This document shows, piece after piece, positions 1-64,000 of a DNA stretch of 64,000 bases. The stretch is from Candidatus Babeliales bacterium (lineage in GTDB: Bacteria; Babelota; Babeliae; Babelales; JANWKD01), in assembly GCA_963722255.1 (NCBI GenBank), contig CAVRJO010000001.1, forward strand, positions 416,001 to 480,000, read 5' to 3'. Position 1 is the stretch's first letter. Every line of letters starts with the position of its first letter. The notes beneath the pieces were generated by a model. The model saw only the letters and a list, made by a program, of their open reading frames with translations. It searched no databases and was not told the DNA's origin. Made by a program: the position numbers and the translations under genes.

Positions 1-184
1 TAGGAGCACCACCATGCTTACGTATATGTGCCTCATCTTCATTGGGGATGCCAAATCCGGTAACATTGGTATAGTATCGATCTATAATCTCTTGAGCATC
101 AAATTTTTTTAATGCTGGAACAGTAAAAAGACCCACAATCAAAAAGATCAGTACCAAACATACACAATGAATATTTTGCTTCAT
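1..184 (-). CDS. 5' part of a gene running off the window; N-terminal signal/anchor, function unknown
   Basis: ATG at 184, open frame MKQNIHCVCLVLIFLIVGLFTVPALKKFDAQEIIDRYY...HGGAP to the window edge; not in the ORF track. Confidence 0.6.
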   Translation of the reverse strand, partial: MKQNIHCVCLVLIFLIVGLFTVPALKKFDAQEIIDRYYTNVTGFGIPNEDEAHIRKHGGAP

Positions 185-201
185 GCCAAAAACCTTTTTT
201 A

Positions 202-237
202 ACAAGAGGGAGCGAACAGCAATTCGCTCCCTCTTGT
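202..237. terminator. 15-bp stem hairpin just after the Gly-rich gene
   Basis: ACAAGAGGGAGCGAA-cagcaa-TTCGCTCCCTCTTGT; no clear U-tract on the minus strand. Confidence 0.6.
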
Positions 238-249
238 ATAGATTAGAAA

Positions 250-1592
250 CTATTGTACGGCAACTTGAGATTGAGCCTCTTGTTGCATTCCTTGCAGCTC
301 TTCTACGCCTTCAGGAACAATCCCAACTTGATGTTGTAATCGAACAACGACATCGGCAATCTGATTTAAAGCGCGTGCTTGATTACGTGCAATCTCACGA
401 TAACTATTAGCTTCTTGTGCAGAATTTGGTGAAGCTGCCCGAGAAAGATCAATTCCTTGAAGATCGACCGTTCCAAATTGAACGCCCAATTTTTGTTGAT
501 CTTCTTGAGCAATTTGCGCCAATGCTCTAATTGCATCTGCGTCTGCAGCAAGATTAGTACCAAGCTCACTTGATGTCTGTACTGCAGGAGGATTTTGCAC
601 TTGCTGATGTTGTGCACCAACATATGATTCTAACTGATTAAGCTGGTCTGCCAATGAAACAATTGCATCAGCTTGTTGCTGCAATCCAACATTAAGTTTA
701 TCGACTGCATCCTGTACTTGTTCAGACTGTTGTTGTACATAGACAACACGTTCTTGCTCCGGCATTGATTCATACTCAACATCCGAAACAGTTTGAACCG
801 GCTGAATATCATCAAAATACCAAGGATTATAGCCAAAAGAGTTAAAGCCCCACCACCACCACGGTGACAAGAAGAAGTTCCATAATCCCCACCAGCCAAA
901 GTAACCAAATCCGCCGCCCCACCAGCCATTATTAAAGTTATTAAAATTATTACGATTATAATGGCCATGTCCTGCATGATTAAGCCCATGCGCATGCGCA
1001 AGATGACCATGAGTACCATGTTTTCCTAAGAGGTTTTTGCCCCCCGCTGCTCGTCCTCGAGCTCCCGCACCTTTGCCACCGGCAAGCCTACCTGCCCTAA
1101 TCCTCTACCGCCTTTTGTAATTCCTTGTCCTTTAGCAACGCCAAGGCCTCTTCCTGCTGCAAGTCTACCTGCACCGGCCCTTCCTCCTGCGCCCCCCAAA
1201 TTACCATGACCAATTTGACCTATACGAGCTCGTTGTGCCGTTGAAAGTCTACCTCTACCTGCACCCGCACCTCTACCTGCTCCTGTAAATCCACGACCGC
1301 CACCGGCACGAGAAACTGTTCGCACACGGCCTCCGCCATAACCGGCACCGTGTCCAAATCCACTACCACGAGAAACTCTTTGAACATGACTTCCGCCGCC
1401 ATAACCGCGAGAAACATGTTGAACGTGACCTCCGCCGCCTCTAAATCCACCGCCACGACCTCCGCCGCCATGGAATCCGCCACCGCCATGGCCACCACCA
1501 CCATGACCTCCACCTCCACGAGCAAAAATATCGTCATTGCACATGTTTACTGCTAGTGCAATGGCAGTTATTAGTAGTAACTTTTTATTCAT
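250..1592 (-). CDS. Exported low-complexity protein of ~447 aa (Gly/Arg-rich, His-rich, Trp/Gly-rich, Gln-rich tail), split by a 1-nt frameshift near 1096
   Basis: Adding one base to the G run at 1095-1097 gives GLGAGRLAGGKGAG...GHYNRNNFNNFNNGWWGGGFGYFGWW, continuous with ORF 250-870. Confidence 0.75.
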
Positions 1593-1882
1593 TAACCACT
1601 CCTTTATTATTTTTTATAGGGGCACCATGTCACAATATCATTTTAATTGTACAAAATGCATAAAATATAAATCAACATATTGATATTTATTTTTATTTGA
1701 AATTTTGAACTATGAATGCAATGCTAGTTTTTTGTCGTTTGGTAAAATGCAACTCTGTTCATGATGATTCAATTATTTTTCAAATATATTTTCTTCTGAT
1801 TCGTTTTAAAATAATATTATTAATAAACTGTTACATTTATTTCTTAACAGAGTCCCTTGTATAACCTAAATGAGTTATTTTA

Positions 1883-2479
1883 ATGGAAAAGCATGTAGGC
1901 ATTGTTTTAAAAAAATATAGTCCTCAAAAACAAAAAATATCTATTTTTGATCGTATATTAGGTAAAATTGAAGTGATGTATGCAAATGATAGGTCTATTC
2001 AATCTATTCATCACGGATCTTTGATACACTATTATATAGAACAAAAATATTTCAATTTTTATCACATTACCCAATGTGAAGTGCAAGCAGTTCCCTTTGA
2101 ATTAGCTCAACACGATATTAATTTTTTACATCATATTCTTGAATTAAGTTATTATTTTTTACCACTTAATAGCGCATACCCCGAGACATTCGAACTCGTA
2201 AAAAAAGCCCTTAATAACGCCATTCTTGATAAGGCGATTATATTGTTACGTTTTTTTTCTTCTCTTGGTATTTATTCAGAAGATCTTCCTTTTGAAAAAA
2301 ATTATTTTCACCGTTTACTTTCTGATCATTTTGAAACTATACTTAAAGAAAAATTTAATGAGACACAACTAAAACAAATAGATTTGTGGCTCATACGGTG
2401 TAAACAATTGCACCCTTATAGTAAAAATTTTAAAACTAATTATATACTGACAAGATGCAATGATGAAAAAAAATATTAA
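1883..2479 (+). CDS. recO: DNA repair protein RecO-like
   Basis: N-terminal GIVLK...KISIFDRILGKI OB-fold pattern and the EL...FLP...PETFEL helix typical of RecO. Confidence 0.65.
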   Translation: MEKHVGIVLKKYSPQKQKISIFDRILGKIEVMYANDRSIQSIHHGSLIHYYIEQKYFNFYHITQCEVQAVPFELAQHDINFLHHILELSYYFLPLNSAYPETFELVKKALNNAILDKAIILLRFFSSLGIYSEDLPFEKNYFHRLLSDHFETILKEKFNETQLKQIDLWLIRCKQLHPYSKNFKTNYILTRCNDEKKY

Positions 2480-5400
2480 CGGTTTAGTCCTACTTTTCTT
2501 AGTCTGCTGGACAGCGCCAACTTTTTCTGGAATTTTTAATTATTTTGGTTTTGGATCATCGCAAAGCGAAAGTCCCGGTAAACTAAGAATACCTCTTGGA
2601 ATTAACGAAAAAAAAGAGCAGCTCGAACGATTAAAAAACGATTTAAAGGACCTTGAAGCTACACAAAGTGAGTTTTTGGCAACTATTCAATCACATCTCG
2701 ATCAAAATAGTATCGCTATTAATGAAATAAAAGAAAAACAGATAGGCGCTTCAACGCAAGAACTACCTTTTTTAAATAAAGTACTTTCTATTCTTAATGA
2801 AACCTATCAAACGCTCTTTAATCTACAATTCTTTAGAAAAGAACTGATTAACAATATTGAACAACATATACAACTTATTGAGTCATACCTTAAAGACCCG
2901 GAATTCAAATCGATAAGCCTTAATGTCCAATCTTTCTACTCCTTTAGTGATTTACAGGATGTAGCGCAGAAAATCACTGTTGAAGAAGATCTTCTCAACC
3001 ATTTAATTGAACAAAAAAATGAAGCCACTATTGATCTTGATACTGCCAAAAGAAAGATAATTTCGCTTACAAAAGAGTTTGAAGAGAGAAAAAAGCAACA
3101 AGCAGAATTTAGCACAAAATTAAAAGATCCAAAAGCACGATACGCCAGTTCAGATTTCGATTTTAAACAACTTGGTAAGCTGGTTGATCTGGAAAAAAAT
3201 TTTCTATCTTTTGAAAAACAACTGGCTGAGCTTAAAGTACAAACGATTACGCGCAAACTTTCATTGCTTGAAACAACACTCGCTCTTGAGGCTGACAAAT
3301 TAAAAATTTACAAAGCAAATTTAGTTAAAATTAAAGATGGATTAAGAATAGAACCCAAAGATATTCAAAAAGCAAAAGATAAATTGGAAGTAGTTAAAAA
3401 AGAGTCTCTTGCTACGCGCGATAAACTTTATGCAACCATTAAAGAACTTTCTGCACAACGAGATAGCACCCTTAAAGAACTTGAACAGTTAAAGAAAAAG
3501 TATAATTTAAGCGATTTGACTGCATTGGGAGTAACCACTTGGAACACTATTCCAACTTCTCTAAATGATTGGGTAAAACTCAGTGAAATCGGTTTAAAAG
3601 ATAGCCAAATATCATTACTTGAAAACAAAATTGATACTATACGCGCAACTATTGATTTAGAGGTGTATAAATTTAAGCGCAATGATATTGATTTTGAAAT
3701 ATTAAACTCATGGTATAAAATAACACGTCGTCAATTTAAAACTAATGATGAGATTCTAGAGGATCTTAGAAATTATCAAACACTTATTACAGAATTCACT
3801 CGAGAAGAAGCTAATATAAAAGATAAGCGCAATACACTTGCCAATCTTATTGCTATAAGAAACAAGAATTTAACAAATCTAAAAAATCTTATAAGCGAGC
3901 TAAAAGGGGCAAAAAGCATTGTTTTTAAATCTGCTAACAATAAATATATTTATTGCTTAAGTCGATTTAACCAGACAGAAAAAATAGTTGAAGAACAGAT
4001 CGAAAATAATAATCAGCTTCTCAAAAATTACGCTGATTTAATTACACTCATAAATAGCACACAACAAGATCTTACCAATATAACCTCGGAACTAGAAACT
4101 AAAAGCATTTGGCAGCGTTCTGAATATGCAATTTCATGGAACGGCGTAAAAAATATTGGATCTGACTTAGGTTTCTTCATTAAGGATATGCAAAAACTTT
4201 TTGCTCATTTTATTTTTGGCCTTTATTCTTCACTACGTTCTACCCTCTCTAAAATTATATATCATCCCTTTAACCTTATTGTATTTCTGATAAAAATTAT
4301 TTTTCTGCTCTTTTTATATTGGTTCCTAAGGTCTCGGCTTTTATCTTTCATTGTTTCAAGCGGAAGTTATAAACCCCAAAACCAATCAATGCTTATTCTT
4401 TCAAAGCTTATTGAATTTTTATCAACCTTTGCTTACTCATATTTCACCTGTATTTTTATTTGGTGTACATGCTTTTGCCTCATCTATTTTAATTATATTA
4501 CCGATAGTTTTCTACAAGTACTCTTTTATTTAGGATCAATACTATTTCTCTGCTATTTGGTTTACCGTTTTATTAATTATCTTATAAAATTTAATGAAAA
4601 AAATGAGTATGTTCTGTTTAACCAATTTTTTCAAAAGCGATTCACCTTTGTATTTGGGCTATTTGCCTATTTAAGCATTATTCTTTTATTTTTCAGAGAA
4701 GCATTTATTGTCGCAACCTATCATGCATCAGAATTCCCTACAATTCTTTTGGCTGTTTACTCTGTCATTATTAGAACACTCATTATATTTTCCATAGGCA
4801 AAGATGAGATAATTAGTTTTTTACCACAACGCGGCGCAGCATGGAAAACAGTTGCAGATTTTATTAATAGATACTATTACCTTCTTTTAGGAATTATAAT
4901 TGGCTTAATGCTGATAAGCGATCCCTATATTGGCGGTTATGGCAACCTCGTTTCATTTATTCTCTGGGGATGCATTGGCACTGTTGTTCTTCTAAAATTA
5001 CTTCTTATTCTTCAAAACTATATTAAGAAAAAATCTTCAACTATATTTTTCAAAATTGATGAAGAATCGATTCGTGAACGATTTGTCTATGCAAAAACAT
5101 GGTATGGCCTCTTTGTTGTCGCACTCTTTGCTCTTTTTGTCATACTTGGCATTGTTTTAAGCTTAAAGATCTGGGGCAAATCGATTTCTATACAAGAAAT
5201 CACCTCCATTTTAAATTACGGCTTATTTAGTACGGGATTTGACCAAACAATACAACAACATATTTGGCTTACTCCGCTCAAAGTCTTCGTCATTATCTTA
5301 TTTATTTTTGCGGGATTCATAGTTGCTTTTACTATCAACCGCTTCGTTCTTAATAGAATATTTCAACTTTTACCGGTAGACATTGGAATTCAAAATACTA

Positions 5401-6083
5401 TTACCAGTTTAACGCGCTATCTTATTTTCATAGCCGCTATTTTCTTAGGGTTTAATTGGGGCGGGCTGGGTAGTCTTCTTCTTGGATTAGGTTTGGTAAT
5501 TGCCAGTATCGGTTATATTGTCAAAGAACCAATTGGAGACTTCATCTCATATTTTATAATTTTGGTTCAAAGGCCATTAAAAATAGGTGATTTAGTAAAA
5601 ATCAACGATATTCTTGGTGTCGTACGCCACATTACACCAAGGTCAGTTATTATACGATCAAAAAATAGTTTTACCATTGTCATGCCAAATACTATGGTCA
5701 TTAATCAACCGGTTCTCAATTGGAACTATTCACGAGGATTTATTGCATTTGATGATATACTCTTCACAGTTCCTTATAGCGTTGACCCGCTTTTTGTTAA
5801 AACAATAGTTGCTGAAGTACTTGATGCTAATACCGATATTTTAAAAAGCCCTCGTCCCATTATTCGTCTTGAAAATTTTGGTGAAAATGGATACGAATTC
5901 CTTTTACGTGGCTTTTTAAGCAGTAATAAAACACTTGATATTTGGGATATTGCAAGTAACGTGCGTCTCGCATTAGTTCAGGCATTACAAAAGAATGGAA
6001 TCTCTCTTGCAGTTCCTACTCGATTAGTTCTTACAAAAGAGTTGACTCATGTTTCTGATACTGAACCTATCAAAGAACGGTAA
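2460..6083 (+). CDS. Large MscS-family (MscK-like) mechanosensitive channel
   Basis: Signal peptide, long coiled-coil region, multiple TM helices, C-terminal MscS core (RPLKIGDLVKI...GVVRHITPRSVII...PN). Confidence 0.9.
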   Translation: MMKKNINGLVLLFLVCWTAPTFSGIFNYFGFGSSQSESPGKLRIPLGINEKKEQLERLKNDLKDLEATQSEFLATIQSHLDQNSIAINEIKEKQIGASTQELPFLNKVLSILNETYQTLFNLQFFRKELINNIEQHIQLIESYLKDPEFKSISLNVQSFYSFSDLQDVAQKITVEEDLLNHLIEQKNEATIDLDTAKRKIISLTKEFEERKKQQAEFSTKLKDPKARYASSDFDFKQLGKLVDLEKNFLSFEKQLAELKVQTITRKLSLLETTLALEADKLKIYKANLVKIKDGLRIEPKDIQKAKDKLEVVKKESLATRDKLYATIKELSAQRDSTLKELEQLKKKYNLSDLTALGVTTWNTIPTSLNDWVKLSEIGLKDSQISLLENKIDTIRATIDLEVYKFKRNDIDFEILNSWYKITRRQFKTNDEILEDLRNYQTLITEFTREEANIKDKRNTLANLIAIRNKNLTNLKNLISELKGAKSIVFKSANNKYIYCLSRFNQTEKIVEEQIENNNQLLKNYADLITLINSTQQDLTNITSELETKSIWQRSEYAISWNGVKNIGSDLGFFIKDMQKLFAHFIFGLYSSLRSTLSKIIYHPFNLIVFLIKIIFLLFLYWFLRSRLLSFIVSSGSYKPQNQSMLILSKLIEFLSTFAYSYFTCIFIWCTCFCLIYFNYITDSFLQVLFYLGSILFLCYLVYRFINYLIKFNEKNEYVLFNQFFQKRFTFVFGLFAYLSIILLFFREAFIVATYHASEFPTILLAVYSVIIRTLIIFSIGKDEIISFLPQRGAAWKTVADFINRYYYLLLGIIIGLMLISDPYIGGYGNLVSFILWGCIGTVVLLKLLLILQNYIKKKSSTIFFKIDEESIRERFVYAKTWYGLFVVALFALFVILGIVLSLKIWGKSISIQEITSILNYGLFSTGFDQTIQQHIWLTPLKVFVIILFIFAGFIVAFTINRFVLNRIFQLLPVDIGIQNTITSLTRYLIFIAAIFLGFNWGGLGSLLLGLGLVIASIGYIVKEPIGDFISYFIILVQRPLKIGDLVKINDILGVVRHITPRSVIIRSKNSFTIVMPNTMVINQPVLNWNYSRGFIAFDDILFTVPYSVDPLFVKTIVAEVLDANTDILKSPRPIIRLENFGENGYEFLLRGFLSSNKTLDIWDIASNVRLALVQALQKNGISLAVPTRLVLTKELTHVSDTEPIKER

Positions 6084-6547
6084 TATTAAAGGTATTGTGC
6101 ATGCAATATATTTAATACAAAGGAATTATATTTAACAGTATTTTACTTGTCTAAAATACTGTAGACAAAAGGACACCAACGTTCCGTTGGATCGTTCTCC
6201 CGCTCCAATATGGCCCACTTCAACATTAATGCTTACAGCATTAAGTTTTCGGGACCACGTGTAGCTACCGGAGATATTTTATAGATTGTTTCCTTTGAGC
6301 ACAACCGTTGAAGGGCTTGCAGCATATTCCGTAGGAATATGTGAGGGCCCGCCTTTTGTGCGACAGAGATTCCTAAGATACTTCTTAGGTGCCCTTGTAT
6401 TAAAGGTATTGGGCACGCAATACCTTTATAAATAAATTATTATTTTGGTTTTAGGTATTATTGACATAAAAAATACCTAAGTTAAAAAAATGTATTATAA
6501 AAAAAATGTATTAAAGGTATTGTGCATACAATACCTTTATAAATAAA
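6084..6547. repeat. Three copies of a palindromic repeat, core AAAGGTATTG-N6-CAATACCTTT (6084-6117 degenerate, 6396-6436, 6507-6547)
   Basis: Copies 2 and 3 match at 38/41 nt, with all differences in the loop; related hairpins at 6136-6162 and 6451-6480. Confidence 0.85.
6169..6396. ncRNA. Candidate structured ncRNA of unknown class
   Basis: GC-richer island with a closing helix (AAGGACACC/GGTGCCCTT), two long arms (6196-6274, 6299-6361) and two short hairpins; no ORF. Confidence 0.55.
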
Positions 6548-6607
6548 ATCTTAGTAAAAGGAATTAGGGTTATAGGGATTTTATAGCAGAAAAATACCTA
6601 ACACTAA

Positions 6608-6817
6608 TTATTTGGAGCTTTTTTTAAGTAATGAGCGAACAGTCTCAACGCCACCAACTTTGATAAAACCATAAGCAGCAAGTAAAACACCACCAATAAT
6701 AACAATCGTGTTAAGCCATGTTTGAAAAAAACCAAATGCATATAAAAGCACTATAATGCCAAGAATTATATACACATATCCTTTTTGGCTTTCATTTAAA
6801 TGAAACTTATTAGTCAT
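6608..6817 (-). CDS. Small two-TM membrane protein
   Basis: 69 aa with two hydrophobic helices; AGGAG ribosome-binding site upstream. Confidence 0.75.
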   Translation of the reverse strand: MTNKFHLNESQKGYVYIILGIIVLLYAFGFFQTWLNTIVIIGGVLLAAYGFIKVGGVETVRSLLKKSSK

Positions 6818-7016
6818 ATCTTCTCCTTTTAGAATAGTTCATTACAACCTTTTAGAAGCATACTAAACTATACTTTTATAGTTCAATATTATTGAAAAAA
6901 ATTAATTTCACCTTAAGCAAGATACGCAGTCATTTACTTTTTATTCAATTTGTATATAATATTAGTAGCTTATAAAAGGAAACAATACTGTTTTACCCTA
7001 TAAATCTTAAAGAATT

Positions 7017-7667
7017 GTGAGTTTTATGAATATTTTTAAAATAAGCATCCATGTACTAGTTATCTTATCACTGGGTAGTTCAATAAATGGTATGGAAAAT
7101 GGAAAAGATCAACTCTTAAAAAAAGTAGTTATCGGAACCTATGTTTCAACAATTTTAGCTGAAATAGCTTTAATCGCATCACCAGCGTTTCAATCATTCA
7201 TCTTTGGTAATGAAACTGTCAATGAAGCAACTAAAAATCATATTCAGTTGCTAGCAAATTCATATAACATAAGTTCAGTTCCAACTATACAGCAGGGATA
7301 TTCATTGTGGCACAAAATTGTTGGTTCAATATTTTCCAACCATGCAACGTTATTTGTTAATCCCTCTGCAAACATTCTAACCTCCGATGCTAAAGACGAT
7401 ATTAAAAAAAGCCTTATCGCTATAGAATTCAATCGAGATCGAAACATTCTTATAGCAGCTTTAGCTGTGCCTATCTTTGTATATGGAACCCTTACGGCAG
7501 GATCGTTATTTCTTAAAAATATAGTCCCAACAGAGAATGGTATTCTGAGTAAAATCAAAATAGGGATCGATTATCTTTCTCAAAATTTTAAGCTAACGGC
7601 TTTAATAACCCTTGGAACAATCTACGGATTCATTAAAGCACAGGATTATTATTTAGCACGACGCTAA
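7017..7667 (+). CDS. Hypothetical exported/membrane protein (signal peptide then G|MEN)
   Basis: ORF with signal peptide and about 3 hydrophobic segments; start may be ATG 7026. Confidence 0.7.
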   Translation: MSFMNIFKISIHVLVILSLGSSINGMENGKDQLLKKVVIGTYVSTILAEIALIASPAFQSFIFGNETVNEATKNHIQLLANSYNISSVPTIQQGYSLWHKIVGSIFSNHATLFVNPSANILTSDAKDDIKKSLIAIEFNRDRNILIAALAVPIFVYGTLTAGSLFLKNIVPTENGILSKIKIGIDYLSQNFKLTALITLGTIYGFIKAQDYYLARR

Positions 7668-7878
7668 TAACCAAAGTAATATTTTTCAATAATTTCTGGC
7701 TTTATTCTATAAACTCTCTCTATACTGCTAATTTTGAAAAATTATATACTATCATATATCATAAATAAGCTGATTCATAAAAATCTAAAATTTTCTAATC
7801 TATTGAATACCCTCAAAAAAATATGCTATTATAAATATAAATACTAAAATGGCAAACCATAAAAAGGGGGTTAAAAAC

Positions 7879-8463
7879 ATGAAGAATAGTAAAAAATTTC
7901 TACTTATATTTATTCCATTATTCGTATCATCCTATGCTTTGGGTATGGAAAAATCTTTAGAAGAGCGGATAAAAAACCTGGAGGATAAAGTTGCTTTACT
8001 GGAAAAATCAAGCGAAGCACCAACCTATGAAAAATGTTCTCCAGATGGAAAAAATTGTAAAAGAATTACTCAAAAAAAAGCTTCTACTATAATCCGTAAA
8101 AAAGGGAAACGTCATAGAATAAGAAGATGTCGCGGTAGTCGTTGTGATTGGTTGGCTGGTCATGGAAATGTACAACAAAAATTCCAAGAACTACAAAAAA
8201 AATATGGAATAAAACCATTAACTTCACAAGAATTTGCTGCGGTACAAGGTGGAAAGCAACAACCGGGAGTAACACAGGCACAATTCAATAAACTTCGATC
8301 ACAAATTAATGAACTGTTATCAAGCAAAACTGCAACTGAAGAAGAAATAAACAAAAAAATTGATGAATTTGCACGATTAAATCCTGCGCGTAGACCTTCT
8401 CCTGAAGATTATAGAGAAGTTTTAAAAGCAAAAATTGAAGCAGAACGAGAAGAAGTAGAATAA
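7879..8463 (+). CDS. Hypothetical exported basic protein (signal peptide then G|MEK)
   Basis: AGGGGG RBS before ATG 7879; Cys pairs and an Arg/Lys cluster. Confidence 0.75.
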   Translation: MKNSKKFLLIFIPLFVSSYALGMEKSLEERIKNLEDKVALLEKSSEAPTYEKCSPDGKNCKRITQKKASTIIRKKGKRHRIRRCRGSRCDWLAGHGNVQQKFQELQKKYGIKPLTSQEFAAVQGGKQQPGVTQAQFNKLRSQINELLSSKTATEEEINKKIDEFARLNPARRPSPEDYREVLKAKIEAEREEVE

Positions 8464-8469
8464 GAATTT

Positions 8470-8508
8470 AATAATGATTGTTGCTCGGCAAGAGCAACAA
8501 TCATTATT
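8470..8508. terminator. Hairpin, likely bidirectional terminator
   Basis: 17-bp perfect stem AATAATGATTGTTGCTC/GAGCAACAATCATTATT between convergent genes. Confidence 0.75.
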
Positions 8509-8551
8509 GCAAATTAATAAACCTAACGAAAAATGCTTATTCTTACTAAAA

Positions 8552-9106
8552 CTAACTCTCTATAAATCCCGCAATTGGCCAAGGATTTGTAAAATCTAAA
8601 TGAAAATCAGATAATGGCTGATGATGCACTAAAAAATGAATCATTTGAACTTTAATACCATTTTCTCGAATAGTTTTTAACAACCCCTCAACCCACATTA
8701 ATTTTGCATACGTTGATTGATTTTTGGTAAAAGGATTACGATCAAAGGAAATGTATGCTTCGCAACCGGATGGAGATACTAGTACCGATTGCAACGATAC
8801 CTTTTTTTCCATAACTTTTTCTTCATCAAGTAAGGCTAACCAGCATGTTATCACATGAATCAAGGTATCTGCTTTATCATCAGACCACAAAAGTTCTGTC
8901 TCTTCAGCATGCCATGCATCATTGTTCCAATAAAATCGCGTTATACGTTTTTTTGTAATCTGAACGACATTCTGCTGCTCTTTCTGTGTTGCATTTTTTT
9001 TTGGTAGATTGATAATAATCCATTGTTGATTATAGGCAAAGTAGCAGAATGAAAAGAGCATACAACCAACGCCGCTTAGTACCCAATATAGTAGATGATT
9101 CTTCAT
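8552..9106 (-). CDS. Membrane-anchored GerMN-like protein
   Basis: ATG 9106 overlaps the amidase stop (ATGA); N-terminal TM; AYISF...VEGLLKTI...FLVH...HLDFTNPWP resembles GerMN. Confidence 0.55.
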   Translation of the reverse strand: MKNHLLYWVLSGVGCMLFSFCYFAYNQQWIIINLPKKNATQKEQQNVVQITKKRITRFYWNNDAWHAEETELLWSDDKADTLIHVITCWLALLDEEKVMEKKVSLQSVLVSPSGCEAYISFDRNPFTKNQSTYAKLMWVEGLLKTIRENGIKVQMIHFLVHHQPLSDFHLDFTNPWPIAGFIES

Positions 9107-9774
9107 AAAGCAGTATCCAATACTGATAATACCTGCAGCAAACTCTGCATAAGAGGAGTTACATATAAACTCCATTGATCCTTTTTTTTCAAACTTATTT
9201 CAATGCCAATTGCCGGACCAACAATACCTATTAATGGTTTAAAAGGTACTCCAATTGTCCCTTTATATTCAAAAAGTGAAGCATACGATTTTTGCTTTAA
9301 AGATTGTTCTAATGCAGTTGCTATCTTTTTTGTCGTAGAAAGCTTCGTTCGATGTGCCTTATCATAAGGAATAAAAGCAAGGTCAACGGTTGGTTTTTGC
9401 CAACAATCAGTACTATCGTTAAGAAAATAATAAACAAAAAGCTCAGGCTTTGGCGCATCTTCATAATAAAAATGAAAACTTACATAAAGATCAACGTCTA
9501 ATCTATTTGCAAAACTTGCATTCTGCAAAGGTTCTAATGATTCACCGGGAAATCGTGTTAAAATAACTCGTAATGAAGGATCATGAATCTCAAGATATTT
9601 TTTTAGCTTTTCAGCAAATTGAAGCGTAATTCCTCGCTCAAAAGAATCTTCGATTATCCGCCCTGCATGTTTAGCATCACCGGCCGGATCGAGCATAAGA
9701 GTAAATTGCCGCGCACAAGAGATCTGAAAAAGTATGCTCCAAAAAAATAGTTGTAGAAATTTTTTTATCGACAT
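9103..9774 (-). CDS. N-acetylmuramoyl-L-alanine amidase (Amidase_3 fold), first Zn-ligand His absent
   Basis: MLDPAGD, E, VILTR, ANRLDVDLYVSFH, PAIGIE motifs. Confidence 0.8.
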   Translation of the reverse strand: MSIKKFLQLFFWSILFQISCARQFTLMLDPAGDAKHAGRIIEDSFERGITLQFAEKLKKYLEIHDPSLRVILTRFPGESLEPLQNASFANRLDVDLYVSFHFYYEDAPKPELFVYYFLNDSTDCWQKPTVDLAFIPYDKAHRTKLSTTKKIATALEQSLKQKSYASLFEYKGTIGVPFKPLIGIVGPAIGIEISLKKKDQWSLYVTPLMQSLLQVLSVLDTAL

Positions 9775-11949
9775 GCCAAATCACTCGTTAGATACTGTTG
9801 TAAAAAGGTAACTCTCTTCATCATCTTATTATTTGTTACTGCCATGGCAACGGCCTTTGGCTGACCTATGATAATACAAAGTCTTTTAGCTCGTGTAATT
9901 GCAGTATAAAGCAGATTTCTTTGTAAGAGCATATAATGCTGCATAAATAATGGAATTATAACTGCTGAATATTCTGAACCTTGGCTTTTATGAATCGAAA
10001 GCGTATATGCTAAAACAAGCTCATTAAATTCATCAAACTCATATTCCACACTCCGTTCAAAAAAAATAACACTCATTTTTTTTTCTTCAAAATCAAGACC
10101 TTCAATAGTTCCACAATCACCATTAAAAACAGATTTATCGTAATTATTGCGAATTTGCATCACACGATCACCTACTTTAAAAATGGTGCCACCAAATTGG
10201 ATTGAGGGTCGATCTGCATGAGAATTCAAAAGAAGTTGCAGATCTTGATTTAGTTTTATTGTTCCTGCAATACCTCTATTCATAGGCACCAATACTGTTG
10301 CATCATCAGGAGCTATGTTAAAAGTTTTAAGGGTTGTCGAAAATATTTTTTTAAGATGCTCAATTACTAGTTCCGGTTTTTCTTCCTTGATAAAAAAGAA
10401 ATCTTTTTTTACATCGGGTAAGTATGAAATAGGAAATTCACCATGATTAACCTTATGTGCATTAACAATAATCATACTGTTCTGCGCTTGCCGAAAAATC
10501 TGTGTCAGCCGCACTATCGGGAATTTTACCGCTTGCAATCATATCATTCAAAAAGTTACCCGCCCCTACTGAAGGCAACTGATCACAATCGCCTATAAAA
10601 AGAACGTGTGCATGAAAAGGAACCGCTTTCAAAAGAGCAAGCGCCAAAAAAATATCGATCATTGATGATTCATCAATAATTAAAAAATCCAATTGCAAAG
10701 CATTTTTTTCATTATGCACAAAGCTCATCGTACCTACATCAAATTCAAGCAAGCGATGAAGCGTCATTGCATAGCGCCCCGTCCCCTCAATAATGCGTTT
10801 TGCAGCGCGCCCGGTTGGTGCTGCTAAACGATAAGTACAGGAATTTTCATCAAGAATTTCCAGTAACTTTTTAATTAGTGTTGTTTTACCAGTTCCCGGG
10901 CCACCCGTTATAACGGTTACCTTATTTTGCAAACAGGTCATTATACCATGCTGCTGATCTTCATTAAGGCACAGCGTTATGCCATCGTCACACGAAATTT
11001 TTTTGTACACCGCATCCAGATCAAACGATTTTTCTGTTTTTTGCTCCAATAAATTGTGCAATTTTGCCGCTACTCCTTTTTCAGAAAAATAATATTGTGA
11101 TACAGTAATATAATGATTATTTTCATAGGAAATAAGTTTAATTTTATCTTGATCATAGAGTTGATGTAGCGCCATTTTTAAAAGATCGGTACTTTCTTCT
11201 TCTAAAAGCTCAAGCAACTCTATCGTCTGTTTTTTGAGATCATCAAGCACACAATACAAATGCCCCTTAGTGGTTGCTTCACTGATTACAAAAATCATCG
11301 CAGCTTTAATACGTTTGACCGAATTTTTTTCTAAACCAAGCTTAAGAGCAATCGCATCCGCTGTTTTAAAACCGATACCCCATATATCTTCTGATAACCG
11401 ATAGGGATTATCAGTAACCAATGCGATCGATTCTTTACCATATTTTTTATAAATTTTGAGTGCATGCGCTGTGGAGACTCCTTTGTCTTGCAAAAAGACC
11501 ATAAGGTTTGAAATCTCTTTTTGATCATGCCATGCGGTAATAATCTGCTCAAGCCTTTTTTGTCCAATTCCTCCAACCTCTTTAAGTCGTTCCGGAAATT
11601 GATCAATAATAGTAAGAACTTGTGCACCAAAATAGTCAACCAACTTTTCTGCGTATACTTTTCCTATACCCTTAATAAGGCCTGAACCAAGATATTTCTT
11701 TAATCCAATGATCGATTCGGGTAGTTGTATTGAACAGCTGTGAATCTCAAATTGCCGGCCAAACTTCTGATGCATGACCCAGACACCCTTCAAGCATACT
11801 TGCTGGCCCGGTTGAAGATGCGATGCATTACCCTTTGCTATAGCAGAACTTTTATGCAATAAGGTAAGAGCGACAATGGCAAAATTGCTCTCCTCATTTT
11901 TAAACAAAATCTTATCAACAGTTCCAATAAGTTCTTCAATTTGGTTCAT
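9765..11949 (-). CDS. recD2: RecD2-like SF1B helicase, split by one extra base at ~10519-10521
   Basis: GGPGTGKT, APTGRAAKR, IIDES, GDCDQLPSVGAG in ORF 10462-11949; LTQIFRQA, HKSQGSEY, LLYTAITRAK in ORF 9765-10538; removing one C gives ASGKIPIVRLTQIFRQ. Confidence 0.9.
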
Positions 11950-12114
11950 AAAAGCACTTTTTTAAACACTAAAAATAGAGAGTATCATAGTATAGAGTAC
12001 CATTTTTAATTTTTTTTTATATTACGGCTTTCATTGCGTTTGATTGACTATTTATTATAATTACTTACGATATAACTAATTTGTACAATTAATTTTATAC
12101 CATAAGGATTTTTT

Positions 12115-13209
12115 ATGAAAAAAACTATTATTGCTCTAGTCCTTTCTTTAAGTTTTTTAAATACATCAGTTTATGGAATGGAGAAGAAAGCACCAAAAGC
12201 TGAAAACCTAACCCCTGAAGAAATATTTGAAAGAATATATCCATGCATTATTGATGAAGAAACAGCTTTGAACGCAACAGTAAATGTTAAGCCATTTCAA
12301 CCAGCTTTACAACCACTTCTTCATACCTGGCAAGTTAACTATGCTCGAGCTGCAAATAACAAAAAATTTTCAGAATCAGATATTTTAGCGGAGATTAAGC
12401 TATGGACCCGCATAACAGTAGAACAACCGTCTAATCCTATATATACATCCCCATTACATAAAGAAACAAACTCTGACAGAAATTCTTATCAGTTCCGAGA
12501 ATTTTTTATGAAATTAGCCTCAACAATTTATGTAGCAAGTGATGCTATTGCATTTTATAAGACATATGATGTAATTCGCCAAAATGAAGACATTATTGAT
12601 CAAATATTAGAAAGAAAAGAGTCTTCTCATTCTGCACCTGAAGGTGGTGAAAAGGAAGAGAAAACGTTTCGATTCCAAAAGACTAATGTATGGGAAGTGT
12701 TAACAAAGGGCTATCCAAAATTAAATGCTAGTGCAAATGTTGCAGAATTTCTGAATCATTTGTCTTTAGATTTTAATGAAGGAGTGTATGTGGTTGAGCA
12801 ATCTCATGATATAAGACTGTCGCCACAATCTACACGAGAAAAAGATTCCACCGATGAAAATATAGATGGACTCTCTATTTTGAAACTTATCAAAAAAAGG
12901 TTTCCTGGAAAAAAAATAGAATCGAACAATCCAAGATTACTTGATAATCTCAAGGAATCAATGTTCAGAACTGAAAATGATACGGTAATGATCAACTTTG
13001 CTAGCATTACACACAAACCAATAGAACCCAAAACCGAAAAAGAAGCAAACAAAAAACAAGCTCCTCTTGAAAACACCTCAAATACCAATAACACGGCAAA
13101 AAACAGCTCTAAATTCACACCTAACTCTTTTGCTTGCGGTGCTCTAACAACATTGGGAATTGTTGGCATTTGTTATATACCAAAATTATATCATTGGTTT
13201 CGCTCATAA
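12115..13209 (+). CDS. Hypothetical exported protein with C-terminal TM (signal peptide then G|MEK)
   Basis: 364-aa ORF, AAGGA RBS. Confidence 0.8.
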   Translation: MKKTIIALVLSLSFLNTSVYGMEKKAPKAENLTPEEIFERIYPCIIDEETALNATVNVKPFQPALQPLLHTWQVNYARAANNKKFSESDILAEIKLWTRITVEQPSNPIYTSPLHKETNSDRNSYQFREFFMKLASTIYVASDAIAFYKTYDVIRQNEDIIDQILERKESSHSAPEGGEKEEKTFRFQKTNVWEVLTKGYPKLNASANVAEFLNHLSLDFNEGVYVVEQSHDIRLSPQSTREKDSTDENIDGLSILKLIKKRFPGKKIESNNPRLLDNLKESMFRTENDTVMINFASITHKPIEPKTEKEANKKQAPLENTSNTNNTAKNSSKFTPNSFACGALTTLGIVGICYIPKLYHWFRS

Positions 13210-13219
13210 ATAAATTGTA

Positions 13220-13255
13220 AAGAGGTCATAGTATTACGCTATACTATGACCTCTT
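13220..13255 (+). terminator. 15-bp stem hairpin
   Basis: AAGAGGTCATAGTAT-tacgct-ATACTATGACCTCTT. Confidence 0.65.
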
Positions 13256-13278
13256 ACTATTAGCTGAAAGAATTTCCT

Positions 13279-13809
13279 ATGCGTATAACAATTTTGGCAC
13301 CATGCATCATCATATTTTTTTCACTGGCTCTTAATGCAATGGAAGAATCAAATGAAGAAAGTCATACAGCGTTAAGCTCTTCTTCTATCAATACTGTAGT
13401 AGATGACACACAAAAAACTCAGATTTTTTTTGGTACGCTAGAAACTATACCATTTCTTATCAAAAATGGAGCATCAATTGCACACCATGATTCTCGTGGA
13501 TATTCTGTAATCGATCATTTCATTTTTGAAAGAAAATTTCTAGAAGCAGCGTGCGCATTAGAACATGCGGATGAAAAAGCGGCAAATGAAGCAATCTCAA
13601 AAAAGACAAGCTATTTATTCACCGACCCCTACAACCATGTGCTTGAATTTTCTGATAACGATGAAATTCAAATTCATAAAATTCTTTATGAAAAGTCAGT
13701 GGTGATACAAGAAGGCGTCCTGGGACACTTTCCAAGAATTCTTACCATTCAAGACTGGATCGCTCTTTTTAAAATCATGGCTCCTTATTGCCAACGGCTT
13801 AATTATTAA
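13279..13809 (+). CDS. Hypothetical exported protein with one ankyrin-like segment (signal peptide then A|MEE)
   Basis: FLIKNGASIAHHDSRGYSVI resembles an ankyrin turn. Confidence 0.7.
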   Translation: MRITILAPCIIIFFSLALNAMEESNEESHTALSSSSINTVVDDTQKTQIFFGTLETIPFLIKNGASIAHHDSRGYSVIDHFIFERKFLEAACALEHADEKAANEAISKKTSYLFTDPYNHVLEFSDNDEIQIHKILYEKSVVIQEGVLGHFPRILTIQDWIALFKIMAPYCQRLNY

Positions 13810-14705
13810 AAATTTATCCCTGCAGTCCACCATGCCAGAATGATCCGTTTAACATTAAATTCATTGAACCGCAGCTCAAATCCATACGAGATTCCCCATG
13901 AGATAGCTGCATGGTAATTATTGATCAAAAAGCGATATTTATAATCAAAATAAAAACTATGTGCGCTATAAGCAAAATCTTTTGCCACGTCATCAAGCGA
14001 TGGCGAAATGGTTGCACCAAAGAAAAAAGTTGGGTTATAGCCAAATGAAACTCTATGTTTTTCTGGTTGCGTGCTAATACGCATCAAAACAATCAAGTCA
14101 GCCAGATTACCAGCACTAAATTTAAAACGCGTACCGCTAACTGTTTGCCTTCTTGGAAAGAAATGAATAAATCGTCCCGCCATCCTGATTGAGTAGCCAG
14201 GATTAAGCTCAGAAAAATTAAAAGCTCCACTGAGTTGTGCTCCTAACCCAACTTCACCATAACCAAATTGAGGATTTACAATTGATCTATCCTTATGCGT
14301 TGGTATGCCAAAAAGAACGGAAAGCGTTCCCTTTGTTCGTTCATTTGGTTCAAAACTATAGCCAGAATAGATAAGAAGGTCGTCAGTTTCTGCCTTTGAA
14401 AGATGTAAATCAATGTTTTTTGCTTGCACTTGGGCCGCTGCCCAATCTATTCGTATATAGAAGGGATCTGAAACATGAATATAGGTCGCCATACCTCCTG
14501 CATAATCTTCACGTTGACCAGTGTACTGATGTCTGTAAAGATTAAATGCTAATAATGAAGCAACCGAATAAGGCCCGGTAATTTCAGTGCGATGCCGTTT
14601 CGTTGTTTCTGCGATACGAAAGTTATAAACAATTGAGGTAACGCATATAAGATACGGAACATAACAAAAAGCCGTATAAAAAATTATAAGTTTTTTGATC
14701 TTCAT
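13806..14705 (-). CDS. Putative outer-membrane beta-barrel, paralogue 1
   Basis: Signal peptide, SIVYNFRIA motif, aromatic-rich strands, C-terminal WTAGINF. Confidence 0.65.
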   Translation of the reverse strand: MKIKKLIIFYTAFCYVPYLICVTSIVYNFRIAETTKRHRTEITGPYSVASLLAFNLYRHQYTGQREDYAGGMATYIHVSDPFYIRIDWAAAQVQAKNIDLHLSKAETDDLLIYSGYSFEPNERTKGTLSVLFGIPTHKDRSIVNPQFGYGEVGLGAQLSGAFNFSELNPGYSIRMAGRFIHFFPRRQTVSGTRFKFSAGNLADLIVLMRISTQPEKHRVSFGYNPTFFFGATISPSLDDVAKDFAYSAHSFYFDYKYRFLINNYHAAISWGISYGFELRFNEFNVKRIILAWWTAGINF

Positions 14706-14720
14706 ACTTCTTTCTTTTAC

Positions 14721-15617
14721 TTAAAAACTAAAACTCCACAAACCCCATACTGTTATAATGCGTTTGTTACCAAATTCTCTTGGCTCAAAATCAAAGCCAT
14801 ATGAAGCTGCTATCGCTAATGCTGAGGGGTGCATCTTTATATTAAATTTATATTTATAAACACCAAAAAAGCTATTACGTTTAAACTCTGATTGTTTAAC
14901 TGCATCAACAAGATCAGGAGTAATGGAGCCACCACATAACAATGTTGGGTTATACCCAATATCACAATGACTATTTCCAAATTTGATATGTAATGCAACA
15001 TAGAGATCTACTAAGGTACCTAAACTAAAATGGTAACTCTTTGAATCTATCTGTACATTCCGTTTAAAAAAATGAATAGCACGCGCAGCAACGCGCAATG
15101 AATAATCTTTAGTGTGTTCAGAAAAAATAAATGAACCATCGAATTGGCCACCAAGTCCTACTTGGGCAAATCCAAATTGAGGCTCAATGATACTGTGATC
15201 ATTATGTGTCGGAACGCCAAAAAATCCTGAAATAGTACATTTTGATCGCTCATTGGGCGCAAAGCTATAACCCGCAGAAAATAAAAGATCATCAGTTTGC
15301 GTTTTTACAAAAGTACCATGATCCGCATTAACTTGCGCAAATGCCCAGTCAACACGTGCATAATAGGTTTCAGGACTATAAATATAACTCACCATGTTTC
15401 CACCATAATTGTGGCGAGCTCCTGAATATTTATTCCTAAATTGATTAAATGGCGTTAACGCTAATGTTGACGGGTGTTCACCATTTTTGTCAAATGCTTG
15501 TCGCTTGGTGGTTTCAGCAATCTTTATGTTGTAAACAATTGAGATGCTACTGTATAGTTGAATAAAGTAAACTAAACAAACAACTGCTAGTAATGTTTTT
15601 ACTTTTAACACAAACAC
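14721..15617 (-). CDS. Putative outer-membrane beta-barrel, paralogue 2
   Basis: Clear paralogue of 13806-14705 (TDDLL, G-PTH, PQFG, GYNPT); ends WSFSF. Confidence 0.65.
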   Translation of the reverse strand: MFVLKVKTLLAVVCLVYFIQLYSSISIVYNIKIAETTKRQAFDKNGEHPSTLALTPFNQFRNKYSGARHNYGGNMVSYIYSPETYYARVDWAFAQVNADHGTFVKTQTDDLLFSAGYSFAPNERSKCTISGFFGVPTHNDHSIIEPQFGFAQVGLGGQFDGSFIFSEHTKDYSLRVAARAIHFFKRNVQIDSKSYHFSLGTLVDLYVALHIKFGNSHCDIGYNPTLLCGGSITPDLVDAVKQSEFKRNSFFGVYKYKFNIKMHPSALAIAASYGFDFEPREFGNKRIITVWGLWSFSF

Positions 15618-15659
15618 CTAATTTAGAAAAATTTAAACAACACATCATCACGAGGAACT

Positions 15660-16619
15660 CTATTTTCTCTTGGCTTTCTCCTTAGCCTCAAATTCAGCGC
15701 GTGCTTTTTCGCAACTATAGTAAAGTGCTTCTAAAAAATCAGTTAGATCGGTACAAAATTCATCCAAAGCACGGCAACTTGTCATCTTCTTTTGAAAAGC
15801 TACAACTTCTTGGCCTTCATCTACATTTGACCACTCAAGCAAAAAGCTATAGGGCCTACGATATTTCAAACAAAACTCTACTACTAGTTTTAACATCATG
15901 CTTTTAGTCCCTTCCATCTTGAGTGCGAATGGTTCATTAGCAGTAACAAAATCTTTGATTGCCATTTTCAGACAAGGAATCAAAGCCATCATTTTTTTCT
16001 GATACGTATCAGTTATTTCTTTTAATTCTTTAAGATAAGCATTTTTGTTTTTAATGTGTTTATGCTTTATCTCTTCTTCTTTATTAATAATAGTTTGTTC
16101 ATGCTGCCTTGTAACTTCTAATTGCATTTTAGTAAACTCGTATTCACATTCATCAGGATCTGAAATAGAACGTTTAATATGCTCACATTGTTCAACTATT
16201 TTTTTATCTATAGCTTGATCCAATGAAGATTTTACCATAATCCATTCATCCTTAAATGATTTTACATTTACATACTTTGCTTCCAATGCAGCTTTTTGTT
16301 CAGTAAATTCCTTGGTAAGAGCGCGTTCATAATCAGCAAGCCAATGTAAGGTTCTTACCTCTTCTTCAAAAGGATAAAATCCAACAAATTTTTTAGTTGA
16401 AGGATCTTGTATACCAAACTGAATTTTACGGATTTCACGTCGCACATGCAAAACGTCTCCCATGGCAACTGCATCTAATGCATAGGGTTTATTATCAAGC
16501 CACTTAATTATGGGACTCGTTAATCTAGGCTTTGAAGATGGAGGCGCATATACTAAACTACTCATTAAACAAGGAATAATCAGTGCTTTTTTCACAAAAA
16601 TATTTTTCATAGAAATCAC
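15660..16619 (-). CDS. Hypothetical exported coiled-coil protein
   Basis: 319-aa ORF, signal-like N-terminus, charged helical middle. Confidence 0.75.
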   Translation of the reverse strand: MISMKNIFVKKALIIPCLMSSLVYAPPSSKPRLTSPIIKWLDNKPYALDAVAMGDVLHVRREIRKIQFGIQDPSTKKFVGFYPFEEEVRTLHWLADYERALTKEFTEQKAALEAKYVNVKSFKDEWIMVKSSLDQAIDKKIVEQCEHIKRSISDPDECEYEFTKMQLEVTRQHEQTIINKEEEIKHKHIKNKNAYLKELKEITDTYQKKMMALIPCLKMAIKDFVTANEPFALKMEGTKSMMLKLVVEFCLKYRRPYSFLLEWSNVDEGQEVVAFQKKMTSCRALDEFCTDLTDFLEALYYSCEKARAEFEAKEKAKRK

Positions 16620-16645
16620 CTTTTTTAATTAAAAAAAATTGTTCT

Positions 16646-18247
16646 TTAAATAGCTGCAGAATAACGAAACGATAGAGTAAAATCTCTCCCTATACCGCTA
16701 TTCAAAATTGTATAATCACCATATACGGTAAGATTCCAATCAAACCAATCGCCATCTTCTCGATAATAACAAATCGTTCCAAAAATTTTATTTTGAAATT
16801 CACCCGGACGCGTTGCAATATCAGTGCGAATATTAGCTATTTGCAGTGGGTTAGCATGAATTGGTCCTAAACGTTCTCGATCTTGCCACCATAAATCATA
16901 GCCGATTCCAAAAGACCATGTTTCTCCAAAATAACCGCTCAGTTCTGATGCAAATCGTACAATAAATCCCGGATAAATACTGGTAGAATATACTTTTGGA
17001 ATGAATGTATCAATAAGTTGCATATTTAAGAAAGCTAACTTTTCAGGAGCTTGAGCAGGATCTGCACCTTCTTCCGTCGTGTAAGGCTCTCGTGCAGTGA
17101 ACTCTTGAGGAAACTTCTTTGTTATATAAAATCTTCTTTCAGATGAAGGGAAAAGATATTCTATTTCTCCTCGAGTTGTAATCTTAAATCGTTCATTCAA
17201 TGGCAAGTCGTTCTCAAAAAAGAATCCGGCACCAATATGACCACCATTACCCATGCTTACCTGCAAAAGATTTGCTGATAATTTATCAAAAGCCGAGACT
17301 AGAAAATCAATTGAAAGCTGTGTTACAAGATCAGTATTGGGCGGTGTTCCTAACGCTAATTGAAACAACGAAAGCAGATCAAATGGACAATGCTTTGAAT
17401 TTTTATTAAAATCTCCACCAATCAAACCTCGCTCAAAAGCAAACGCCGTAGGAAAGGTCATTAAGGCACCAACATTTAAACCAAAATTTTCTTGATCAAC
17501 TAAAAAACAACCCGCACAAACACGAGTGTCACCAAGCCCAAAGGCATCACTGACAAAATGCTCATGAAGCTCTTTTCTACTTGTTGATCCTGAATTATCG
17601 GTATCAAAAAAGTTTGAGTTCATAATGAGAGCCTGTTCCTCAGGCGTTACAAAAAAATTACGTTCATTATAATAAAATGGTGTCCTTAATTCTAGATTCC
17701 AAGAATCCCAAACACCAAAAGCACCAAACAGAAAACCTGTTCTACGCTCTTGCATTTTTAACAAACCAAGCAAAGCAATGGCATCCGGAATATTAATACC
17801 AAAATCATCCTCATCAATATCACGAATGATATTTTCATCATTGAGGTTCCAATATGAGGTAATATTGGTCCCTGCTTCAGTAAAATTATCAAGACTTGTC
17901 TGATTATAAAAAAACCAAGCACTGCCTTGAACACCACATTCAGGCAAGCAAAAATCATGCAAATAATTAAAAGGATAATCTAAAAGGGAACGACGCCGTT
18001 GATTTGCGGGAAATGTGAATAAGTATAAATTTGTTTGAAGCCTATCTTGCAATAACAAGGGTGGTGCTGCAATAAAATCAAGAACATCCTGCGCAGTTAT
18101 ATCACTCCCTGCCCGCACAACAAATTTCCATGGTACACTATCTGCTAAAGCATCTAATTCATCAATTTCATATTCAGCAACAAGCTTATTGTGCACGAGG
18201 ACGAGTAATAATCCCGCGCATAAGGCTTTACCTACATTTTTCTTCAT
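16646..18247 (-). CDS. Hypothetical exported protein, possibly outer-membrane
   Basis: 533 aa, signal peptide, aromatic alternating strands in the C-terminal part. Confidence 0.7.
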   Translation of the reverse strand: MKKNVGKALCAGLLLVLVHNKLVAEYEIDELDALADSVPWKFVVRAGSDITAQDVLDFIAAPPLLLQDRLQTNLYLFTFPANQRRRSLLDYPFNYLHDFCLPECGVQGSAWFFYNQTSLDNFTEAGTNITSYWNLNDENIIRDIDEDDFGINIPDAIALLGLLKMQERRTGFLFGAFGVWDSWNLELRTPFYYNERNFFVTPEEQALIMNSNFFDTDNSGSTSRKELHEHFVSDAFGLGDTRVCAGCFLVDQENFGLNVGALMTFPTAFAFERGLIGGDFNKNSKHCPFDLLSLFQLALGTPPNTDLVTQLSIDFLVSAFDKLSANLLQVSMGNGGHIGAGFFFENDLPLNERFKITTRGEIEYLFPSSERRFYITKKFPQEFTAREPYTTEEGADPAQAPEKLAFLNMQLIDTFIPKVYSTSIYPGFIVRFASELSGYFGETWSFGIGYDLWWQDRERLGPIHANPLQIANIRTDIATRPGEFQNKIFGTICYYREDGDWFDWNLTVYGDYTILNSGIGRDFTLSFRYSAAI

Positions 18248-18441
18248 CTATTACTTTCTTAACTTCAATATCAATCATTGTTAACGCTTTACCAAATTCA
18301 AAGCTCCTAAATTGGTTATTTATCTTACTGTATTTTTATTCGTATGACAAAAGAAGACAGATCATAATCTTTTTATTATTATTCTTCTATGCTAATCTTT
18401 CTAAGAAGTCAAAAAAATAATCATAAAAAAGGTTAACGCAG

Positions 18442-19626
18442 ATGCCCATGAAGCGATTACCAATTTTTATAAGTAATTTTCCAGAAATGATTAATGATGA
18501 GTATGCTTACATAGATAAAACTGAACAGATTTATAATCTGGTCAAAAATAAGGGATTTTATTTTCTTTCGCGTCCTCGTCGTTTTGGTAAATCACTCCTT
18601 GTTTCTACCTTAAAAGAAGTTTTTTTGGCAAATAAAAAGTTGTTTAACAATCTTTGGATTAGTAACAGCGATTATGTATGGGAAAAATACCCGATTATTG
18701 AAATCGATTTTTCACAGATACCGCGCTTAACAACAGATGAGTTTAGATCTGCGCTCAACCGGCATTTAAAAAACATAGCAGCCGAATATACTCTACTCCT
18801 TCCGGGCGATTTAAATACTCCTGAAGAAACATTGATAACATTGGTTAAAGGACTGAATAAACATACCCATAATAACATTGTCATTCTTATTGATGAATAT
18901 GATAAACCGATTATTGATCATATTCATAGCCATGAAGAAGCTACTAAGTATCAGGCAATTTTAAGAAGTTTTTACACAACCATTAAAAGTCTCGAGCACC
19001 ATCTTCATTTTGTTTTTCTTACCGGCGTCAGCAATTCCAAAAACATCGGTCTTTTCCGGAATTAATAACTTAAACGATATCTCTCTTAAACCTGAAGCTG
19101 CTCAGCTTTTAGGTTACACTCATGATGAAATACAGCATTATTTACACGAATATTGTGAAGAATTTGCACAAAAAGCTCATAAACCTCTCGAAGAAATTAC
19201 GAAACTACTCACCACATGGTATAATGGTTATAGATTTTCAAAATCACCAACTAAAGTATATAACCCTTTTTCAGTACTCTATTGCCTTCATGATAAAGAG
19301 TTTCAAAACTATTGGTTTGCTTCCGGCACACCAACGTTCCTTATAACATTGCTCAAAAAAGAGTATGAATATATTGAAAATATAGAAGAGATTGAACTTT
19401 CTCCTGAAAGCTTTGGCACGTTCGAACTCAATGATATTCCGCTTGTTCCTCTGCTTTTTCAAACGGGATACCTGACCATCAAAGATTTTAATGAGAGACC
19501 GGCATGTTTAAACTTGGTTTCCCGAATTGTGAAGTGCAAGAAACATACAAAGCCTTAATTGGTTTATCATTTATACATACCAATAATGAGATGCATTTAG
19601 AACATGTTGAAGAAGTTTTTAACTAA
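18442..19626 (+). pseudogene. AAA-ATPase/PD-(D/E)XK family paralogue with frameshifts and an internal deletion
   Basis: Nearly identical to 23675-25234 over the first ~700 nt; frameshifts near 19035 and 19497; jumps from FPN to the C-terminal IGLSFIH...EHVEEVFN*. Confidence 0.85.
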
Positions 19627-19850
19627 CAAAAATTCAATGAATTAAAACGACAAATGTCATTCCGAGGCAATCTTATTGCCGTGGGAACCCAGGCAATTAA
19701 ATTATTCTTTACAAAAGCATCGCTAACCAATATCAGTACGGTTCTATAGTATCTTTCAATTGCTTTTAATTTTTCTTTAAGCAGTTCTATTTCTTCTTGC
19801 AACGACGTAATTTTTCTTTCAAACTGTTCACATTCTGACCCCGATACCAT
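19623..19850 (-). CDS. Small hypothetical coiled-coil protein
   Basis: 75 aa, TAAGG RBS, directly follows the reconstructed stop of the ankyrin gene. Confidence 0.5.
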   Translation of the reverse strand: MVSGSECEQFERKITSLQEEIELLKEKLKAIERYYRTVLILVSDAFVKNNLIAWVPTAIRLPRNDICRFNSLNFC

Positions 19851-19906
19851 TTTACCTTATCCTGATTGATCAGTATTTTGCAAAGCACTTTTCTCCAAAA
19901 GATAAT

Positions 19907-20818
19907 AGACCTCTTCTGAAACTATAAATTTTATGGCATAATCATAATCGATTTATAAAAAAAGGGTAAGCGATTATGAAGTATGAAAAATTAAAAATTT
20001 CATCAGAAAAAAACTTTAGAAGAGTAACTGGAGTAAAACGAAAAACATTTGAAGTATTGGTTTCTATTTTAAAAGAAGCGCAAAAAATAAAAAAGGCAAA
20101 GGGAGGACGTCCAAATAAGCTCAGTATTGAAGAAATGCTTTTGATGACTCTTGAATATATACGGGAATATCGAACGTATCTTCATATTGCGACAAGTTAT
20201 GGCATTGCTGAAAGCAATGCATTTGAAGCAATACGATGGGTTGAAAATACTCTTATTCAAAGCAAAGAATTTAGATTGCCTGGCAGAAAAGCGCTACTGA
20301 AAAGCGATAATGAATTTGAAGTTATTTTAATAGATGCAACTGAAAGTCCTATTGAACGTCCTAAAAAAAACAGCGGAAATTTTATTCCGGTAAGAAAAAA
20401 CGTCATACTATAAAAACTCAGGTAGTTGTAAACAAAAAAACAAAAGAAATTGTTTGTACAAATTTTTCAGATGGTAAACGACATGATTTTAAACTCTTCA
20501 AAACTTCAAAAATTCACTTCGCAAAATCTACTGAAGTTCTTACAGATACAGGTTATTTAGGTCTAAAAAAAATTCATAATAATACTTCTATGCCAAAGAA
20601 AAAAAGTAAAAAAAATCCTTTAACATTAACAGATAAACAACGAAATAGAGAATTATCAAGCCAGCGTGTTTTAAATGAGCATGTAATTGGTATGATAAAA
20701 CGTTTTAAAATAGTTGCTGACAAATATCGCAATCGACGAAAAAGATTTGGGCTCCGTTTCAATCTTATTGCGGGTATCTATAATTTTGAGTTGGTTAAAT
20801 GAGTTTCAGAAGAGGTCT
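19907..20818 (+). mobile_element. IS5-family insertion sequence (ISL2-like), 912 bp
   Basis: Perfect terminal inverted repeats AGACCTCTTCTGAAACT; target duplication AAT (19904-06, 20819-21). Confidence 0.9.
19976..20802 (+). CDS. IS5-family DDE transposase, two ORFs joined by a -1 frameshift at the A8 run (20363-20370)
   Basis: IDATESPIERPKK then (-1) QRKFYSGKKKRHTIKTQ...DTGY...RVLNEHVIGMIKRFKI. Confidence 0.85.
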
Positions 20819-20832
20819 AATCTTTAACTTTT

Positions 20833-21976
20833 CAGGACTTCCGCAAGAGTATTTAAAGATCTGATCTAGACGTATTTTTAAAAATAAATAGACTCTCCCA
20901 AAACGTTCAAATCAAAGGAGAGCCTAAAATGATCATCTCAAATAATATAACAACTTATCCATTTCTTACAATCCTAATAAATATTGGCAAAAGAAGTTTT
21001 GAAAACATGGGTAGGTTTATTAAAAAAAGTGGCGACACTATAAGTCGAATGTTGCGACCTGGACGGCGAAAGTCTAGAGGCATCAAAAAAAATTGCGCAA
21101 CAAATTTTTGCCAATAAAAAAACTTTAATAGTCAGCAATCGATGAAACGACTATCAAAAAAATTTATTCTCAAATGATGGAAGGCACGGGGTGGCTTTTT
21201 GACACCAAAATTGGCAGAAGTGATTAATGCGTATAAGCTGATTATTGCATCGATTACAGATGGCAAGTTCACTGTGCCAATATGCGCTGCTTTTACATTT
21301 GGTAAGAGAATTTTATAAAAATCCAAGTGAAGCATAAGAATCACTGTAAAATTTTTTATTAAAACTGCTCAGGACCTTTTTCCTAGTATAAAAATTATAG
21401 CTTTTTTGGATGGGGCATTTGCCACTGTAAACTATCTAAAATGGGCTATAGAAAATAACATTGCAACTGAAGTGCGAATGCACAGTAATCGAGTTGTTGA
21501 GTATAAAGGTAAAAAGAAAAAGCTACGAGAAATAAAAGAAATAAGACCAAAGGGCAGACAAATGGCTCGAACGGTTTAAGTTATTTGGCAAGGTCTTTCT
21601 CTGGATGTTACAGCTGTAAGGCGCATTGATAAGCATGGCGATGAAACAATCGTTTTCCAAGCGGCTACTTATAAAGCAACGCCAAGCCAACATGCTAAAA
21701 ATTATAAATGGCGTTGGGGCATAGAAAAATTATATAGAACGACAAAGCAAAGTATAGGATTACAAGAATGTTTTTCAAGAAAAATAGGTACACAATTTGA
21801 TCATATTTGTGCTGTATTATTAGCTTATTCAATCGCTCAACTGGAAATGAAAAAAAATGGATTATAAAAATGCAGAAGACGCTATCAGAGCTTTTAAGAA
21901 AAAAAATCCTGCTTTTTTAAATCGATGAATTATGGCTCTAGATCAAAACAATGCTAGTGTTTATGCGTAATTCCTG
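20833..21976 (+). mobile_element. IS701/IS4-like insertion sequence, 1144 bp, decayed
   Basis: Inverted ends CAGGACTTCCGCA and CAGGAATTACGCA (11/13); 7-bp target duplication AACTTTT (20826-32, 21977-83). Confidence 0.85.
20929..21970 (+). pseudogene. DDE transposase pseudogene
   Basis: Fragments AIDET, FLDGAFAT, YKWRWGIEKLYRTTKQ across frameshifts and in-frame stops. Confidence 0.85.
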
Positions 21977-23467
21977 AACTTTTTCATTCTTTGCATAATC
22001 AATTGCAGTTTTACCTTCATTATCGCGGATATCAACTCGAGCACCTTTTTCAATTAACCATGATATAGGCCTTATAGGATCAATCCTTATTATTTCTTCA
22101 GGTGTAGCTTCAACTAAATACATTAACGCTGTTTTACCATGCTTATCTTGAATATTAAGATCAACTGTTCCCCAGTAGGCATCAATGGCTTTTATAAGAT
22201 TTCTAAATATCGCATGAAAACTGCATATAACATCCGGATGCCTGCTGCAGATATCATGCCTATCGCGAATGTAAAATCTTTCAGCAACAATCATAAAAAG
22301 CGTCTGATCTAAATCTCCCAACTGTTTATTTAAATCAAAATATTCAGTTCTACGAATATAATCATGTGGATCTACCCATCGTGCATGTAAACTTTCAAAA
22401 GCAGATTCAGTTTCATCATTACGCTTTTTTGTAAGTAATTTGAGATTTACTTCTTTTGCTTCTAATAAAAAATTCTTCACTTTTTTGTTTTTTGCATAAT
22501 CAACCGCTGCTTTACCTTCATTATCTTGTAGAGTTATATAAGCACCTTTATCTAATAACATCTGTATTGGTTTAATAACATCACGATCAGTTTGTTCCGG
22601 AGTTGCTTCTACTAAATACATTAACGCAGTTTTTCCATTGGCATCTTGAATATTTACATCAATCCCGGGGACATCAAGCACCTTTGGTAGCATCCTTTGA
22701 TTTCTCCAAGGATCGCATTTGCCGTGAGCTGTGCACGGCTCACGATATTCAACCCAATAACTTTGAGCAACAGGCATCAAAACCGTTTGTTTAAGTTCAC
22801 CAAAGGGAATATTTAAGTTAACCTTACGTGAAATTAAGGTGTTCACTATAATTAAATTTACTGAACCATAAGACGCACCAAATCTTTTCATAGAATTAGC
22901 AATACGTATTTGAGAATAATAGTCTTTATTACCAGATTCTGTTTCTAATAAATATTTTTTAACTTTATCATCTTGTGCATAATCAAGAGCCGTCTTACCC
23001 TCATGATCTTTTATACGAAGATCAGCACCTTTAGAAAGTAAATTCTGAATTGAATCAATTATGCCCATGGAGCTATAATATTTGGCCCCTGGAGGATTAT
23101 TTTCTACTAAATAGATCAACGCCGTTTTCCCTTTTTTATCTTGAGCATTTACATCGATACCCGGCTTGTTAGCAAGCTCATTAAATAATCCCGAATTTCC
23201 AACACGAACTCCGCCATAAGGCATTGGCATATAAATCGAATATCTTTGTGCAAAAATCATTAAAGGTGTTTGTTCAAGCGGCCCACCGGTTTTATTTACA
23301 TCAGCCCCTTGTGCAACAAGCTCTTTTACACGATCATATATATCAACCGTTGGCTCATTACTCAGTATAAAATCAACAAGCGATTGATTAGAATCTTCGG
23401 CATTAGACCTCATTGTAATGAACAATATCAACATAAAAACAATTTTAATAAGGCTATTTTTTGCCAT
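21938..23467 (-). CDS. Exported three-module ankyrin-repeat protein; C-terminus now IS-derived (original stop at 19857-59)
   Basis: Probable start ATG 23467 (MAKNS); three modules each ending GKTA.DYA...KVK..LLE. Confidence 0.85.
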   Translation of the reverse strand: MAKNSLIKIVFMLILFITMRSNAEDSNQSLVDFILSNEPTVDIYDRVKELVAQGADVNKTGGPLEQTPLMIFAQRYSIYMPMPYGGVRVGNSGLFNELANKPGIDVNAQDKKGKTALIYLVENNPPGAKYYSSMGIIDSIQNLLSKGADLRIKDHEGKTALDYAQDDKVKKYLLETESGNKDYYSQIRIANSMKRFGASYGSVNLIIVNTLISRKVNLNIPFGELKQTVLMPVAQSYWVEYREPCTAHGKCDPWRNQRMLPKVLDVPGIDVNIQDANGKTALMYLVEATPEQTDRDVIKPIQMLLDKGAYITLQDNEGKAAVDYAKNKKVKNFLLEAKEVNLKLLTKKRNDETESAFESLHARWVDPHDYIRRTEYFDLNKQLGDLDQTLFMIVAERFYIRDRHDICSRHPDVICSFHAIFRNLIKAIDAYWGTVDLNIQDKHGKTALMYLVEATPEEIIRIDPIRPISWLIEKGARVDIRDNEGKTAIDYAKNEKVQELRINTSIVLI

Positions 23468-23674
23468 GAGTGACCCCTGATTTAAAAATAAACTTTCTTT
23501 ATAGTAAACAGTATAACAATATTTAATTTCTAATTGCAACAATATCAACAACCTCAAAAGAAGGTTTGACTTAATGAAAAACAACCCATGTATAGATCTT
23601 GGTATTATTATTCGTCTATGATAATCTTTAGTTAAGAAGTTAAAATTTTTTCCTAATAACCTACGCAGAAACTC

Positions 23675-25234
23675 ATGAAACGATTACCGATTTTTATAAG
23701 TAATTTTCCAGAAATGATTAATGATGAGTATGCTTACATAGATAAAACCGAACAGATTTATAATCTGGTCAAAAATAAGGGATTTTATTTTCTTTCGCGT
23801 CCTCGTCGTTTTGGTAAATCGCTCCTTGTTTCTACCTTAAAAGAAGTTTTTTTGGCAAATAAAAAGTTGTTTAACAATCTTTGGATTAGTAACAGCGATT
23901 ATGTATGGGAAAAATACCCGATTATTGAAATCGATTTTTCACAGATACCGCGCTTAACAACAGATGAGTTTAGATCTGCGCTCAACCGGCATTTAAAAAA
24001 CATAGCAGCCGAATATACTCTACTCCTTCCGGGCGATTTAAATACTCCTGAAGAAACATTGATAACATTGGTTAAAGAACTGAATAAACATACCCATAAT
24101 AACATTGTCATTCTTATTGATGAATATGATAAACCGATTATTGATCATATTCATAGCCATGAAGAAGCTACTAAGTATCAGGCAATTTTAAGAAGTTTTT
24201 ACACAACCATTAAAAGTCTCGAGCGCCATCTTCATTTTGTTTTTCTTACCGGCGTCAGCAAGTTTGCAAAAACATCGGTCTTTTCCGGAATTAATAACTT
24301 AAACGATATCTCTCTTAAACCTGAAGCTGCTCAGCTTTTAGGTTACACTCATGATGAAATACAGCATTATTTACACGAATATTGTGAAGAATTTGCACAA
24401 AAAGTTCATAAATCTCCTCAAGAAATCATGCAACTACTCACTAGTTGGTACAATGGCTATAGGTTTTCTGAATTAACCACTAAAGTATATAACCCTTTTT
24501 CAGTGCTCTATTGCCTTTATGATAAAAAATTTCAGAACTACTGGTATGCTTCGGGCACACCAACGTTTCTTATAACACTGCTCAAAAAACAATATGAATA
24601 TATTGAAAATGTGGAAGAAAGTGAGCTTTCTCCTGAAAGCTTTGGCACCTTTGAACTCAATGATATTCCGCTTGTTCCTCTGCTTTTTCAAACGGGATAC
24701 CTGACCATCAAAGATTTTAATGAACAAACTGGCATGTTTAAACTTGGTTTCCCGAATTATGAAGTTAAAGAATCATTTACAAAGTTTATTGTAACAACGT
24801 TAGCCCAAGCTTCAATATCAACCGTTGATGCTGCACTTGGTAAGTTTCGTGCTGCTTTAAAAAACAATGATCTCGATTTATTTTTTAGGACCTTACAAAA
24901 TCTTTTTGCTCACGTCCCGTACTCTATTCTTAAAGAAAGCTATTACCATGCATTATTTCAATTTTTATTGCGACTCTTATCTATAGAGGCACAATCGGAA
25001 ATTTTAACCAATACCGGACGGATTGATACGGTTTTAATCACTAAAACTCATGTTTATATTTTTGAACTTAAACTTAACAAATCTCCGCAAGTAGCATTAC
25101 AACAGATTAAAGATAAAAAGTATTATGAACGATATCTTTCCAGCGGCAAACAGATCATCTTAGTCGGTTTATCTTTTATACATAGCGATGATGAGATGCA
25201 TTTAGAACACGTTGAAGAAGTTTTTAACTCATAA
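23675..25234 (+). CDS. AAA-ATPase-like domain plus C-terminal PD-(D/E)XK nuclease protein, intact
   Basis: YIDKT, RPRRFGKSL, LIDEYDKP, YNGY, GRID...IFELK, ALQQI..KKY. Confidence 0.9.
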   Translation: MKRLPIFISNFPEMINDEYAYIDKTEQIYNLVKNKGFYFLSRPRRFGKSLLVSTLKEVFLANKKLFNNLWISNSDYVWEKYPIIEIDFSQIPRLTTDEFRSALNRHLKNIAAEYTLLLPGDLNTPEETLITLVKELNKHTHNNIVILIDEYDKPIIDHIHSHEEATKYQAILRSFYTTIKSLERHLHFVFLTGVSKFAKTSVFSGINNLNDISLKPEAAQLLGYTHDEIQHYLHEYCEEFAQKVHKSPQEIMQLLTSWYNGYRFSELTTKVYNPFSVLYCLYDKKFQNYWYASGTPTFLITLLKKQYEYIENVEESELSPESFGTFELNDIPLVPLLFQTGYLTIKDFNEQTGMFKLGFPNYEVKESFTKFIVTTLAQASISTVDAALGKFRAALKNNDLDLFFRTLQNLFAHVPYSILKESYYHALFQFLLRLLSIEAQSEILTNTGRIDTVLITKTHVYIFELKLNKSPQVALQQIKDKKYYERYLSSGKQIILVGLSFIHSDDEMHLEHVEEVFNS

Positions 25235-25314
25235 GATTAGCTTTTTTTGTTAAACTAATTAGACTAAAAAGAGCTGTTGTATAAAGAGTTTTTCCATCTT
25301 TAAGGAATCATACT

Positions 25315-26049
25315 ATGCAGGAAAATCGTCCTAAAAATTTTAGAAGAATCATCGTTGAAGGAAATATAGGCGCAGGCAAATCAACCTTTTTGCGCTTACT
25401 CCAAAACCATTTTTCTGCTCAATTTGTTTTCGAGCCTCATGAACAATGGCAAAATGTAGGTGGACACAACCTTTTAGATAAATTTTATACTGAACAAAAA
25501 CGTTGGGCTTATACCTTTCAGTCCTACGCTTTTGTAACACGCATGAGAGCAGATGAACAAGCTCTCAAAAACAACAACCACAATACACTCATAGTAGAAC
25601 GATCAGTATTTTCTGATCGTTATTGTTTTGCAAAAAACTGTTTTGAAATGGGCGTTATAACTCCTTTGGAATGGCAACTATATCAAGATTGGTTTGAATG
25701 GCTCGTTGAAACGCAAAATTATATTCCTGATGGATTTGTATATCTTAAAACTGATCCAAAAATCTGCCACCAACGAATGATGAATCGCAATAGAAGTGAA
25801 GAATCTGCCGTAAGTCTTGAATACCTCACTATGATTCATCAAAAGCATGAAGATTGGCTTATTAAGAAAATTGGTATCCCAAACTATTTACTCCATGTCC
25901 CTGTTTTAAGTTTAGAATGCGATACAGATTTTGAATTTGATTCTACTGAACTTCAAAAACATTTTCTTGCTATTGAAGAATTTTTCAACATCCCCACAAT
26001 GCATAAAGAGAATGATCTATCCTTTGAATCAAGGGCCAATGTGCAATAG
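25315..26049 (+). CDS. Deoxynucleoside kinase
   Basis: EGNIGAGKST, ERSVFSDRYCF, R-R-EE lid. Confidence 0.9.
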   Translation: MQENRPKNFRRIIVEGNIGAGKSTFLRLLQNHFSAQFVFEPHEQWQNVGGHNLLDKFYTEQKRWAYTFQSYAFVTRMRADEQALKNNNHNTLIVERSVFSDRYCFAKNCFEMGVITPLEWQLYQDWFEWLVETQNYIPDGFVYLKTDPKICHQRMMNRNRSEESAVSLEYLTMIHQKHEDWLIKKIGIPNYLLHVPVLSLECDTDFEFDSTELQKHFLAIEEFFNIPTMHKENDLSFESRANVQ

Positions 26050-26078
26050 AATAATGCTAAATTAGGAAAGTAGTAAAG

Positions 26079-27104
26079 ATGCAAAGAGCAAAAAAACAGT
26101 TGGTTCTTAAAAAATATACCTATTATATCTTCTTGAGTAGCATATTTTTATTAAATTTTAATGCTCTCAATACTATGGAAAATAATAATAAGCATAGAAA
26201 TAAAAGAAATAAAAGTTGTTTATCGACAAAACCCCAACCTAAACTTCAACCTAGTGAAAAATTTTTAACAAGCAATCCCAATCAAATTGATTATTTTAGT
26301 TCATTACCCATTGAATTAATCGCTTTTATAACTTTATTATTGCTTGAAAATCCTCTTAACCAAGAGAAACAATATCCTGATTTTGATATAGCGTTACGCG
26401 CTGTTTTACAAGATGTTACCTCTTTTGCATTAATAAACAAGGCCATGATGTTGATTTTTTCAGATACTGAATCTGATTTTGCAAAGCAGGCTGCAACTTA
26501 TCTTACTAACAATATCACCATCAAAATTGTACTATCGAGAGATTTTTCAAAAATAAATAATCGAGATAAATTAATTGTACCTTTTTTAAAAGTTGCCCTT
26601 AAAAATCATAGAGATTATCTTTTAAAACAATTTCAAATCAATCTCAAATGGATGGAGTCTTTAAAGCAGCACACGGCAGAAGCACTAAAAACGCTCAAGG
26701 ATTATCAAGAATTAACTTATGCTCCACATGAATATACAATATTTGGCCTAAATGGCTTTGCTTTAGACAGCATTTCTACTTTATTTACAATTTTTTATAG
26801 CGGTGTAGAGCTGAAAAAAATACATTACAATAGTAGTATACAGGTAAAAAAATTCTACGATTGGCATTTCGAAAGGAGATCGCACTATTGCACACTACTT
26901 TCATTTGCTCTTGATATGGTTAATTTTAGTAAGCTCCAGGATAAACCCTTTGATTTTATTAAACTACTTATAGCTCAAGGCGCTGATCATAGCAGGATCT
27001 GTACAATACCTACGTGTAAATATCCTACACCATGGCAAGAAGCTAAAGAAATTCAAACAAAAGATCCAAGAATTTTAGCTCTATTTGATGACAATACCAA
27101 TTAA
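26079..27104 (+). CDS. Exported protein with F-box-like motif and ankyrin-like C-terminus (signal peptide then T|MEN)
   Basis: YFSSLPIELIAFITLLL; FIKLLIAQGAD...TPWQEA. Confidence 0.6.
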   Translation: MQRAKKQLVLKKYTYYIFLSSIFLLNFNALNTMENNNKHRNKRNKSCLSTKPQPKLQPSEKFLTSNPNQIDYFSSLPIELIAFITLLLLENPLNQEKQYPDFDIALRAVLQDVTSFALINKAMMLIFSDTESDFAKQAATYLTNNITIKIVLSRDFSKINNRDKLIVPFLKVALKNHRDYLLKQFQINLKWMESLKQHTAEALKTLKDYQELTYAPHEYTIFGLNGFALDSISTLFTIFYSGVELKKIHYNSSIQVKKFYDWHFERRSHYCTLLSFALDMVNFSKLQDKPFDFIKLLIAQGADHSRICTIPTCKYPTPWQEAKEIQTKDPRILALFDDNTN

Positions 27105-27237
27105 TTCCTGACAAAAAGTGAATAAATTATTAAAAAAAACAAAAAAAATGCTTTCAGCCTTGCAAAATTGAAACAAAGAGAGTTACAATGGTGTATTAGT
27201 GTAGCTCTTATAAAACGTGTCATTATAAAGGAATACT

Positions 27238-27483
27238 ATGGAAGGTATACTTATCGCTAAAGCGGCAGCACTTATTGGGTCTGCTTTTGTTATGGGCATT
27301 GGATGTATTGCGCCAGCTTATGGTCAAGGTTTGATTGGAGCTGAAGCCTGTAAAAATATAGGCAAATATCCCCAAAGTTCTAAAGAAATAAGAACAACTA
27401 TGCTTTTAGCTATGGGTATTGTTGAATCATCTGCAGTATACGCATTATTAATTGCTCTATTGTTGTTATTCTTACGTTCATAA
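27238..27483 (+). CDS. atpE: ATP synthase F0 subunit c
   Basis: Helical hairpin with conserved Glu in VESSAVY. Confidence 0.95.
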   Translation: MEGILIAKAAALIGSAFVMGIGCIAPAYGQGLIGAEACKNIGKYPQSSKEIRTTMLLAMGIVESSAVYALLIALLLLFLRS

Positions 27484-27514
27484 AAAGTAAATAGTCCTAT
27501 AGCGTAAGGCATCT

Positions 27515-27877
27515 ATGGATATTAATTTTACCTTTTTTGTACAACTTTTTCATTTTTTTATAGCCTATCAGATTATCGAAAAGCTATTTTGTAAGCCCAC
27601 AATCAGAGCAATTGAAAAGGAAAAAAAATCGTATTCCGATCTTATTGCTCAAATAACCTTACAACAACAAGAGCTTACAAAAAAAGAGGAATATAAACAA
27701 ACCGAATGGGATCGAATTAAACTTTTTTTTTCACAATCACTTCCTGTGGTAACAAAGAAAAAAGCTGCTCAACCAACCCAACCTATTCCAATGCCCTCAT
27801 TATCGGATCATGAAAAACGTGAATATCAACAAAAAATAGAGACTTTCTTGATGCAAAGGCTTCGTAATGTTGTATAA
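27515..27877 (+). CDS. ATP synthase F0 subunit b'-like
   Basis: MDINFTFFVQ...LFCKP N-terminus; position in the operon. Confidence 0.75.
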   Translation: MDINFTFFVQLFHFFIAYQIIEKLFCKPTIRAIEKEKKSYSDLIAQITLQQQELTKKEEYKQTEWDRIKLFFSQSLPVVTKKKAAQPTQPIPMPSLSDHEKREYQQKIETFLMQRLRNVV

Positions 27878-28364
27878 AGTTTTTTCTCTAACAACATTTT
27901 TTCGTCTTGTGAATTTTATTGCTTTTGCAGGATTAGCAGTTTATTTATTTAAGCGATATCTTCTACCATCACTTTACAAACAAATTCATGAGAAAAAACT
28001 TTTATTACAAAATCTAGAGCATCAAAAACAAGGTATCAAATATCAATTAAACAATCTCGATCAAGCAATTGAACAACAAAATTTTCTTGGGCAAGAACTT
28101 ACACAAAAAATAAAAATCTGGGCAACCTATGTTCACACAAAAAATGAACAAGAACAGCTTGAACAACGTATAAATCAAGCAAAAATAGATAAAAAAACTG
28201 AGATTAAGAATCAAAAGCTACTCTTTGAACATGCTAATAAAGAATTTGTTCCTAAACTTATAAAAACGGTTGAACATGAGCTTGCACAAGAGTTTGAACA
28301 ACCCGATCAAGCAAAAAAATATAGTAATACTATTTTACGCTTTATAGAAGAAAGCTCACAATGA
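27867..28364 (+). CDS. atpF: ATP synthase F0 subunit b
   Basis: RLVNFIAF TM followed by coiled coil; position in the operon. Confidence 0.75.
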   Translation: MLYKVFSLTTFFRLVNFIAFAGLAVYLFKRYLLPSLYKQIHEKKLLLQNLEHQKQGIKYQLNNLDQAIEQQNFLGQELTQKIKIWATYVHTKNEQEQLEQRINQAKIDKKTEIKNQKLLFEHANKEFVPKLIKTVEHELAQEFEQPDQAKKYSNTILRFIEESSQ

Positions 28365-28900
28365 ATAGCAGTGAAATTGTGCTTGCAAAAAAATACGCAC
28401 AGGCCTTTTTAAATCTTTATATACAAGATATTTCATATAACGATTATTCAACAATCAAAGCAGCTGCACTCTATTTTAATAAGAACCATGCTTTTTTTTC
28501 GCTCCTTAATATTCCAACAATTTCATTACAACAAAAAAGAGATTCTCTTTATGCACTATTACGTGAATTACATATTTCAGAAATTTTTAACAAAATAGTT
28601 GAACTAATTATCAAGCACCAACGAATTTATTTAATTCCGGCTCTTTTTGATGCCTTAGTGCATGGCTATGAACAACGAAAAAAAATTATATCTTTTACCA
28701 TTACAAGTTCACACGAGTTATCAGGCGATGATCTTGAAATAATAAAAAAATTTCTTACAAAAAAAACAGATTCACATAGTGTATGTACCTTTAGAATTAA
28801 CAAAAAGTTACTAGCCGGAATACGAATGCAAAGCGATCTATTTCTTTGGGAATATTCTGTGGCAAAGCAGTTAAGAACAATAAATAAATGTATTAGGTAG
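28361..28900 (+). CDS. atpH: ATP synthase F1 subunit delta
   Basis: AKKYAQA, LLAGIRM, EYSVAKQL. Confidence 0.9.
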   Translation: MNSSEIVLAKKYAQAFLNLYIQDISYNDYSTIKAAALYFNKNHAFFSLLNIPTISLQQKRDSLYALLRELHISEIFNKIVELIIKHQRIYLIPALFDALVHGYEQRKKIISFTITSSHELSGDDLEIIKKFLTKKTDSHSVCTFRINKKLLAGIRMQSDLFLWEYSVAKQLRTINKCIR

Positions 28901-28912
28901 TAAGGACCAAAA

Positions 28913-30424
28913 ATGGACATAAAAAGCTCTGACTTAATAAGCCTGTTTGAAAAATCGCTTACCAATTTATCTCAAGAAAAACTTGAAGAAACAGGTGTTG
29001 TCATTCAAGTTGGCGACAATATCTGCAAAGTATACGGATTACTCAATGCCGTCTATGGTGAACTTATAGAGTTTGAAGGCGGTAATAAAGGAATAATCTT
29101 TAGTCTTGAAGAAGATTATGTTGCTATATTTTTGCTCTATACAACTATCGGTGTTGCTGAATTAGAAGTAGCTAAACGCACAGGCAGCGCTTTTAAAACA
29201 CCTGTTGGAAAAAATCTTCTTGGGCGTACTTTAAATGCGATTGGAAACCCTATTGATGCGCTCGGAGATCTCAATCCTGAAAGATATCGAACTATTGAAC
29301 AAACCGTACCGGGTATTATTGAGCGGAGCCCTATTGATGAACCTTTACAAACGGGAATTTTGGTTATTGACGCACTCTTTCCTATTGGAAAAGGACAGCG
29401 TGAACTTATTATAGGAAACAGAAATACCGGCAAAACATCAATTGTGCTTGATACAATTCTTAATCAAAAGGGCAAAAACGTCTATTGCGTGTATGTTTCT
29501 ATTGGACAACGCCAAGCAAATCTTGCACGTTTCATTCGTACCCTTGAAGAAAATGGCGCTCTTGATTATAGCGTTATAATTAGCGCTGATGCTAGTGAAT
29601 CGGCTCTCAATCAATATTTAGCACCTTATGTAGGTTGTACCATTGCAGAATATTTTAGAAATCAAGGTCAAGATGCTTTGATTATTTATGACGATTTAAC
29701 CAATCATGCAATTGCCTATAGAGAAATGTCATTATTATTACGCAGACCGCCTGGACGCGAAGCATATCCCGGAGATGTTTTCTTCCTTCATTCGCGACTT
29801 TTAGAACGCGCTGGTAAATTAACCAATGGTGGATCAGTAACAGCATTACCTATTGTACAAATTCAAAGTGATGATATCACAGCGTATATTCCTACCAATT
29901 TAATTTCGATTACCGACGGTCAAATCTTTTTAGATACACAACTTTTTAACCAAGGAATTCGACCGGCAGTTAATGTTGAACTTTCAGTTTCTCGTGTTGG
30001 AAGCGCTGCTCAAACAAAAGCAATTAAAAAAGTGACAAAATCATTACGCCTTGAAATCGCTCAATATAACGAACTCCTTGATTTTTCACAATTTGGAACA
30101 GAACTTGATATTATTTCTCAAAAAAGGCTTGCCCGCGGTGCCCTTGCTCAAGAAATTTTAAAACAAACTCAATTTACACATTACTCTTTTGTAGATGAAA
30201 CGATTATTATTTTTCTTTTAAAAGAAAACTTCTTGCATGATATTAAACCAAAAAATGTTCGACAATATATACAGCAATGCGTAAGTTACATTCAAAGCGT
30301 TTATTCAGATTTATATACCACGATTTTAGAATCTAAAGATTTAAGCGAAGAAAGTGCTAAACTTCTTTTTGATGCAGCACAAGAGTTTAAAAAAATATTT
30401 GTACCATCCGATGAATTAACATAG
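28913..30424 (+). CDS. atpA: ATP synthase F1 subunit alpha
   Basis: PIGKGQRELIIG, RRPPGREAYPGDVF, ISITDGQI. Confidence 0.97.
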   Translation: MDIKSSDLISLFEKSLTNLSQEKLEETGVVIQVGDNICKVYGLLNAVYGELIEFEGGNKGIIFSLEEDYVAIFLLYTTIGVAELEVAKRTGSAFKTPVGKNLLGRTLNAIGNPIDALGDLNPERYRTIEQTVPGIIERSPIDEPLQTGILVIDALFPIGKGQRELIIGNRNTGKTSIVLDTILNQKGKNVYCVYVSIGQRQANLARFIRTLEENGALDYSVIISADASESALNQYLAPYVGCTIAEYFRNQGQDALIIYDDLTNHAIAYREMSLLLRRPPGREAYPGDVFFLHSRLLERAGKLTNGGSVTALPIVQIQSDDITAYIPTNLISITDGQIFLDTQLFNQGIRPAVNVELSVSRVGSAAQTKAIKKVTKSLRLEIAQYNELLDFSQFGTELDIISQKRLARGALAQEILKQTQFTHYSFVDETIIIFLLKENFLHDIKPKNVRQYIQQCVSYIQSVYSDLYTTILESKDLSEESAKLLFDAAQEFKKIFVPSDELT

Positions 30425-30431
30425 GATATGT

Positions 30432-31961
30432 ATGAAGAATTTACCACGAGATCTCAGTACCTTTAGTACCTTAATTACCAATAATTATGTTTATGTTGAT
30501 AAAACAGAACATATTTATAACTTGTATGCCACGGGTGATAGGTACCATTTTCTATCACGACCTCGTCGCTTTGGTAAATCACTTCTTATTTCAACGCTCA
30601 AAGAACTTTTTGAAGGGAATAAAGCCCTTTTTGAAAATTTGTGGATTAGTAATTCTGACTATGATTGGCAAAAATATCCCATAGTGCATCTTGATTTTGC
30701 TGCAATAGCGCAAAGAACTCCTCATGATGTAAGTAGCAGCCTTAATTACCATCTTGATGCAATTGCACATTCATATAGCCTCTCAGTTGAAGAGTGCAAA
30801 CTTCCTGAAGAAAAACTTGTTGCACTCGTTACAAAACTGGCACACTTTAATAAGGTAGTAATTCTTATTGATGAGTACAATTATCCTCTTTTAAGCCATT
30901 TAGCAACAGTAAAATTAGCTTCAGAACAAGAAAAGGTTCTCAAAAATTTTTATGGTGTTCTCAAAAGCCTTGATGCTCATTTGCGTGCTCTTTTTATTAC
31001 AGGGGTCAGCAAATTTTCTAAATCAACTATTTTTTCTGGCATCAATAATCTTATTGATCTTGGTATTAGTAGCAAAACAGCATGCCTGCTTGGCTTTACT
31101 GACCAAGAAATTAAACAGTATTTTCATGACCATATTGCTGCCTTTGCTCAAGCAAAAAAAAGAACACAGGCTTCAATCATCGCAGAAATGAAACGCTACT
31201 ACAATGGATATCGTTTCAGCCAAAATCCTATAACTGTCCACAATCCCTTTGGTGTTCTTTATTATTTGAAAGAACAAGAACTTAGAAACTACTGGTATGA
31301 ATCGGGCACACCGCTTATACTGGTAAATCTTCTTGATAAACAGCTTACAAGCCTTGAAACCATCGGACGAGTCGAATTTGAAGCAGAAACGCTTGATGCT
31401 TTTGATATGAGCAATATTCCTCTCATTATTCTTCTCTTACAAACAGGGTATTTAACCATTAAAGAATATGATCAAAAAACGAATAAATTTATTCTTGATT
31501 ACCCTAATGATTTTGTAGAAGAATCATTTAAAAAAAATGTTATTGAAGCACTTGCACATTCAAATAGTGTTACTATTGAACAATCCATTACGCTGTGCAG
31601 AGAAGCTTTTACCACTAACAATCTGGAAAAACTTAAAGATGCTTTGCATAATCTTCTTATTTACCTTCAATCGCCACTTTCGTTAGAGCCTAAAGATTTT
31701 TTTTATATCCTGTTTACTTTTCTTTTTTCATTACTTGATACAAGCATCACTAGTATAATTGTTAAATACAAGGATCATTTATTTCTTTCATTGACAACCG
31801 ATACTTTTTTCTATGAAGCAATTATATATTACACAAGACCCACGGCAGAAATACAAAAACCAGCGCAATCGCCCTATGCTAACTCAAACAAAACCTATGT
31901 ACGGTTTACTCTAACTATTAGCCAAACTCCTACAGGAGTCGCTATTGATTATACTCTATGA
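30432..31961 (+). CDS. Third AAA-ATPase-like paralogue; C-terminal nuclease motifs not recognisable
   Basis: YVDKT, RPRRFGKSL, LIDEY, YNGY present; no GRID/ELK motif. Confidence 0.85.
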   Translation: MKNLPRDLSTFSTLITNNYVYVDKTEHIYNLYATGDRYHFLSRPRRFGKSLLISTLKELFEGNKALFENLWISNSDYDWQKYPIVHLDFAAIAQRTPHDVSSSLNYHLDAIAHSYSLSVEECKLPEEKLVALVTKLAHFNKVVILIDEYNYPLLSHLATVKLASEQEKVLKNFYGVLKSLDAHLRALFITGVSKFSKSTIFSGINNLIDLGISSKTACLLGFTDQEIKQYFHDHIAAFAQAKKRTQASIIAEMKRYYNGYRFSQNPITVHNPFGVLYYLKEQELRNYWYESGTPLILVNLLDKQLTSLETIGRVEFEAETLDAFDMSNIPLIILLLQTGYLTIKEYDQKTNKFILDYPNDFVEESFKKNVIEALAHSNSVTIEQSITLCREAFTTNNLEKLKDALHNLLIYLQSPLSLEPKDFFYILFTFLFSLLDTSITSIIVKYKDHLFLSLTTDTFFYEAIIYYTRPTAEIQKPAQSPYANSNKTYVRFTLTISQTPTGVAIDYTL

Positions 31962-32032
31962 TGCAATTCCCGGTGAGTTTTTCAATGCCTCTTTACATCA
32001 TATGAAGGATCGAAATTCACTGGTGTTAAGAC

Positions 32033-32380
32033 TTAATTATAAAGATTCTTCGTACGTATTACGTTATTTATTGCCTCTCTGCATTCTTCACATTTAACAT
32101 AGCACATCTTTATTTTTGCTAGTTCTTGCATTGATACAGTATGAGGACCTCCCTGAAGCTCAATCAAGCTATTAATATAATCAGGACTTCCTCTTACAAG
32201 CTTTTTACACCCCTTTTGACAACCATGCATGGCAATAATATTTGAAAAAATCCTTGTACAATGAGGATAATCAAGCAATGGAGAAGTTTTTACATCCAGT
32301 TCATACATCATTGCATAACCAACAGAAGCATACATAAACAAAATACAATAAATTCCTTTAATAATAATTCTTATTTCCAT
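32033..32380 (-). CDS. Small exported Cys-containing hypothetical protein (signal peptide then A|MMYE)
   Basis: AAGGA RBS before ATG 32380. Confidence 0.6.
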   Translation of the reverse strand: MEIRIIIKGIYCILFMYASVGYAMMYELDVKTSPLLDYPHCTRIFSNIIAMHGCQKGCKKLVRGSPDYINSLIELQGGPHTVSMQELAKIKMCYVKCEECREAINNVIRTKNLYN

Positions 32381-32551
32381 ATAAATCCTTTTTTGCATAC
32401 AATGTGCCATTATGTATGACTGTACCAAAATGAATCATCTCAAACAATAGTAGAACTAAATACCTTTAAAAAAAATCAATTGAGATTATCAGAGTTTTTG
32501 GCTATACTAATAACTCAAATCTGTTATAACACTCTTTAGTGTATCATTTTC

Positions 32552-32628
32552 GTGCCCGTAGCTCAGTTGGATAGAGCAACGGATTTCTAATCCGTAGGTC
32601 ATAGGTTCGAATCCTATCGGGCACACCA
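32552..32628 (+). tRNA. tRNA-Arg(UCU)
   Basis: Acceptor stem GTGCCCG/CGGGCAC, anticodon arm ACGGA-TTTCTAA-TCCGT, GTTCGAATC T-loop, encoded CCA. Confidence 0.97.
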
Positions 32629-34083
32629 ATTTCTAGTTTTTACAGATTCAAGTATCATACCAAACACCGGATGTAGCTCTAGATCGAGGTTTCCATCTTT
32701 GAATGTACAGTTCGATAGTAAAGCCTCTAAGACTCTTCGTTTTTTCTCTGGATTTCCATTTTTAAACCACAGAGCGGCATTTTTGGCGAGTTCTAAAATA
32801 AAATAGGCATTTTCAAGATAATGGCCATCGGCCCTTTGTGCAGAAACAAGCTTCAAACTGAACTCTTCTTTTTCTGCGATCCATTGCCTAGTATGTTTTT
32901 GCCAAAACTCCTCACTAATTTTGCCATCAAGTTTATCAAGGTAGGCCTGATCAACTCTTTTTTGTAGAAGCTTAATCTGTTTTTCAAGCTCCCCTACCAA
33001 GTTATTATGATATTCGATCTTATCTTTGAAACTTTCACGCATAGCTTCCAAGACAATTTCTTGGACTTCATCAGTGATATTTATTTGGCCTAACAATGCT
33101 TCAAATTGCGCCTCTAAAGACTCTTGTCTAATATAACCCTGCTTGCAATTGCCCTTATAGCCAGTGCAATGATAGTAGATGTATTTGTTTTTCTTTAATT
33201 CAGCGGTCAATGAGCATCCACAAACTCCACAACTAATGAGATTAGTGTAAGGGAACATGCCTTTTTTTGATTTGCTTTTGCGTGGATTAATAAGAACGTT
33301 TTGGACTCGTTGAAATAGCTCTGGGCTAATTAATGGCTCATGTGAAGCGTTTTCATATTTTTTACCATTCCAATAGAATACGCCCGTATAAAATTCGTTT
33401 TTAAAAATAGTTTCTATCTTGCTGGTATAAAAATTTTTTCCATTTCTATACACCATACCATCAGCCAACATTTTCTTACGCAGAGCCAATAAGGAGTATG
33501 CTCCTGTTGCATACAATTCAAACATTTTTTTAACAAACGGAGCAGCATGAGGATCAACTCTTATCATGCTTTTTCCACTCTCACGTACGTTTAAATATCC
33601 ATATGGAGCGGATGATGGGTAAGTACCTTGAGAAGCTTTCTCGGTCATACCTTTTTTTACTTCTTCTGATAAGTTATCAACATAGTTTTTAGCCATTAAA
33701 GCTCTGATTCCAAAGACAAATTTTTCATTTGAGCGAGAATCCTTACTTAGTATCACATTTTCTTTTACAAGATGAATTGTTATACCTGAATAGATAATAA
33801 GTTCTTCAAGAAGAGCATAATCAGATATGTTTCTCAGTAAGCGATCTGTTTTTTCCACTAAAAGATGCTTAACGCTTTTATCTTCTTCAAGATATTTTAT
33901 CATCTTGTTAAATTGCGTTCGGCCTGCCTTTTTTGCCGTCTCGACATCAATAAACTCTTCAACGATTCTAAAGTTGTTTTTTGAAGCATACTCTTTTAAT
34001 AGCTTTAGCTGGGCAGGAATGGAAAAGCCTTCGTTTTCTTGGTCTTTTGATGATACTCGAGCATAGATGATAGCTTTATTCAT
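32614..34083 (-). CDS. Large serine recombinase (integrase)
   Basis: YARVSS catalytic motif, DRLLRN, APYGY, HEPLIS, Zn ribbon CGVCG...YYHC; last codons and stop lie within the tRNA. Confidence 0.95.
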   Translation of the reverse strand: MNKAIIYARVSSKDQENEGFSIPAQLKLLKEYASKNNFRIVEEFIDVETAKKAGRTQFNKMIKYLEEDKSVKHLLVEKTDRLLRNISDYALLEELIIYSGITIHLVKENVILSKDSRSNEKFVFGIRALMAKNYVDNLSEEVKKGMTEKASQGTYPSSAPYGYLNVRESGKSMIRVDPHAAPFVKKMFELYATGAYSLLALRKKMLADGMVYRNGKNFYTSKIETIFKNEFYTGVFYWNGKKYENASHEPLISPELFQRVQNVLINPRKSKSKKGMFPYTNLISCGVCGCSLTAELKKNKYIYYHCTGYKGNCKQGYIRQESLEAQFEALLGQINITDEVQEIVLEAMRESFKDKIEYHNNLVGELEKQIKLLQKRVDQAYLDKLDGKISEEFWQKHTRQWIAEKEEFSLKLVSAQRADGHYLENAYFILELAKNAALWFKNGNPEKKRRVLEALLSNCTFKDGNLDLELHPVFGMILESVKTRNWCAR

Positions 34084-34092
34084 GTTTATAAT

Positions 34093-34452
34093 CTAATTAT
34101 TATAGTAGCTTTCAAGACCAATTTTTCTTTTGAACCATATCCACCAGGTTGTATTTTTATTATTACGTTTTTCTTCTGGTTTATATGTATAGGTATCGTT
34201 TTGACCATCACAATAACCGATGGGCTTAAAATAAATTATTTTTTCAGAAGTCCCCGTGAAATGCTTATAACCATCATAGCTATCTGTTACCCAAGCTTCA
34301 CCTGTTTGTTGATCAATAACTACAGAACCAGTAGAACTAAAACTTGCAACCTGGTATTTATTATGACTTTGGTTCATAACAAGAAATAAAATAAAAATAA
34401 CTAGAACTGTAGCCCAATTGATACTATCGATATTATCCATTTTCATCCTCAT
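34093..34452 (-). CDS. Hypothetical membrane-anchored protein
   Basis: N-terminal TM; coupled to the upstream ORF. Confidence 0.65.
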   Translation of the reverse strand: MRMKMDNIDSINWATVLVIFILFLVMNQSHNKYQVASFSSTGSVVIDQQTGEAWVTDSYDGYKHFTGTSEKIIYFKPIGYCDGQNDTYTYKPEEKRNNKNTTWWIWFKRKIGLESYYNN

Positions 34453-34715
34453 TTGCTTCTTGCATATGGATTAACAAACTTATATCCATTGCTTGGCTTA
34501 AAATGGCCTCGTGTAGTTTTTGTTTTAATGCGACCATTTACGCTACTTTTTTGACCAAATCCAACATAAGGGGCTTTTGTAGTATAGCCCTTATTGACTT
34601 TGAATGATGACCTTCTAGCAGCATGTATTTCAATAATGCAGATGCATGTAATAACAAAAAAAATCGGGTTAACAAACCTCTTCATTTTAATCCTATCAAT
34701 TAGATTGTTGAACAA
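34449..34715 (-). CDS. Small exported basic hypothetical protein
   Basis: Signal peptide, G.FK..NG..FV.PY.RS tail. Confidence 0.6.
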   Translation of the reverse strand: MFNNLIDRIKMKRFVNPIFFVITCICIIEIHAARRSSFKVNKGYTTKAPYVGFGQKSSVNGRIKTKTTRGHFKPSNGYKFVNPYARSK

Positions 34716-34730
34716 ATTTCATGCCCATTG

Positions 34731-34928
34731 CTACTCAACATCTTCTTGTGAACTTTTCCTAAATTCTTTCTCATAAAGTAACCGAATCCCCTCACAAAAC
34801 AAGGTAGATTTATCGGTTTTATTGCGATTTCTAAGCCGCTTAATGAATACCTCATTTAACAAAGTTTCATCTTCCTCTGACATATAAACAGTAGTTTTCA
34901 TTTTTTTAAGTAATTCTGATTCTTGCAT
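34731..34928 (-). CDS. Ribbon-helix-helix (CopG-like) regulator
   Basis: KTTVYMSEE...L...DKSTLFCEGIRLL pattern. Confidence 0.65.
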   Translation of the reverse strand: MQESELLKKMKTTVYMSEEDETLLNEVFIKRLRNRNKTDKSTLFCEGIRLLYEKEFRKSSQEDVE

Positions 34929-35143
34929 GTTATTTTCCTGATAAAAGTAAATTTTACTAGGTTAAATATACTTAAAATCCAACGATGCGTCAAGCCACTG
35001 CGCCACCATAAATCCATAACCATTTGACGGCATTTTTCTAAATGATACGATTAATATAAAACACTATTGATTTATAACAATCTAATACATAATTAATATT
35101 TACAATTTGTCGTTATTATTTGCAGCCTTATATGAAGGATATT

Positions 35144-35932
35144 ATGAAAAAACTATTAATTATTGGAATAATTTTTGTGGCAATCTCGAGTACATCATTT
35201 ATTTTGCTAAAATATGTCGCTCAAATAGATACACAATCCTCAAAATATAATATCGATAATAATGAGTTCATCTTTACAAAAGAAGAAGAAAAAGCTCTTT
35301 CACAAAAAAAATATGATTCAATGGATGATTTAATAGTAGATGCGCATTATGGCAATCCTGGAGCTCTATGGATGTTGGGTATGAGCATGCTTACAGGTAG
35401 TGCTGGTTTTCATTTAGATACAGAATCAGCAAATAGTTATTTTGCTCAATCAGCCTCTCTTGGTTTTGCTCCATCTATCAATCAGGTCCACTTCATGTAT
35501 TTAATCGATCTTGAAAATCCTTTTCTCGCCCTTATTTATCTTAACCTTACAGTATCTAGCGGTCATATTGAACTTGCAGGCTATTATAGTAAACTTCGAG
35601 CTGAATTCATAAAAATATATGGGCTAAATACTATGAATGAAATCGAAAAAATAGCGATACACAAAAAAACATTAATTTCTAAATTCTGCAAAAAAATTCA
35701 AGATGATCCATCAAAGTTTATATATCTTACGATGTCTGAATCTGACGGTCTTATAGGAGAAGATGTTCTTTTTGATATGAATTATTGGGAAGGCATAAGA
35801 AATGGCAGCATTGTTACGGGAAATTTAGAAGATTGGCTTAGAATGCCTGATAACTATTGCCTCAAAATTGAAAGGCTCGCTCAAAAAGCAAATCGCAATA
35901 TTGGAAGATTTGCATCATATGTTGATAATTAA
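35144..35932 (+). CDS. Membrane-anchored Sel1-like repeat protein
   Basis: AHYGNPGALWMLG...ANSYFAQSASLGF; AAGGA RBS before ATG 35144. Confidence 0.65.
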   Translation: MKKLLIIGIIFVAISSTSFILLKYVAQIDTQSSKYNIDNNEFIFTKEEEKALSQKKYDSMDDLIVDAHYGNPGALWMLGMSMLTGSAGFHLDTESANSYFAQSASLGFAPSINQVHFMYLIDLENPFLALIYLNLTVSSGHIELAGYYSKLRAEFIKIYGLNTMNEIEKIAIHKKTLISKFCKKIQDDPSKFIYLTMSESDGLIGEDVLFDMNYWEGIRNGSIVTGNLEDWLRMPDNYCLKIERLAQKANRNIGRFASYVDN

Positions 35933-35933
35933 T

Positions 35934-36257
35934 ATGAAAAATATTACTAAATCATGTTTATTTATAGTACTTATCTCTGTGTTAACAATGTTCATTAAGC
36001 GTTCTAATGAAAATTGCTATGACGATAATTTCATTCCTTATGGAATAAAGGCTTTTGATGTTTTTGTTTACAATACTAAGACAGACAAAGAATATTTCGC
36101 TGGTAGTATTGGAACAGATTACACTAACTCTCAAATGAGCCTAAGTAATGCCCAAAGTTTAGCATACGATTTTGCAGAAGCTCATCACCTGAAGAATTGG
36201 GACTATCTTTGTTGCACAGTAACTAATTCATCAAATTGTGTTACAAAAGTTAAGTAG
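35934..36257 (+). CDS. Hypothetical protein with N-terminal anchor
   Basis: ATG 35934 directly after the upstream stop; Cys-rich C-terminus. Confidence 0.6.
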   Translation: MKNITKSCLFIVLISVLTMFIKRSNENCYDDNFIPYGIKAFDVFVYNTKTDKEYFAGSIGTDYTNSQMSLSNAQSLAYDFAEAHHLKNWDYLCCTVTNSSNCVTKVK

Positions 36258-36466
36258 GTATAGATTAACCATAAATGGAGGCGATAAATTTATGAATAGC
36301 AATAAAGCTTTCTCTTTTCGGAGTTATTATGAATAAAGTTATAAAAACATTTCTTTATATAGTATTCTGGCCATATTTGATTTATAAAATAATTGATAAA
36401 TTTGATTTATAATTATTTATCTGTTTTTGCGTTTGCTTAGATATTTCGATAAAAGGAAAAATAGCA

Positions 36467-37096
36467 ATGACCCACTGGGGCTGGTACTGGAAAATTAAAC
36501 GTAAGCATGAACCAAAAGCATTATGTAATTCGTGGCACTTTAATGAAATTGATTCATTTCGAATGTTTAAGAACAAAAGATTAATTCAACTGATTAAAGA
36601 AAGCAGCGACCGTACTAGTTTTGAAATTCCATCATATAACCTCAAAGCAACACTACTAGATAATGATAGTTTGAATGTAACGTATAATAATGGTTCTTAT
36701 GTTATTCCCACAGAAAAAAAGCCTTGCAATTATGGTGGGTATTATTACTTTTTTCATTGCCCCAAATGCGAAAAAAGAATGCGGAAATTATATTGTATGC
36801 AAGGAGAGTATCTTTGTCGGAAATGCTTAAATCTTGGTTACCTTACACAGCGTCTTAGTGCTTCAAATCGATCGCTATTAATGGCAGGCAAAATCAAAAT
36901 GATACTAGAAAACAAAAGTGGTTCTCTTGATAGAAAACCACCTTGGATGAAGAGAAAAACATTCAAAAATCTAAAAGATAAGCACTTTGAATATTATGAA
37001 ATTAAATTTGTAAGAGCACTGCGTGATGAGCTTATCATGTATTATCCAAAACAAAGTGCATTGATTGGATTATACTCCATTCCCCCCTTCAATTAG
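36467..37096 (+). CDS. Hypothetical Zn-ribbon protein
   Basis: YFFHCPKC...LY...YLCRKCLNLGY...KPPWM. Confidence 0.7.
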   Translation: MTHWGWYWKIKRKHEPKALCNSWHFNEIDSFRMFKNKRLIQLIKESSDRTSFEIPSYNLKATLLDNDSLNVTYNNGSYVIPTEKKPCNYGGYYYFFHCPKCEKRMRKLYCMQGEYLCRKCLNLGYLTQRLSASNRSLLMAGKIKMILENKSGSLDRKPPWMKRKTFKNLKDKHFEYYEIKFVRALRDELIMYYPKQSALIGLYSIPPFN

Positions 37097-38296
37097 TCTC
37101 TTCATTAATCTTAAACCATTTTGCAATTCACCTGTTTTAGCGCGGAGTGAATTTGGCCCTAAGCTGATTTCATTTACAAGATCTTCATAAACAAACCTAC
37201 TTACTGTCCGTTCGCTGATGTAATGTTGTATAAAATTAATTAACGCCTGTTCTTCTTCGCTCCATTCAGGCTTTATTAAGTGTAAATTATTTTGTATTTG
37301 TGTTGGTAACTTTTCTATAATCCAAGCTCTAAGATCTAGTCCTTGTTCTATTGCTTCCCCAATATCTTTACCGATGATAGTAGGATATCTTTGTGCGTGA
37401 GAATAAAGCTGCTTCCATTTATCAAACATGCTATTTCCGGCATCGTCATTATCATGACAAATAAGCAAAACAGTTTTATTACGAGCCAAATGATCAGTTA
37501 CAGGATCAGGTTTTTTGGTACAGCCACCGACAGCTACAATAACGGCAAAATCACCTACAGAATGATGTAATGCATATGCATCGAGTTCAGACTCAACAAC
37601 AACCATTACGGGATGTTTTTTATTGCCAATTATATTAAGGCCATTCATGCTTTCCGATATAGCAACATACTTGGGCAATTCGTCATTTATTTTCCAATCC
37701 CTACGTCGAATTTTTAACCGAATAACCTGATCTTCCTGTTCAATGGTTGGTATAACTATTCCAGCAGGTAACCAGATGTCTTTTTTTAGGCCCCAATCAG
37801 ATCCATACAAGCTTTTGTTTTCAGTAAGCCCCCCTATTTTATATTTTTTGATTGCCTCAATAGGCAAGCCACGCTTATTTAGCACCTGCAAAATATCTTC
37901 TTGCGATAGCATGATCTCATGTGCTTCTTGTACAATCCCCCATGCCTGTTGCATCCAACCATTTGAAGGTTTATTAAGCGTCATAATTGGACTTTCATTT
38001 TTTTTAGTTATAAAAATAGCCGATTTTTGGTCAAGAAGTTTGGCGCCGACATATTCAGCAGCTTCTTTAAAGGAATAACCAAGAAATTCAATACAAAATT
38101 GTATAGAATCACCTCGAGCATCACACTGACGACAAAAATAATAACCGATACAATTCTTTTGTTGCTTGTTCGGTTGAATAACAAAGCGATCTTTACCTCC
38201 GCATTCGGGACAGGAAGAATGGTATTCTCCGCCTTGTGTTGTTGCCACCCATTTAGCCACAATACCTATTCTTTTAACAAGCTCGATTAAAACCAT
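37070..38296 (-). CDS. DnaG-like primase (Zn ribbon plus TOPRIM)
   Basis: CPECGGKDRF...CRQC, VVESELDA, CHDNDDAG, KDIGEA. Confidence 0.85.
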   Translation of the reverse strand: MVLIELVKRIGIVAKWVATTQGGEYHSSCPECGGKDRFVIQPNKQQKNCIGYYFCRQCDARGDSIQFCIEFLGYSFKEAAEYVGAKLLDQKSAIFITKKNESPIMTLNKPSNGWMQQAWGIVQEAHEIMLSQEDILQVLNKRGLPIEAIKKYKIGGLTENKSLYGSDWGLKKDIWLPAGIVIPTIEQEDQVIRLKIRRRDWKINDELPKYVAISESMNGLNIIGNKKHPVMVVVESELDAYALHHSVGDFAVIVAVGGCTKKPDPVTDHLARNKTVLLICHDNDDAGNSMFDKWKQLYSHAQRYPTIIGKDIGEAIEQGLDLRAWIIEKLPTQIQNNLHLIKPEWSEEEQALINFIQHYISERTVSRFVYEDLVNEISLGPNSLRAKTGELQNGLRLMKRLIEGGNGV

Positions 38297-38328
38297 AAAC
38301 TACCTACATGTTATTAATTACCCGAATC

Positions 38329-38562
38329 TGCCCAGATGATGTCCAAGCACAAGACACACCAAAAAGCTGATCCAATCAAACATGTCCATATGGTCCATAC
38401 TTACCATCATCATTCTTATTGTTAAATTTCTTTTTGTTTTTACAGGTATTTCTTTTATGTTTTTTGCACAGATAAAATAATGCATGGTCAGTATGGCCGT
38501 CATGGACATAGCCTTTTCAATAGGGGATTTTTACATTTTTAAATCATGGACACAATTGGCCA
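38329..38562. other. Putative replication origin of the element
   Basis: Inverted arrays of TGTCCA-like and TGGACA-like motifs at 9-bp spacing around an AT-rich core. Confidence 0.5.
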
Positions 38563-38564
38563 CA

Positions 38565-40175
38565 CTACAGTTCATCATTAGAGTTATAGGTGTCATTCCA
38601 AATCCTTTCTGTTTCTTTGAACGCCTTACAAAATTCCTTGCGAGTTTGCTCTAGGGATGGAAATATATATTCTCTCACACGCCTGCATTGTATGCTTCTG
38701 CGAGTTTCAGATGTCGATGGGATAAGCTTTTTAAGGGTCATACCAAATTGATTATTTGATTCTGCTTTATGGCCATTGATTCGACACCACGCAACATAAT
38801 CATCGTAAACATCTTTTTTTGGAATTTGTGATTGCCAGACGCCACTTCCAATATTATTATTTTGTCTATTATCATCATCAATCATTCCAATATAGAAACT
38901 ACCATCAAGTAGAGCTTCATAAATATACATCTCAGCAGAAGTTGAACTGCGAAGTTTTATATCAAATGCAGCATCACTAGCAGGTATTTTGCGTGGGTCA
39001 AAATCCGTTAAATCTTCATTAAGTAAATCATAAAGGAGAGCCTCATAACCGCCATCTGTAAGCTGGGTATCTAAAGCCTTAAAATACTCATGATCTTCTT
39101 TACGCTCTTCTGATACACGTAAGACAAAAAAACGTCTATCATCTCGATCAAGGTGAACAGGCCAGTCTTCATTACTGCTCATAATCACATGCTTATAGTT
39201 TCTTACCAAAATTCTGTCTTTACCTTTTGCTTCTATAAGACATGTCTCCTCAGTTATCATCGCTTTAAGAATACCTATCTCTTTTCTATGACCACCCCAA
39301 AATGATTCATTAGCATGAATAAGAACTGCATTTTTTAGATGAAAATTAAAATGCGAAACAAGCTCATATACGTTGCCTAAAGGCGCATAGTGTAGCCCTA
39401 ATAAAACCCCCAATGGATTAACAAAACTGTTTTTACCAACCCCTTGTGTTCCACAAAGCACTAATGCTGTATGCACCCTATCAGGATGCTGAAATATGTA
39501 AGCAAGCCATTTGCGCAAATACAAATAATTACTCGGGTTTTTGGCACATATATTATCGCTAACATGATCCCAATAAAGTGAAGCTGATCCCTGTTTTGGT
39601 TCTTTTGCAAAACCTTTCCATATATTATAAAGACCTTTTGCCTCAATAATTTTTGGATCAGTTGCCGGATCGAAAGTAATGTTTATGTATTCTCGCCTAG
39701 ACGAACTTTTAAGCCAAATCTCTGCTTTAGTCTTCATCTTACCATCGGGACAGCTTACTTGTTTGTTTTCATACTGACTTTTAAAAGATGCCTTACTTTC
39801 AAGAACGAAGTTTTTTCCACCAAAATTAAAATCTTCTTTTTCTGTAAGGATATAAAACTGATCGGTGTGCATTACTGCATGTTTTTGATTAAGTTCATTA
39901 ACAACGTCATCTTCAATCCAAAGAATAGATCGTTCTTCTTCAAGACTACGAAAAGCATTCTGCAACATGATAATGTTCGATGCTTCTGCTTGCCCAATAT
40001 CATCTTCGATTTCTATTGCTAAAAAATCTTTAATTGATTGAGCACCATATCCTATTGCAGCTTTTTCTTCACATAGCTTCTTTTCTTTTTCAAACCATGC
40101 ATCTTTGAGAGCGTCAACATCAATTTTTGGTAAACGCGCTTTTGTATCGTGTCTTTTTGTGGTATCATCGTACAT
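38565..40175 (-). CDS. SF3-type (DUF5906-like) primase-associated helicase
   Basis: Walker A GTQGVGKN, HANE, IEAKG, MSSN, DDRRFFVL, C-terminal winged-helix-like region. Confidence 0.85.
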   Translation of the reverse strand: MYDDTTKRHDTKARLPKIDVDALKDAWFEKEKKLCEEKAAIGYGAQSIKDFLAIEIEDDIGQAEASNIIMLQNAFRSLEEERSILWIEDDVVNELNQKHAVMHTDQFYILTEKEDFNFGGKNFVLESKASFKSQYENKQVSCPDGKMKTKAEIWLKSSSRREYINITFDPATDPKIIEAKGLYNIWKGFAKEPKQGSASLYWDHVSDNICAKNPSNYLYLRKWLAYIFQHPDRVHTALVLCGTQGVGKNSFVNPLGVLLGLHYAPLGNVYELVSHFNFHLKNAVLIHANESFWGGHRKEIGILKAMITEETCLIEAKGKDRILVRNYKHVIMSSNEDWPVHLDRDDRRFFVLRVSEERKEDHEYFKALDTQLTDGGYEALLYDLLNEDLTDFDPRKIPASDAAFDIKLRSSTSAEMYIYEALLDGSFYIGMIDDDNRQNNNIGSGVWQSQIPKKDVYDDYVAWCRINGHKAESNNQFGMTLKKLIPSTSETRRSIQCRRVREYIFPSLEQTRKEFCKAFKETERIWNDTYNSNDEL

Positions 40176-40195
40176 ATAAAGTCCTCTACTTATTT

Positions 40196-40230
40196 AAAAA
40201 GTCACAGGTTGGAACTATGTGACTTTTTTT
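40196..40230. terminator. Intrinsic terminator after the spoVG-like gene
   Basis: AAAAAGTCACA...TGTGACTTTTT with A/T tails on both sides. Confidence 0.7.
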
Positions 40231-40235
40231 ATTGG

Positions 40236-40505
40236 TTATTCAGTTTTTTGCATTACTTCTTCAAATTTTTTAGTTACCGCTTGTTCTATTTGAGTAGCTA
40301 TTTCTTTGTTTATTGGATAAAAAAAATTCAAATTATTTCGAGTATTTTTACGCATGGGATACGTTAGTCGATACCCACCCGATGGCCGTGTAAATATTCC
40401 TATCGAACCCAAATAAACGGCATCTTCAAGAACAAAGCTTGCAAAGCCAACAAGCCCGTTATGGGACTCAACGGGAACAATTTGAATTTCATTTATTTGT
40501 ATCAT
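40236..40505 (-). CDS. SpoVG-family nucleic-acid-binding protein
   Basis: GLVGFASFVLE..VYL.SIGI...YPMRK...FFYPINKE..QIEQAV. Confidence 0.8.
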   Translation of the reverse strand: MIQINEIQIVPVESHNGLVGFASFVLEDAVYLGSIGIFTRPSGGYRLTYPMRKNTRNNLNFFYPINKEIATQIEQAVTKKFEEVMQKTE

Positions 40506-40653
40506 TAGTTTTCCCCTTTCTTATATCCTCTTTCGGACGAAGGTCCATAACCGCTGCAAAAAAACCTACAAGCTGCTTACGCTCATCAGATGATAAGGGC
40601 CCAGGTTCTCTTGATTGAATATGTATTGTCATGGTTATTTTTTTTTCTTTCAT
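40489..40653 (-). CDS. 54-aa hypothetical protein, not in the ORF track
   Basis: MKEKKITMTIHIQSREPGPLSSDERKQLVGFFAAVMDLRPKEDIRKGKTNDTNK*, overlapping the spoVG start. Confidence 0.5.
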   Translation of the reverse strand: MKEKKITMTIHIQSREPGPLSSDERKQLVGFFAAVMDLRPKEDIRKGKTNDTNK

Positions 40654-40763
40654 AGAAACGAGTCTACGAAATGATTTGGGGTGCCGCTGGGGCGCCCCGT
40701 GAGGCTTATGTAATTAACAAAAACGGTGAATTAAAAAAGAAAAGTTCTTAATGAAGTAAATGA

Positions 40764-41978
40764 CTATTGTATTGAATACTTTGGATTAAGCCATATTTTT
40801 TTTATCGGGTTTTTAGCATCGGTGATTCTTGTTTTTTCAAATGCCAATGATAAGCCAATCTTTTTTAGTTGCTTATTTATAGACTTTCGCGTTTCATGCA
40901 GCTCATTCTCTTCTTGAATGCATAAATCTTCTGCAATAGGTAATCCAGCCACCTTCGACCATAAAATTTTATATGATATTGGTTCAGATGGGTTTTTAAT
41001 AAATGCTCGAACAAATCGTCCTGTACGATACTTTGTGTTAAAAGACATTTCGTCGATTCCGTATCGTACTATTACCGTTGTGCCTCGAGAAATAAATGAT
41101 AGGCATTGTTTTGTTGTTGATACAACAATCTTATTGTCATTGATCTCATTCTGTAAGAGCTTGCTGCTGCGAAAATTAAAGAAGATGTGATATCGATTGA
41201 CACCCTTGATTTAAGAAATTCCCATACACGATGCATATGAACCCTGACATTCTTCTATATCAAAAAATTTTTCATCAGATTGCGATTCTTCCATAGCTTT
41301 ATCAAAATTTTCAGCATCTAAGCTTAGATAATAAGCCGCTGAATGATGATTACTTTGCAAGAAGCCCTGTATTTTATTCGGCCTACTCTTAAGTTCGTAA
41401 AATAAATAGAACCGAATAAGATAAGCAAAGCTATTATAAAGACTTGATTTTCTATCGCGATCAAAATTTATTATTTCTTGATGCATTCTTGAAAAACTTG
41501 GCGAAAATATATACTCAATAATATTATTGCCTTTAGTAAGCCTAATTAAATTCTTTAGAATTTGGGTATGTTTTGTTGGGTGATCATGTTTGATTAAGTT
41601 ACACATTTGACGAATAATTTCGTACATATCATATATCTGTTCCGCACTGTTGGCTGGGCATCGATTTTTAATTTTGTGAATTTCTTCAATACCTATAGAT
41701 AATATAGGAATAACAGCTTGATATCCCTCGATTAAAGCTATAGCTATTTCAATCTCACTCAAAGCTTTAACTTTAATCTCGACAAGTGGGATTAATGCTT
41801 CTCTGCCCATATTTGCTACAACGTGACGATCATTCTCTAGTATTGGACTTGTGGCAAGCTCTTTGGCAAATTCACTAGCTGCGGGCATATAGTTTTTTGG
41901 GCTTAATGCTATAAGGCTACGATCATATGCACCTTGCATATGATCATGAAGTTTTTTTGATTCTATGTTGTTCATCAA
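40764..41978 (-). pseudogene. ~404-codon gene interrupted by one in-frame TAA (41211-13); C-terminal part may be a winged-helix domain
   Basis: ORFs 41211-41978 and 40764-41048 are in frame and the 54 codons between them contain no stop. Confidence 0.7.
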
Positions 41979-42128
41979 TACACCTTCTTGAATAATTTAA
42001 TAAATATCAAATTATTTTATCACAACTTTTGATACCACTACCAACAATTTATATCACCGGTATTAGTTTCTTTATTGCAAAGATTATGCTTTCACTAATC
42101 GAGAAGTTGCGGAAGTACTCCGAAGGGC

Positions 42129-42410
42129 ACACCAGCCTACGCCAAGGCTACGGCTGGCACGCCAATTTTTTTAAGGAATGGCAAATAGATTTTAATATGG
42201 CGTAGGCTGTCCGCCGAAATAAGCGAGCATTAGCGAGACACGAAGGCTGGACTGGCGAGGTCAATAATTTGGTGAATCCTTTTTTGTGCTACGCTTTACA
42301 AGCTTACGGCTGGCGCGGCCAGTTTTTTAAACGAAATGATATTAATAGAAAATTGATAGCGTTTGCTGTCCGCCGGAGCCTTGGCGCAGGAGGACTGGCA
42401 GGTCAGTTAT
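42129..42410. repeat. Cluster of GC-rich REP-like units in inverted pairs upstream of GIY-YIG gene 1
   Basis: CCTACGCCAAGGCTACGGCTGGCA and inverted TGTCCGCCGGAGCCTTGGCGCAGG; two pairs. Confidence 0.85.
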
Positions 42411-42424
42411 TTAGGGACTTTACA

Positions 42425-42667
42425 GTGCATTATGTATACATAATTCAATCTTTAAATCTTCAAGATCAAATATATGTTGGCTGTACCGAAGATTTAAAAA
42501 AACGTCTTTCAAATCACAATACAGGCACTACACCCCATACAGCAAAATATTTACCTTGGAAATTAATTTTTTATGCAGGCTTTGAAAATAAGTTTAAAGC
42601 GTATGAATTTGAGAAATTTTTAAAATCTGGTTCTGGTAGAGAATTTAGAAATAAGAGATTGTTATGA
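42425..42667 (+). CDS. Stand-alone GIY-YIG nuclease, 80 aa
   Basis: GTG start; HYVYII, YVGCT, R...HN, W.L...A..FE..LK. Confidence 0.9.
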   Translation: MHYVYIIQSLNLQDQIYVGCTEDLKKRLSNHNTGTTPHTAKYLPWKLIFYAGFENKFKAYEFEKFLKSGSGREFRNKRLL

Positions 42668-43140
42668 ATATAAAAAATATTAAGCTCTTTGAGCCCTTAT
42701 GTAAATTTCTTCTTTCTATTTTGTTTATTAAATTTACAATTAGCATCATGCATAACTCTACTTTTGAAATTTCTTGGCAAAGCTTTCTTTTTATTGTACT
42801 TATTTTTGTAAGCATCAATATGCCCAGAATTATTAGGCTATTCATTGGAGCTGAAGGATTGGAAATTGAATTGGATAAAATTGAAACAACAAAAAAAGAG
42901 ATTATTGAAATTCAAAAAGATATCAAAAATACATATAAACAAATGTTGCATTTGTTTGTTGCTTTCATAGAAAGCACAAAACGGCAAACCTGGAGCGGAC
43001 CGCCTAATTATGATGAATTAATTTCAATGATTAATGCAAATTGCAAGAATCAAGGCTTTACTAAAACTGACACAGATTATGTTTTTGCGCATAAAACTTT
43101 ATGGGAAGAAAAAGACAAAAAAACAAATAAAAGAAATTAA
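42664..43140 (+). CDS. Hypothetical two-TM plus coiled-coil protein
   Basis: ATGA overlap with the GIY-YIG stop. Confidence 0.65.
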   Translation: MNIKNIKLFEPLCKFLLSILFIKFTISIMHNSTFEISWQSFLFIVLIFVSINMPRIIRLFIGAEGLEIELDKIETTKKEIIEIQKDIKNTYKQMLHLFVAFIESTKRQTWSGPPNYDELISMINANCKNQGFTKTDTDYVFAHKTLWEEKDKKTNKRN

Positions 43141-43525
43141 ACTCTAATTGGATGAACTTTTTTATCAAAAATAATCTTTTGAAAAATATCTTACTTTCTT
43201 TTCTTAATGTTTATGGTTATTGAAAACCATCCTTGGATTCGGAACAAATAAAATTGGTTAAGCTGTGTAACAGCTCTCTTGCTCATCAGCATATGTTTCA
43301 GCGGAAATAGGATTGCATGAAGCAAACCAATTTAGTGGGGTACGATGCAGAATCTGAGTTCTGTTGAGCAAGGACATGAGCGTTCCTTTGAAGAAGAGAG
43401 TACTTTGATTACTACAGGAAGAAGTATATGCGATTTGGAAATAAATACAATGAATACTGAGCAAAACCGTTAATACTGGATACCACTAAGTGACACTTTT
43501 CTTTTTTTACTTTAAAGACTTCAAA

Positions 43526-44302
43526 CTAAGATTTTTTTAGGTGATCTTTAATAGCATTAGCGATATCAATATATTTATTACTATCATAGCGGGAACAACC
43601 GGCAGCTTTTTTTTCAGCATCGTCAAGCGCTCTTTTGCATATATCAATTGTAGAATAAGGAAGAAGAGCTTTAACAATATCAGTACGGCCATATTCTGCA
43701 GCATACATGAGTGCTGTTTGTCCATTATGATCTTTAGCATTAAGATCAGCTCCAGCAGCTATAAGAGCTTTAACAATATCAGTACGGCCATATTCTGCAG
43801 CTATTATGAGTGCAGTAGAATAATCATTACTTTTAGCATTAAGATCAGCTCCAGCAGCTATAAGAGCTTTAATGATATCAGTATGGCCGTTTTTTGCAGC
43901 TACTATGAGTGCTGTTTTTCCGTACCCATTATCTTTAGCATTAAGATCAGCTCCAGCAGCTATAAGAGCTTTAATGATATCAGTATGGCCTTTTGCTGCA
44001 GCATGTATGAGTGCTGTCCAATTATAATTATTTTTAGCATTAACATCAGCTCCAGCAGCTATAAGAGCTTTAACAATATCAGTACGGCCATATTGTGCAG
44101 CAAACATGAGTGCTGTGTACCCATCATCTTTAGTATTAACATCAGCTCCAGCAGCTATAAGAGTTTTAACAGCTTCGGTATTGCCATTTATCGCGGCATC
44201 AAAGAGTTGATCGCCAAGATCTCTTTGCGTTAAAGCGGATGCAGTAGAAGCAGCAAAAAGCGCAAGAGTTAGCATTAGTAGAGCATTTTTTAACAATTTC
44301 AT
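43526..44302 (-). CDS. Exported consensus-like ankyrin-repeat protein (about 6 repeats)
   Basis: Signal peptide ASA|LT; TAL..AA..G.TDI.KALIAAGAD.NAK units of ~99 nt. Confidence 0.95.
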   Translation of the reverse strand: MKLLKNALLMLTLALFAASTASALTQRDLGDQLFDAAINGNTEAVKTLIAAGADVNTKDDGYTALMFAAQYGRTDIVKALIAAGADVNAKNNYNWTALIHAAAKGHTDIIKALIAAGADLNAKDNGYGKTALIVAAKNGHTDIIKALIAAGADLNAKSNDYSTALIIAAEYGRTDIVKALIAAGADLNAKDHNGQTALMYAAEYGRTDIVKALLPYSTIDICKRALDDAEKKAAGCSRYDSNKYIDIANAIKDHLKKS

Positions 44303-44620
44303 AATAAAAATCCAATAAATAACGTGTTTGAAAAGTGCTATCCGAAATTAAAATGAGCAGTCAAATAGCTCCAAAATTATTAAATTAGAATAGCGGTGAC
44401 CAAAATAGAAACCCCAGTGAAAAAATTCTGCCTTATTATTTTTGGAAAGTCAAACCCGGGAATGCACCAATCACTTGCAAAGTGTTCGATTCTATAAAAT
44501 TGATGAATAATAATTCTAGTAAATTTTTAGCTCAATATTTAACTCTCGAAACACCGTCTGGACATGCTGTAACGTAAAATCTATAATTATAGTATTGTTT
44601 CTGAATGCATCCACTATGTG

Positions 44621-44757
44621 ACACCAGCCTACGCCAAGGCTCCGGCTGGCACGCCAATTTTTTTAAGGAATGGCAAATAGATTTTGTAGCGTAGGCTGTC
44701 CGCCGTAGCTTGCCAAGCCGGAAGGCGTGGATAAGCGAAGGCTGGACTGGCAGGCCA
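44621..44757. repeat. Second REP-like cluster upstream of GIY-YIG gene 2
   Basis: 44621-44685 matches 42129-42193 at 64/65 nt; a further degenerate unit lies at ~45040-45070. Confidence 0.9.
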
Positions 44758-44792
44758 TTCTCTAATAAGTTTTTATCCTTTTGGTATATCAA

Positions 44793-45035
44793 ATGCATTA
44801 TGTATATATTATTCAATCAATTAATCACTCTAATGAGACATATGTTGGTTGCACTGAAAATTTAAAAAAACGTCTTTCTAATCACAATGCGGGTACAACT
44901 GCTCATACTGCCAAATACTTACCTTGGAAACTGATTTTTTATGCTGCTTTTGAAGATAAAATTAAAGCGTATGAGTTTGAAGAATTTTTAAAATCAGGAT
45001 CGGGTAGGGAATTTAGAAATAAAAAATTAATATGA
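44793..45035 (+). CDS. Stand-alone GIY-YIG nuclease, 80 aa, paralogue of 42425-42667
   Basis: MHYVYIIQS...YVGCTENLKKRLSNHN. Confidence 0.9.
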   Translation: MHYVYIIQSINHSNETYVGCTENLKKRLSNHNAGTTAHTAKYLPWKLIFYAAFEDKIKAYEFEEFLKSGSGREFRNKKLI

Positions 45036-45137
45036 ATTTCACTAAAGCTTCAGCTGGCAAGCCAGTTTTTTAATGAAGGTGAGTAAAGTTAAACCAAAAT
45101 CTTTTATAGCAAAAGCTATTAGTCGAAAGCCTCTGAC

Positions 45138-45854
45138 ATGAAAATTATTTTCGCACGGTACAATAAATTATTAGTTTTAATTGTGATTCAATTTGGTTTT
45201 GCAAACTATCTCAATGCAGTAGAACATCCCTTTAATGACCCAGAAGCTCAAATTCAAGCTTACGATTTATTCAAAAACTTTGGTATAATGGATACCCCAT
45301 TCATTATACCAAAGAATCTTTCAAATGTAGCTCTAAACAGATTTGAAGTAGATAAGACAGGTATGCACATCTCCATTATTGTTGACCGTAAATCTTGGAA
45401 AATGCTCAATGAAATGGAGCGTGAATTTGTATTATGTCATGAGATCAGCCATATTAAGAGGAAACATTATATAGTAGCGTTGCTTTCTTACTTATTAAGA
45501 AATATAGCAGTCACTTTAGTTCCTCTTGTGACGATTCATCATCTTGATAAGCACAATTATAAAGCATTATCTAATTTGACGACCAAAATATCTATTTCTA
45601 TTTTAATTACAGCAATAATAAAATTTTGCTCTTTAGTTTTAGATGCTAAAATAGCTCGTGAATTAGAATATCAAGCGGATAAAGATGCACTATTTATGAC
45701 CAAAAATTTACAAACTGGAATAGAAGCCCTTAAAAAAAGAAACCTTATAAAGAGCGATGAAGTAGATTTTTGGGGATCTCTTTTTACAGATCACCCTAGT
45801 ACTGATGAGAGAATTAAAAAGCTTAATCAACTTGCGTCAAAGCTAAAGCTTTGA
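45138..45854 (+). CDS. M48-family zinc metallopeptidase
   Basis: HEISH, EYQAD, HPSTDERI. Confidence 0.85.
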   Translation: MKIIFARYNKLLVLIVIQFGFANYLNAVEHPFNDPEAQIQAYDLFKNFGIMDTPFIIPKNLSNVALNRFEVDKTGMHISIIVDRKSWKMLNEMEREFVLCHEISHIKRKHYIVALLSYLLRNIAVTLVPLVTIHHLDKHNYKALSNLTTKISISILITAIIKFCSLVLDAKIARELEYQADKDALFMTKNLQTGIEALKKRNLIKSDEVDFWGSLFTDHPSTDERIKKLNQLASKLKL

Positions 45855-45995
45855 ATAATATCAAAATCTTTGCTTTTGCAATAGGCGCATAACTTGGGCT
45901 GGCAATGACAAGCCCGCTTCTTTTTGTTCTTCTGTGCTAACACGAGCAATGACGATGGCTTTCATGATTAAAAAGCAATTTTAGGAGTATTTTCG

Positions 45996-46811
45996 ATGAG
46001 CACAAAATTCCAAATATTTATAATTTCTTTATTGCTTTGGGGAGCATTAAAAACTGAAATTCAACCTGAAGCATATCACGAAAGCAATGTTAGACAATTG
46101 AAATTTGCAAAACAAGAACTTAATAAATTAAATTTTTCAGACAAAGAAAAGATTTTAGATATTGGATCTGGTGATGGTCAAATATCATGCTATATAGCAA
46201 AAGAGTTTATTCCAAACGGACAACTTGTTGGTATTGATACTAGTGCAGAAATGATTACCTTTGCTTCTTCACACAAAACAAGTCCCAATGTTTCTTATAT
46301 TTGCGTAAATGCTTTGGATTATAGAGCTCCCGAAGAATACAATGTCATTGTTTCATTTTCTACCTTGCATTGGATTGAGCCCTATTCAAAAGTTTTGGAA
46401 AATATCGCTCAATCATTAAAGCCTGGGGGCTATGCCCTTCTTTGTCATGGCATTGAAACTCCACCTTTTCCACCAATAATACATAAATTACTTACTACGC
46501 AAAAATGGCAAGCATATCAAAATAATGCCGAAGTTCTTAAATATCCATCTTTAATTAATGTTGCTTCTGCTATTGAAAAATCAGGGCTATCTATTGAAAA
46601 CTTAGAAGTAAAAAAATATGATAAATGGATATCGCCTGATCTTCTGATCAAAAATTGGCTTTCATTGCCTCTTTTTGATTTTATTCCGGTCAATTTGCGT
46701 GAAGAATTTTGCAAAGAGATTTTGAAAGAATATATAAAACAAAATCCGCTTAATGATAAAAATGAATTGCTTCATTGGAGTCCAGTTGTCGTGATGGTTC
46801 TTAAAAAGTAA
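45996..46811 (+). CDS. Class I SAM-dependent methyltransferase with a signal-like N-terminus
   Basis: ILDIGSGDG, GIDTS.EM, LHWI, LKPGG. Confidence 0.9.
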   Translation: MSTKFQIFIISLLLWGALKTEIQPEAYHESNVRQLKFAKQELNKLNFSDKEKILDIGSGDGQISCYIAKEFIPNGQLVGIDTSAEMITFASSHKTSPNVSYICVNALDYRAPEEYNVIVSFSTLHWIEPYSKVLENIAQSLKPGGYALLCHGIETPPFPPIIHKLLTTQKWQAYQNNAEVLKYPSLINVASAIEKSGLSIENLEVKKYDKWISPDLLIKNWLSLPLFDFIPVNLREEFCKEILKEYIKQNPLNDKNELLHWSPVVVMVLKK

Positions 46812-46984
46812 TTCAGAATAATTTATATTTAGGAACATTGGAAATAATTGCACGAAGCATTTTTAACTATTTTTTATCAGAAACTTGATTTGAAAAATTG
46901 TCATAGTTATATTGTTGTACGGTTGAAATATTTTTTAACTATTGAGAAAATACTTATTCATTTAAAAGCCAAAAAAGGAACATT

Positions 46985-47614
46985 GTGATACAGCTTGTAT
47001 GTTTTTTACTTTTGCTATCAGTTTATTCTTTAAGCTTTTTTCCTGCACTACCAATGGAGGAAAGTCGTGAAATATTATATTCTCCAGCATATAGTGCAAA
47101 TGCAAACCATGGTCATATAGAAGAAATGGCTTATATTATAGAAAGGCATCTAGAATCGGGTGGCTATTTAGATAGCAAAGAAGATCTCGCTCAACAACTC
47201 GACACTATCAAAAGAAATGAGCATTTTAAAACAGCTGTTGAGTGGTTTGCGCGATATTACATTAGAGTTCGTCAGGATGCTGCTTGCTATGATGATCCAA
47301 AAGCAGTGGCTGATAGGGTGGAAGATTATTTAGAAAAGCAACCATTTGCTCAAGCAATAAGCAGCAATATATCAAAACAAGAACTTAATAAAATATATCT
47401 TGAACAACTACCATGGGTTGAGCAAATAACAGAGGACCCTTTCTTTCCTGCTCCTGTCATTGGTTTTTATCTCACAGATCCATACGATCTACATCCAGAT
47501 GATAAATCTATAATTCTACGCAACTATCCAATTCCACAACACCCGAGTCAAGAAAAAAGACAAAATGCACTTCTAGAATTCAAACAATGGCTAACTTGGG
47601 TAACTCAAGAATAA
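46985..47614 (+). CDS. Hypothetical exported protein (signal peptide then P|MEE)
   Basis: 209-aa ORF with AAGGA RBS. Confidence 0.7.
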   Translation: MIQLVCFLLLLSVYSLSFFPALPMEESREILYSPAYSANANHGHIEEMAYIIERHLESGGYLDSKEDLAQQLDTIKRNEHFKTAVEWFARYYIRVRQDAACYDDPKAVADRVEDYLEKQPFAQAISSNISKQELNKIYLEQLPWVEQITEDPFFPAPVIGFYLTDPYDLHPDDKSIILRNYPIPQHPSQEKRQNALLEFKQWLTWVTQE

Positions 47615-47788
47615 TTCTTTATAGCACTTTTATATAAGTAAAGAACTTGCTCAACTTATCAATGGAACTACATTTAGTCGTTGGAAAAAATTTTAAATTG
47701 ATAGATTTACACTATAATTGATATGGTAGTAAAATTTTGATACATTTTAAAGAAATTAAGAAATATACTTTTAAAAAGGATTAGATAT

Positions 47789-48094
47789 ATGAAAATAAAA
47801 TTGTTCAAAGTATGTACCATGTTAATTAGCAGCTTGATAACGAGCTCAATGATTAATGCAATGGATTTAAAAGAAGTAAGCTGTGAAAGATGGGTTAACG
47901 TACTTAAAAATAATGGCATACTAAGCCCTAAAGCAGAACAATGTGCTGCATTATTACCAATTTTTTTACAAAAAAACCCAAAAAGTGATGCCGAGCTTTC
48001 AACACTTCGCACAAAGCCTCCTGTTATGCAGTCTTTTATATTGCAAGATCTTTGTACAAAGCTAATGGAAGCATCACAAAAAGGTGAATTATAA
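47789..48094 (+). CDS. Small exported hypothetical protein (signal peptide then A|MDL)
   Basis: AAGGA RBS, signal peptide. Confidence 0.7.
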   Translation: MKIKLFKVCTMLISSLITSSMINAMDLKEVSCERWVNVLKNNGILSPKAEQCAALLPIFLQKNPKSDAELSTLRTKPPVMQSFILQDLCTKLMEASQKGEL

Positions 48095-48216
48095 TCATAG
48101 CAAGAGCATCTTTTGACAAAAATACTATTTATCTTTGGGTAAAAAAACTCCACCGCTGTCTGCAATGTTGTTTTTTAAGGTATAACCCCACTCATTTAGG
48201 CACAAATATTTATATT

Positions 48217-48885
48217 TCATTTTTTTAAGAAAATGTTCATATCAGAGTACCACCAATGAACACCAGCAAAAAAGCAAAAAAGACCCAAAATAGGAATAAT
48301 AACGGGAATTTGATTATCTATTGAAGGCTTAACTTCTTCATATTCAATAGGGTTTTCAGAGGCAATAATCTTTTCTAATTCGAACAATAACTCATCTTTA
48401 GATTTTCTACCCTTAATTTTACCCCACACTTTTCCGTTTTTAAAAACAAGAAAGCTAGGAACTGCTTCAACATTATACTCTTTCATTATTCCAGGATGAT
48501 CACTGCCATCAATAGCAGCAAATACATAACCGTCTTTTTGTTTTGCAAGTTCTTCAAAAATCGGCTTCATATATTTACATGGTGTACACCACGTAGCATA
48601 AAAATCAACAACAACCGGTTTTGATTCATTACGCACTAATTCAAAAAAGCTTGTTTCAGTATGGAGCTCAATAACTTGAGCACGATTGGCCTCAGATTTT
48701 ATTTGTTTGTCATGCTGTGCATTCTTAGGTTTATAAGCACAAACACCATCTTTGCACTTCATTTCATTTTCTGCATGAACAGTTATTTTCGTTTGATCTT
48801 TTTCTTCTGTTTCCATGGCTTTTACACCAATGCTTACTGTTGCTCCTAATAATAAGAGCATACATAGGTTAAGTTTAGTTTTCAT
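48217..48885 (-). CDS. Exported thioredoxin-domain protein with C-terminal TM (signal peptide then A|MET)
   Basis: VDFYATWCTPCK; GGAGG RBS before ATG 48885. Confidence 0.85.
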   Translation of the reverse strand: MKTKLNLCMLLLLGATVSIGVKAMETEEKDQTKITVHAENEMKCKDGVCAYKPKNAQHDKQIKSEANRAQVIELHTETSFFELVRNESKPVVVDFYATWCTPCKYMKPIFEELAKQKDGYVFAAIDGSDHPGIMKEYNVEAVPSFLVFKNGKVWGKIKGRKSKDELLFELEKIIASENPIEYEEVKPSIDNQIPVIIPILGLFCFFAGVHWWYSDMNIFLKK

Positions 48886-50958
48886 TGAGACCTCCAAAGG
48901 ATAATTTTACTATTAAAGAATGCTATATCCTCATAGAGTAGCATAAATCTCAAATTTGTCAATTCAGCTATTAATATAATTTATAATTCATAAAGTATAT
49001 TTTATTCTAATTGGATTTAACAAAAAGGGCTAGGAGGTTATACTGCATTAGCTTTAATTGTAAAAAAAAATCAGGTTCAAAGTATGTTATCATGAGCCAT
49101 TATCCTCCTACTAATAATTCAGATCAAGTAAATAGACTGAAAAATGCATTAAACAAGCTGCAAAATCATCCAAATGATCAAATCTCAGATAACTATCTTA
49201 TTGTAGTAGTTCCTAGCGAATGGTCACTAGAACTGACGCAGCCAATCCTTTAAAAAACTTATCCGTCGAAATTTTTAGGAAAACTAAATTTCTCTTGTAA
49301 CTTTTTATTTTCTACCTATTAGAAAAATAAGATATTTACTTTTAAATAGTATATTTGTTAAAATTTTAATATGCAATTATGCAATAAATTAATAAATAGT
49401 GATTTATAAGGTAAATTAGATGAAAAATTTTATTTTTTATGGCATTTTTGCCCTATTGTTTATGTCAGGAGAAGTTCATGCAATGGAGGAAAGAAAAAGA
49501 AAAGAGCCTGAAAAAGAGGAACCAGCGCAAACACGTCCAGAACTACAACAACCTCCCATTAAACGTCGAAGAATAATTTCAAAACCTACAAAAGTTAAAA
49601 CTTTAAAAGAAATTTCAAAACAAAAGTTTATTGAAGTAGCACCTGAAGTTGAAAATTTATCTGAACTTTTGGCATCAATTCCCGCTGAAGAATTACGACA
49701 ACAGATAAAAGCTGAATTTCAAAAAAGATTACCCTTTGAAGAAACCAGACTTCATAATGCAAGATCTGAACAAGAAATTGAAAATCTTTTAATACTCGGT
49801 GTTAATCCAAATTTGCAAGATAGAAGTGCCAAAACTGCTTTAAATGCTCTTATTGATAAAGGTCACCTTGATGCAGCATTTCATTTAGTTTCAATTGCTC
49901 ATGAGGCAATTCCTTACCAAAATATTCCTTTAGAAAAATTAGAAAAAGACGAAAGTATAAAACCGATAATTAAAGCACTTTTAATTGCAACACAAGGAAA
50001 TGGTCTTGATGTAAGCACTCCTGATGTTTATAAAGTTACTCCTTTACAAAGAGCTATTCAACATGAAGATTTAGAATTAGCAGTTGAAATTATTGAAATT
50101 CTTAAGCAACAACAAAAGATAGATTCAATTTATGATGTAAACCTAGCAGATATGACAGCATTAACATTAGCTATTCTTTATTTGCCTCAGCTTATTACCA
50201 CCTTCAAAGAATTAGGTATAGACTTAACGATAAAAGATGAAGCTGGAAATCCTTCACTACTTTTCCTTGCAGTAAAAAATGATAAAGCAGATGCAATAAA
50301 ATATTTAATTAATGCAGGAATAGATATCAATGAAAAAAACAATGATGGCATCAGCGCTTTAATGGGTGCAGCATCTAATAATTCACCATTAATTAAATTG
50401 CTCCTTGAAAATGGGGCCGATCCTAATGCAATGAATAATAATGGCGGAACTGTTTTAATGTTTGCAAGATTGCATCCAGAAGTAATAAAACTACTTTTGG
50501 ATGCAGGTGCTCAAATTAATAAACAAGATATATTTGGTAACACTACACTTATACATGCAATAGTAGATAATATAGAATCAGCAAAACTACTCATTAATGC
50601 CGGAGCAAATATTGCTTTGGAAGATCAGGAAGGTAAAACTGCCTTATTCATAGCAGCGACCGAAAATCCTAGCGCAATAGAACCTTTAATTAAAGCTGGT
50701 GCAGATCCTAATAAACCTAATAGTAAGGGAAAGCTTCCCTTATTTACTGCTGCAAAGAGAGGTGCATTAGAAGGTGTTAAAAAACTTTTGGAATTTGGTG
50801 CCAATCCCAATAAAAAAAGTAGAACAAGTTCTATGCAATTTAAAACTCCTTTAGAAATTGCTATAATATAATGAACCCCAGAAACTTGACACGATAAAAT
50901 TAAAAATGTGTTAGTTTTTAATGAACATGAAAGTGAACATTATTATCGGGGAATTTTT

Positions 50959-51234
50959 ATGGCAAGAAGATATAAAAAACATAGTAGTTCATTCAAAGCA
51001 AAAGTAGCTATAGATGCTATTAGAGAACAAAAAACTTTAAACGAACTAAGTCAGGAACATAGCATTGCTCCTGCACAAATCTCTATCTGGAAAAGACATG
51101 CTGAAGAAAATATGAGCAACCTTTTTGAGGGGAAACAAGAAAAGGACCAACAAGAGGAAATTGATAGGCTTTATCGAGTAATTGGTCAAATAACGGCAGA
51201 GCGTGATTTTTTAGAACGCTCGCTCAATCGATAG
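50959..51234 (+). CDS. IS3 OrfA (HTH)
   Basis: FKAKVAIDAI, ISIWK, IGQITAERDFL. Confidence 0.9.
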   Translation: MARRYKKHSSSFKAKVAIDAIREQKTLNELSQEHSIAPAQISIWKRHAEENMSNLFEGKQEKDQQEEIDRLYRVIGQITAERDFLERSLNR

Positions 51235-51254
51235 ATTTAAAGCAGCGTAAGGAA

Positions 51255-52136
51255 ATGGTTGAGTGTGTAAATGAAGCAATAGACTTTAAAAGAAAATGTG
51301 AACTTTTAGATGTATCGAGAGGATCGATGTATTACAAGCCTAAACCTCAAAAAAATAATGATGCAATTATTATGAATGAGCTACGTGAAATTTATCAAGA
51401 AACGCCTTCCTATGGCTATCGGCGCATGACAGTAGCTTTAAGAGAAAATGGTTTTTTGGTTAATCATAAAAAAGTCTTTATGTTGCTTAAGATAGCGGGC
51501 ATCCAGGCCATTTACCCTCGCAAAAAAACAACCATACGAAATCAGGGGCACAAAGTATTTCCTTATTTATTGCGTGGGTTGCTTATTAATCGACCAAATC
51601 AGGTTTGGCAAGTAGATATAACCTATATAAAAATACGGGGTGGTTTTGTATATTTGGTTTGCTTAATTGATGTTTTTAGTCGAAAAATCATGGGATGGAA
51701 ATTGTCAATTTCTCTTGATACAGCGTTATGCATAGAGGCGTTCAATAGTGCTTTGCAACATGGTATTCCAGAAATTGTTAATAGCGACCAAGGATGTCAA
51801 TTTACCAGTGCTCTGTGGGTTGAATTAGTGCAACAATATGGAATTCAAATAAGTATGGATGGTAAAGGAAGATGGGCAGATAATGTTTATATTGAGAGGC
51901 TTTGGCGTACGATAAAATATGAGATGATACATTTGCATAGCTTTGATACAGTTCAACAGGTAAGAGATGCGCTTGCAAGTTACATTGTTTTTTATAATAC
52001 ACGACGTTATCATTCAAAGCTTAATTATCACGCACCAGACGCTATTTTCGCAAAAAAAATTATTCCATCTAAAAAAGAATTATTCGAAAGTTTTATAGCT
52101 TCACAAATTTATAAACTTGGAGCCGCTATGATTTAA
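51255..52136 (+). CDS. IS3 OrfB DDE transposase
   Basis: YGYRRM, PNQVWQVDITYI, NSDQGCQFTS, DNVYIERLWRTIKYE. Confidence 0.95.
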   Translation: MVECVNEAIDFKRKCELLDVSRGSMYYKPKPQKNNDAIIMNELREIYQETPSYGYRRMTVALRENGFLVNHKKVFMLLKIAGIQAIYPRKKTTIRNQGHKVFPYLLRGLLINRPNQVWQVDITYIKIRGGFVYLVCLIDVFSRKIMGWKLSISLDTALCIEAFNSALQHGIPEIVNSDQGCQFTSALWVELVQQYGIQISMDGKGRWADNVYIERLWRTIKYEMIHLHSFDTVQQVRDALASYIVFYNTRRYHSKLNYHAPDAIFAKKIIPSKKELFESFIASQIYKLGAAMI

Positions 52137-52431
52137 ATTTTTTTTTAATTTCGTGTCTTGACAAAGGGGTTCACTATATAACAACTAATAAACCTGAAAT
52201 AGTAAAACTATTATTAGATGCAGGTGCCAATGTAACCCAAAAAGAACTAGAACTTGCACATGATAATTCTGAAATACAAAAATTGCTTCTTGAATATTTT
52301 AAAAAATGATTTGCAAATTAATCCACAGGTATAGTTTTTGGGTTAAAAACTTTTATAAAATCAAATAAATATTTGCTTCATGTTAAATAATAAGCTGTTT
52401 TAATGGTTCATTTTTCATCAAAGGAAAAGCT

Positions 52432-54948
52432 ATGAATAACCCAAACCAATCACTATCTTGGTGGAATGACCCTCAGGAAAAAATTATTGAATTATTAAAT
52501 ATTAATGCACACAATGGGTTAACTGATTCTCAAGTAAAAGAATATAGAGCTCAGTTTGGATCAAATACTTTTGCTGAAAACAAGCCAAAATCCCTTATAT
52601 CATTACTTATTGAAGGCATTAAAGAACCAATGATGCTTTTATTGTTAATAGTTGCGGTAGTTTCATTGATATTTGGCAAAATTGGTGAAGCGCTAACAAT
52701 GATATTTGTTGTTGCAGCGTATATTTCAGTTGAATTAATAAATAAGTTCAGAACTGACCGTACCATGGTAAATCTTAAAAAGCTTGCATCTCCAACTACA
52801 AAAGTTATGCGTAATGGCAAAATAGTTGAAATACAAACAAAAGATATTGTTGTGGGGGATATTTTAATTTTATCTGAAGGAGTTATTATCCCAGCCGATG
52901 CTCGGCTTTTATCTTCATATGGGCTTATTGTTAATGAAGCTTCGCTTACGGGAGAATCCTTACCTATTGAAAAGGATGCAGATGCTAAGATAGCTCAAAA
53001 TGCCACCCTTGGAGAGCGCAAAAATTGTGTTTTTTCAGGAACCATCGTATTAAATGGCGAAGGAACTGCCATTGCACTATCAGTTGGGCAGAAAAGCGAA
53101 TTTGGAAAAATTGCTCAGCAAGTACAAGCGACACAAAAAGAGACAACAGTATTGCAAGAATCTATGACAAAACTTGCAAAAGTATTGGCGATATTTGCTT
53201 TATTTGCAAGTGCTCTTATTCCAGCTCTAGGCTATTTTAGAGGACTGAGTCTTGAAGAAATGATTCTTACGTGGCTTTCCCTTACCTTTTTAATGATTCC
53301 CGGACAACCACCAATTATCATAACCATGTCTCTTGCACTTGCTGCTTTTGTTCTTGCAAAAAAACAGGTTATTGTAAAACGCCTTCGAGGTGTTGAAATA
53401 ATAGGTCAAGTAACCTCTGTAATTAGTGATAAAACAGGCACAATAACTGAGAATGCAATGGCTCTCGAAACTTTTTTTACCCTTGATGAAGAAACAAAAA
53501 AATTACCCGATAATATACAAGAAAAAATAGTATTAGCTCTTCCTGATTATTATGCCGACCCAACCGATAAAGCTGTTTTTAATGCATTAGCAATGACCAA
53601 AAAAAAATTTAAACATATAGGCTTTAGTGGATTTTCAACCAATAAGCCATGGCGTGATTTGACCTATAAAAAAAATGGAATACTCGTGCATGCTCTTGCA
53701 GGAAATCCGGAAATTTTAATTTCACATTCAAAACTTTCTTCTGAACAAAAAAAAAGAATGGAAAATATTGCAAAGCAACAAGCCGGTTTAGGCAAAAGAG
53801 TCACTGCTTATGCATACCTTGAAAATAATCAACAACAACTTAATGAACTTAAAGACCTTACTTTTGTTGCTCTTGCAGTCATGAGTGATCCAGTTCGCCA
53901 TAGTGTTAAAGAAGCAATTACTACGTTGGAAAAGGCTGCTGTTAATACGATTATTGTAACGGGAGATCATAAAGCAACAGCGCAAGCTATAGCTTCTGAA
54001 ATTGGGATTTCGGGTGAGGTTATAACCGGCGATCAAATTGAGAAAATGAATGATAAAGAACTTATTTCAAAACTGAGCCAATCTAATATTTTTGCAAGAA
54101 TGGATCCTTCCCAAAAGCTGCGCCTTGTTAAAATATTACAACAACAAGGAGAAATTGTGGCAGTAATAGGAGATGGTATTAATGATGCACCAGCACTAAA
54201 AGCAGCTCAGGTTGGTATTGCTATGGGCCGGATGGGCACAGATTTAGCAAAAGAAGTTTCAGATCTTATTTTAACCGATGATAATTACATTCATATTCCG
54301 GATGCTATTGCAGTAGGCAGAAAAGCTTTGGATAATTTCAAAAAAGGACTTACTTATTATTTATCTGCCAAATCTATATTGCTTACTATTTTTCTCATCC
54401 CATTGTTATTAAGGATCCCCTTTCCTTTTGCACCAATTCAGATAATTCTTATTGAGCTCTTAATGGATTTGGCTTCTTCAACGATTTTTGTTACCGAAGA
54501 GGCTGAACCCGGTATTATGGAAAGACCGGCACAAAAAATAAAAAATTTTCTTGGAAGACCTCTCATACTTAACATTATACAAAACGGTACAGCTCTTGCC
54601 GTTGGCATTCTATTCATATATCTAAGGACTTATCAAAAGTACGATGTAACGACTGCTCAAACAGCAGCTTTCGTTACATGGCTTTTAGGACATATTCTTT
54701 TAGCTTTAAATCTTAAGCAAGAAAAAAAGCCTCTTGTTATTCAAGGAATTTTGGCAAATTATTTTGGTTTTTTTTGGCTTTGCGCAATGATATTTTTTTC
54801 GTTTCTTATAACTTCTATTTCCCCGCTTCACCCTTATCTCAAAACAACCTGGTTACCGATTTCCATTTGGATAGAGATACTAATAATAGTATGTTTATCA
54901 ACTTTTTGGATCGAAGTTGTAAAATTAATGAAATATAAGAAAACTTAA
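52432..54948 (+). CDS. P-type cation-transporting ATPase (P2-like) with atypical M4/M6 motifs
   Basis: LTGES, DKTGT, TGD, GDGINDAPALK. Confidence 0.95.
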   Translation: MNNPNQSLSWWNDPQEKIIELLNINAHNGLTDSQVKEYRAQFGSNTFAENKPKSLISLLIEGIKEPMMLLLLIVAVVSLIFGKIGEALTMIFVVAAYISVELINKFRTDRTMVNLKKLASPTTKVMRNGKIVEIQTKDIVVGDILILSEGVIIPADARLLSSYGLIVNEASLTGESLPIEKDADAKIAQNATLGERKNCVFSGTIVLNGEGTAIALSVGQKSEFGKIAQQVQATQKETTVLQESMTKLAKVLAIFALFASALIPALGYFRGLSLEEMILTWLSLTFLMIPGQPPIIITMSLALAAFVLAKKQVIVKRLRGVEIIGQVTSVISDKTGTITENAMALETFFTLDEETKKLPDNIQEKIVLALPDYYADPTDKAVFNALAMTKKKFKHIGFSGFSTNKPWRDLTYKKNGILVHALAGNPEILISHSKLSSEQKKRMENIAKQQAGLGKRVTAYAYLENNQQQLNELKDLTFVALAVMSDPVRHSVKEAITTLEKAAVNTIIVTGDHKATAQAIASEIGISGEVITGDQIEKMNDKELISKLSQSNIFARMDPSQKLRLVKILQQQGEIVAVIGDGINDAPALKAAQVGIAMGRMGTDLAKEVSDLILTDDNYIHIPDAIAVGRKALDNFKKGLTYYLSAKSILLTIFLIPLLLRIPFPFAPIQIILIELLMDLASSTIFVTEEAEPGIMERPAQKIKNFLGRPLILNIIQNGTALAVGILFIYLRTYQKYDVTTAQTAAFVTWLLGHILLALNLKQEKKPLVIQGILANYFGFFWLCAMIFFSFLITSISPLHPYLKTTWLPISIWIEILIIVCLSTFWIEVVKLMKYKKT

Positions 54949-54956
54949 AAATAAGA

Positions 54957-55667
54957 CTATTTATTAATCACCGGCGTAAATTGTTCTAATTGATAGATAC
55001 CAAGCTTTTTTTCGATAGTTGCTACTTTATCTACCATATGTTCAAAACCATTTTGACCAAATAATTTATGCTCTAAATCCTCAAATTTTTCTCCTAAATC
55101 TTCAAATTCTTTTTCACTTATTAATGAACGGACTTGAGGGAATAAGACCGTATCTTCGCGCGCTTCATGAGGGCGATACATAGTAATAAATTTTTGCAGC
55201 AAACTCTTGATAACTTTTTTATCTTTTGAATCGAAAGATTTTTTTGTAGTAACTATTGTTTTTAACTTGGCCGTAATTTCGCGACCCTTATTATGTTGAT
55301 TTTTTAGTGTTCTGACAAGCCTCACTTCTTTTTTGTTTTTTTCAAAAAGTGGAAATATATAATTCTCTTCCAACATTTCATGATAATCTTCGATAAAAGA
55401 TTTTATTATTCCTACTGCATCGCTAAGGACAGATGCGGGAAAATGAGTAGCGCTCTCTATCCTTCTTATAATTTCTTCATAAATTAAGAGAACTCGGTTC
55501 AATATGCCATGTTCTCGCATTAAATCTTCCGTTAGAGGAATTTCAAAATCCTCTTTTTTACACTTATTCATCGATGCTTCCTTTTTATCAGCACATACGA
55601 TCTGATTCGTCGTTATATAAAATATGAACGTTAATAAAAAAAATTTTGCTTTAAAAAATCTTTGCAT
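54957..55667 (-). CDS. Exported hemerythrin-like (HHE) domain protein
   Basis: EH, HEMLEE..IFP, QH, HEARED.VLFP; probable start ATG 55667. Confidence 0.85.
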   Translation of the reverse strand: MQRFFKAKFFLLTFIFYITTNQIVCADKKEASMNKCKKEDFEIPLTEDLMREHGILNRVLLIYEEIIRRIESATHFPASVLSDAVGIIKSFIEDYHEMLEENYIFPLFEKNKKEVRLVRTLKNQHNKGREITAKLKTIVTTKKSFDSKDKKVIKSLLQKFITMYRPHEAREDTVLFPQVRSLISEKEFEDLGEKFEDLEHKLFGQNGFEHMVDKVATIEKKLGIYQLEQFTPVINK

Positions 55668-55794
55668 TTTGGTTTCCTTAAAGGCTACACCCATAGTTTC
55701 AAAGATATGTATCTTTATAAGCATATATTCTTTATTTTAGGCCAAGCAAGAAAAGAGTAGTATAAATGTGGTCATAAATTTTCCTTCACAGTTA

Positions 55795-55829
55795 CTAAAA
55801 ACTTATATTCCAGGATGTCCAAAGAGTAA
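55795..55829. repeat. 35-bp direct repeat of the 3' end of the barrel gene (56846-56880)
   Basis: CTAAAAACTTATATTCCA(G/T)GATGTCCAAAGAGTAA, 34/35 identical. Confidence 0.9.
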
Positions 55830-55982
55830 TGTTATATTTATCTAAAGTGCCAAAAAGATATACAAATTTGTTATAGGAAAAAAAATCTTTCTAATTTCCC
55901 AAGACATAAAAAACGTGTATGATGAATGGTATTGTAAATGATAAAAAAAAATTGTTTTTAATCATCTCAGGAGTCATTCATC

Positions 55983-56828
55983 ATGATTAAAAGGTTATTA
56001 TTAGGACTGGCATTATTCAACATATTCGCACTACAAGGTACTACTACTCATTTAGAAAAAACTATTGCATTGCATGATGAGATTGCAGAACATAAAAATT
56101 ACAATATTACTGTGGAAACTCATCCAATTCTTTACAAAATGGTTGAAGAACTGGTTTTTAGAGCGAACGTTGCTATGCCAAAGTATATAACAATATATGG
56201 AGCGGAATATCAGGTTGTTTCTAGAAATGGAGTTGTACAATCAAAAGAGCGCGATATTGGTGCTTATATTGATTTTTTGGGTGACTTGCATATTTGTTAT
56301 GAAGTTTTAGAACACGCAACATATGATGAAATTAATGGAATCATTGCTTTGGCTATAGCAGAAAAGTCTATTAATAAGCCGGAAAAAATTGCATTAACCG
56401 GTTTTGCTACTTTTGGCACTACGCTTTTATTAATTTATCTCTTGAATAAACAGTATAAACTGGGCCTAGGATCAGGTATTATTAATACATTGAATGATAA
56501 GTATTTTTGTGAAAGAGAAAATTTTATTCAATCAATAATCTTTTTTCTTATTGCACCCTCGCTCTTAACAACAAAGCTTGTTTCAAATTATTTGCAAAAG
56601 AGAATCGATCTTAAAGCAGCAAAATTAGTAACTGCGCAAGATATTGTTGATGGTCTTAAGAGAATATTTAAGATTAAAGAATCTTATTTCAAAGAAAATA
56701 TAGTAAGTCGAATTGCCTCGGCACTCAAGCTTAAAACAATAGCAAATACAATATTCTATCCAATACGAGCTTTTACTTTTGAAGAACGAATAAGTTATTT
56801 AGAAAAAGAAGCGGTTTTGGCTCTTTGA
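55983..56828 (+). CDS. Exported/membrane protein resembling an M48 peptidase without HEXXH
   Basis: HPILYKMVEEL..RANVAMPK, DEINGIIA, DLKAA, EERISYL. Confidence 0.6.
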   Translation: MIKRLLLGLALFNIFALQGTTTHLEKTIALHDEIAEHKNYNITVETHPILYKMVEELVFRANVAMPKYITIYGAEYQVVSRNGVVQSKERDIGAYIDFLGDLHICYEVLEHATYDEINGIIALAIAEKSINKPEKIALTGFATFGTTLLLIYLLNKQYKLGLGSGIINTLNDKYFCERENFIQSIIFFLIAPSLLTTKLVSNYLQKRIDLKAAKLVTAQDIVDGLKRIFKIKESYFKENIVSRIASALKLKTIANTIFYPIRAFTFEERISYLEKEAVLAL

Positions 56829-56845
56829 ATGGAATACACTTATTC

Positions 56846-57742
56846 CTAAAAACTTATATTCCATGATGTCCAAAGAGTAACAATATATTTGTTGCCAAAG
56901 GTTTGAGGAAGATGGTCAAGTCCATAGGCAGCATAGAACAAAAGTCTGTTAGAAACATTGTTAATTGAAAACTTATACTTATAGACGCCATAAAAGTTAC
57001 TTCGTATATAATTTGCTTTCTGTACAATTTCATCAAGATTTGGGGATATACGAGCTCCATATCTGTAACGTGATGTATACCCAAATTCTACACCATGATG
57101 CAGATTCCAGTTATTTTTGTAAGCCAGAAGAAAATCTGAAATATTACCAAGAGTAAAAATATGTTTTTCTCCAACTGTATCAAGACCCTTTCTTGGAACA
57201 AAATAGATGTAGCGCATCCCATACAATAAAAAGTTAGTATGATTCAGTGTATAGGAGCCATCAAGTTGTGCTCCTATTCCAACAAGACTATACCCAAAAT
57301 CAACATGCTTAAGCCGTAAAAGTTTGTGTGTTGGAATTCCAAATAAACCGGACAACGTTACAACATTACGATCATTTTTCATAAGATTACGCCCAAAGGT
57401 AAACAAAATATCATCAGTTTCTGTACCGGAAAAGGTAGTTATATGATCGGCTCTTTCTACTATATGCGATACGGCAGCGTCGGTACGGAAATAATAGGGC
57501 CCAAAATCATAAATAAATGAACCAAGGCCACCTACAAAATTCTGTTTTACTCCCGTATATTTCCTGCGAAACTGATCAAAAAAAAGTCCAACGATAGTAT
57601 GACTTTTTCCATTCGGTTTTTCAAAGATAGGCTGCTTTGTAATTTGTGCAATGCGAAAGTTGTATACCATTGATATCGATACTAGATCTCTACACGATAT
57701 CATACTAAGAATGAGCAGACATCCATATTTTGTATAGTTCAT
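56846..57742 (-). CDS. Putative outer-membrane beta-barrel, paralogue 3
   Basis: SMVYNFRIA, ETDDIL, GIPTHK, GAQLDG; ends WNISF. Confidence 0.65.
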   Translation of the reverse strand: MNYTKYGCLLILSMISCRDLVSISMVYNFRIAQITKQPIFEKPNGKSHTIVGLFFDQFRRKYTGVKQNFVGGLGSFIYDFGPYYFRTDAAVSHIVERADHITTFSGTETDDILFTFGRNLMKNDRNVVTLSGLFGIPTHKLLRLKHVDFGYSLVGIGAQLDGSYTLNHTNFLLYGMRYIYFVPRKGLDTVGEKHIFTLGNISDFLLAYKNNWNLHHGVEFGYTSRYRYGARISPNLDEIVQKANYIRSNFYGVYKYKFSINNVSNRLLFYAAYGLDHLPQTFGNKYIVTLWTSWNISF

Positions 57743-57822
57743 TACTTGTATCCTATTTTATAATTAGACTACTCTGAATAGTATAGATTAGTTTACTCCA
57801 AATAATGAAATGAGTGAAAACA

Positions 57823-58179
57823 ATGAAGAATAACGAATTTAATTCAATGCAACTAGCTGAAGAGCGAACACTCCTTGCACTTGAGCGCACCTTTTCTGCT
57901 TGGCTTAGAACTGCGCTTACTGCGATGGCTGGTGGACTTGCGATTTTAAGATTAATCAGTTTTAGAAGTGAAACACATAAAATAATTGCCCATATTATTG
58001 GAGAGACACTTATTCTTTGGGGATGCCTCTTACTTGTTCTTTCATCAATTGACTATAATAAGATGCGCAAAAAGCTTTCTATGGCAAAAAATTATAAAGG
58101 CTCACAATGGGGATTTATTCTGCTCGTATTACCACTTTTGATTATATCAGCATTATTAATTTGGGTTACTGTGCCTTAG
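57823..58179 (+). CDS. DUF202 (YidH-like) membrane protein
   Basis: LALERTFSAWLRTAL plus three TMs. Confidence 0.85.
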   Translation: MKNNEFNSMQLAEERTLLALERTFSAWLRTALTAMAGGLAILRLISFRSETHKIIAHIIGETLILWGCLLLVLSSIDYNKMRKKLSMAKNYKGSQWGFILLVLPLLIISALLIWVTVP

Positions 58180-58226
58180 ATTAATTTAGACAAGTATTTC
58201 GTTAAAAAACTCTCGTATACACATAA

Positions 58227-58263
58227 TAAAGAGCACTTTGTTGATTTTACAAAGTGCTCTTTA
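58227..58263. terminator. Bidirectional terminator
   Basis: 15-bp stem TAAAGAGCACTTTGT/ACAAAGTGCTCTTTA between convergent genes. Confidence 0.75.
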
Positions 58264-58313
58264 ATTTTATAATAAAAAAGTTTAGATTTTCTTAAGAAAA
58301 AAAGCTCATATGC

Positions 58314-59477
58314 TTATTTTTTACCTAATGCATATGCAAGACGTTCGCGACTTTTAATAACACCTTGTTTATAGGTTTCAAGATCCTCTTGTATACCTTC
58401 TTGCACCGATTGCTTACGTCCATGCTCATTAATAATTTCAATAGAAAGTGAAGCTCCTGCATCAATCAGCATATCAATTGCAAAGGTATTGTTCATAATA
58501 AGTGCCATACAAAGAGGTGTTGACTGGCTTTTGCCAACAGCAAATACAGTGTTTACATCAGCACCCTGATCAATGAGCTTTTTAAGCTCTTCTTGACTTG
58601 CCATAGCTCGTATATAGTGCATACCAATATCTGGACCACTCATTTTAACTTCTTGCTTAATCAGAGACGGTAAAGCCGCAATTTTATTTTTTATATATTC
58701 AAAGTTTTTCTGAATTGCCTCAGTCATTTGAGCTGATGAATCAATATGCTTATTAACCACTTCTTGAATAGTTGTATCCATTTTAGCGCCTGAACCCATC
58801 AAGAGGTCAATAATCTCTTCTGTTCCCGTGATAATAGCCACACTCATAGCAGAAAGAGTTCCCTGTGGTGTTTCAACCGTTCCATTAAGGTCAACACCGG
58901 AAGCGATAGATTTTTTAATGGCTTCCAAATCGCGTCCACTAATCGCCATAAGCAATCCCATCAAAATCTCAGCTTGAGAAGCTGTCATAGGTTGATTTAA
59001 ATCTACTATTTTTTTGAATTCTGTAATAAGCTGATCTTTTGGCATTCCACCTTCAATCTTACCCCATTGAACTCCATTTTTAAAAATTACAAACGAAGGA
59101 AAAGCTCTTACGCCACATTGAGCAGCTATTGTACGATTTTTATCTCCATCAATTGCAGCAAAAACCATATTTTGTTCTTCTTTGGCTAATTCAGCAAATA
59201 GCGGCTTAATCGCTGTGCATGGTTGACACCACGTAGCATAAAAATCAACAATTACCGGTTTTGTACTATTTTTAACAAACGATTCAAAGTTTTCACCGGT
59301 TAGTTCAATAACAACTGTTTGGCTTTTTACAGAAGCTTCTTGTTGAGGTTTTATAGTATGCTTATTTGGATCATAAGAACATACGCCATCTTTACATACC
59401 ATATTCTGTTCTGAACCTATGGCCGATCCTGTCATTACAACAAACATTGCAAAAGTAAATAATTTGATTCTTTTCAT
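58314..59477 (-). CDS. Exported thioredoxin-ankyrin fusion protein
   Basis: AAGGAG RBS before ATG 59477; WCQPC; ankyrin-like LIDQGADVN...TPLCMAL. Confidence 0.85.
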   Translation of the reverse strand: MKRIKLFTFAMFVVMTGSAIGSEQNMVCKDGVCSYDPNKHTIKPQQEASVKSQTVVIELTGENFESFVKNSTKPVIVDFYATWCQPCTAIKPLFAELAKEEQNMVFAAIDGDKNRTIAAQCGVRAFPSFVIFKNGVQWGKIEGGMPKDQLITEFKKIVDLNQPMTASQAEILMGLLMAISGRDLEAIKKSIASGVDLNGTVETPQGTLSAMSVAIITGTEEIIDLLMGSGAKMDTTIQEVVNKHIDSSAQMTEAIQKNFEYIKNKIAALPSLIKQEVKMSGPDIGMHYIRAMASQEELKKLIDQGADVNTVFAVGKSQSTPLCMALIMNNTFAIDMLIDAGASLSIEIINEHGRKQSVQEGIQEDLETYKQGVIKSRERLAYALGKK

Positions 59478-59694
59478 AAAGAACTCCTTGCGATAAGAAT
59501 TAATAGTAGAATCTTCAATCGCTTTAGCATACACTATTCTAATTGAAAAACAAGATGCGCTCATTCATATATAAATAAATATAACCATTTCTTCATTGAA
59601 CAATCTTCTCTTGCTTGTTTTTAATCCATTTTTCTATGCTTTCAAATGGATCATTTGTTAAGAATTCAGTATGAAGATACGTAAGGAGTTTGCT

Positions 59695-60672
59695 ATGAAT
59701 AACTCAATAACCAAGCTCATTCTTGATCCTGTTATACAAAAATTTGTTGACGATCTTGCTAAGCAAGGCGGCAAACCGGTGTATAAGCTCTCGTTTGAAG
59801 ATGCCCGCAAACTACTAGATGATTTGCAATCAAAGCCGGTTGAACTATTACCAGCCGATACCGAGGATCGCACAATATCGGAAGGATCAATTGGGCCTGT
59901 TAAAATTCGTATTATTCGTCCAAAAGGAAACACAAACATCTTACCGGTGATTATCTATATGCACGGCGGCGGGTGGGTACTTGGAGACAAAAAAACTCAT
60001 GATCGGTTAGTTCGTGAAATTGCCAACGGAGCACAAGCGGCTGTAGTCTTTGTGGAATACACTCCTGCACCTGAAGGTCAATATCCAATGGCTCATGAGC
60101 AAGGATATGCTACCGTTCAATGGGTAGTAAAGCATAGTAAGGAACTTAATCTTGATTGTTCGCGCATGGTAATTGCAGGTGACAGCGTTGGCGGACTTAT
60201 GGCAACTGCAATTGCTATGATGTCACAAGAACGCGGCGGCCCTCGTTTCCTTTTTCAACTACTCTTCTATCCGGTAACTGATGCTAATTTTGATACACCT
60301 TCTTATCAACAATTTGCAGAAGGGCCCTGGCTGACAAAAGCTGCAATGGAATGGTTTTGGGATAGTTATGTTCCTAATAAAACAGATCGCACAAAGCCAT
60401 TAGCGGCTCCTTTGAGAGCATCATTAGATCAGCTTAAACATTTACCCCCGGCATTAATTTTTACTAATGAATATGATGTATTGCGCGATGAAGGTGAAGC
60501 ATATGCGCATAAGCTTACGCAAGCTGGTGTCTCAGTCTCAGCATTTCGCTCGATTGGTGCGATTCATGATTGTTTAATGCTCAATCCAATTACACAGTCT
60601 CCGGGTGTACGATCAACAATAACTTTAGCAAATCGAAAGCTTTTAGAAATTTTCACAAAAAAAGAAAAATAA
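59695..60672 (+). CDS. Alpha/beta hydrolase (HSL-family esterase)
   Basis: HGGG, GDSVGG, DVLRDEG, HD; AAGGAG RBS. Confidence 0.92.
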   Translation: MNNSITKLILDPVIQKFVDDLAKQGGKPVYKLSFEDARKLLDDLQSKPVELLPADTEDRTISEGSIGPVKIRIIRPKGNTNILPVIIYMHGGGWVLGDKKTHDRLVREIANGAQAAVVFVEYTPAPEGQYPMAHEQGYATVQWVVKHSKELNLDCSRMVIAGDSVGGLMATAIAMMSQERGGPRFLFQLLFYPVTDANFDTPSYQQFAEGPWLTKAAMEWFWDSYVPNKTDRTKPLAAPLRASLDQLKHLPPALIFTNEYDVLRDEGEAYAHKLTQAGVSVSAFRSIGAIHDCLMLNPITQSPGVRSTITLANRKLLEIFTKKEK

Positions 60673-60676
60673 AAAT

Positions 60677-60967
60677 CTATTTTCTGCTATGAACAGTAGA
60701 TGGATTAGGATCTTCTTCAATATATCGATATCGTTTATAATATCTTTCTCTGCTTGGGCTATCATTAAGAACTCTACCTTGATAATATCTTGCTCTCCCA
60801 TACTCAGCAGAAGCCGGTCCTTGTCTTAAAGGAGAATATCTGTACCCAGAAACAAGAGCCCTTTGGTCTTGCCCTGCACCAGCAGTACTGCCTGCATAAG
60901 GCGTACTATGTATTCTTATATATATCAGTACACCAATAAATAATGCACTATATAACCATTTCTTCAT
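60677..60967 (-). CDS. Small exported Arg/Tyr-rich hypothetical protein
   Basis: MKKWLYSALF signal-like start. Confidence 0.6.
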   Translation of the reverse strand: MKKWLYSALFIGVLIYIRIHSTPYAGSTAGAGQDQRALVSGYRYSPLRQGPASAEYGRARYYQGRVLNDSPSRERYYKRYRYIEEDPNPSTVHSRK

Positions 60968-61068
60968 AAGCAATCTTTCTTTTTTTAGATTCTAGAGCAT
61001 TACAAATCCTATTATTTCTAATTGTAACAATTTGGCTATAAATAATGCAATATAATCTAAACAAAATG

Positions 61069-62661
61069 TTAGTCTTGCTTAGTTGTTACAACTTGTTCAT
61101 GAATATGCATAAGCAGTTTCTTTGCAGCACTATCCAGGGCTTGATTAACGTCTGGACACAAGGTACCCTCCATAGAATATTCTTGAGCATCTAAAGAACC
61201 TGAAATAATGCTAAAAAAATAATGGCTTTCCGGTTCATCTATCAGTCCACCCTTAATATGAGTTTTATAAATCGGTTGTTCTCTTTTAAGGTCTTTCAAC
61301 AAATTCGATAATAATAAATATGGCCTTGTGCGTGGTTTTGTAAGCTTATCAGGGATATTTTCAATAAATTTTATTTTATTTTTATCAAGATCAAAACCAA
61401 ATAGTCGATTTGCGCAATGAGCATAAAGATTCTCAGCAGCACTTTCAATTGCAGCCTTTCGTGTTAGTGCCGGCGTTCCTCTTATTGCCTTGCACAACCT
61501 ATTACTATGCGCAACACCAATAAATTTATACTCTTTTGATCCATCTTTTTCTACTTCAAATTTTGGCATATCAACTTTTTGTTTATAGGCAATCTTATGC
61601 AGCTTAACTAAAGCATTACTGGGTAACCCTGCTAACCAATCTTCTATGGAAAGATCAAAATCTTGATCAGGATTTTTTTGATACCACTCTTGCAAACTTT
61701 CAGGAGATGGTAGCAACATTTTCTTAAGCTCATCCTGGTCAGGCAATAATTCAACAAATCTGCATGCAGCACGATAAAATGCAGCACTCTTTATTGATAA
61801 GTTTATTTTACTTTCATCACTATGCTCATACCTAAAACTTTTGCCTGCAGTTAATAAGCTATCGCTTATCATTGTACATTCTATAGCCATTATTGTGGTC
61901 TGTGCTTCATAGTTCGTCTCATAGTTAATTGTAATTTTTTTGTTATTATTACTCCTCCATTGTGATAGTAGAGACTCTGGCGTCCTAGGAAGCTTGGATT
62001 TTTCCTGCAACATTGGTAACCAAAAGCGTAAAATGAAATTTTGAGCTGCTTGTGGACCACCGTCTTTATAGAGTGCAGCAATAAGTGCCATACATGATGC
62101 TTTGAGCATCGAAAGTGTAATGTTCCAATTCTTACCTTTAATACAATAGGATTCTAACCCAAGAACCTTTGACAAATCTGCCACATGTTCTTTTCGCATA
62201 AGCGCTGAACATGTATGCTCAATATCTTTGAATTTCGCCCCTTCATACTTTTTGGCAAGGACGGCCATTAATAGTTCTTGCACTATCGCAGAACCAAACC
62301 ATTCATAAAATGCACAATTACGATCTGGACAATACTTGCAAGGCGTTAATGCTTTTACTAACCTTTCAATTTTTTTAAAATTATGCCCAAGGATATATTC
62401 TAGGTGTGGAAGATCATAAAAATCAGGAAATAAATAGGCTGCTATTTTTTTATTTTCCTTTTTTTTCGCTGCATAATTAAAAGCAGTGAGCCCTCTGATA
62501 TCTTTTTGTTTAGGATCAACACCTCTTTCTTCCTTCAATGATCTTACTGCTTCAAAATCATGAGCCAACACTGCTTTTATAAGTTCAGATTGTTCCTCCT
62601 CCATACAAAAAAGGCTACAAACAGTACCAAATATTAACAACCAAAGACAAAAGATATTCAT
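61069..62661 (-). CDS. Exported ankyrin + degenerate RNase III + dsRBD-like multidomain protein (signal peptide then C|MEE)
   Basis: LE..LGHNFK...KALT, YEWFGSAI, ALIAALYKDGG..AAQNFI, RKAAIESAA, ALDSAAKKLL. Confidence 0.75.
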   Translation of the reverse strand: MNIFCLWLLIFGTVCSLFCMEEEQSELIKAVLAHDFEAVRSLKEERGVDPKQKDIRGLTAFNYAAKKKENKKIAAYLFPDFYDLPHLEYILGHNFKKIERLVKALTPCKYCPDRNCAFYEWFGSAIVQELLMAVLAKKYEGAKFKDIEHTCSALMRKEHVADLSKVLGLESYCIKGKNWNITLSMLKASCMALIAALYKDGGPQAAQNFILRFWLPMLQEKSKLPRTPESLLSQWRSNNNKKITINYETNYEAQTTIMAIECTMISDSLLTAGKSFRYEHSDESKINLSIKSAAFYRAACRFVELLPDQDELKKMLLPSPESLQEWYQKNPDQDFDLSIEDWLAGLPSNALVKLHKIAYKQKVDMPKFEVEKDGSKEYKFIGVAHSNRLCKAIRGTPALTRKAAIESAAENLYAHCANRLFGFDLDKNKIKFIENIPDKLTKPRTRPYLLLSNLLKDLKREQPIYKTHIKGGLIDEPESHYFFSIISGSLDAQEYSMEGTLCPDVNQALDSAAKKLLMHIHEQVVTTKQD

Positions 62662-62781
62662 GGCAAACCCTAAGATTAAAAAAAGTTGTTCAAAATTATT
62701 TTTAGGATATCAGATAATGCAAGATTTAAAAAATTCAATTACATCTTTTAATCTATTTTTGTGTTTCATCTTCAGGATATA

Positions 62782-63291
62782 TTATCTTTTTTTATGCACT
62801 ACAGCCCAAGGTGTTAGTGTATGCGGTTTGCAAATAGCCTTACTGTATATATCTTCTACCGCTAATCCATACACTAATAATGCATCACCAATCAATGATC
62901 GATGGCATCTCCATGGAACAGCTTCAGCACACATAAGCGCTACCGTTTTCTCATTTGCAAGTTTAATAATCTCATCTATACCTTTTTTAAACTCTTCTGT
63001 TTGCATATAATCTGCAAAACCTCGAAAAGAAGCATTTCTCCATGCTGTATTAAGAGAATCAGCATGAGCATGACGCAAACCACCTAAGTTTTTTTGATGG
63101 CGATACCCAATATGATGATTTCTTAAAACATGCGCTAACTCATGTTCATTAAATTGCGGATTATGACGCGACTTTGGGATTGTACGAATATCAACTAATT
63201 CTGTAATAGCATACTGCTTAAGAATTTCTAAAAAGTCCTCTAGTGTTCGTGTAGAATGTCCTATGGTATAAATGCGTAATTTTTTATTCAT
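62782..63291 (-). CDS. DUF488 family protein
   Basis: IYTIGHS, LVDIR..PKSR, LGG, ALMCAE..PWRCHR. Confidence 0.9.
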   Translation of the reverse strand: MNKKLRIYTIGHSTRTLEDFLEILKQYAITELVDIRTIPKSRHNPQFNEHELAHVLRNHHIGYRHQKNLGGLRHAHADSLNTAWRNASFRGFADYMQTEEFKKGIDEIIKLANEKTVALMCAEAVPWRCHRSLIGDALLVYGLAVEDIYSKAICKPHTLTPWAVVHKKR

Positions 63292-63428
63292 AAAAAACCA
63301 GCCTTTTTTTTGCTACAAAAAAATATTTTGCCCTTGTAAAGATATGAATATTTTTAGTATATTTTTTGTCATCAGTTTATTGTGACAAATAGTCTACCTC
63401 ATTTGATAAAGCAAAGGATACATCTGCT

Positions 63429-64000
63429 ATGAAGCTAAAAATATTAGTTATTACACTGTTATTTCCTCTTAATTTTTTAATTGCAATGGAAGAAGATTCT
63501 TCACAACTACCAGAAAAAGATTATTCTCCTGAAGAATTAGTGCCCATAGTTATGGAAAAAGCTCGAGCAATATTTTCAAAAAATCCTAGTTTTGATAATC
63601 GCAATTTGATTAGCGAATTCTTTTCGCAAAATCCTCAGTTCAATGCTCCAAAAGAGATAAGTGAAGGCATTGAATATAACAAAAATCTTAAATCAAAGAA
63701 CGTAGTAGTAATTGGCGCAGGCCCCAGCGGACTTATTGCCGCTTTAGCACTAGCCAAAGATGGCCATACAGTGGACGTATATGAAAAACGTTCACAAGAA
63801 GAATTTGCTCTCCGTTGGCAAAATGTTTCTATTAATGTACCAGATCTTGTCAAACGAGATTTTCCAGAGCTTGATGAACTTTTAGAAAAGCAAAAACTTA
63901 TACAGCATGAAATGGAATTAGATGATCCCACTAAGATTCGTTCCTATCGAATAGCTATCGGCGATCTCCAAAAAACATTGGCTCAGCTTTGCAATAGTTT
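63429..64000 (+). CDS. Exported FAD-dependent oxidoreductase/monooxygenase, runs off the window (signal peptide then A|MEE)
   Basis: AAGGA RBS; MKLKILVITLLFPLNFLIAMEE...VVVIGAGPSGLIAALALAKDGHTVDVYEKR; not in the ORF track. Confidence 0.85.
   Translation, partial: MKLKILVITLLFPLNFLIAMEEDSSQLPEKDYSPEELVPIVMEKARAIFSKNPSFDNRNLISEFFSQNPQFNAPKEISEGIEYNKNLKSKNVVVIGAGPSGLIAALALAKDGHTVDVYEKRSQEEFALRWQNVSINVPDLVKRDFPELDELLEKQKLIQHEMELDDPTKIRSYRIAIGDLQKTLAQLCNS

Follow-up and report, generated by a model that had tools for sequence, protein, structure and literature searches.

A signal peptide followed directly by Met-Glu recurs among candidate host-directed proteins of Dependentiae

The window, by which we mean the whole 64,000-nucleotide stretch of Candidatus Babeliales bacterium DNA that was analysed (GCA_963722255.1, CAVRJO010000001.1:416001-480000), belongs to the phylum Dependentiae (TM6), with an amoeba parasite as its lifestyle type. 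It holds eleven genes in which a predicted signal peptide runs directly into Met and an acidic residue (Table 1), and all 11 of the cases listed in an earlier note were found where it had placed them. A hydrophobic stretch opening with Lys/Arg or with Asn precedes each of the 11 Met; in coordinate order the -1 residues are G, G, G, A, T, P, A, A, A, C and A, and the -3 residues I, A, V, L, L, A, I, V, V, L and L. The thioredoxin, ankyrin and flavoenzyme labels previously given to the cargo were confirmed with Pfam, the last as an FAD/NAD Rossmann fold, as was a weak RNase III-like match, and the F-box-like label for 26079..27104 had to be dropped, the domain going undetected by Pfam even at E<=5. 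An additional case proposed at GYA/MMYE does have Met at +1 but reads M-M-Y-E rather than M-E, and the statement that barrel proteins lack the motif holds for the acidic residue but not for the Met, which one barrel has at +1. The likely true starts at 7026, 7879 and 48885 are not the most upstream codons of their frames.

Table 1. Window genes with Met-Glu or Met-Asp after the signal peptide, a doubtful case and contrasts (a slash marks the predicted cleavage site)
Coordinates	Strand	Gene	Signal peptide	Residues at the site	Remarks
7017..7667	+	orphan membrane protein	about 7026-7091	Met-Glu 7092-7097, ING/MEN	no Pfam family
7849..8463	+	orphan protein	7879-7944	Met-Glu 7945-7950, ALG/MEK	likely start 7879, AAAAGGGGG upstream; no Pfam family at E<=0.01
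12115..13209	+	orphan, C-terminal hydrophobic anchor	12115-12177	Met-Glu 12178-12183, VYG/MEK	no match but itself among 5.8 billion proteins
13279..13809	+	orphan protein	13279-13338	Met-Glu 13339-13344, LNA/MEE	no Pfam family
26079..27104	+	orphan protein	26079-26174	Met-Glu 26175-26180, LNT/MEN	
46985..47614	+	orphan, GTG start after AAAGGAAC	hydrophobic N-terminus 46985-47053	Met-Glu 47054-47059, ALP/MEE	Pro at -1 non-canonical
47789..48094	+	101-aa small ORF	47789-47860	Met-Asp 47861-47866, INA/MDL	antisense ORF overlap
48217..48897	-	thioredoxin, C-terminal membrane anchor	48885-48817	Met-Glu 48816-48811 (Met codon 48814-48816), VKA/MET	likely start 48885 after GGAGG
49420..50871	+	ankyrin-repeat protein	49420-49482	Met-Glu 49483-49488, VHA/MEE	basic KRRR stretch
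61069..62661	-	RNase III-like	62661-62605	Met-Glu 62604-62599 (Met codon 62602-62604), LFC/MEE	weak ankyrin match
63429..64000	+	FAD/NAD(P) Rossmann flavoenzyme	63429-63485	Met-Glu 63486-63491, LIA/MEE	runs off window
32033..32428	-	doubtful extra case		GYA/MMYE	+1 Met, not Met-Glu; adjoins mobile element
13806..15617	-	contrast: two paralogous barrel-like outer-membrane proteins		S/IVYN	
56846-57742		contrast: third barrel paralogue		S/MVYNF	Met without acidic residue
21938..23584	-	contrast: signal-peptide ankyrin protein		SNA/EDS	without Met
43526-44302		contrast: ankyrin with signal peptide		ASA/LTQ	without Met
58314-59564		contrast: thioredoxin-ankyrin protein		GS/EQN	without Met

For comparison we retrieved 24 loci, all of them metagenome-assembled genomes, by aligning the window's three outer-membrane paralogues, a gene unrelated to the Met motif; 11 are titled Dependentiae or Babeliales, 12 'uncultured bacterium' or 'bacterium' and one 'uncultured Pseudomonadota'. 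The screen for signal-peptide-like ORFs was crude, calling 280 of 539 ORFs with cytosolic false positives including MurA and Ldh, and it gave 33 ORFs for scoring in the window and 247 in the 24 loci (the small gene at 47789-48094 was left out of the statistics by the overlap filter, because a longer antisense ORF overlaps it). At +1 positions compatible with signal peptidase, Met was observed 11 times in the window compared to 1.0 expected from composition, and 56 times in the loci compared to 9.3; other residues reached at most 1.4-fold in the window and 1.6-fold over window and loci together. Fisher tests run after removal of the anchor family gave odds ratios of 7.0 for the window (p=2.9e-4) and 3.2 for the loci (p=3.5e-8). 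When the same was applied to 200 kb of E. coli, where 40 of 172 ORFs were signal-peptide-like, +1 Met was not enriched (1 observed, 3.7 expected). The Met-Glu observation is real and far beyond chance, such sites being confined to these genes in a six-frame scan, and the suggestion that it is lineage-specific is supported by its recurrence in Dependentiae loci and its absence from the E. coli control. Among signal-peptide proteins no more than about a fifth to a third have the +1 Met, and Met-Glu/Asp at a permitted site is present in only 9 of the 24 loci, with none in the three of lowest GC (L002, L006 and L023).

The proposal that the Met coincides with signal-peptidase-type sites agrees with the composition around 36 Met-Glu/Asp sites, where -1 is Ala in 19, Gly in 5, Cys in 3, Ser in 2, Thr in 2, the non-canonical Pro in 4 and Gln in 1, and -3 is Leu in 13, Val in 8, Ile in 5, Ala in 4, Ser in 2 and other residues in 4. 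A Shine-Dalgarno-like motif lies upstream of 20 of 35 outer ATGs compared to 2 of 36 inner ones, the background being 5.7% of 1,820 deep internal ATGs, and 9 of the 11 outer starts in the window have a GG-containing purine motif.

After a +1 Met, the +2 residue is Glu in 27 of 57 proteins and Asp in 2 of 57 (51% together), compared to 6 of 64 (9%) for native second residues in these genomes (p=1.6e-15), which are mostly Lys (18/64, 28%) or Asn (12.5%), and to 29 of 154 at +2 of non-Met signal peptides (p=9e-6). GAG makes up 10 of 31 Glu codons after Met and 25% genome-wide (p=0.41), and the third codon position at -1 conforms to the AT bias; on this evidence the constraint is one on amino acids and not on codons. 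The first 30 mature residues of Met proteins are also richer in Asp and Glu than those of non-Met signal-peptide proteins (17.1% versus 10.5%, p=3e-6) and more polar, with no significant enrichment of NLS-like clusters (7/35 versus 16/154, p=0.15).

The expected enrichment in effector-like cargo emerged from a Pfam contrast, with eukaryote-like domains in 11 of 49 Met proteins and 5 of 99 non-Met proteins (p=0.003), and envelope families in 0 of 49 and 11 of 99. Motif-bearing cargo consists of ankyrin, MYND, WD40 and Skp1-like proteins and orphans, not of envelope proteins. Effector-like proteins without the Met are found both in the loci (two Ank proteins, UCH, HDAC and PP2C) and in the window (the ankyrin proteins at 21938 and 43526). 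Cleavage would leave some of them with Glu, Asp or Leu at the N-terminus, which the N-degron scheme counts as destabilising, so stability in the host cannot be required in every case; the N-degron idea alone also leaves the choice of Met unexplained, because Ala, Ser, Thr and Gly are equally stabilising. For C. destructans, the share with signal peptides is given as 44% among coding sequences and 78% among ankyrin proteins (in passages of PMC6561590).

Across 8 comparisons of homologues (28-57% identity) the Met persists in 7, with flanking residues that change and carry indels. For instance, the sole homologue of the RNase III-like protein (P0039, 33% identity, with Ribonuclease_3 and dsrm domains) reads ILA/MEKEQ, and the orthologue of the flavoenzyme (L011:15260-16528, 57% identity) reads LVA/MESD. 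In a Skp1-like protein, L022:17136, which reads SAA/MQLETISLISSDG, the Met falls opposite the opening Met of the yeast Skp1 chain in alignment and is no more than about 2 residues away from where Dictyostelium SKP1a begins, and because of this alignment with a eukaryotic initiator Met, signal peptides appear to have been bolted onto complete ORFs. In a signal-peptide MsrAB the Met is ~3-4 residues from the starts of homologues without a signal peptide, a normally cytosolic hydantoinase has a signal peptide and Met-Glu 17 residues ahead of its first domain, and in L020:3869-4444 (DUF488) the frame is extended by hydrophobic residues ahead of a start that four homologues conserve. In the window's thioredoxin, the Met precedes the domain by ~50 residues and does not correspond to the ancestral start of thioredoxins, which counts against a retained initiator. 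The Skp1-like protein, MsrAB and the hydantoinase speak directly for grafted signal cassettes as the source of the Met, but a shared cassette sequence was not seen. That the Met is a retained initiator is borne out in part.

On our best reading, cleavage leaves host-directed cargo with a Met-Glu N-terminus that selection retains, probably because it serves as an end like those of the host or as a tag for export. In its whole form, to which we give a rough probability of 0.4, our best reading is that signal peptidase I cuts before a retained initiator Met and that Met-Glu is selected as a host-like N-terminus. A signal peptide plus Met would be the usual equipment of Dependentiae for exporting host-directed cargo, with genuine Sec-type signal peptides that would be cut by signal peptidase I immediately before the Met, each abutting the present or former initiator Met of an otherwise complete ORF, and with some of these frames, such as that of the Skp1-like protein, likely derived from eukaryotes. 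As the signal peptide would sit directly ahead of the initiator Met, cleavage would regenerate a Met-initiated protein. Selection acting on the amino acids at the mature N-terminus would then preserve the Met, and the Met-Glu pair above all. As to what the end does in the host, we infer that, once released in the cytosol or nucleus, Met-Glu/Asp/Asn/Gln would resemble an ordinary eukaryotic N-terminus, of the class in which Met is retained and NatB-acetylated and there is no Arg/N-degron. NatB normally acts on nascent chains, which counts against acetylation of effectors delivered after translation. Real signal peptides, a peptidase-compatible Met, lineage-wide spread, cargo bias, Met conservation and protein-level constraint are the parts of this reading that sequence statistics establish.

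It is possible, if doubtful, that the new N-terminus is instead a sorting tag, recognised in a second step by machinery (type II secretion, loading into vesicles or some unknown outer-membrane route) that separates host-bound cargo from periplasmic and envelope residents. The split between cargo classes, the exact conservation of +1/+2 while neighbours drift and the acidic, polar start of the mature proteins all point this way, and there are precedents in the mature N-termini of Plasmodium effectors (parts of PMC10653839) and the +1 Phe of ASAFAP (parts of PMC4329603). However, the motif is missing from many effector-like signal-peptide proteins, some Met-Glu proteins fit type II secretion poorly, having membrane segments (7017) or an anchor at the C-terminus (12115, 48217), and a candidate receptor was not identified in this analysis. 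Moreover, we know of no type II substrates that use linear N-terminal signals. An envelope-side reason analogous to the Q-rule, with Met-Glu improving cleavage by the lineage's signal peptidase or guarding exported proteins against aminopeptidases (perhaps via modification) in the way that +1 Gln/pyroglutamate does in Bacteroidetes, seems to us quite unlikely: the motif is exactly at the peptidase site, but signal peptidase I is in general permissive about the +1 residue, Met-Glu skips envelope and periplasmic housekeeping proteins whereas the Q-rule covers most signal-peptidase substrates, and no modifying enzyme was identified in this analysis. A phylum-specific +1 rule with a role in stability does have precedent (in parts of PMC5837995 and PMC10653852).

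The Met might also be a neutral relic, a functionless old start codon left behind when signal peptides were added by in-frame 5' extension into AT-rich DNA or by fusion. The Met positions at or near ancestral starts in the Skp1-like protein, MsrAB and hydantoinase fit this, as do the readiness with which hydrophobic extensions appear (the L020 DUF488 gene) and the orphan status of most Met-Glu proteins, which could be young. Such a relic would scatter around the cleavage site, whereas the Met is concentrated at +1; the excess of acidic residues after it is unlike native starts, the ATG persists although the old Shine-Dalgarno trace is gone and -1/-3 have been remodelled to a peptidase site, and diverged homologues conserve it, all of which makes this explanation unlikely. 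Dual starts, raised in the earlier note, would make the inner ATG a second initiation site for a cytoplasmic isoform without the signal peptide. The inner codon is ATG in every case, one (49420) has AGGAGA 12 nt upstream, and a 74% identical Skp1-like relative was called from the Met by a gene predictor on a 1,349-bp contig, a call from which nothing follows, as the contig may lack the 5' end. Against this, inner ATGs have Shine-Dalgarno-like motifs only at background level, the second codon is Glu whereas Lys (28-35%) typifies true starts, the ankyrin, MYND, WD40 and Skp1-like cargo has no obvious intrabacterial role and a small -1 residue would be needless, so that we consider dual starts very improbable. 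Hardly credible is an artefact in which the Met is the true start, the 'signal peptides' are untranslated open AT-rich sequence and the pattern is chance, even if at least two rows of the screen (L020 DUF488 and L005:5584) are of this kind. We estimate that ~7% of random codons at this base composition are stops, and open extensions of 20-30 codons in 11 of 11 genes are therefore unlikely; in addition, Shine-Dalgarno motifs precede the outer starts, -1 is a GC-rich Ala or Gly codon in 24 of 36 sites, n/h/c architecture is present, homologues conserve the signal peptide at the protein level and the six-frame scan finds no such sites elsewhere.

Several known systems resemble the Met-Glu rule, for which we know of no modifying enzyme. 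Plasmepsin V cleaves PEXEL, a pentamer of the form RxLxE/Q/D that lies about 20 residues beyond the signal; mature Plasmodium N-termini carry an acidic or polar second residue, and in ASAFAP it is the Phe at +1 that decides onward transport. The Bacteroidetes Q-rule is likewise a phylum-specific residue preference right after the type I cleavage site, found from proteome statistics (passages of PMC5837995), but its residue is a +1 Gln cyclised to pyroglutamate and it applies to most substrates, whereas here Met is coupled to +2 Glu in a minority of exported proteins with a host-directed bias. Plasmodium exported proteins share a hydrophobic ER/Sec-type signal, proteolytic processing and a new N-terminus that specifies host delivery (PMC10653839); unlike PEXEL proteins, Met-Glu proteins have no Rx-L and the cut would be the signal-peptidase cut itself. 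In ASAFAP of complex-plastid targeting, too, a +1 residue is conserved in one cargo class (PMC4329603), but that system is eukaryotic and in place of Met-Glu has an aromatic +1 with a transit peptide behind it. For Sec-exported toxins under N-degron control, fate in the host cytosol is also set by the residue that loss of the signal peptide exposes (PMC2518864 and PMC3755998). These are single proteins with various N-terminal residues, and no lineage-wide Met-Glu rule is described for N-degron-controlled proteins of the host cytosol. Listeriolysin O is reportedly a further case in which the exposed N-terminal residue sets host-cytosol fate after Sec export.

Within the same phylum, Babela massiliensis and Chromulinavorax destructans have ankyrin effectors of the same cargo classes with Sec signal peptides, and counts of the predicted peptides are given for both (passages of PMC4378268 and PMC6561590). 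The word 'methionine' is absent from PMC6561590, no Met rule is seen in the passages of PMC4378268 matched on terms other than 'methionine', and a literature search found no published description of a Met-Glu rule. Such a lineage-specific rule may mark or stabilise the proteins that these bacteria send into the host.

Methionine at the predicted cleavage site of exported proteins goes beyond chance and is lineage-wide. We collected ORFs of at least 80 aa from the window and from 24 related loci, removed overlaps to leave 539, and classed 280 of these as signal-peptide-like by a simple hydrophobicity rule, a crude classification that includes known false positives. A position was permitted when -1 was one of AGSCT, -3 one of AVILSTGC and the site lay near the end of the h-region, with expected counts taken from the residue composition of the mature parts. 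Met occurs as the first mature residue (+1) at permitted positions 11 times in the window compared to 1.0 expected, and 56 times in the loci compared to 9.3, counts that include the barrel-like anchor family used to find the loci (S/MVYNF, a slash marking the predicted cleavage bond); all other residues reach at most 1.6-fold. With this family removed, the odds ratio for Met is 7.0 in the window (p=2.9e-4) and 3.2 in the loci (p=3.5e-8). Counted by ORF, Met is found in 10 and Met followed by Glu or Asp (M-[E/D]) in 9 of 30 in the window, and in 47 and 20 of 225 in the loci. The Bacteroidetes Q-rule does not describe these sites: the observed-to-expected ratio of Gln at permitted +1 is 1.2 in the loci and 0.67 in the window, the enriched residue being Met. 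As a control, we ran the same pipeline on 200 kb of E. coli K-12: of 172 ORFs, 40 were signal-peptide-like, with a single Met compared to 3.7 expected; this is FhuA, in which the Met lies inside the signal peptide.

The loci were found with an alignment of the three paralogous barrel-like proteins of the window at 32-40% identity, the best match to the window being 40%, and comprise ~440 kb, all from metagenome-assembled genomes (11 Candidatus Dependentiae or Babeliales, 12 "uncultured bacterium" or "bacterium", and one "uncultured Pseudomonadota"). Because they were picked via an unrelated gene, they form an unbiased sample for the Met motif. On these matches the window belongs to the phylum Dependentiae (TM6); its own genome is not one of the 24. 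M-[E/D] is present at a permitted site in 9 of the 24 and Met in 19. The densest locus is L022, with five M-[E/D] and Met in 9 of its 13 signal-peptide ORFs, followed by L017, L021, L016 and L011; the three loci of lowest GC (L002, L006 and L023) have no permitted M-[E/D] site. Within the window the motif genes are clustered, at 7.0-8.5, 12.1-13.8, 47.0-50.9 and 61.1-64 kb, and the rule may be specific to a clade or to islands.

All 11 M-[E/D] sites on which the earlier note based its proposal of a lineage-specific effector tag lie at the coordinates given there, and a six-frame scan of the window for a start, a hydrophobic stretch, M-[E/D] and at least 40 open codons returned, under a strict filter, eight sites, all within the genes of that list. 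Their -1 residues are G, G, G, A, T, P, A, A, A, C and A, small (G, A, T, C) in ten and Pro in one, and -3 is aliphatic or Ala in every case. All 11 have an n-region and an h-region of 7-15 residues, as in Sec substrates of signal peptidase I, with a positive n-region charge weak or absent in three (46985, 61069 and 13279). The other classes of signal do not apply to these 11: +1 is Met and never Cys, the residue of lipoproteins cut by signal peptidase II, and the Cys at -1 of 61069, within SLFC, does not match the lipobox L-[AS]-[GA]-C; no n-region contains the RR of Tat signals; and the hydrophobic segment lies upstream of the cut, which is not the type IV prepilin-like (class III) arrangement. 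When 36 M-[E/D] sites were gathered after the h-region in window and loci, with no condition on -1 or -3, the -1 residue was A19 G5 C3 S2 T2 P4 Q1 and the -3 residue L13 V8 I5 A4 S2 plus four others, giving a small -1 in 31 and an aliphatic or small -3 in 33. A shared signal cassette was considered and rejected, the signal peptides being unrelated to one another in sequence. At the level of sequence, we show that a cargo-biased subset of proteins across Dependentiae has predicted Sec-type signal peptides whose peptidase-compatible cut falls immediately ahead of Met-Glu.

Some individual sites and assignments need qualification. The M-E of 46985 is there, but its -1 residue is Pro; the M-D of 47789 is there, but the ORF overlaps a longer antisense ORF; and 32033 (GYA/MMYE) does have Met at +1, followed by M-Y-E and not by Glu. 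The F-box ascribed to 26079 was not detectable by Pfam domain search, and the statement that the barrels lack the motif is only partly right: one of the three reads S/MVYNF, with Met at +1 but no acidic residue after it.

Met-Glu is a coupled motif at the level of the protein. In the 57 non-barrel proteins that have Met at a permitted +1, this Met is followed by E in 27 cases, by D, N and Q in two each, by a MetAP-removable residue (A, S, G, T, V, P) in 14, by a hydrophobic one in six and by K, R or H in four. The native second residues of 64 cytoplasmic genes with Shine-Dalgarno-supported starts in the same DNA include K 18, N 8, E 3 and D 3, and Glu or Asp after +1 Met (29 of 57) is far above what a retained bacterial start would predict (p=1.6e-15). 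It is likewise above the 29 of 154 found at +2 of non-Met signal peptides (OR 4.5, p=9e-6). The sequence required of NatB-class ends, Met-[D/E/N/Q], is found in 33 of the 57 and in all 11 of the listed window cases. An explanation at the mRNA level was rejected: GAG is not over-used after Met (10/31 compared to 25% genome-wide, p=0.41), no nucleotide conservation beyond the codons was found around Met-Glu, and the inner ATG (the +1 Met codon) lacks a Shine-Dalgarno sequence. The third base of the -1 codon tracks AT bias. NLS-like clusters and membrane segments did not differ significantly between Met-Glu and other signal-peptide proteins.

The outer start, at which the signal peptide begins, is the real one. 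In the window, a GG-containing purine motif lies 4-11 nt before 9 of 11 outer starts, the likely true starts of three genes being 7026, 7879 and 48885, and 49420 is the sole case with a Shine-Dalgarno-like sequence before the inner ATG. Over window and loci, a Shine-Dalgarno-like tetramer is found 4-18 nt upstream of 20/35 outer and 2/36 inner ATGs, the latter matching the background of 5.7% at 1,820 deep internal ATGs. Mis-called starts and initiation at both ATGs driven by Shine-Dalgarno sequences are therefore unlikely; for the dual starts that the earlier note offered as an alternative, the second codon, Glu and not Lys, also speaks against an internal start. No -10-like box spaced for a leaderless transcript starting at the inner ATG was seen by eye. 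Nor is the excess of Ala and Gly at -1 a product of untranslated AT-rich DNA, since their codons are GC-rich and rare in these genomes. Mis-called-start artefacts account for at least two rows of the screen, L020 DUF488 and L005:5584. In the former (L020:3869-4444), a 16-codon hydrophobic in-frame extension lies upstream of a start conserved in four homologues, and is an artefact of gene calling or else a proto-signal peptide; it illustrates how easily AT-rich upstream DNA supplies raw material for signal peptides.

The +1 Met is retained in 7 of 8 homologue comparisons. Window 63429 and L011:15260 (57% identity) read LIA/MEED and LVA/MESD, with indels directly after; the RNase III-like 61069 and P0039, its sole homologue in 5.8 billion proteins (33%), LFC/MEEEQ and ILA/MEKEQ; and L014:18615 and L022:15247 (33%), LVA/MNSQ and LVA/MENQ. 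Further pairs come from L017 (28-34%; ALA/MEKP and VYA/MDIS), L021 (40%; VVA/MEKE and LFS/MTEN) and L010 (53%; AQG/MSFS and AQG/MLPS), and a trio from L007 (31-34%) has two Met and one Ile. Conserved non-effector families, the lactonase-type propellers and the 55983 family, do not keep the Met. A homologue search with 12115 matched only 12115 itself, the L011 flavoenzyme orthologue as query against the full library found only four close relatives and distant ones without signal peptides, and with the Skp1-like region the search gave two relatives of near-identical sequence, of which one may be 5'-truncated.

A few proteins suggest where the Met came from. In the Skp1-like protein of L022, with the junction SAA/MQLETISLISSDGKTF, Met20 aligns to the first Met of the yeast Skp1 chain in a PDB search (1nex_A, a weak match, E=0.008) and residue 25 to residue 3 of Dictyostelium SKP1a (6v88_A, E=1.4e-5); the start of the mature protein would therefore coincide with that of eukaryotic Skp1. 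For the L016 signal-peptide MsrAB, homologues that lack a signal peptide start within ~3-4 residues of its Met, and the Met-Glu of the hydantoinase lies 17 residues upstream of its first domain. From these positions, it seems that signal peptides were added immediately ahead of complete ORFs. In thioredoxin 48217, the Met is ~50 residues upstream of the domain and is not an ancestral thioredoxin start. That the +1 Met is merely a leftover start codon, a neutral relic of such events, is hard to reconcile with the Glu bias after it, the loss of any old Shine-Dalgarno motif, the remodelling of the -1 and -3 codons beside an untouched ATG, and the conservation of Met across diverged homologues.

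The association of the motif with cargo is a bias and not a rule. The thioredoxin, ankyrin and flavoenzyme (Rossmann) assignments made earlier in the window were borne out by Pfam, with the RNase III-like match, to a protein that also has ankyrin, being weak; 7 of the 12 window proteins with Met at +1 have no family, as do 27 of the 49 Met(+1) proteins of the loci. Among the latter are eight proteins with ankyrin, in one of them fused to a Skp1/POZ domain, two with MYND fingers, one with a WD40 propeller and one that is PLD-like, together with two normally cytoplasmic enzymes that have a signal peptide (hydantoinase/oxoprolinase and MsrAB). We compared them to 99 better-filtered non-Met signal-peptide proteins, 49 without a family and several of them cytoplasmic false positives. 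Eukaryote-like domains are found in 11/49 compared to 5/99 (p=0.003) and ankyrin in 8/49 compared to 2/99 (p=0.002), contrasts that are indicative only because the sets differ in filtering and in E-value cut-offs (1e-5 and 1e-8). In the same indicative sense, the claim that envelope proteins go without the motif is upheld, with such families in 0/49 compared to 11/99 (p=0.016): OMP_b-brl, Phenol_MetA_deg (three), Legionella_OMP (two), Autotransporter, YidC, Amidase_3, M48 and FKBP. Effector-like proteins are also present in the non-Met set (Ank and PLA2_B, two each, UCH, HDAC, PP2C and a MavL-like protein), and ankyrin proteins 21938 and 43526 and the thioredoxin-ankyrin 58314 of the window have signal peptides without Met.

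The window itself has a G+C of 32-36%, high coding density, housekeeping genes (recO, a large MscS channel, an amidase, split recD2, a deoxynucleoside kinase, a P-type ATPase and the c, b, delta and alpha genes of ATP synthase) and numerous orphan ORFs with hydrophobic N-termini. The barrel-like family, present three times in the window and in every one of the 24 loci, may therefore be a phylum-signature outer-membrane protein.

Other features of the window and of the related loci (strand in brackets where given)
Feature	Position	Remarks
Barrel-like exported family, ~300 aa, no Pfam family	13806-14705, 14721-15617, 56846-57742 (all -); L001-L024, around position 10001	Strikingly conserved mature N-terminus, S-[I/M]-VYNF-[R/K]-IAQITKQ
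RecD2-type helicase, split into overlapping ORFs	9765-10538, 10462-11949 (-)	OB/HHH/AAA_19/AAA_30 in one ORF, SH3_13/UvrD_C_2 in the other; suggests frameshift or pseudogene
AAA-ATPase_like / PD-(D/E)XK gene (PF09820/PF08011)	18442-19558 (+)	Broken into two ORFs; near-identical to next copy
Same, further copy	23675-25234 (+)	
Same, further copy	30432-31961 (+)	Directly after atpA, at the usual place of atpG and atpD
Integrated mobile element (probable)	~32.6-40.2 kb	Small exported orphan ORFs also carried
Large serine recombinase	32614-34083	Mobile element
Primase zinc-ribbon protein	37070-38296	Mobile element
DUF5906 helicase-like protein	38565-40175	Mobile element
SpoVG homologue	40236-40505	Mobile element
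Lone HTH_Tnp_4 fragment	19976-20413	Upstream of IS3-like pair
IS3-like transposase pair (HTH_Tnp_1 + rve)	50908-52136	Immediately follows ankyrin effector
Glycine/arginine-rich low-complexity exported protein	1026-1592 (-)	No Pfam family; adjoins Gln-rich protein
Gln-rich protein	250-870 (-)	No Pfam family
Exported thioredoxin	48217-48897 (-)	CKDGVC-x-Y; Met-Glu; C-terminal membrane anchor, signal peptide-Trx-TM layout resembling eukaryotic TMX proteins
Exported thioredoxin, paralogue of the preceding	58314-59564 (-)	CKDGVC-x-Y; no Met-Glu; fused to ankyrin-like repeats
Tandem paralogues with signal peptide (AQG/M)	L010:245-1921, 1966-3657	C-terminal MYND zinc finger, typically a eukaryotic domain
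Apparent signal-peptide forms of normally cytoplasmic or eukaryote-like enzymes	L004:12388-13029, L005:7068-8351, L005:12168-13325, L009:12604-15591, L011:4629-6101, L023:7637-8464	Adenylate kinase, UCH deubiquitinase, histone-deacetylase-family, hydantoinase/oxoprolinase, MavL-like ADP-ribosylhydrolase, PP2C

Selection presumably acts on the exposed Met-Glu end, and the reading we prefer is that proteins working in the cytosol or nucleus of the host would thereby have an N-terminus resembling an ordinary eukaryotic one. By the N-degron and Nat literature, an end of this kind retains its Met, belongs to the NatB class and offers no Arg/N-degron. A host-like end fits the cargo, as well as published statements on the secretion of these proteins into the host (PMC4378268, PMC6561590). 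Against it, Ala, Ser, Thr and Gly would be no less stabilising, Glu, Asp or Leu would be exposed in some of the effector-like proteins, and host acetylation of Met-Glu after translation is hypothetical.

The main rival, which we consider improbable, is that exposed Met-Glu serves as a second-step address label by which periplasmic proteins are delivered to the host. Precedents are the mature N-termini of Plasmodium (PMC10653839) and the +1 Phe of ASAFAP (PMC4329603), and Met-Glu would correspond, in a bacterial parasite with only Sec and type II secretion, to the +1 rules of PEXEL and ASAFAP. Actual PEXEL or RxLR motifs (RxLxE/Q/D or RxLR(-dEER), within ~20-40 residues of the signal peptide) are visible in none of the mature N-termini listed, and Met-Glu abuts the signal peptide directly. 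Were an address label the right explanation, two residues could suffice to read the effector repertoire of the whole phylum, and secretion across the outer membrane would have a new principle of recognition. A role on the envelope side, similar to that of the Q-rule (PMC5837995), is less likely, because envelope proteins skip Met-Glu.

Full-text searches of openly available literature did not turn up a published Met or Met-Glu rule for the signal-peptide cleavage sites of Dependentiae. The word "methionine" is absent from the C. destructans paper (PMC6561590), and the passages retrieved from the Babela paper (PMC4378268) mention only predicted signal peptides, some "somewhat atypical". The rule resembles the Bacteroidetes Q-rule in being a lineage-specific +1 rule at signal peptidase I sites, and would be just the second phylum-specific one after it. 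Dependentiae are a widespread phylum of protist parasites, and to our knowledge nobody can at present separate host-directed cargo from envelope proteins in their genomes; a two-residue cleavage-site rule would offer a testable handle on this split. Signal peptides are reported in up to 44% of their genes, with no dedicated effector-injection system known (PMC6561590, PMC4378268). Such parasites seem to build effectors by setting a Sec signal right before the initiation codon of whole genes, a part of which come from eukaryotes, and it becomes testable whether the mature N-terminus decides the fate of Sec-exported effectors in the host.

Follow-up and report, generated by a model that had tools for sequence, protein, structure and literature searches.

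What becomes of an integrase when the recombination it catalyzes cuts through its own gene? The question is raised by an element of about 9.5 kb (9,506 bp between its cores) inserted where a tRNA gene ends in the window, a stretch of 64,000 nucleotides from a Candidatus Babeliales bacterium.

Boundaries and gene content of the element

The target is an intact tRNA-Arg(TCT) gene (32552..32628, plus strand), the last 10 nt of which form the attL core, GGGCACACCA, at 32619..32628 (plus strand). A second copy, the attR core at 42125..42134 (plus strand), lies at the far end of the element. An earlier note on this DNA had placed the core within the last integrase codons, and both positions are confirmed; read on the minus strand, the TGG at attL (anti-CCA) is a conserved Trp codon of the integrase. 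Chance alone would supply about 0.5 copies of this 10-mer per genome, and by itself it is weak sequence evidence for an att pair. A third copy at 24553, upstream of the tRNA, was rejected as an att site because it falls inside a coding motif of an AAA-ATPase gene. In high-GC loci, many short core matches were judged to be chance and dropped.

The position of attR is supported by three lines of sequence comparison. The DNA beyond it resembles the hairpin directly after the CCA of tRNA-Leu(TAG) on contig C2 (23/24 nt identical); this host side (42135..42667, plus strand) consists of a hairpin repeat that normally trails tRNA CCA ends, followed by a GIY-YIG nuclease ORF. The related locus L001, whose integrase is 84% identical, shows the homologous far site at a distance of 10.7 kb and then the same gene, and its DNA alignment with the window runs across the far site. 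Lastly, the same-genus genome G001 has an unoccupied tRNA-Arg(TCT), directly followed by trailer-like sequence as found behind several tRNAs of genome G000; flank synteny with this empty site was looked for and not found. A scan for attP/attB symmetry around every possible crossover gave no clear center (maximum 10/25). When 19 tRNA arms were compared with 21 element arms, representing one arm pair only, the best match came at a 5-bp shift (0.51 vs at most 0.34 elsewhere), the attB/attP arm offset described for directional serine integrases in PMC3783163. Several genomes have two far sites close together.

Upstream of the integrase gene on the minus strand are two small accessory ORFs of 119 and 88 aa (34093..34715), patchy in relatives and without a family, and a 65-aa ORF (34731..34928) found in 8/25 relative loci. 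The product of the latter looks by eye like a ribbon-helix-helix repressor, with no family match. The same ORF, at 82% identity, adjoins a second integrase of the window's genome (C1:63817-65271). No far site was found for that integrase within 60 kb, and its best 11-bp candidate looks like the 5' end of a group II intron. On the plus strand follow two cargo ORFs of 270 and 129 aa (35120..36257), for which a comparison with 25 relative loci gave no homologue, and a Cys-rich ORF of 209 aa (36467..37096) common to 8/25 loci. The remaining genes, all on the minus strand, comprise a primase with Zn ribbon and TOPRIM (37070..38296) and a DUF5906/D5-like primase-helicase (38565..40175), both assigned from domain matches, a SpoVG-like protein (40236..40505; 16/25 loci), a 54-aa ORF (40489..40653) conserved in L001, L116 and L118 with no Pfam match, and a homologue of the relatives' 392-400-aa gene (40764..41978), in which an in-frame TAA at 41211-13 now separates ORFs of 255 and 94 aa. 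The 392-aa, 65-aa and 54-aa proteins returned no family matches. The earlier statement that no directionality factor is recognizable holds for Pfam and PHROGs, in which no element ORF matched such a family; the small conserved genes (65 aa, 54 aa and SpoVG-like) could nonetheless be ordinary directionality factors.

One integrase gene, two endings

The integrase gene (32614..34083, minus strand) encodes Resolvase, Recombinase and Zn-ribbon domains with a coiled coil. It matches PF00239, PF07508 and PF13408 over the Pfam cut-off and the PHROGs integrase family phrog_95 (E 7e-82), and its YARVSS motif and four Cys are invariant. In the relative P0009 (75% identical), the coiled coil is inserted in the zinc-ribbon domain as predicted helices 338-385 and 391-442, and the predicted fold shares the four-part architecture of solved large serine integrases (453 aligned, best Z 19.6, rmsd 10.4). 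Judged from its domains and catalytic Ser, coiled coil and 5-bp arm shift, the window enzyme is a large serine integrase.

The crossover lies within the 3' end of the gene, and the stop codon comes from flanking DNA. In the integrated state, the ORF (34083-32614) ends in the antisense of the tRNA with a TAG at 32614-16, giving 489 aa; in a circle computed from the assembly as written it reaches 501 aa, ending in LVKA with a stop at 42084-86. Both endings translate as the earlier note had claimed, and its central observation, that recombination rewrites the integrase C-terminus, extends to the family. At 64/80 genome loci the integrase ORF continues into tRNA or tmRNA antisense, across 10 tRNA/tmRNA kinds, with the anti-CCA TGG in frame in 61 of those 64. 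Since the integrated endings vary from 2 to more than 30 residues across loci, the switch would be the loss of a tail rather than the gain of one.

A missing base and the family tail

The LVKA ending LRSTSATSRLVKA was reported as the tail because attR of the window is one base short relative to its relatives. The base is absent between 42124 and 42123 when compared with 13/13 non-window matches, and the resulting off-frame ending, WCALRSTSATSRLVKA, occupies 42084..42134 (minus strand). One frame over lies SEYFRNFSISESIIFAIKKLIPVI (42049..42123, minus strand), which reads SEYFRNF…LIPVI, has its stop at the codon where L001 also stops and is stranded at attR. Against a tail profile, this family frame scores +28 bits (leave-one-out range -5 to 50) vs -31 for the LVKA frame. 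An in-frame attP tail is present at 13/13 far sites of relatives, but the LVKA peptide matches no relative, an outcome that the earlier note had itself named as refuting its tail.

Frame changes in 15/135 conserved genes, counted at the protein level, show that the assembly is indel-prone; at the DNA level, alignment gaps made the indel contexts of G001 vs G000 uninterpretable, and the protein-level counts alone were used. Assembly error and recent decay of a trapped copy are about equally likely sources of the missing base. As assembled, excision would yield the off-frame LVKA ending together with a mis-spaced attP arm. Two ways of regaining the frame were rejected by reasoning: a register slip at the GGG run conserves base count, and ribosomal frameshifting would find no canonical slippery site. 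One absent base in an indel-prone assembly can produce a convincing false degron, and caution is warranted.

In relatives, the tail is about 27 residues long, of the form W-x4-DYFRTF…IKQxLFA. The motif W-x4-[DE]-Y is in frame at 13/13 non-window far sites and at 30/31 in a second, overlapping list; these and the other tail and locus counts come from related sequences and so are not independent. Naturally joined, tailed proteins were picked by eye among the best 120 homologues, where 11 were found on assembled contigs, and a protein search with the tail only returned 2 proteins. As the first ten tail codons also serve as a DNA binding arm, their conservation need not reflect the protein. Over codons 11-26 of 18 tails, identity at codon positions 1/2/3 is 0.46/0.58/0.36 vs 0.30/0.29/0.29 further downstream, a test that goes beyond the pattern by which the sites were located. 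I21 is kept in 14/18 tails and L25 in 13/18, and at least 15 open codons follow codon 10 in 18/21 tails in the tail frame, compared with 8/21 and 3/21 in the other frames. On this codon evidence, the tail is conserved as protein over codons 11-26. Since 13/40 of the in-frame tails at far sites fall below 24 residues, some lineages or relics lack the second predicted helix; lengths of just 11-21 residues occur commonly in some host families.

Predicted structure of the tail

AlphaFold models of P0009 built from 33 all-tailed rows give the tail a pLDDT of 81-87 with helices at 486-495 and 503-511; an earlier run with tails in just 11/61 rows gave 38. All canonical integrase domains end ahead of the crossover, and full-length solved integrases align to model residues 472-483 at most, just before the crossover Trp. 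The one exception is a phiC31 sub-structure aligned to residue 495 (rank 39). As the list of fold matches is dominated by residues 1-475, it says nothing on the tail having no known fold. The prediction thus places two tail helices past the point where solved integrases end.

Modeled as a complex with the C-terminal domain, the tail scores 0.52 vs 0.01 for the best of 3 controls, a result graded as weak support. The mark used was reached by 116/157 solved vs 2/215 mismatched pairs, and scores over the mark up to 0.60 include only 18 solved pairs plus both mismatched pairs. At least 83% of contacts agree between runs and partner pLDDT is at least 64, in a test that pairs two pieces of one chain with a self-made alignment and returns no interface. 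These models suggest that the tail likely packs on the zinc-ribbon/coiled-coil region.

Possible roles of the tail

Our preferred reading, tentative and short of an even chance, is that integration strips the conserved, predicted two-helix tail and that the circle-encoded enzyme is likely the efficient integrating form. The tail would likely act as a regulatory segment in cis, present only on the circle, that tunes the activity or direction of the integrase. Insertion at the tRNA-Arg end would remove it as the integrase gene crosses its own recombination site. The tailless enzyme, retaining every canonical domain, may favor excision or be less strictly one-way, either unaided or together with a small protein of the element; once excised, the circle would restore the tail and shift the enzyme back toward attP x attB. 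We infer the direction of this effect. The finding that the tail is kept although a search of 41 genomes of the host order found neither ClpX nor ClpP is counted in favor of a role other than that of a ClpXP tag.

Directional large serine integrases need a separate directionality factor (PMC3783163). If the tail sets direction, excision without one would be explained. In its strongest form, which is rather doubtful, the tail would be a built-in directionality factor that imposes integration by docking on the zinc-ribbon/coiled-coil region, such that cutting the gene at attP makes the enzyme an excisionase. If true, no separate factor would be needed and the DNA state alone would set direction.

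Less likely than the preferred reading, though worth weighing, is the explanation that the tail is mainly a proteolysis tag, with a short-lived circle form and a stable integrated form, through ClpXP in hosts that have it or, in this lineage, Lon or FtsH. Endings in AA, VA or LA occur on 11/55 non-tRNA tails vs 2/86 integrated-type ends in the wider family (Fisher p 0.0006; 141 of 149 representatives after 8 under 470 aa were dropped, with kin not independent), and Ala is the last residue in 7/11 close homologues that naturally carry a tail vs 15/272 ORFs of G001. Mycobacteriophage BPs offers a precedent (PMC3694055), and Lon and FtsH are present in the host lineage. Against this, a terminal Ala is seen in only 6/40 in-frame far-site tails of the host class and an AA, VA or LA ending in 1/40, many extending past LFA; the family-frame tail of the window ends in LIPVI; and the tail is predicted to be folded. 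ClpX and ClpP were found in 0/41 host-order genomes, of which 38 have a completeness of 90% or more, in a search that did give scores in 10 control bacteria, and a ClpXP switch consequently fails in this host order. HslV was not found in G000, and the single Prc/Tsp homologue has an N-terminus that by eye is signal-peptide-like. Among the literature matches listed, none dealt with the proteases of this host. A degron survives only in a weaker form than the earlier note had proposed, given the presence of Lon and FtsH and the enriched AA, VA or LA endings.

Of equal weight to the tag is the explanation that the tail simply completes and stabilizes the C-terminal domain, whose lack would leave the integrated enzyme weak in both directions, as in phage Mx8. 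The element would then stay until a full-length copy, from an incoming circle or a tandem neighbor, acts. Such a lock was proposed for DsiB (PMC3146451) and agrees with the reported lower activity of the integrated Mx8 form as cited in PMC4701971, with the predicted fold of the tail and with the nearby far-site pairs of several genomes. Speaking against it, no canonical domain reaches as far as the crossover, and the tailed proteins on contigs (11 of the best 120) suggest that junctions re-form, whether of circle or tandem origin.

It is improbable that the tail is incidental, the gene of a compact element simply overrunning attP, with residues conserved only as a side effect of the arm to which the enzyme binds. 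It is true that the D and R-T codons coincide with an arm motif mirroring the tRNA T-loop at the 5-bp shift, and the 11-21-residue tails of some host families fit as well; however, the coding pattern of codons 11-26 lies outside the arm motif, and the frame stays open past codon 10 far more often than its two neighbors. Finally, the original proposal of an excised form with a Ser/Thr linker and LVKA, degraded by ClpXP or Tsp, has the arithmetic of the assembly and an Ala ending on its side, but its off-frame position, its profile score, the indel-prone assembly and the failure to find ClpX or ClpP make it very improbable.

Comparison with known systems

Among the sources searched, which leave most subscription papers outside, no published description of this tRNA-targeting integrase family or its tail was found. 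The layout of a gene spanning attP is already published for DsiB at ssrA, for the rumA ICEs and for Mx8, systems compared here as far as the accessible parts of the cited papers describe them. In the Dehalococcoides ssrA islands (McMurdie et al. 2011, PMC3146451), the 3' end of the large serine recombinase DsiB always overlaps attL/attP at a tRNA-like gene end and reads into antisense, and the authors consider that the recombinase may be fully functional solely on the circle. The likeness drawn here is one of layout: the target there is ssrA (tmRNA) and here tRNA-Arg, the small second recombinase DsiA is absent here, and the dsiB-dsiA-recF-parB-mom module is not that of the window element, whose ORFs matched no dsiA, recF, parB or mom family. 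The circle-form tail of DsiB is not defined in that part of the paper. In the streptococcal rumA ICEs (Ambroset et al. 2016, PMC4701971), att lies in the serine-integrase gene and the C-terminus is exchanged on integration, with a functional difference between the forms only suggested. Those elements are conjugative with a protein-coding target, whereas here a tRNA end is used and a primase/helicase module is carried, with no conjugation genes seen. In this DsiB and rumA literature, a function of the layout in serine integrases is only suggested.

Myxophage Mx8 has attP inside int, and integration leaves an enzyme with a shortened C-terminus that is reported to be less active (PMC4701971); its enzyme is a tyrosine recombinase in which 112 residues are replaced by 13, compared with about 24 replaced by 1 here. 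The solved integrases Bxb1 (9iu2), phiC31 (9rah), 4kis/6dnw and 9dxh have the fold and the 5-bp arm offset in common with this family; over their full-length rows, the aligned part stops at 472-483 with no counterpart of the tail. In mycobacteriophage BPs (PMC3694055), integration removes a C-terminal proteolysis tag encoded across attP. The loss of a C-terminal segment spanning attP is shared; attP lies there in the repressor gene and here in the integrase gene, in hosts of an order whose searched genomes yielded no ClpXP and with the AA, VA or LA ending too rare for a conserved tag (1/40). A conserved, predicted two-helix tail kept under these circumstances would make a structural role separable from that of a simple ClpXP tag and, if the tail sets direction, these would be integrases switched in direction by a 27-residue segment.

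Boundaries and contents of the element

The only tRNA of the window, a tRNA-Arg(TCT) at 32552-32628, has its last ten bases repeated 9,506 bp away at 42125-42134, and a third copy lies at 24553 within an AAA-ATPase gene. By itself this 10-mer core is weak evidence, as about 0.5 chance copies are expected per genome. Sequence comparison nevertheless indicates that the right boundary at 42125-42134 is real, since the DNA beyond 42134 matches a hairpin located after the CCA of tRNA-Leu(TAG), on contig C2 of the source genome (G000), the related locus L001, whose integrase is 84% identical, has a homologous far site (attR) followed by the same gene with DNA similarity running across it, and tRNA-Arg(TCT) is unoccupied in the same-genus genome G001. 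No flank synteny was found between the window locus and this empty tRNA. On the minus strand, an integrase ORF of 489 aa (34083-32614) carrying Resolvase, Recombinase and zinc-ribbon domains spans the left core and terminates within the tRNA. The segment flanked by the two cores contains a 65-aa ORF, cargo ORFs, a primase, a D5-like helicase, a SpoVG-like gene and a ~400-aa gene that is split, a module common to relatives. Among named relatives, those closest are Candidatus Babeliae, from which the host label is inferred. No element ORF matched capsid or conjugation families. The window element is a real mobile element.

On the circle, the integrase and replication genes form a single co-oriented run. 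At 41957-42030, a TG-A-TAAAAT extended -10-like motif precedes the ~400-aa gene and recurs in L001; a consensus promoter scan returned no full site. A hairpin and GIY-YIG gene copy directly follows attR at 42135, and a second at 44627-45035 is preceded by GACACCA and no tRNA. Hairpin trailers of the same kind stand behind each of two tmRNA genes called by ARAGORN 2 kb apart (G000:C1:795232-797822). Several AAA-ATPase-like (PF09820-type) paralogues occupy 18442-19558, 23675-25234 and 30432-31961, the first split by a frame change. Elsewhere in G000, a second integrase with this arrangement (33% identity, C1:63752-65509) sits at tRNA-Arg(CCT), preceded by a copy of the 65-aa gene with 82% identity; no far site for it turned up within 60 kb. 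A third integrase is represented by a fragmented remnant next to tRNA-Glu (C2:568089-569624). Far att sites paired 1-3 kb apart on one contig (L129, L237/L239, L262/L281, L271/L285, L277/L287) suggest that a single tRNA has received insertions in tandem or retains relics of them.

The circle-form tail

The earlier note held that recombination rewrites the integrase C-terminus, and this swap is real across the family: the integrase ORF enters a tRNA or tmRNA antisense at 64 of 80 genome loci, covering ten kinds of target, and in 61 of those 64 the anti-CCA TGG falls in frame as a Trp codon. Integrated endings, from 2 to over 30 residues, are supplied by whichever tRNA is present; the circle form is therefore the informative product. 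For that form the note derived an ending in LVKA, correct arithmetic for the cores joined as assembled (501 aa), and named conservation of a similar ending in related elements as a check. Related elements carry a different tail of ~27 residues, W-x4-[DE]-Y-[FL]-R-[TN]-F…I-K-Q-x-L-F-A. Of the 120 closest natural proteins, 11 terminate in this tail too (chosen by eye, two more with unrelated ends being excluded). A variable-spacer pattern applied to 261 genomes of the host class located 14 far sites in 13 of them, 29 nt long in 13/13 outside the window and 28 nt within it. A second pattern, whose list overlaps the first, located 31 sites in 23 of the 261, 30 spaced in frame and one a base short. 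The window encodes the family tail one frame over (42123-42049), its stop codon positioned as in L001, and against a profile of 27 tails (leave-one-out scores -5 to 50) this frame scores +28 bits versus -31 for the LVKA frame. The specific LVKA degron is thus an artefact of one missing base, placed between 42124 and 42123.

Whether that base reflects assembly error or decay is nearly even, and on either account LVKA is not a selected feature. When ORFs from 400 kb of G001 were compared with 135 G000 orthologues (152 kb), 24 frame changes appeared in 15 of them, a few perhaps counted twice in neighbouring EF-G and EF-Tu, against 1 per 152 kb in the reverse control; the G000 assembly is indel-prone. 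The affected genes include what we take from sequence to be RpoB, EF-G, EF-Tu, L2, S7 and Ffh, and a rate of about one frame change every 6 kb across conserved genes calls for caution over other frame-based findings there. Decay of the window copy is possible because the ~400-aa gene is interrupted by an in-frame stop and a short site also occurs in one further genome.

Selection and predicted structure

The true tail is selected as protein: codons 11-26, outside every search pattern's constraint, show identities of 0.46, 0.58 and 0.36 by codon position versus ~0.30 downstream (18 of 21 tails, those of at least 26 residues). A counter-indication is that 13 of the 40 tails in frame fall short of 24 residues. 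The first ten codons double as a DNA arm, and tRNA arms match element arms best at a 5-bp shift. The tail was modelled in P0009, a natural tailed homologue 75% identical to the window integrase, where pLDDT was 38 with tails in 11/61 alignment rows and 81-87, as two helices, with tails in 33/33. The tailless form is predicted to retain the entire canonical fold, since full-length solved integrases align no further than model residues 472-483, short of Trp486 at the crossover. A single phiC31 sub-structure aligned up to residue 495. Complex prediction hints that the tail docks on residues 272-482, the two being pieces of a single chain: it scored 0.52 (best control 0.01), in a range where calibration had placed 18 of the 157 solved pairs and both of the mismatched pairs, out of 215, that passed falsely.

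Function of the tail

Tentatively, the leading reading makes the tail a cis regulatory module that exists in the circular form alone. There it would favour integration, and after its loss the enzyme would excise or be less one-way. This reading draws on tail conservation, the degron test, the predicted structure and the role in directionality that excerpts of PMC3783163 give the coiled coil. An Mx8-like lock is a good deal less probable.

Much the same standing falls to a proteolysis tag. AA, VA or LA closes 11 of 55 non-tRNA ends in the wider family versus 2 of 86 integrated-type ends, and 7 of 11 natural tailed proteins end in Ala, although just 6 of 40 far-site tails do. The ClpXP switch proposed earlier does not fit the host: none of 41 host-order genomes searched (38 at least 90% complete) gave a hit for ClpX or ClpP, while 10 control bacteria scored. 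G000 has tmRNA despite this. Its proteases include Lon, FtsH (two long FtsH-family genes, frames of 764 and 918 aa) and a homologue of Prc whose N-terminus resembles a signal peptide; a search for HslV found none there. Lon and FtsH prefer hydrophobic tails, and a tag may contribute elsewhere, or here through them. That the tail is incidental seems improbable, and an LVKA degron is scarcely credible.

Comparison with known systems

No paper on the tail of this tRNA-targeting serine-integrase family came up in the literature searched. The 5-bp shift between arms is the same as the attB/attP offset of the zinc-ribbon motif described in excerpts of PMC3783163, and BPs, from the portion of PMC3694055 seen, is a proteolytic precedent. 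Like the window integrase, which crosses its core at tRNA-Arg(TCT), dsiB overlaps attL/attP at ssrA, and excerpts of McMurdie et al. 2011 (PMC3146451) suggest full dsiB function on the circle only. In excerpts of Ambroset et al. 2016 (PMC4701971), which cite Mx8, serine integrases of rumA ICEs undergo the same C-terminal exchange. The tail swap is therefore already known in kind; what is new here is a host order in which ClpXP was not found and a tail predicted to fold, which together make the idea of built-in directionality directly testable.
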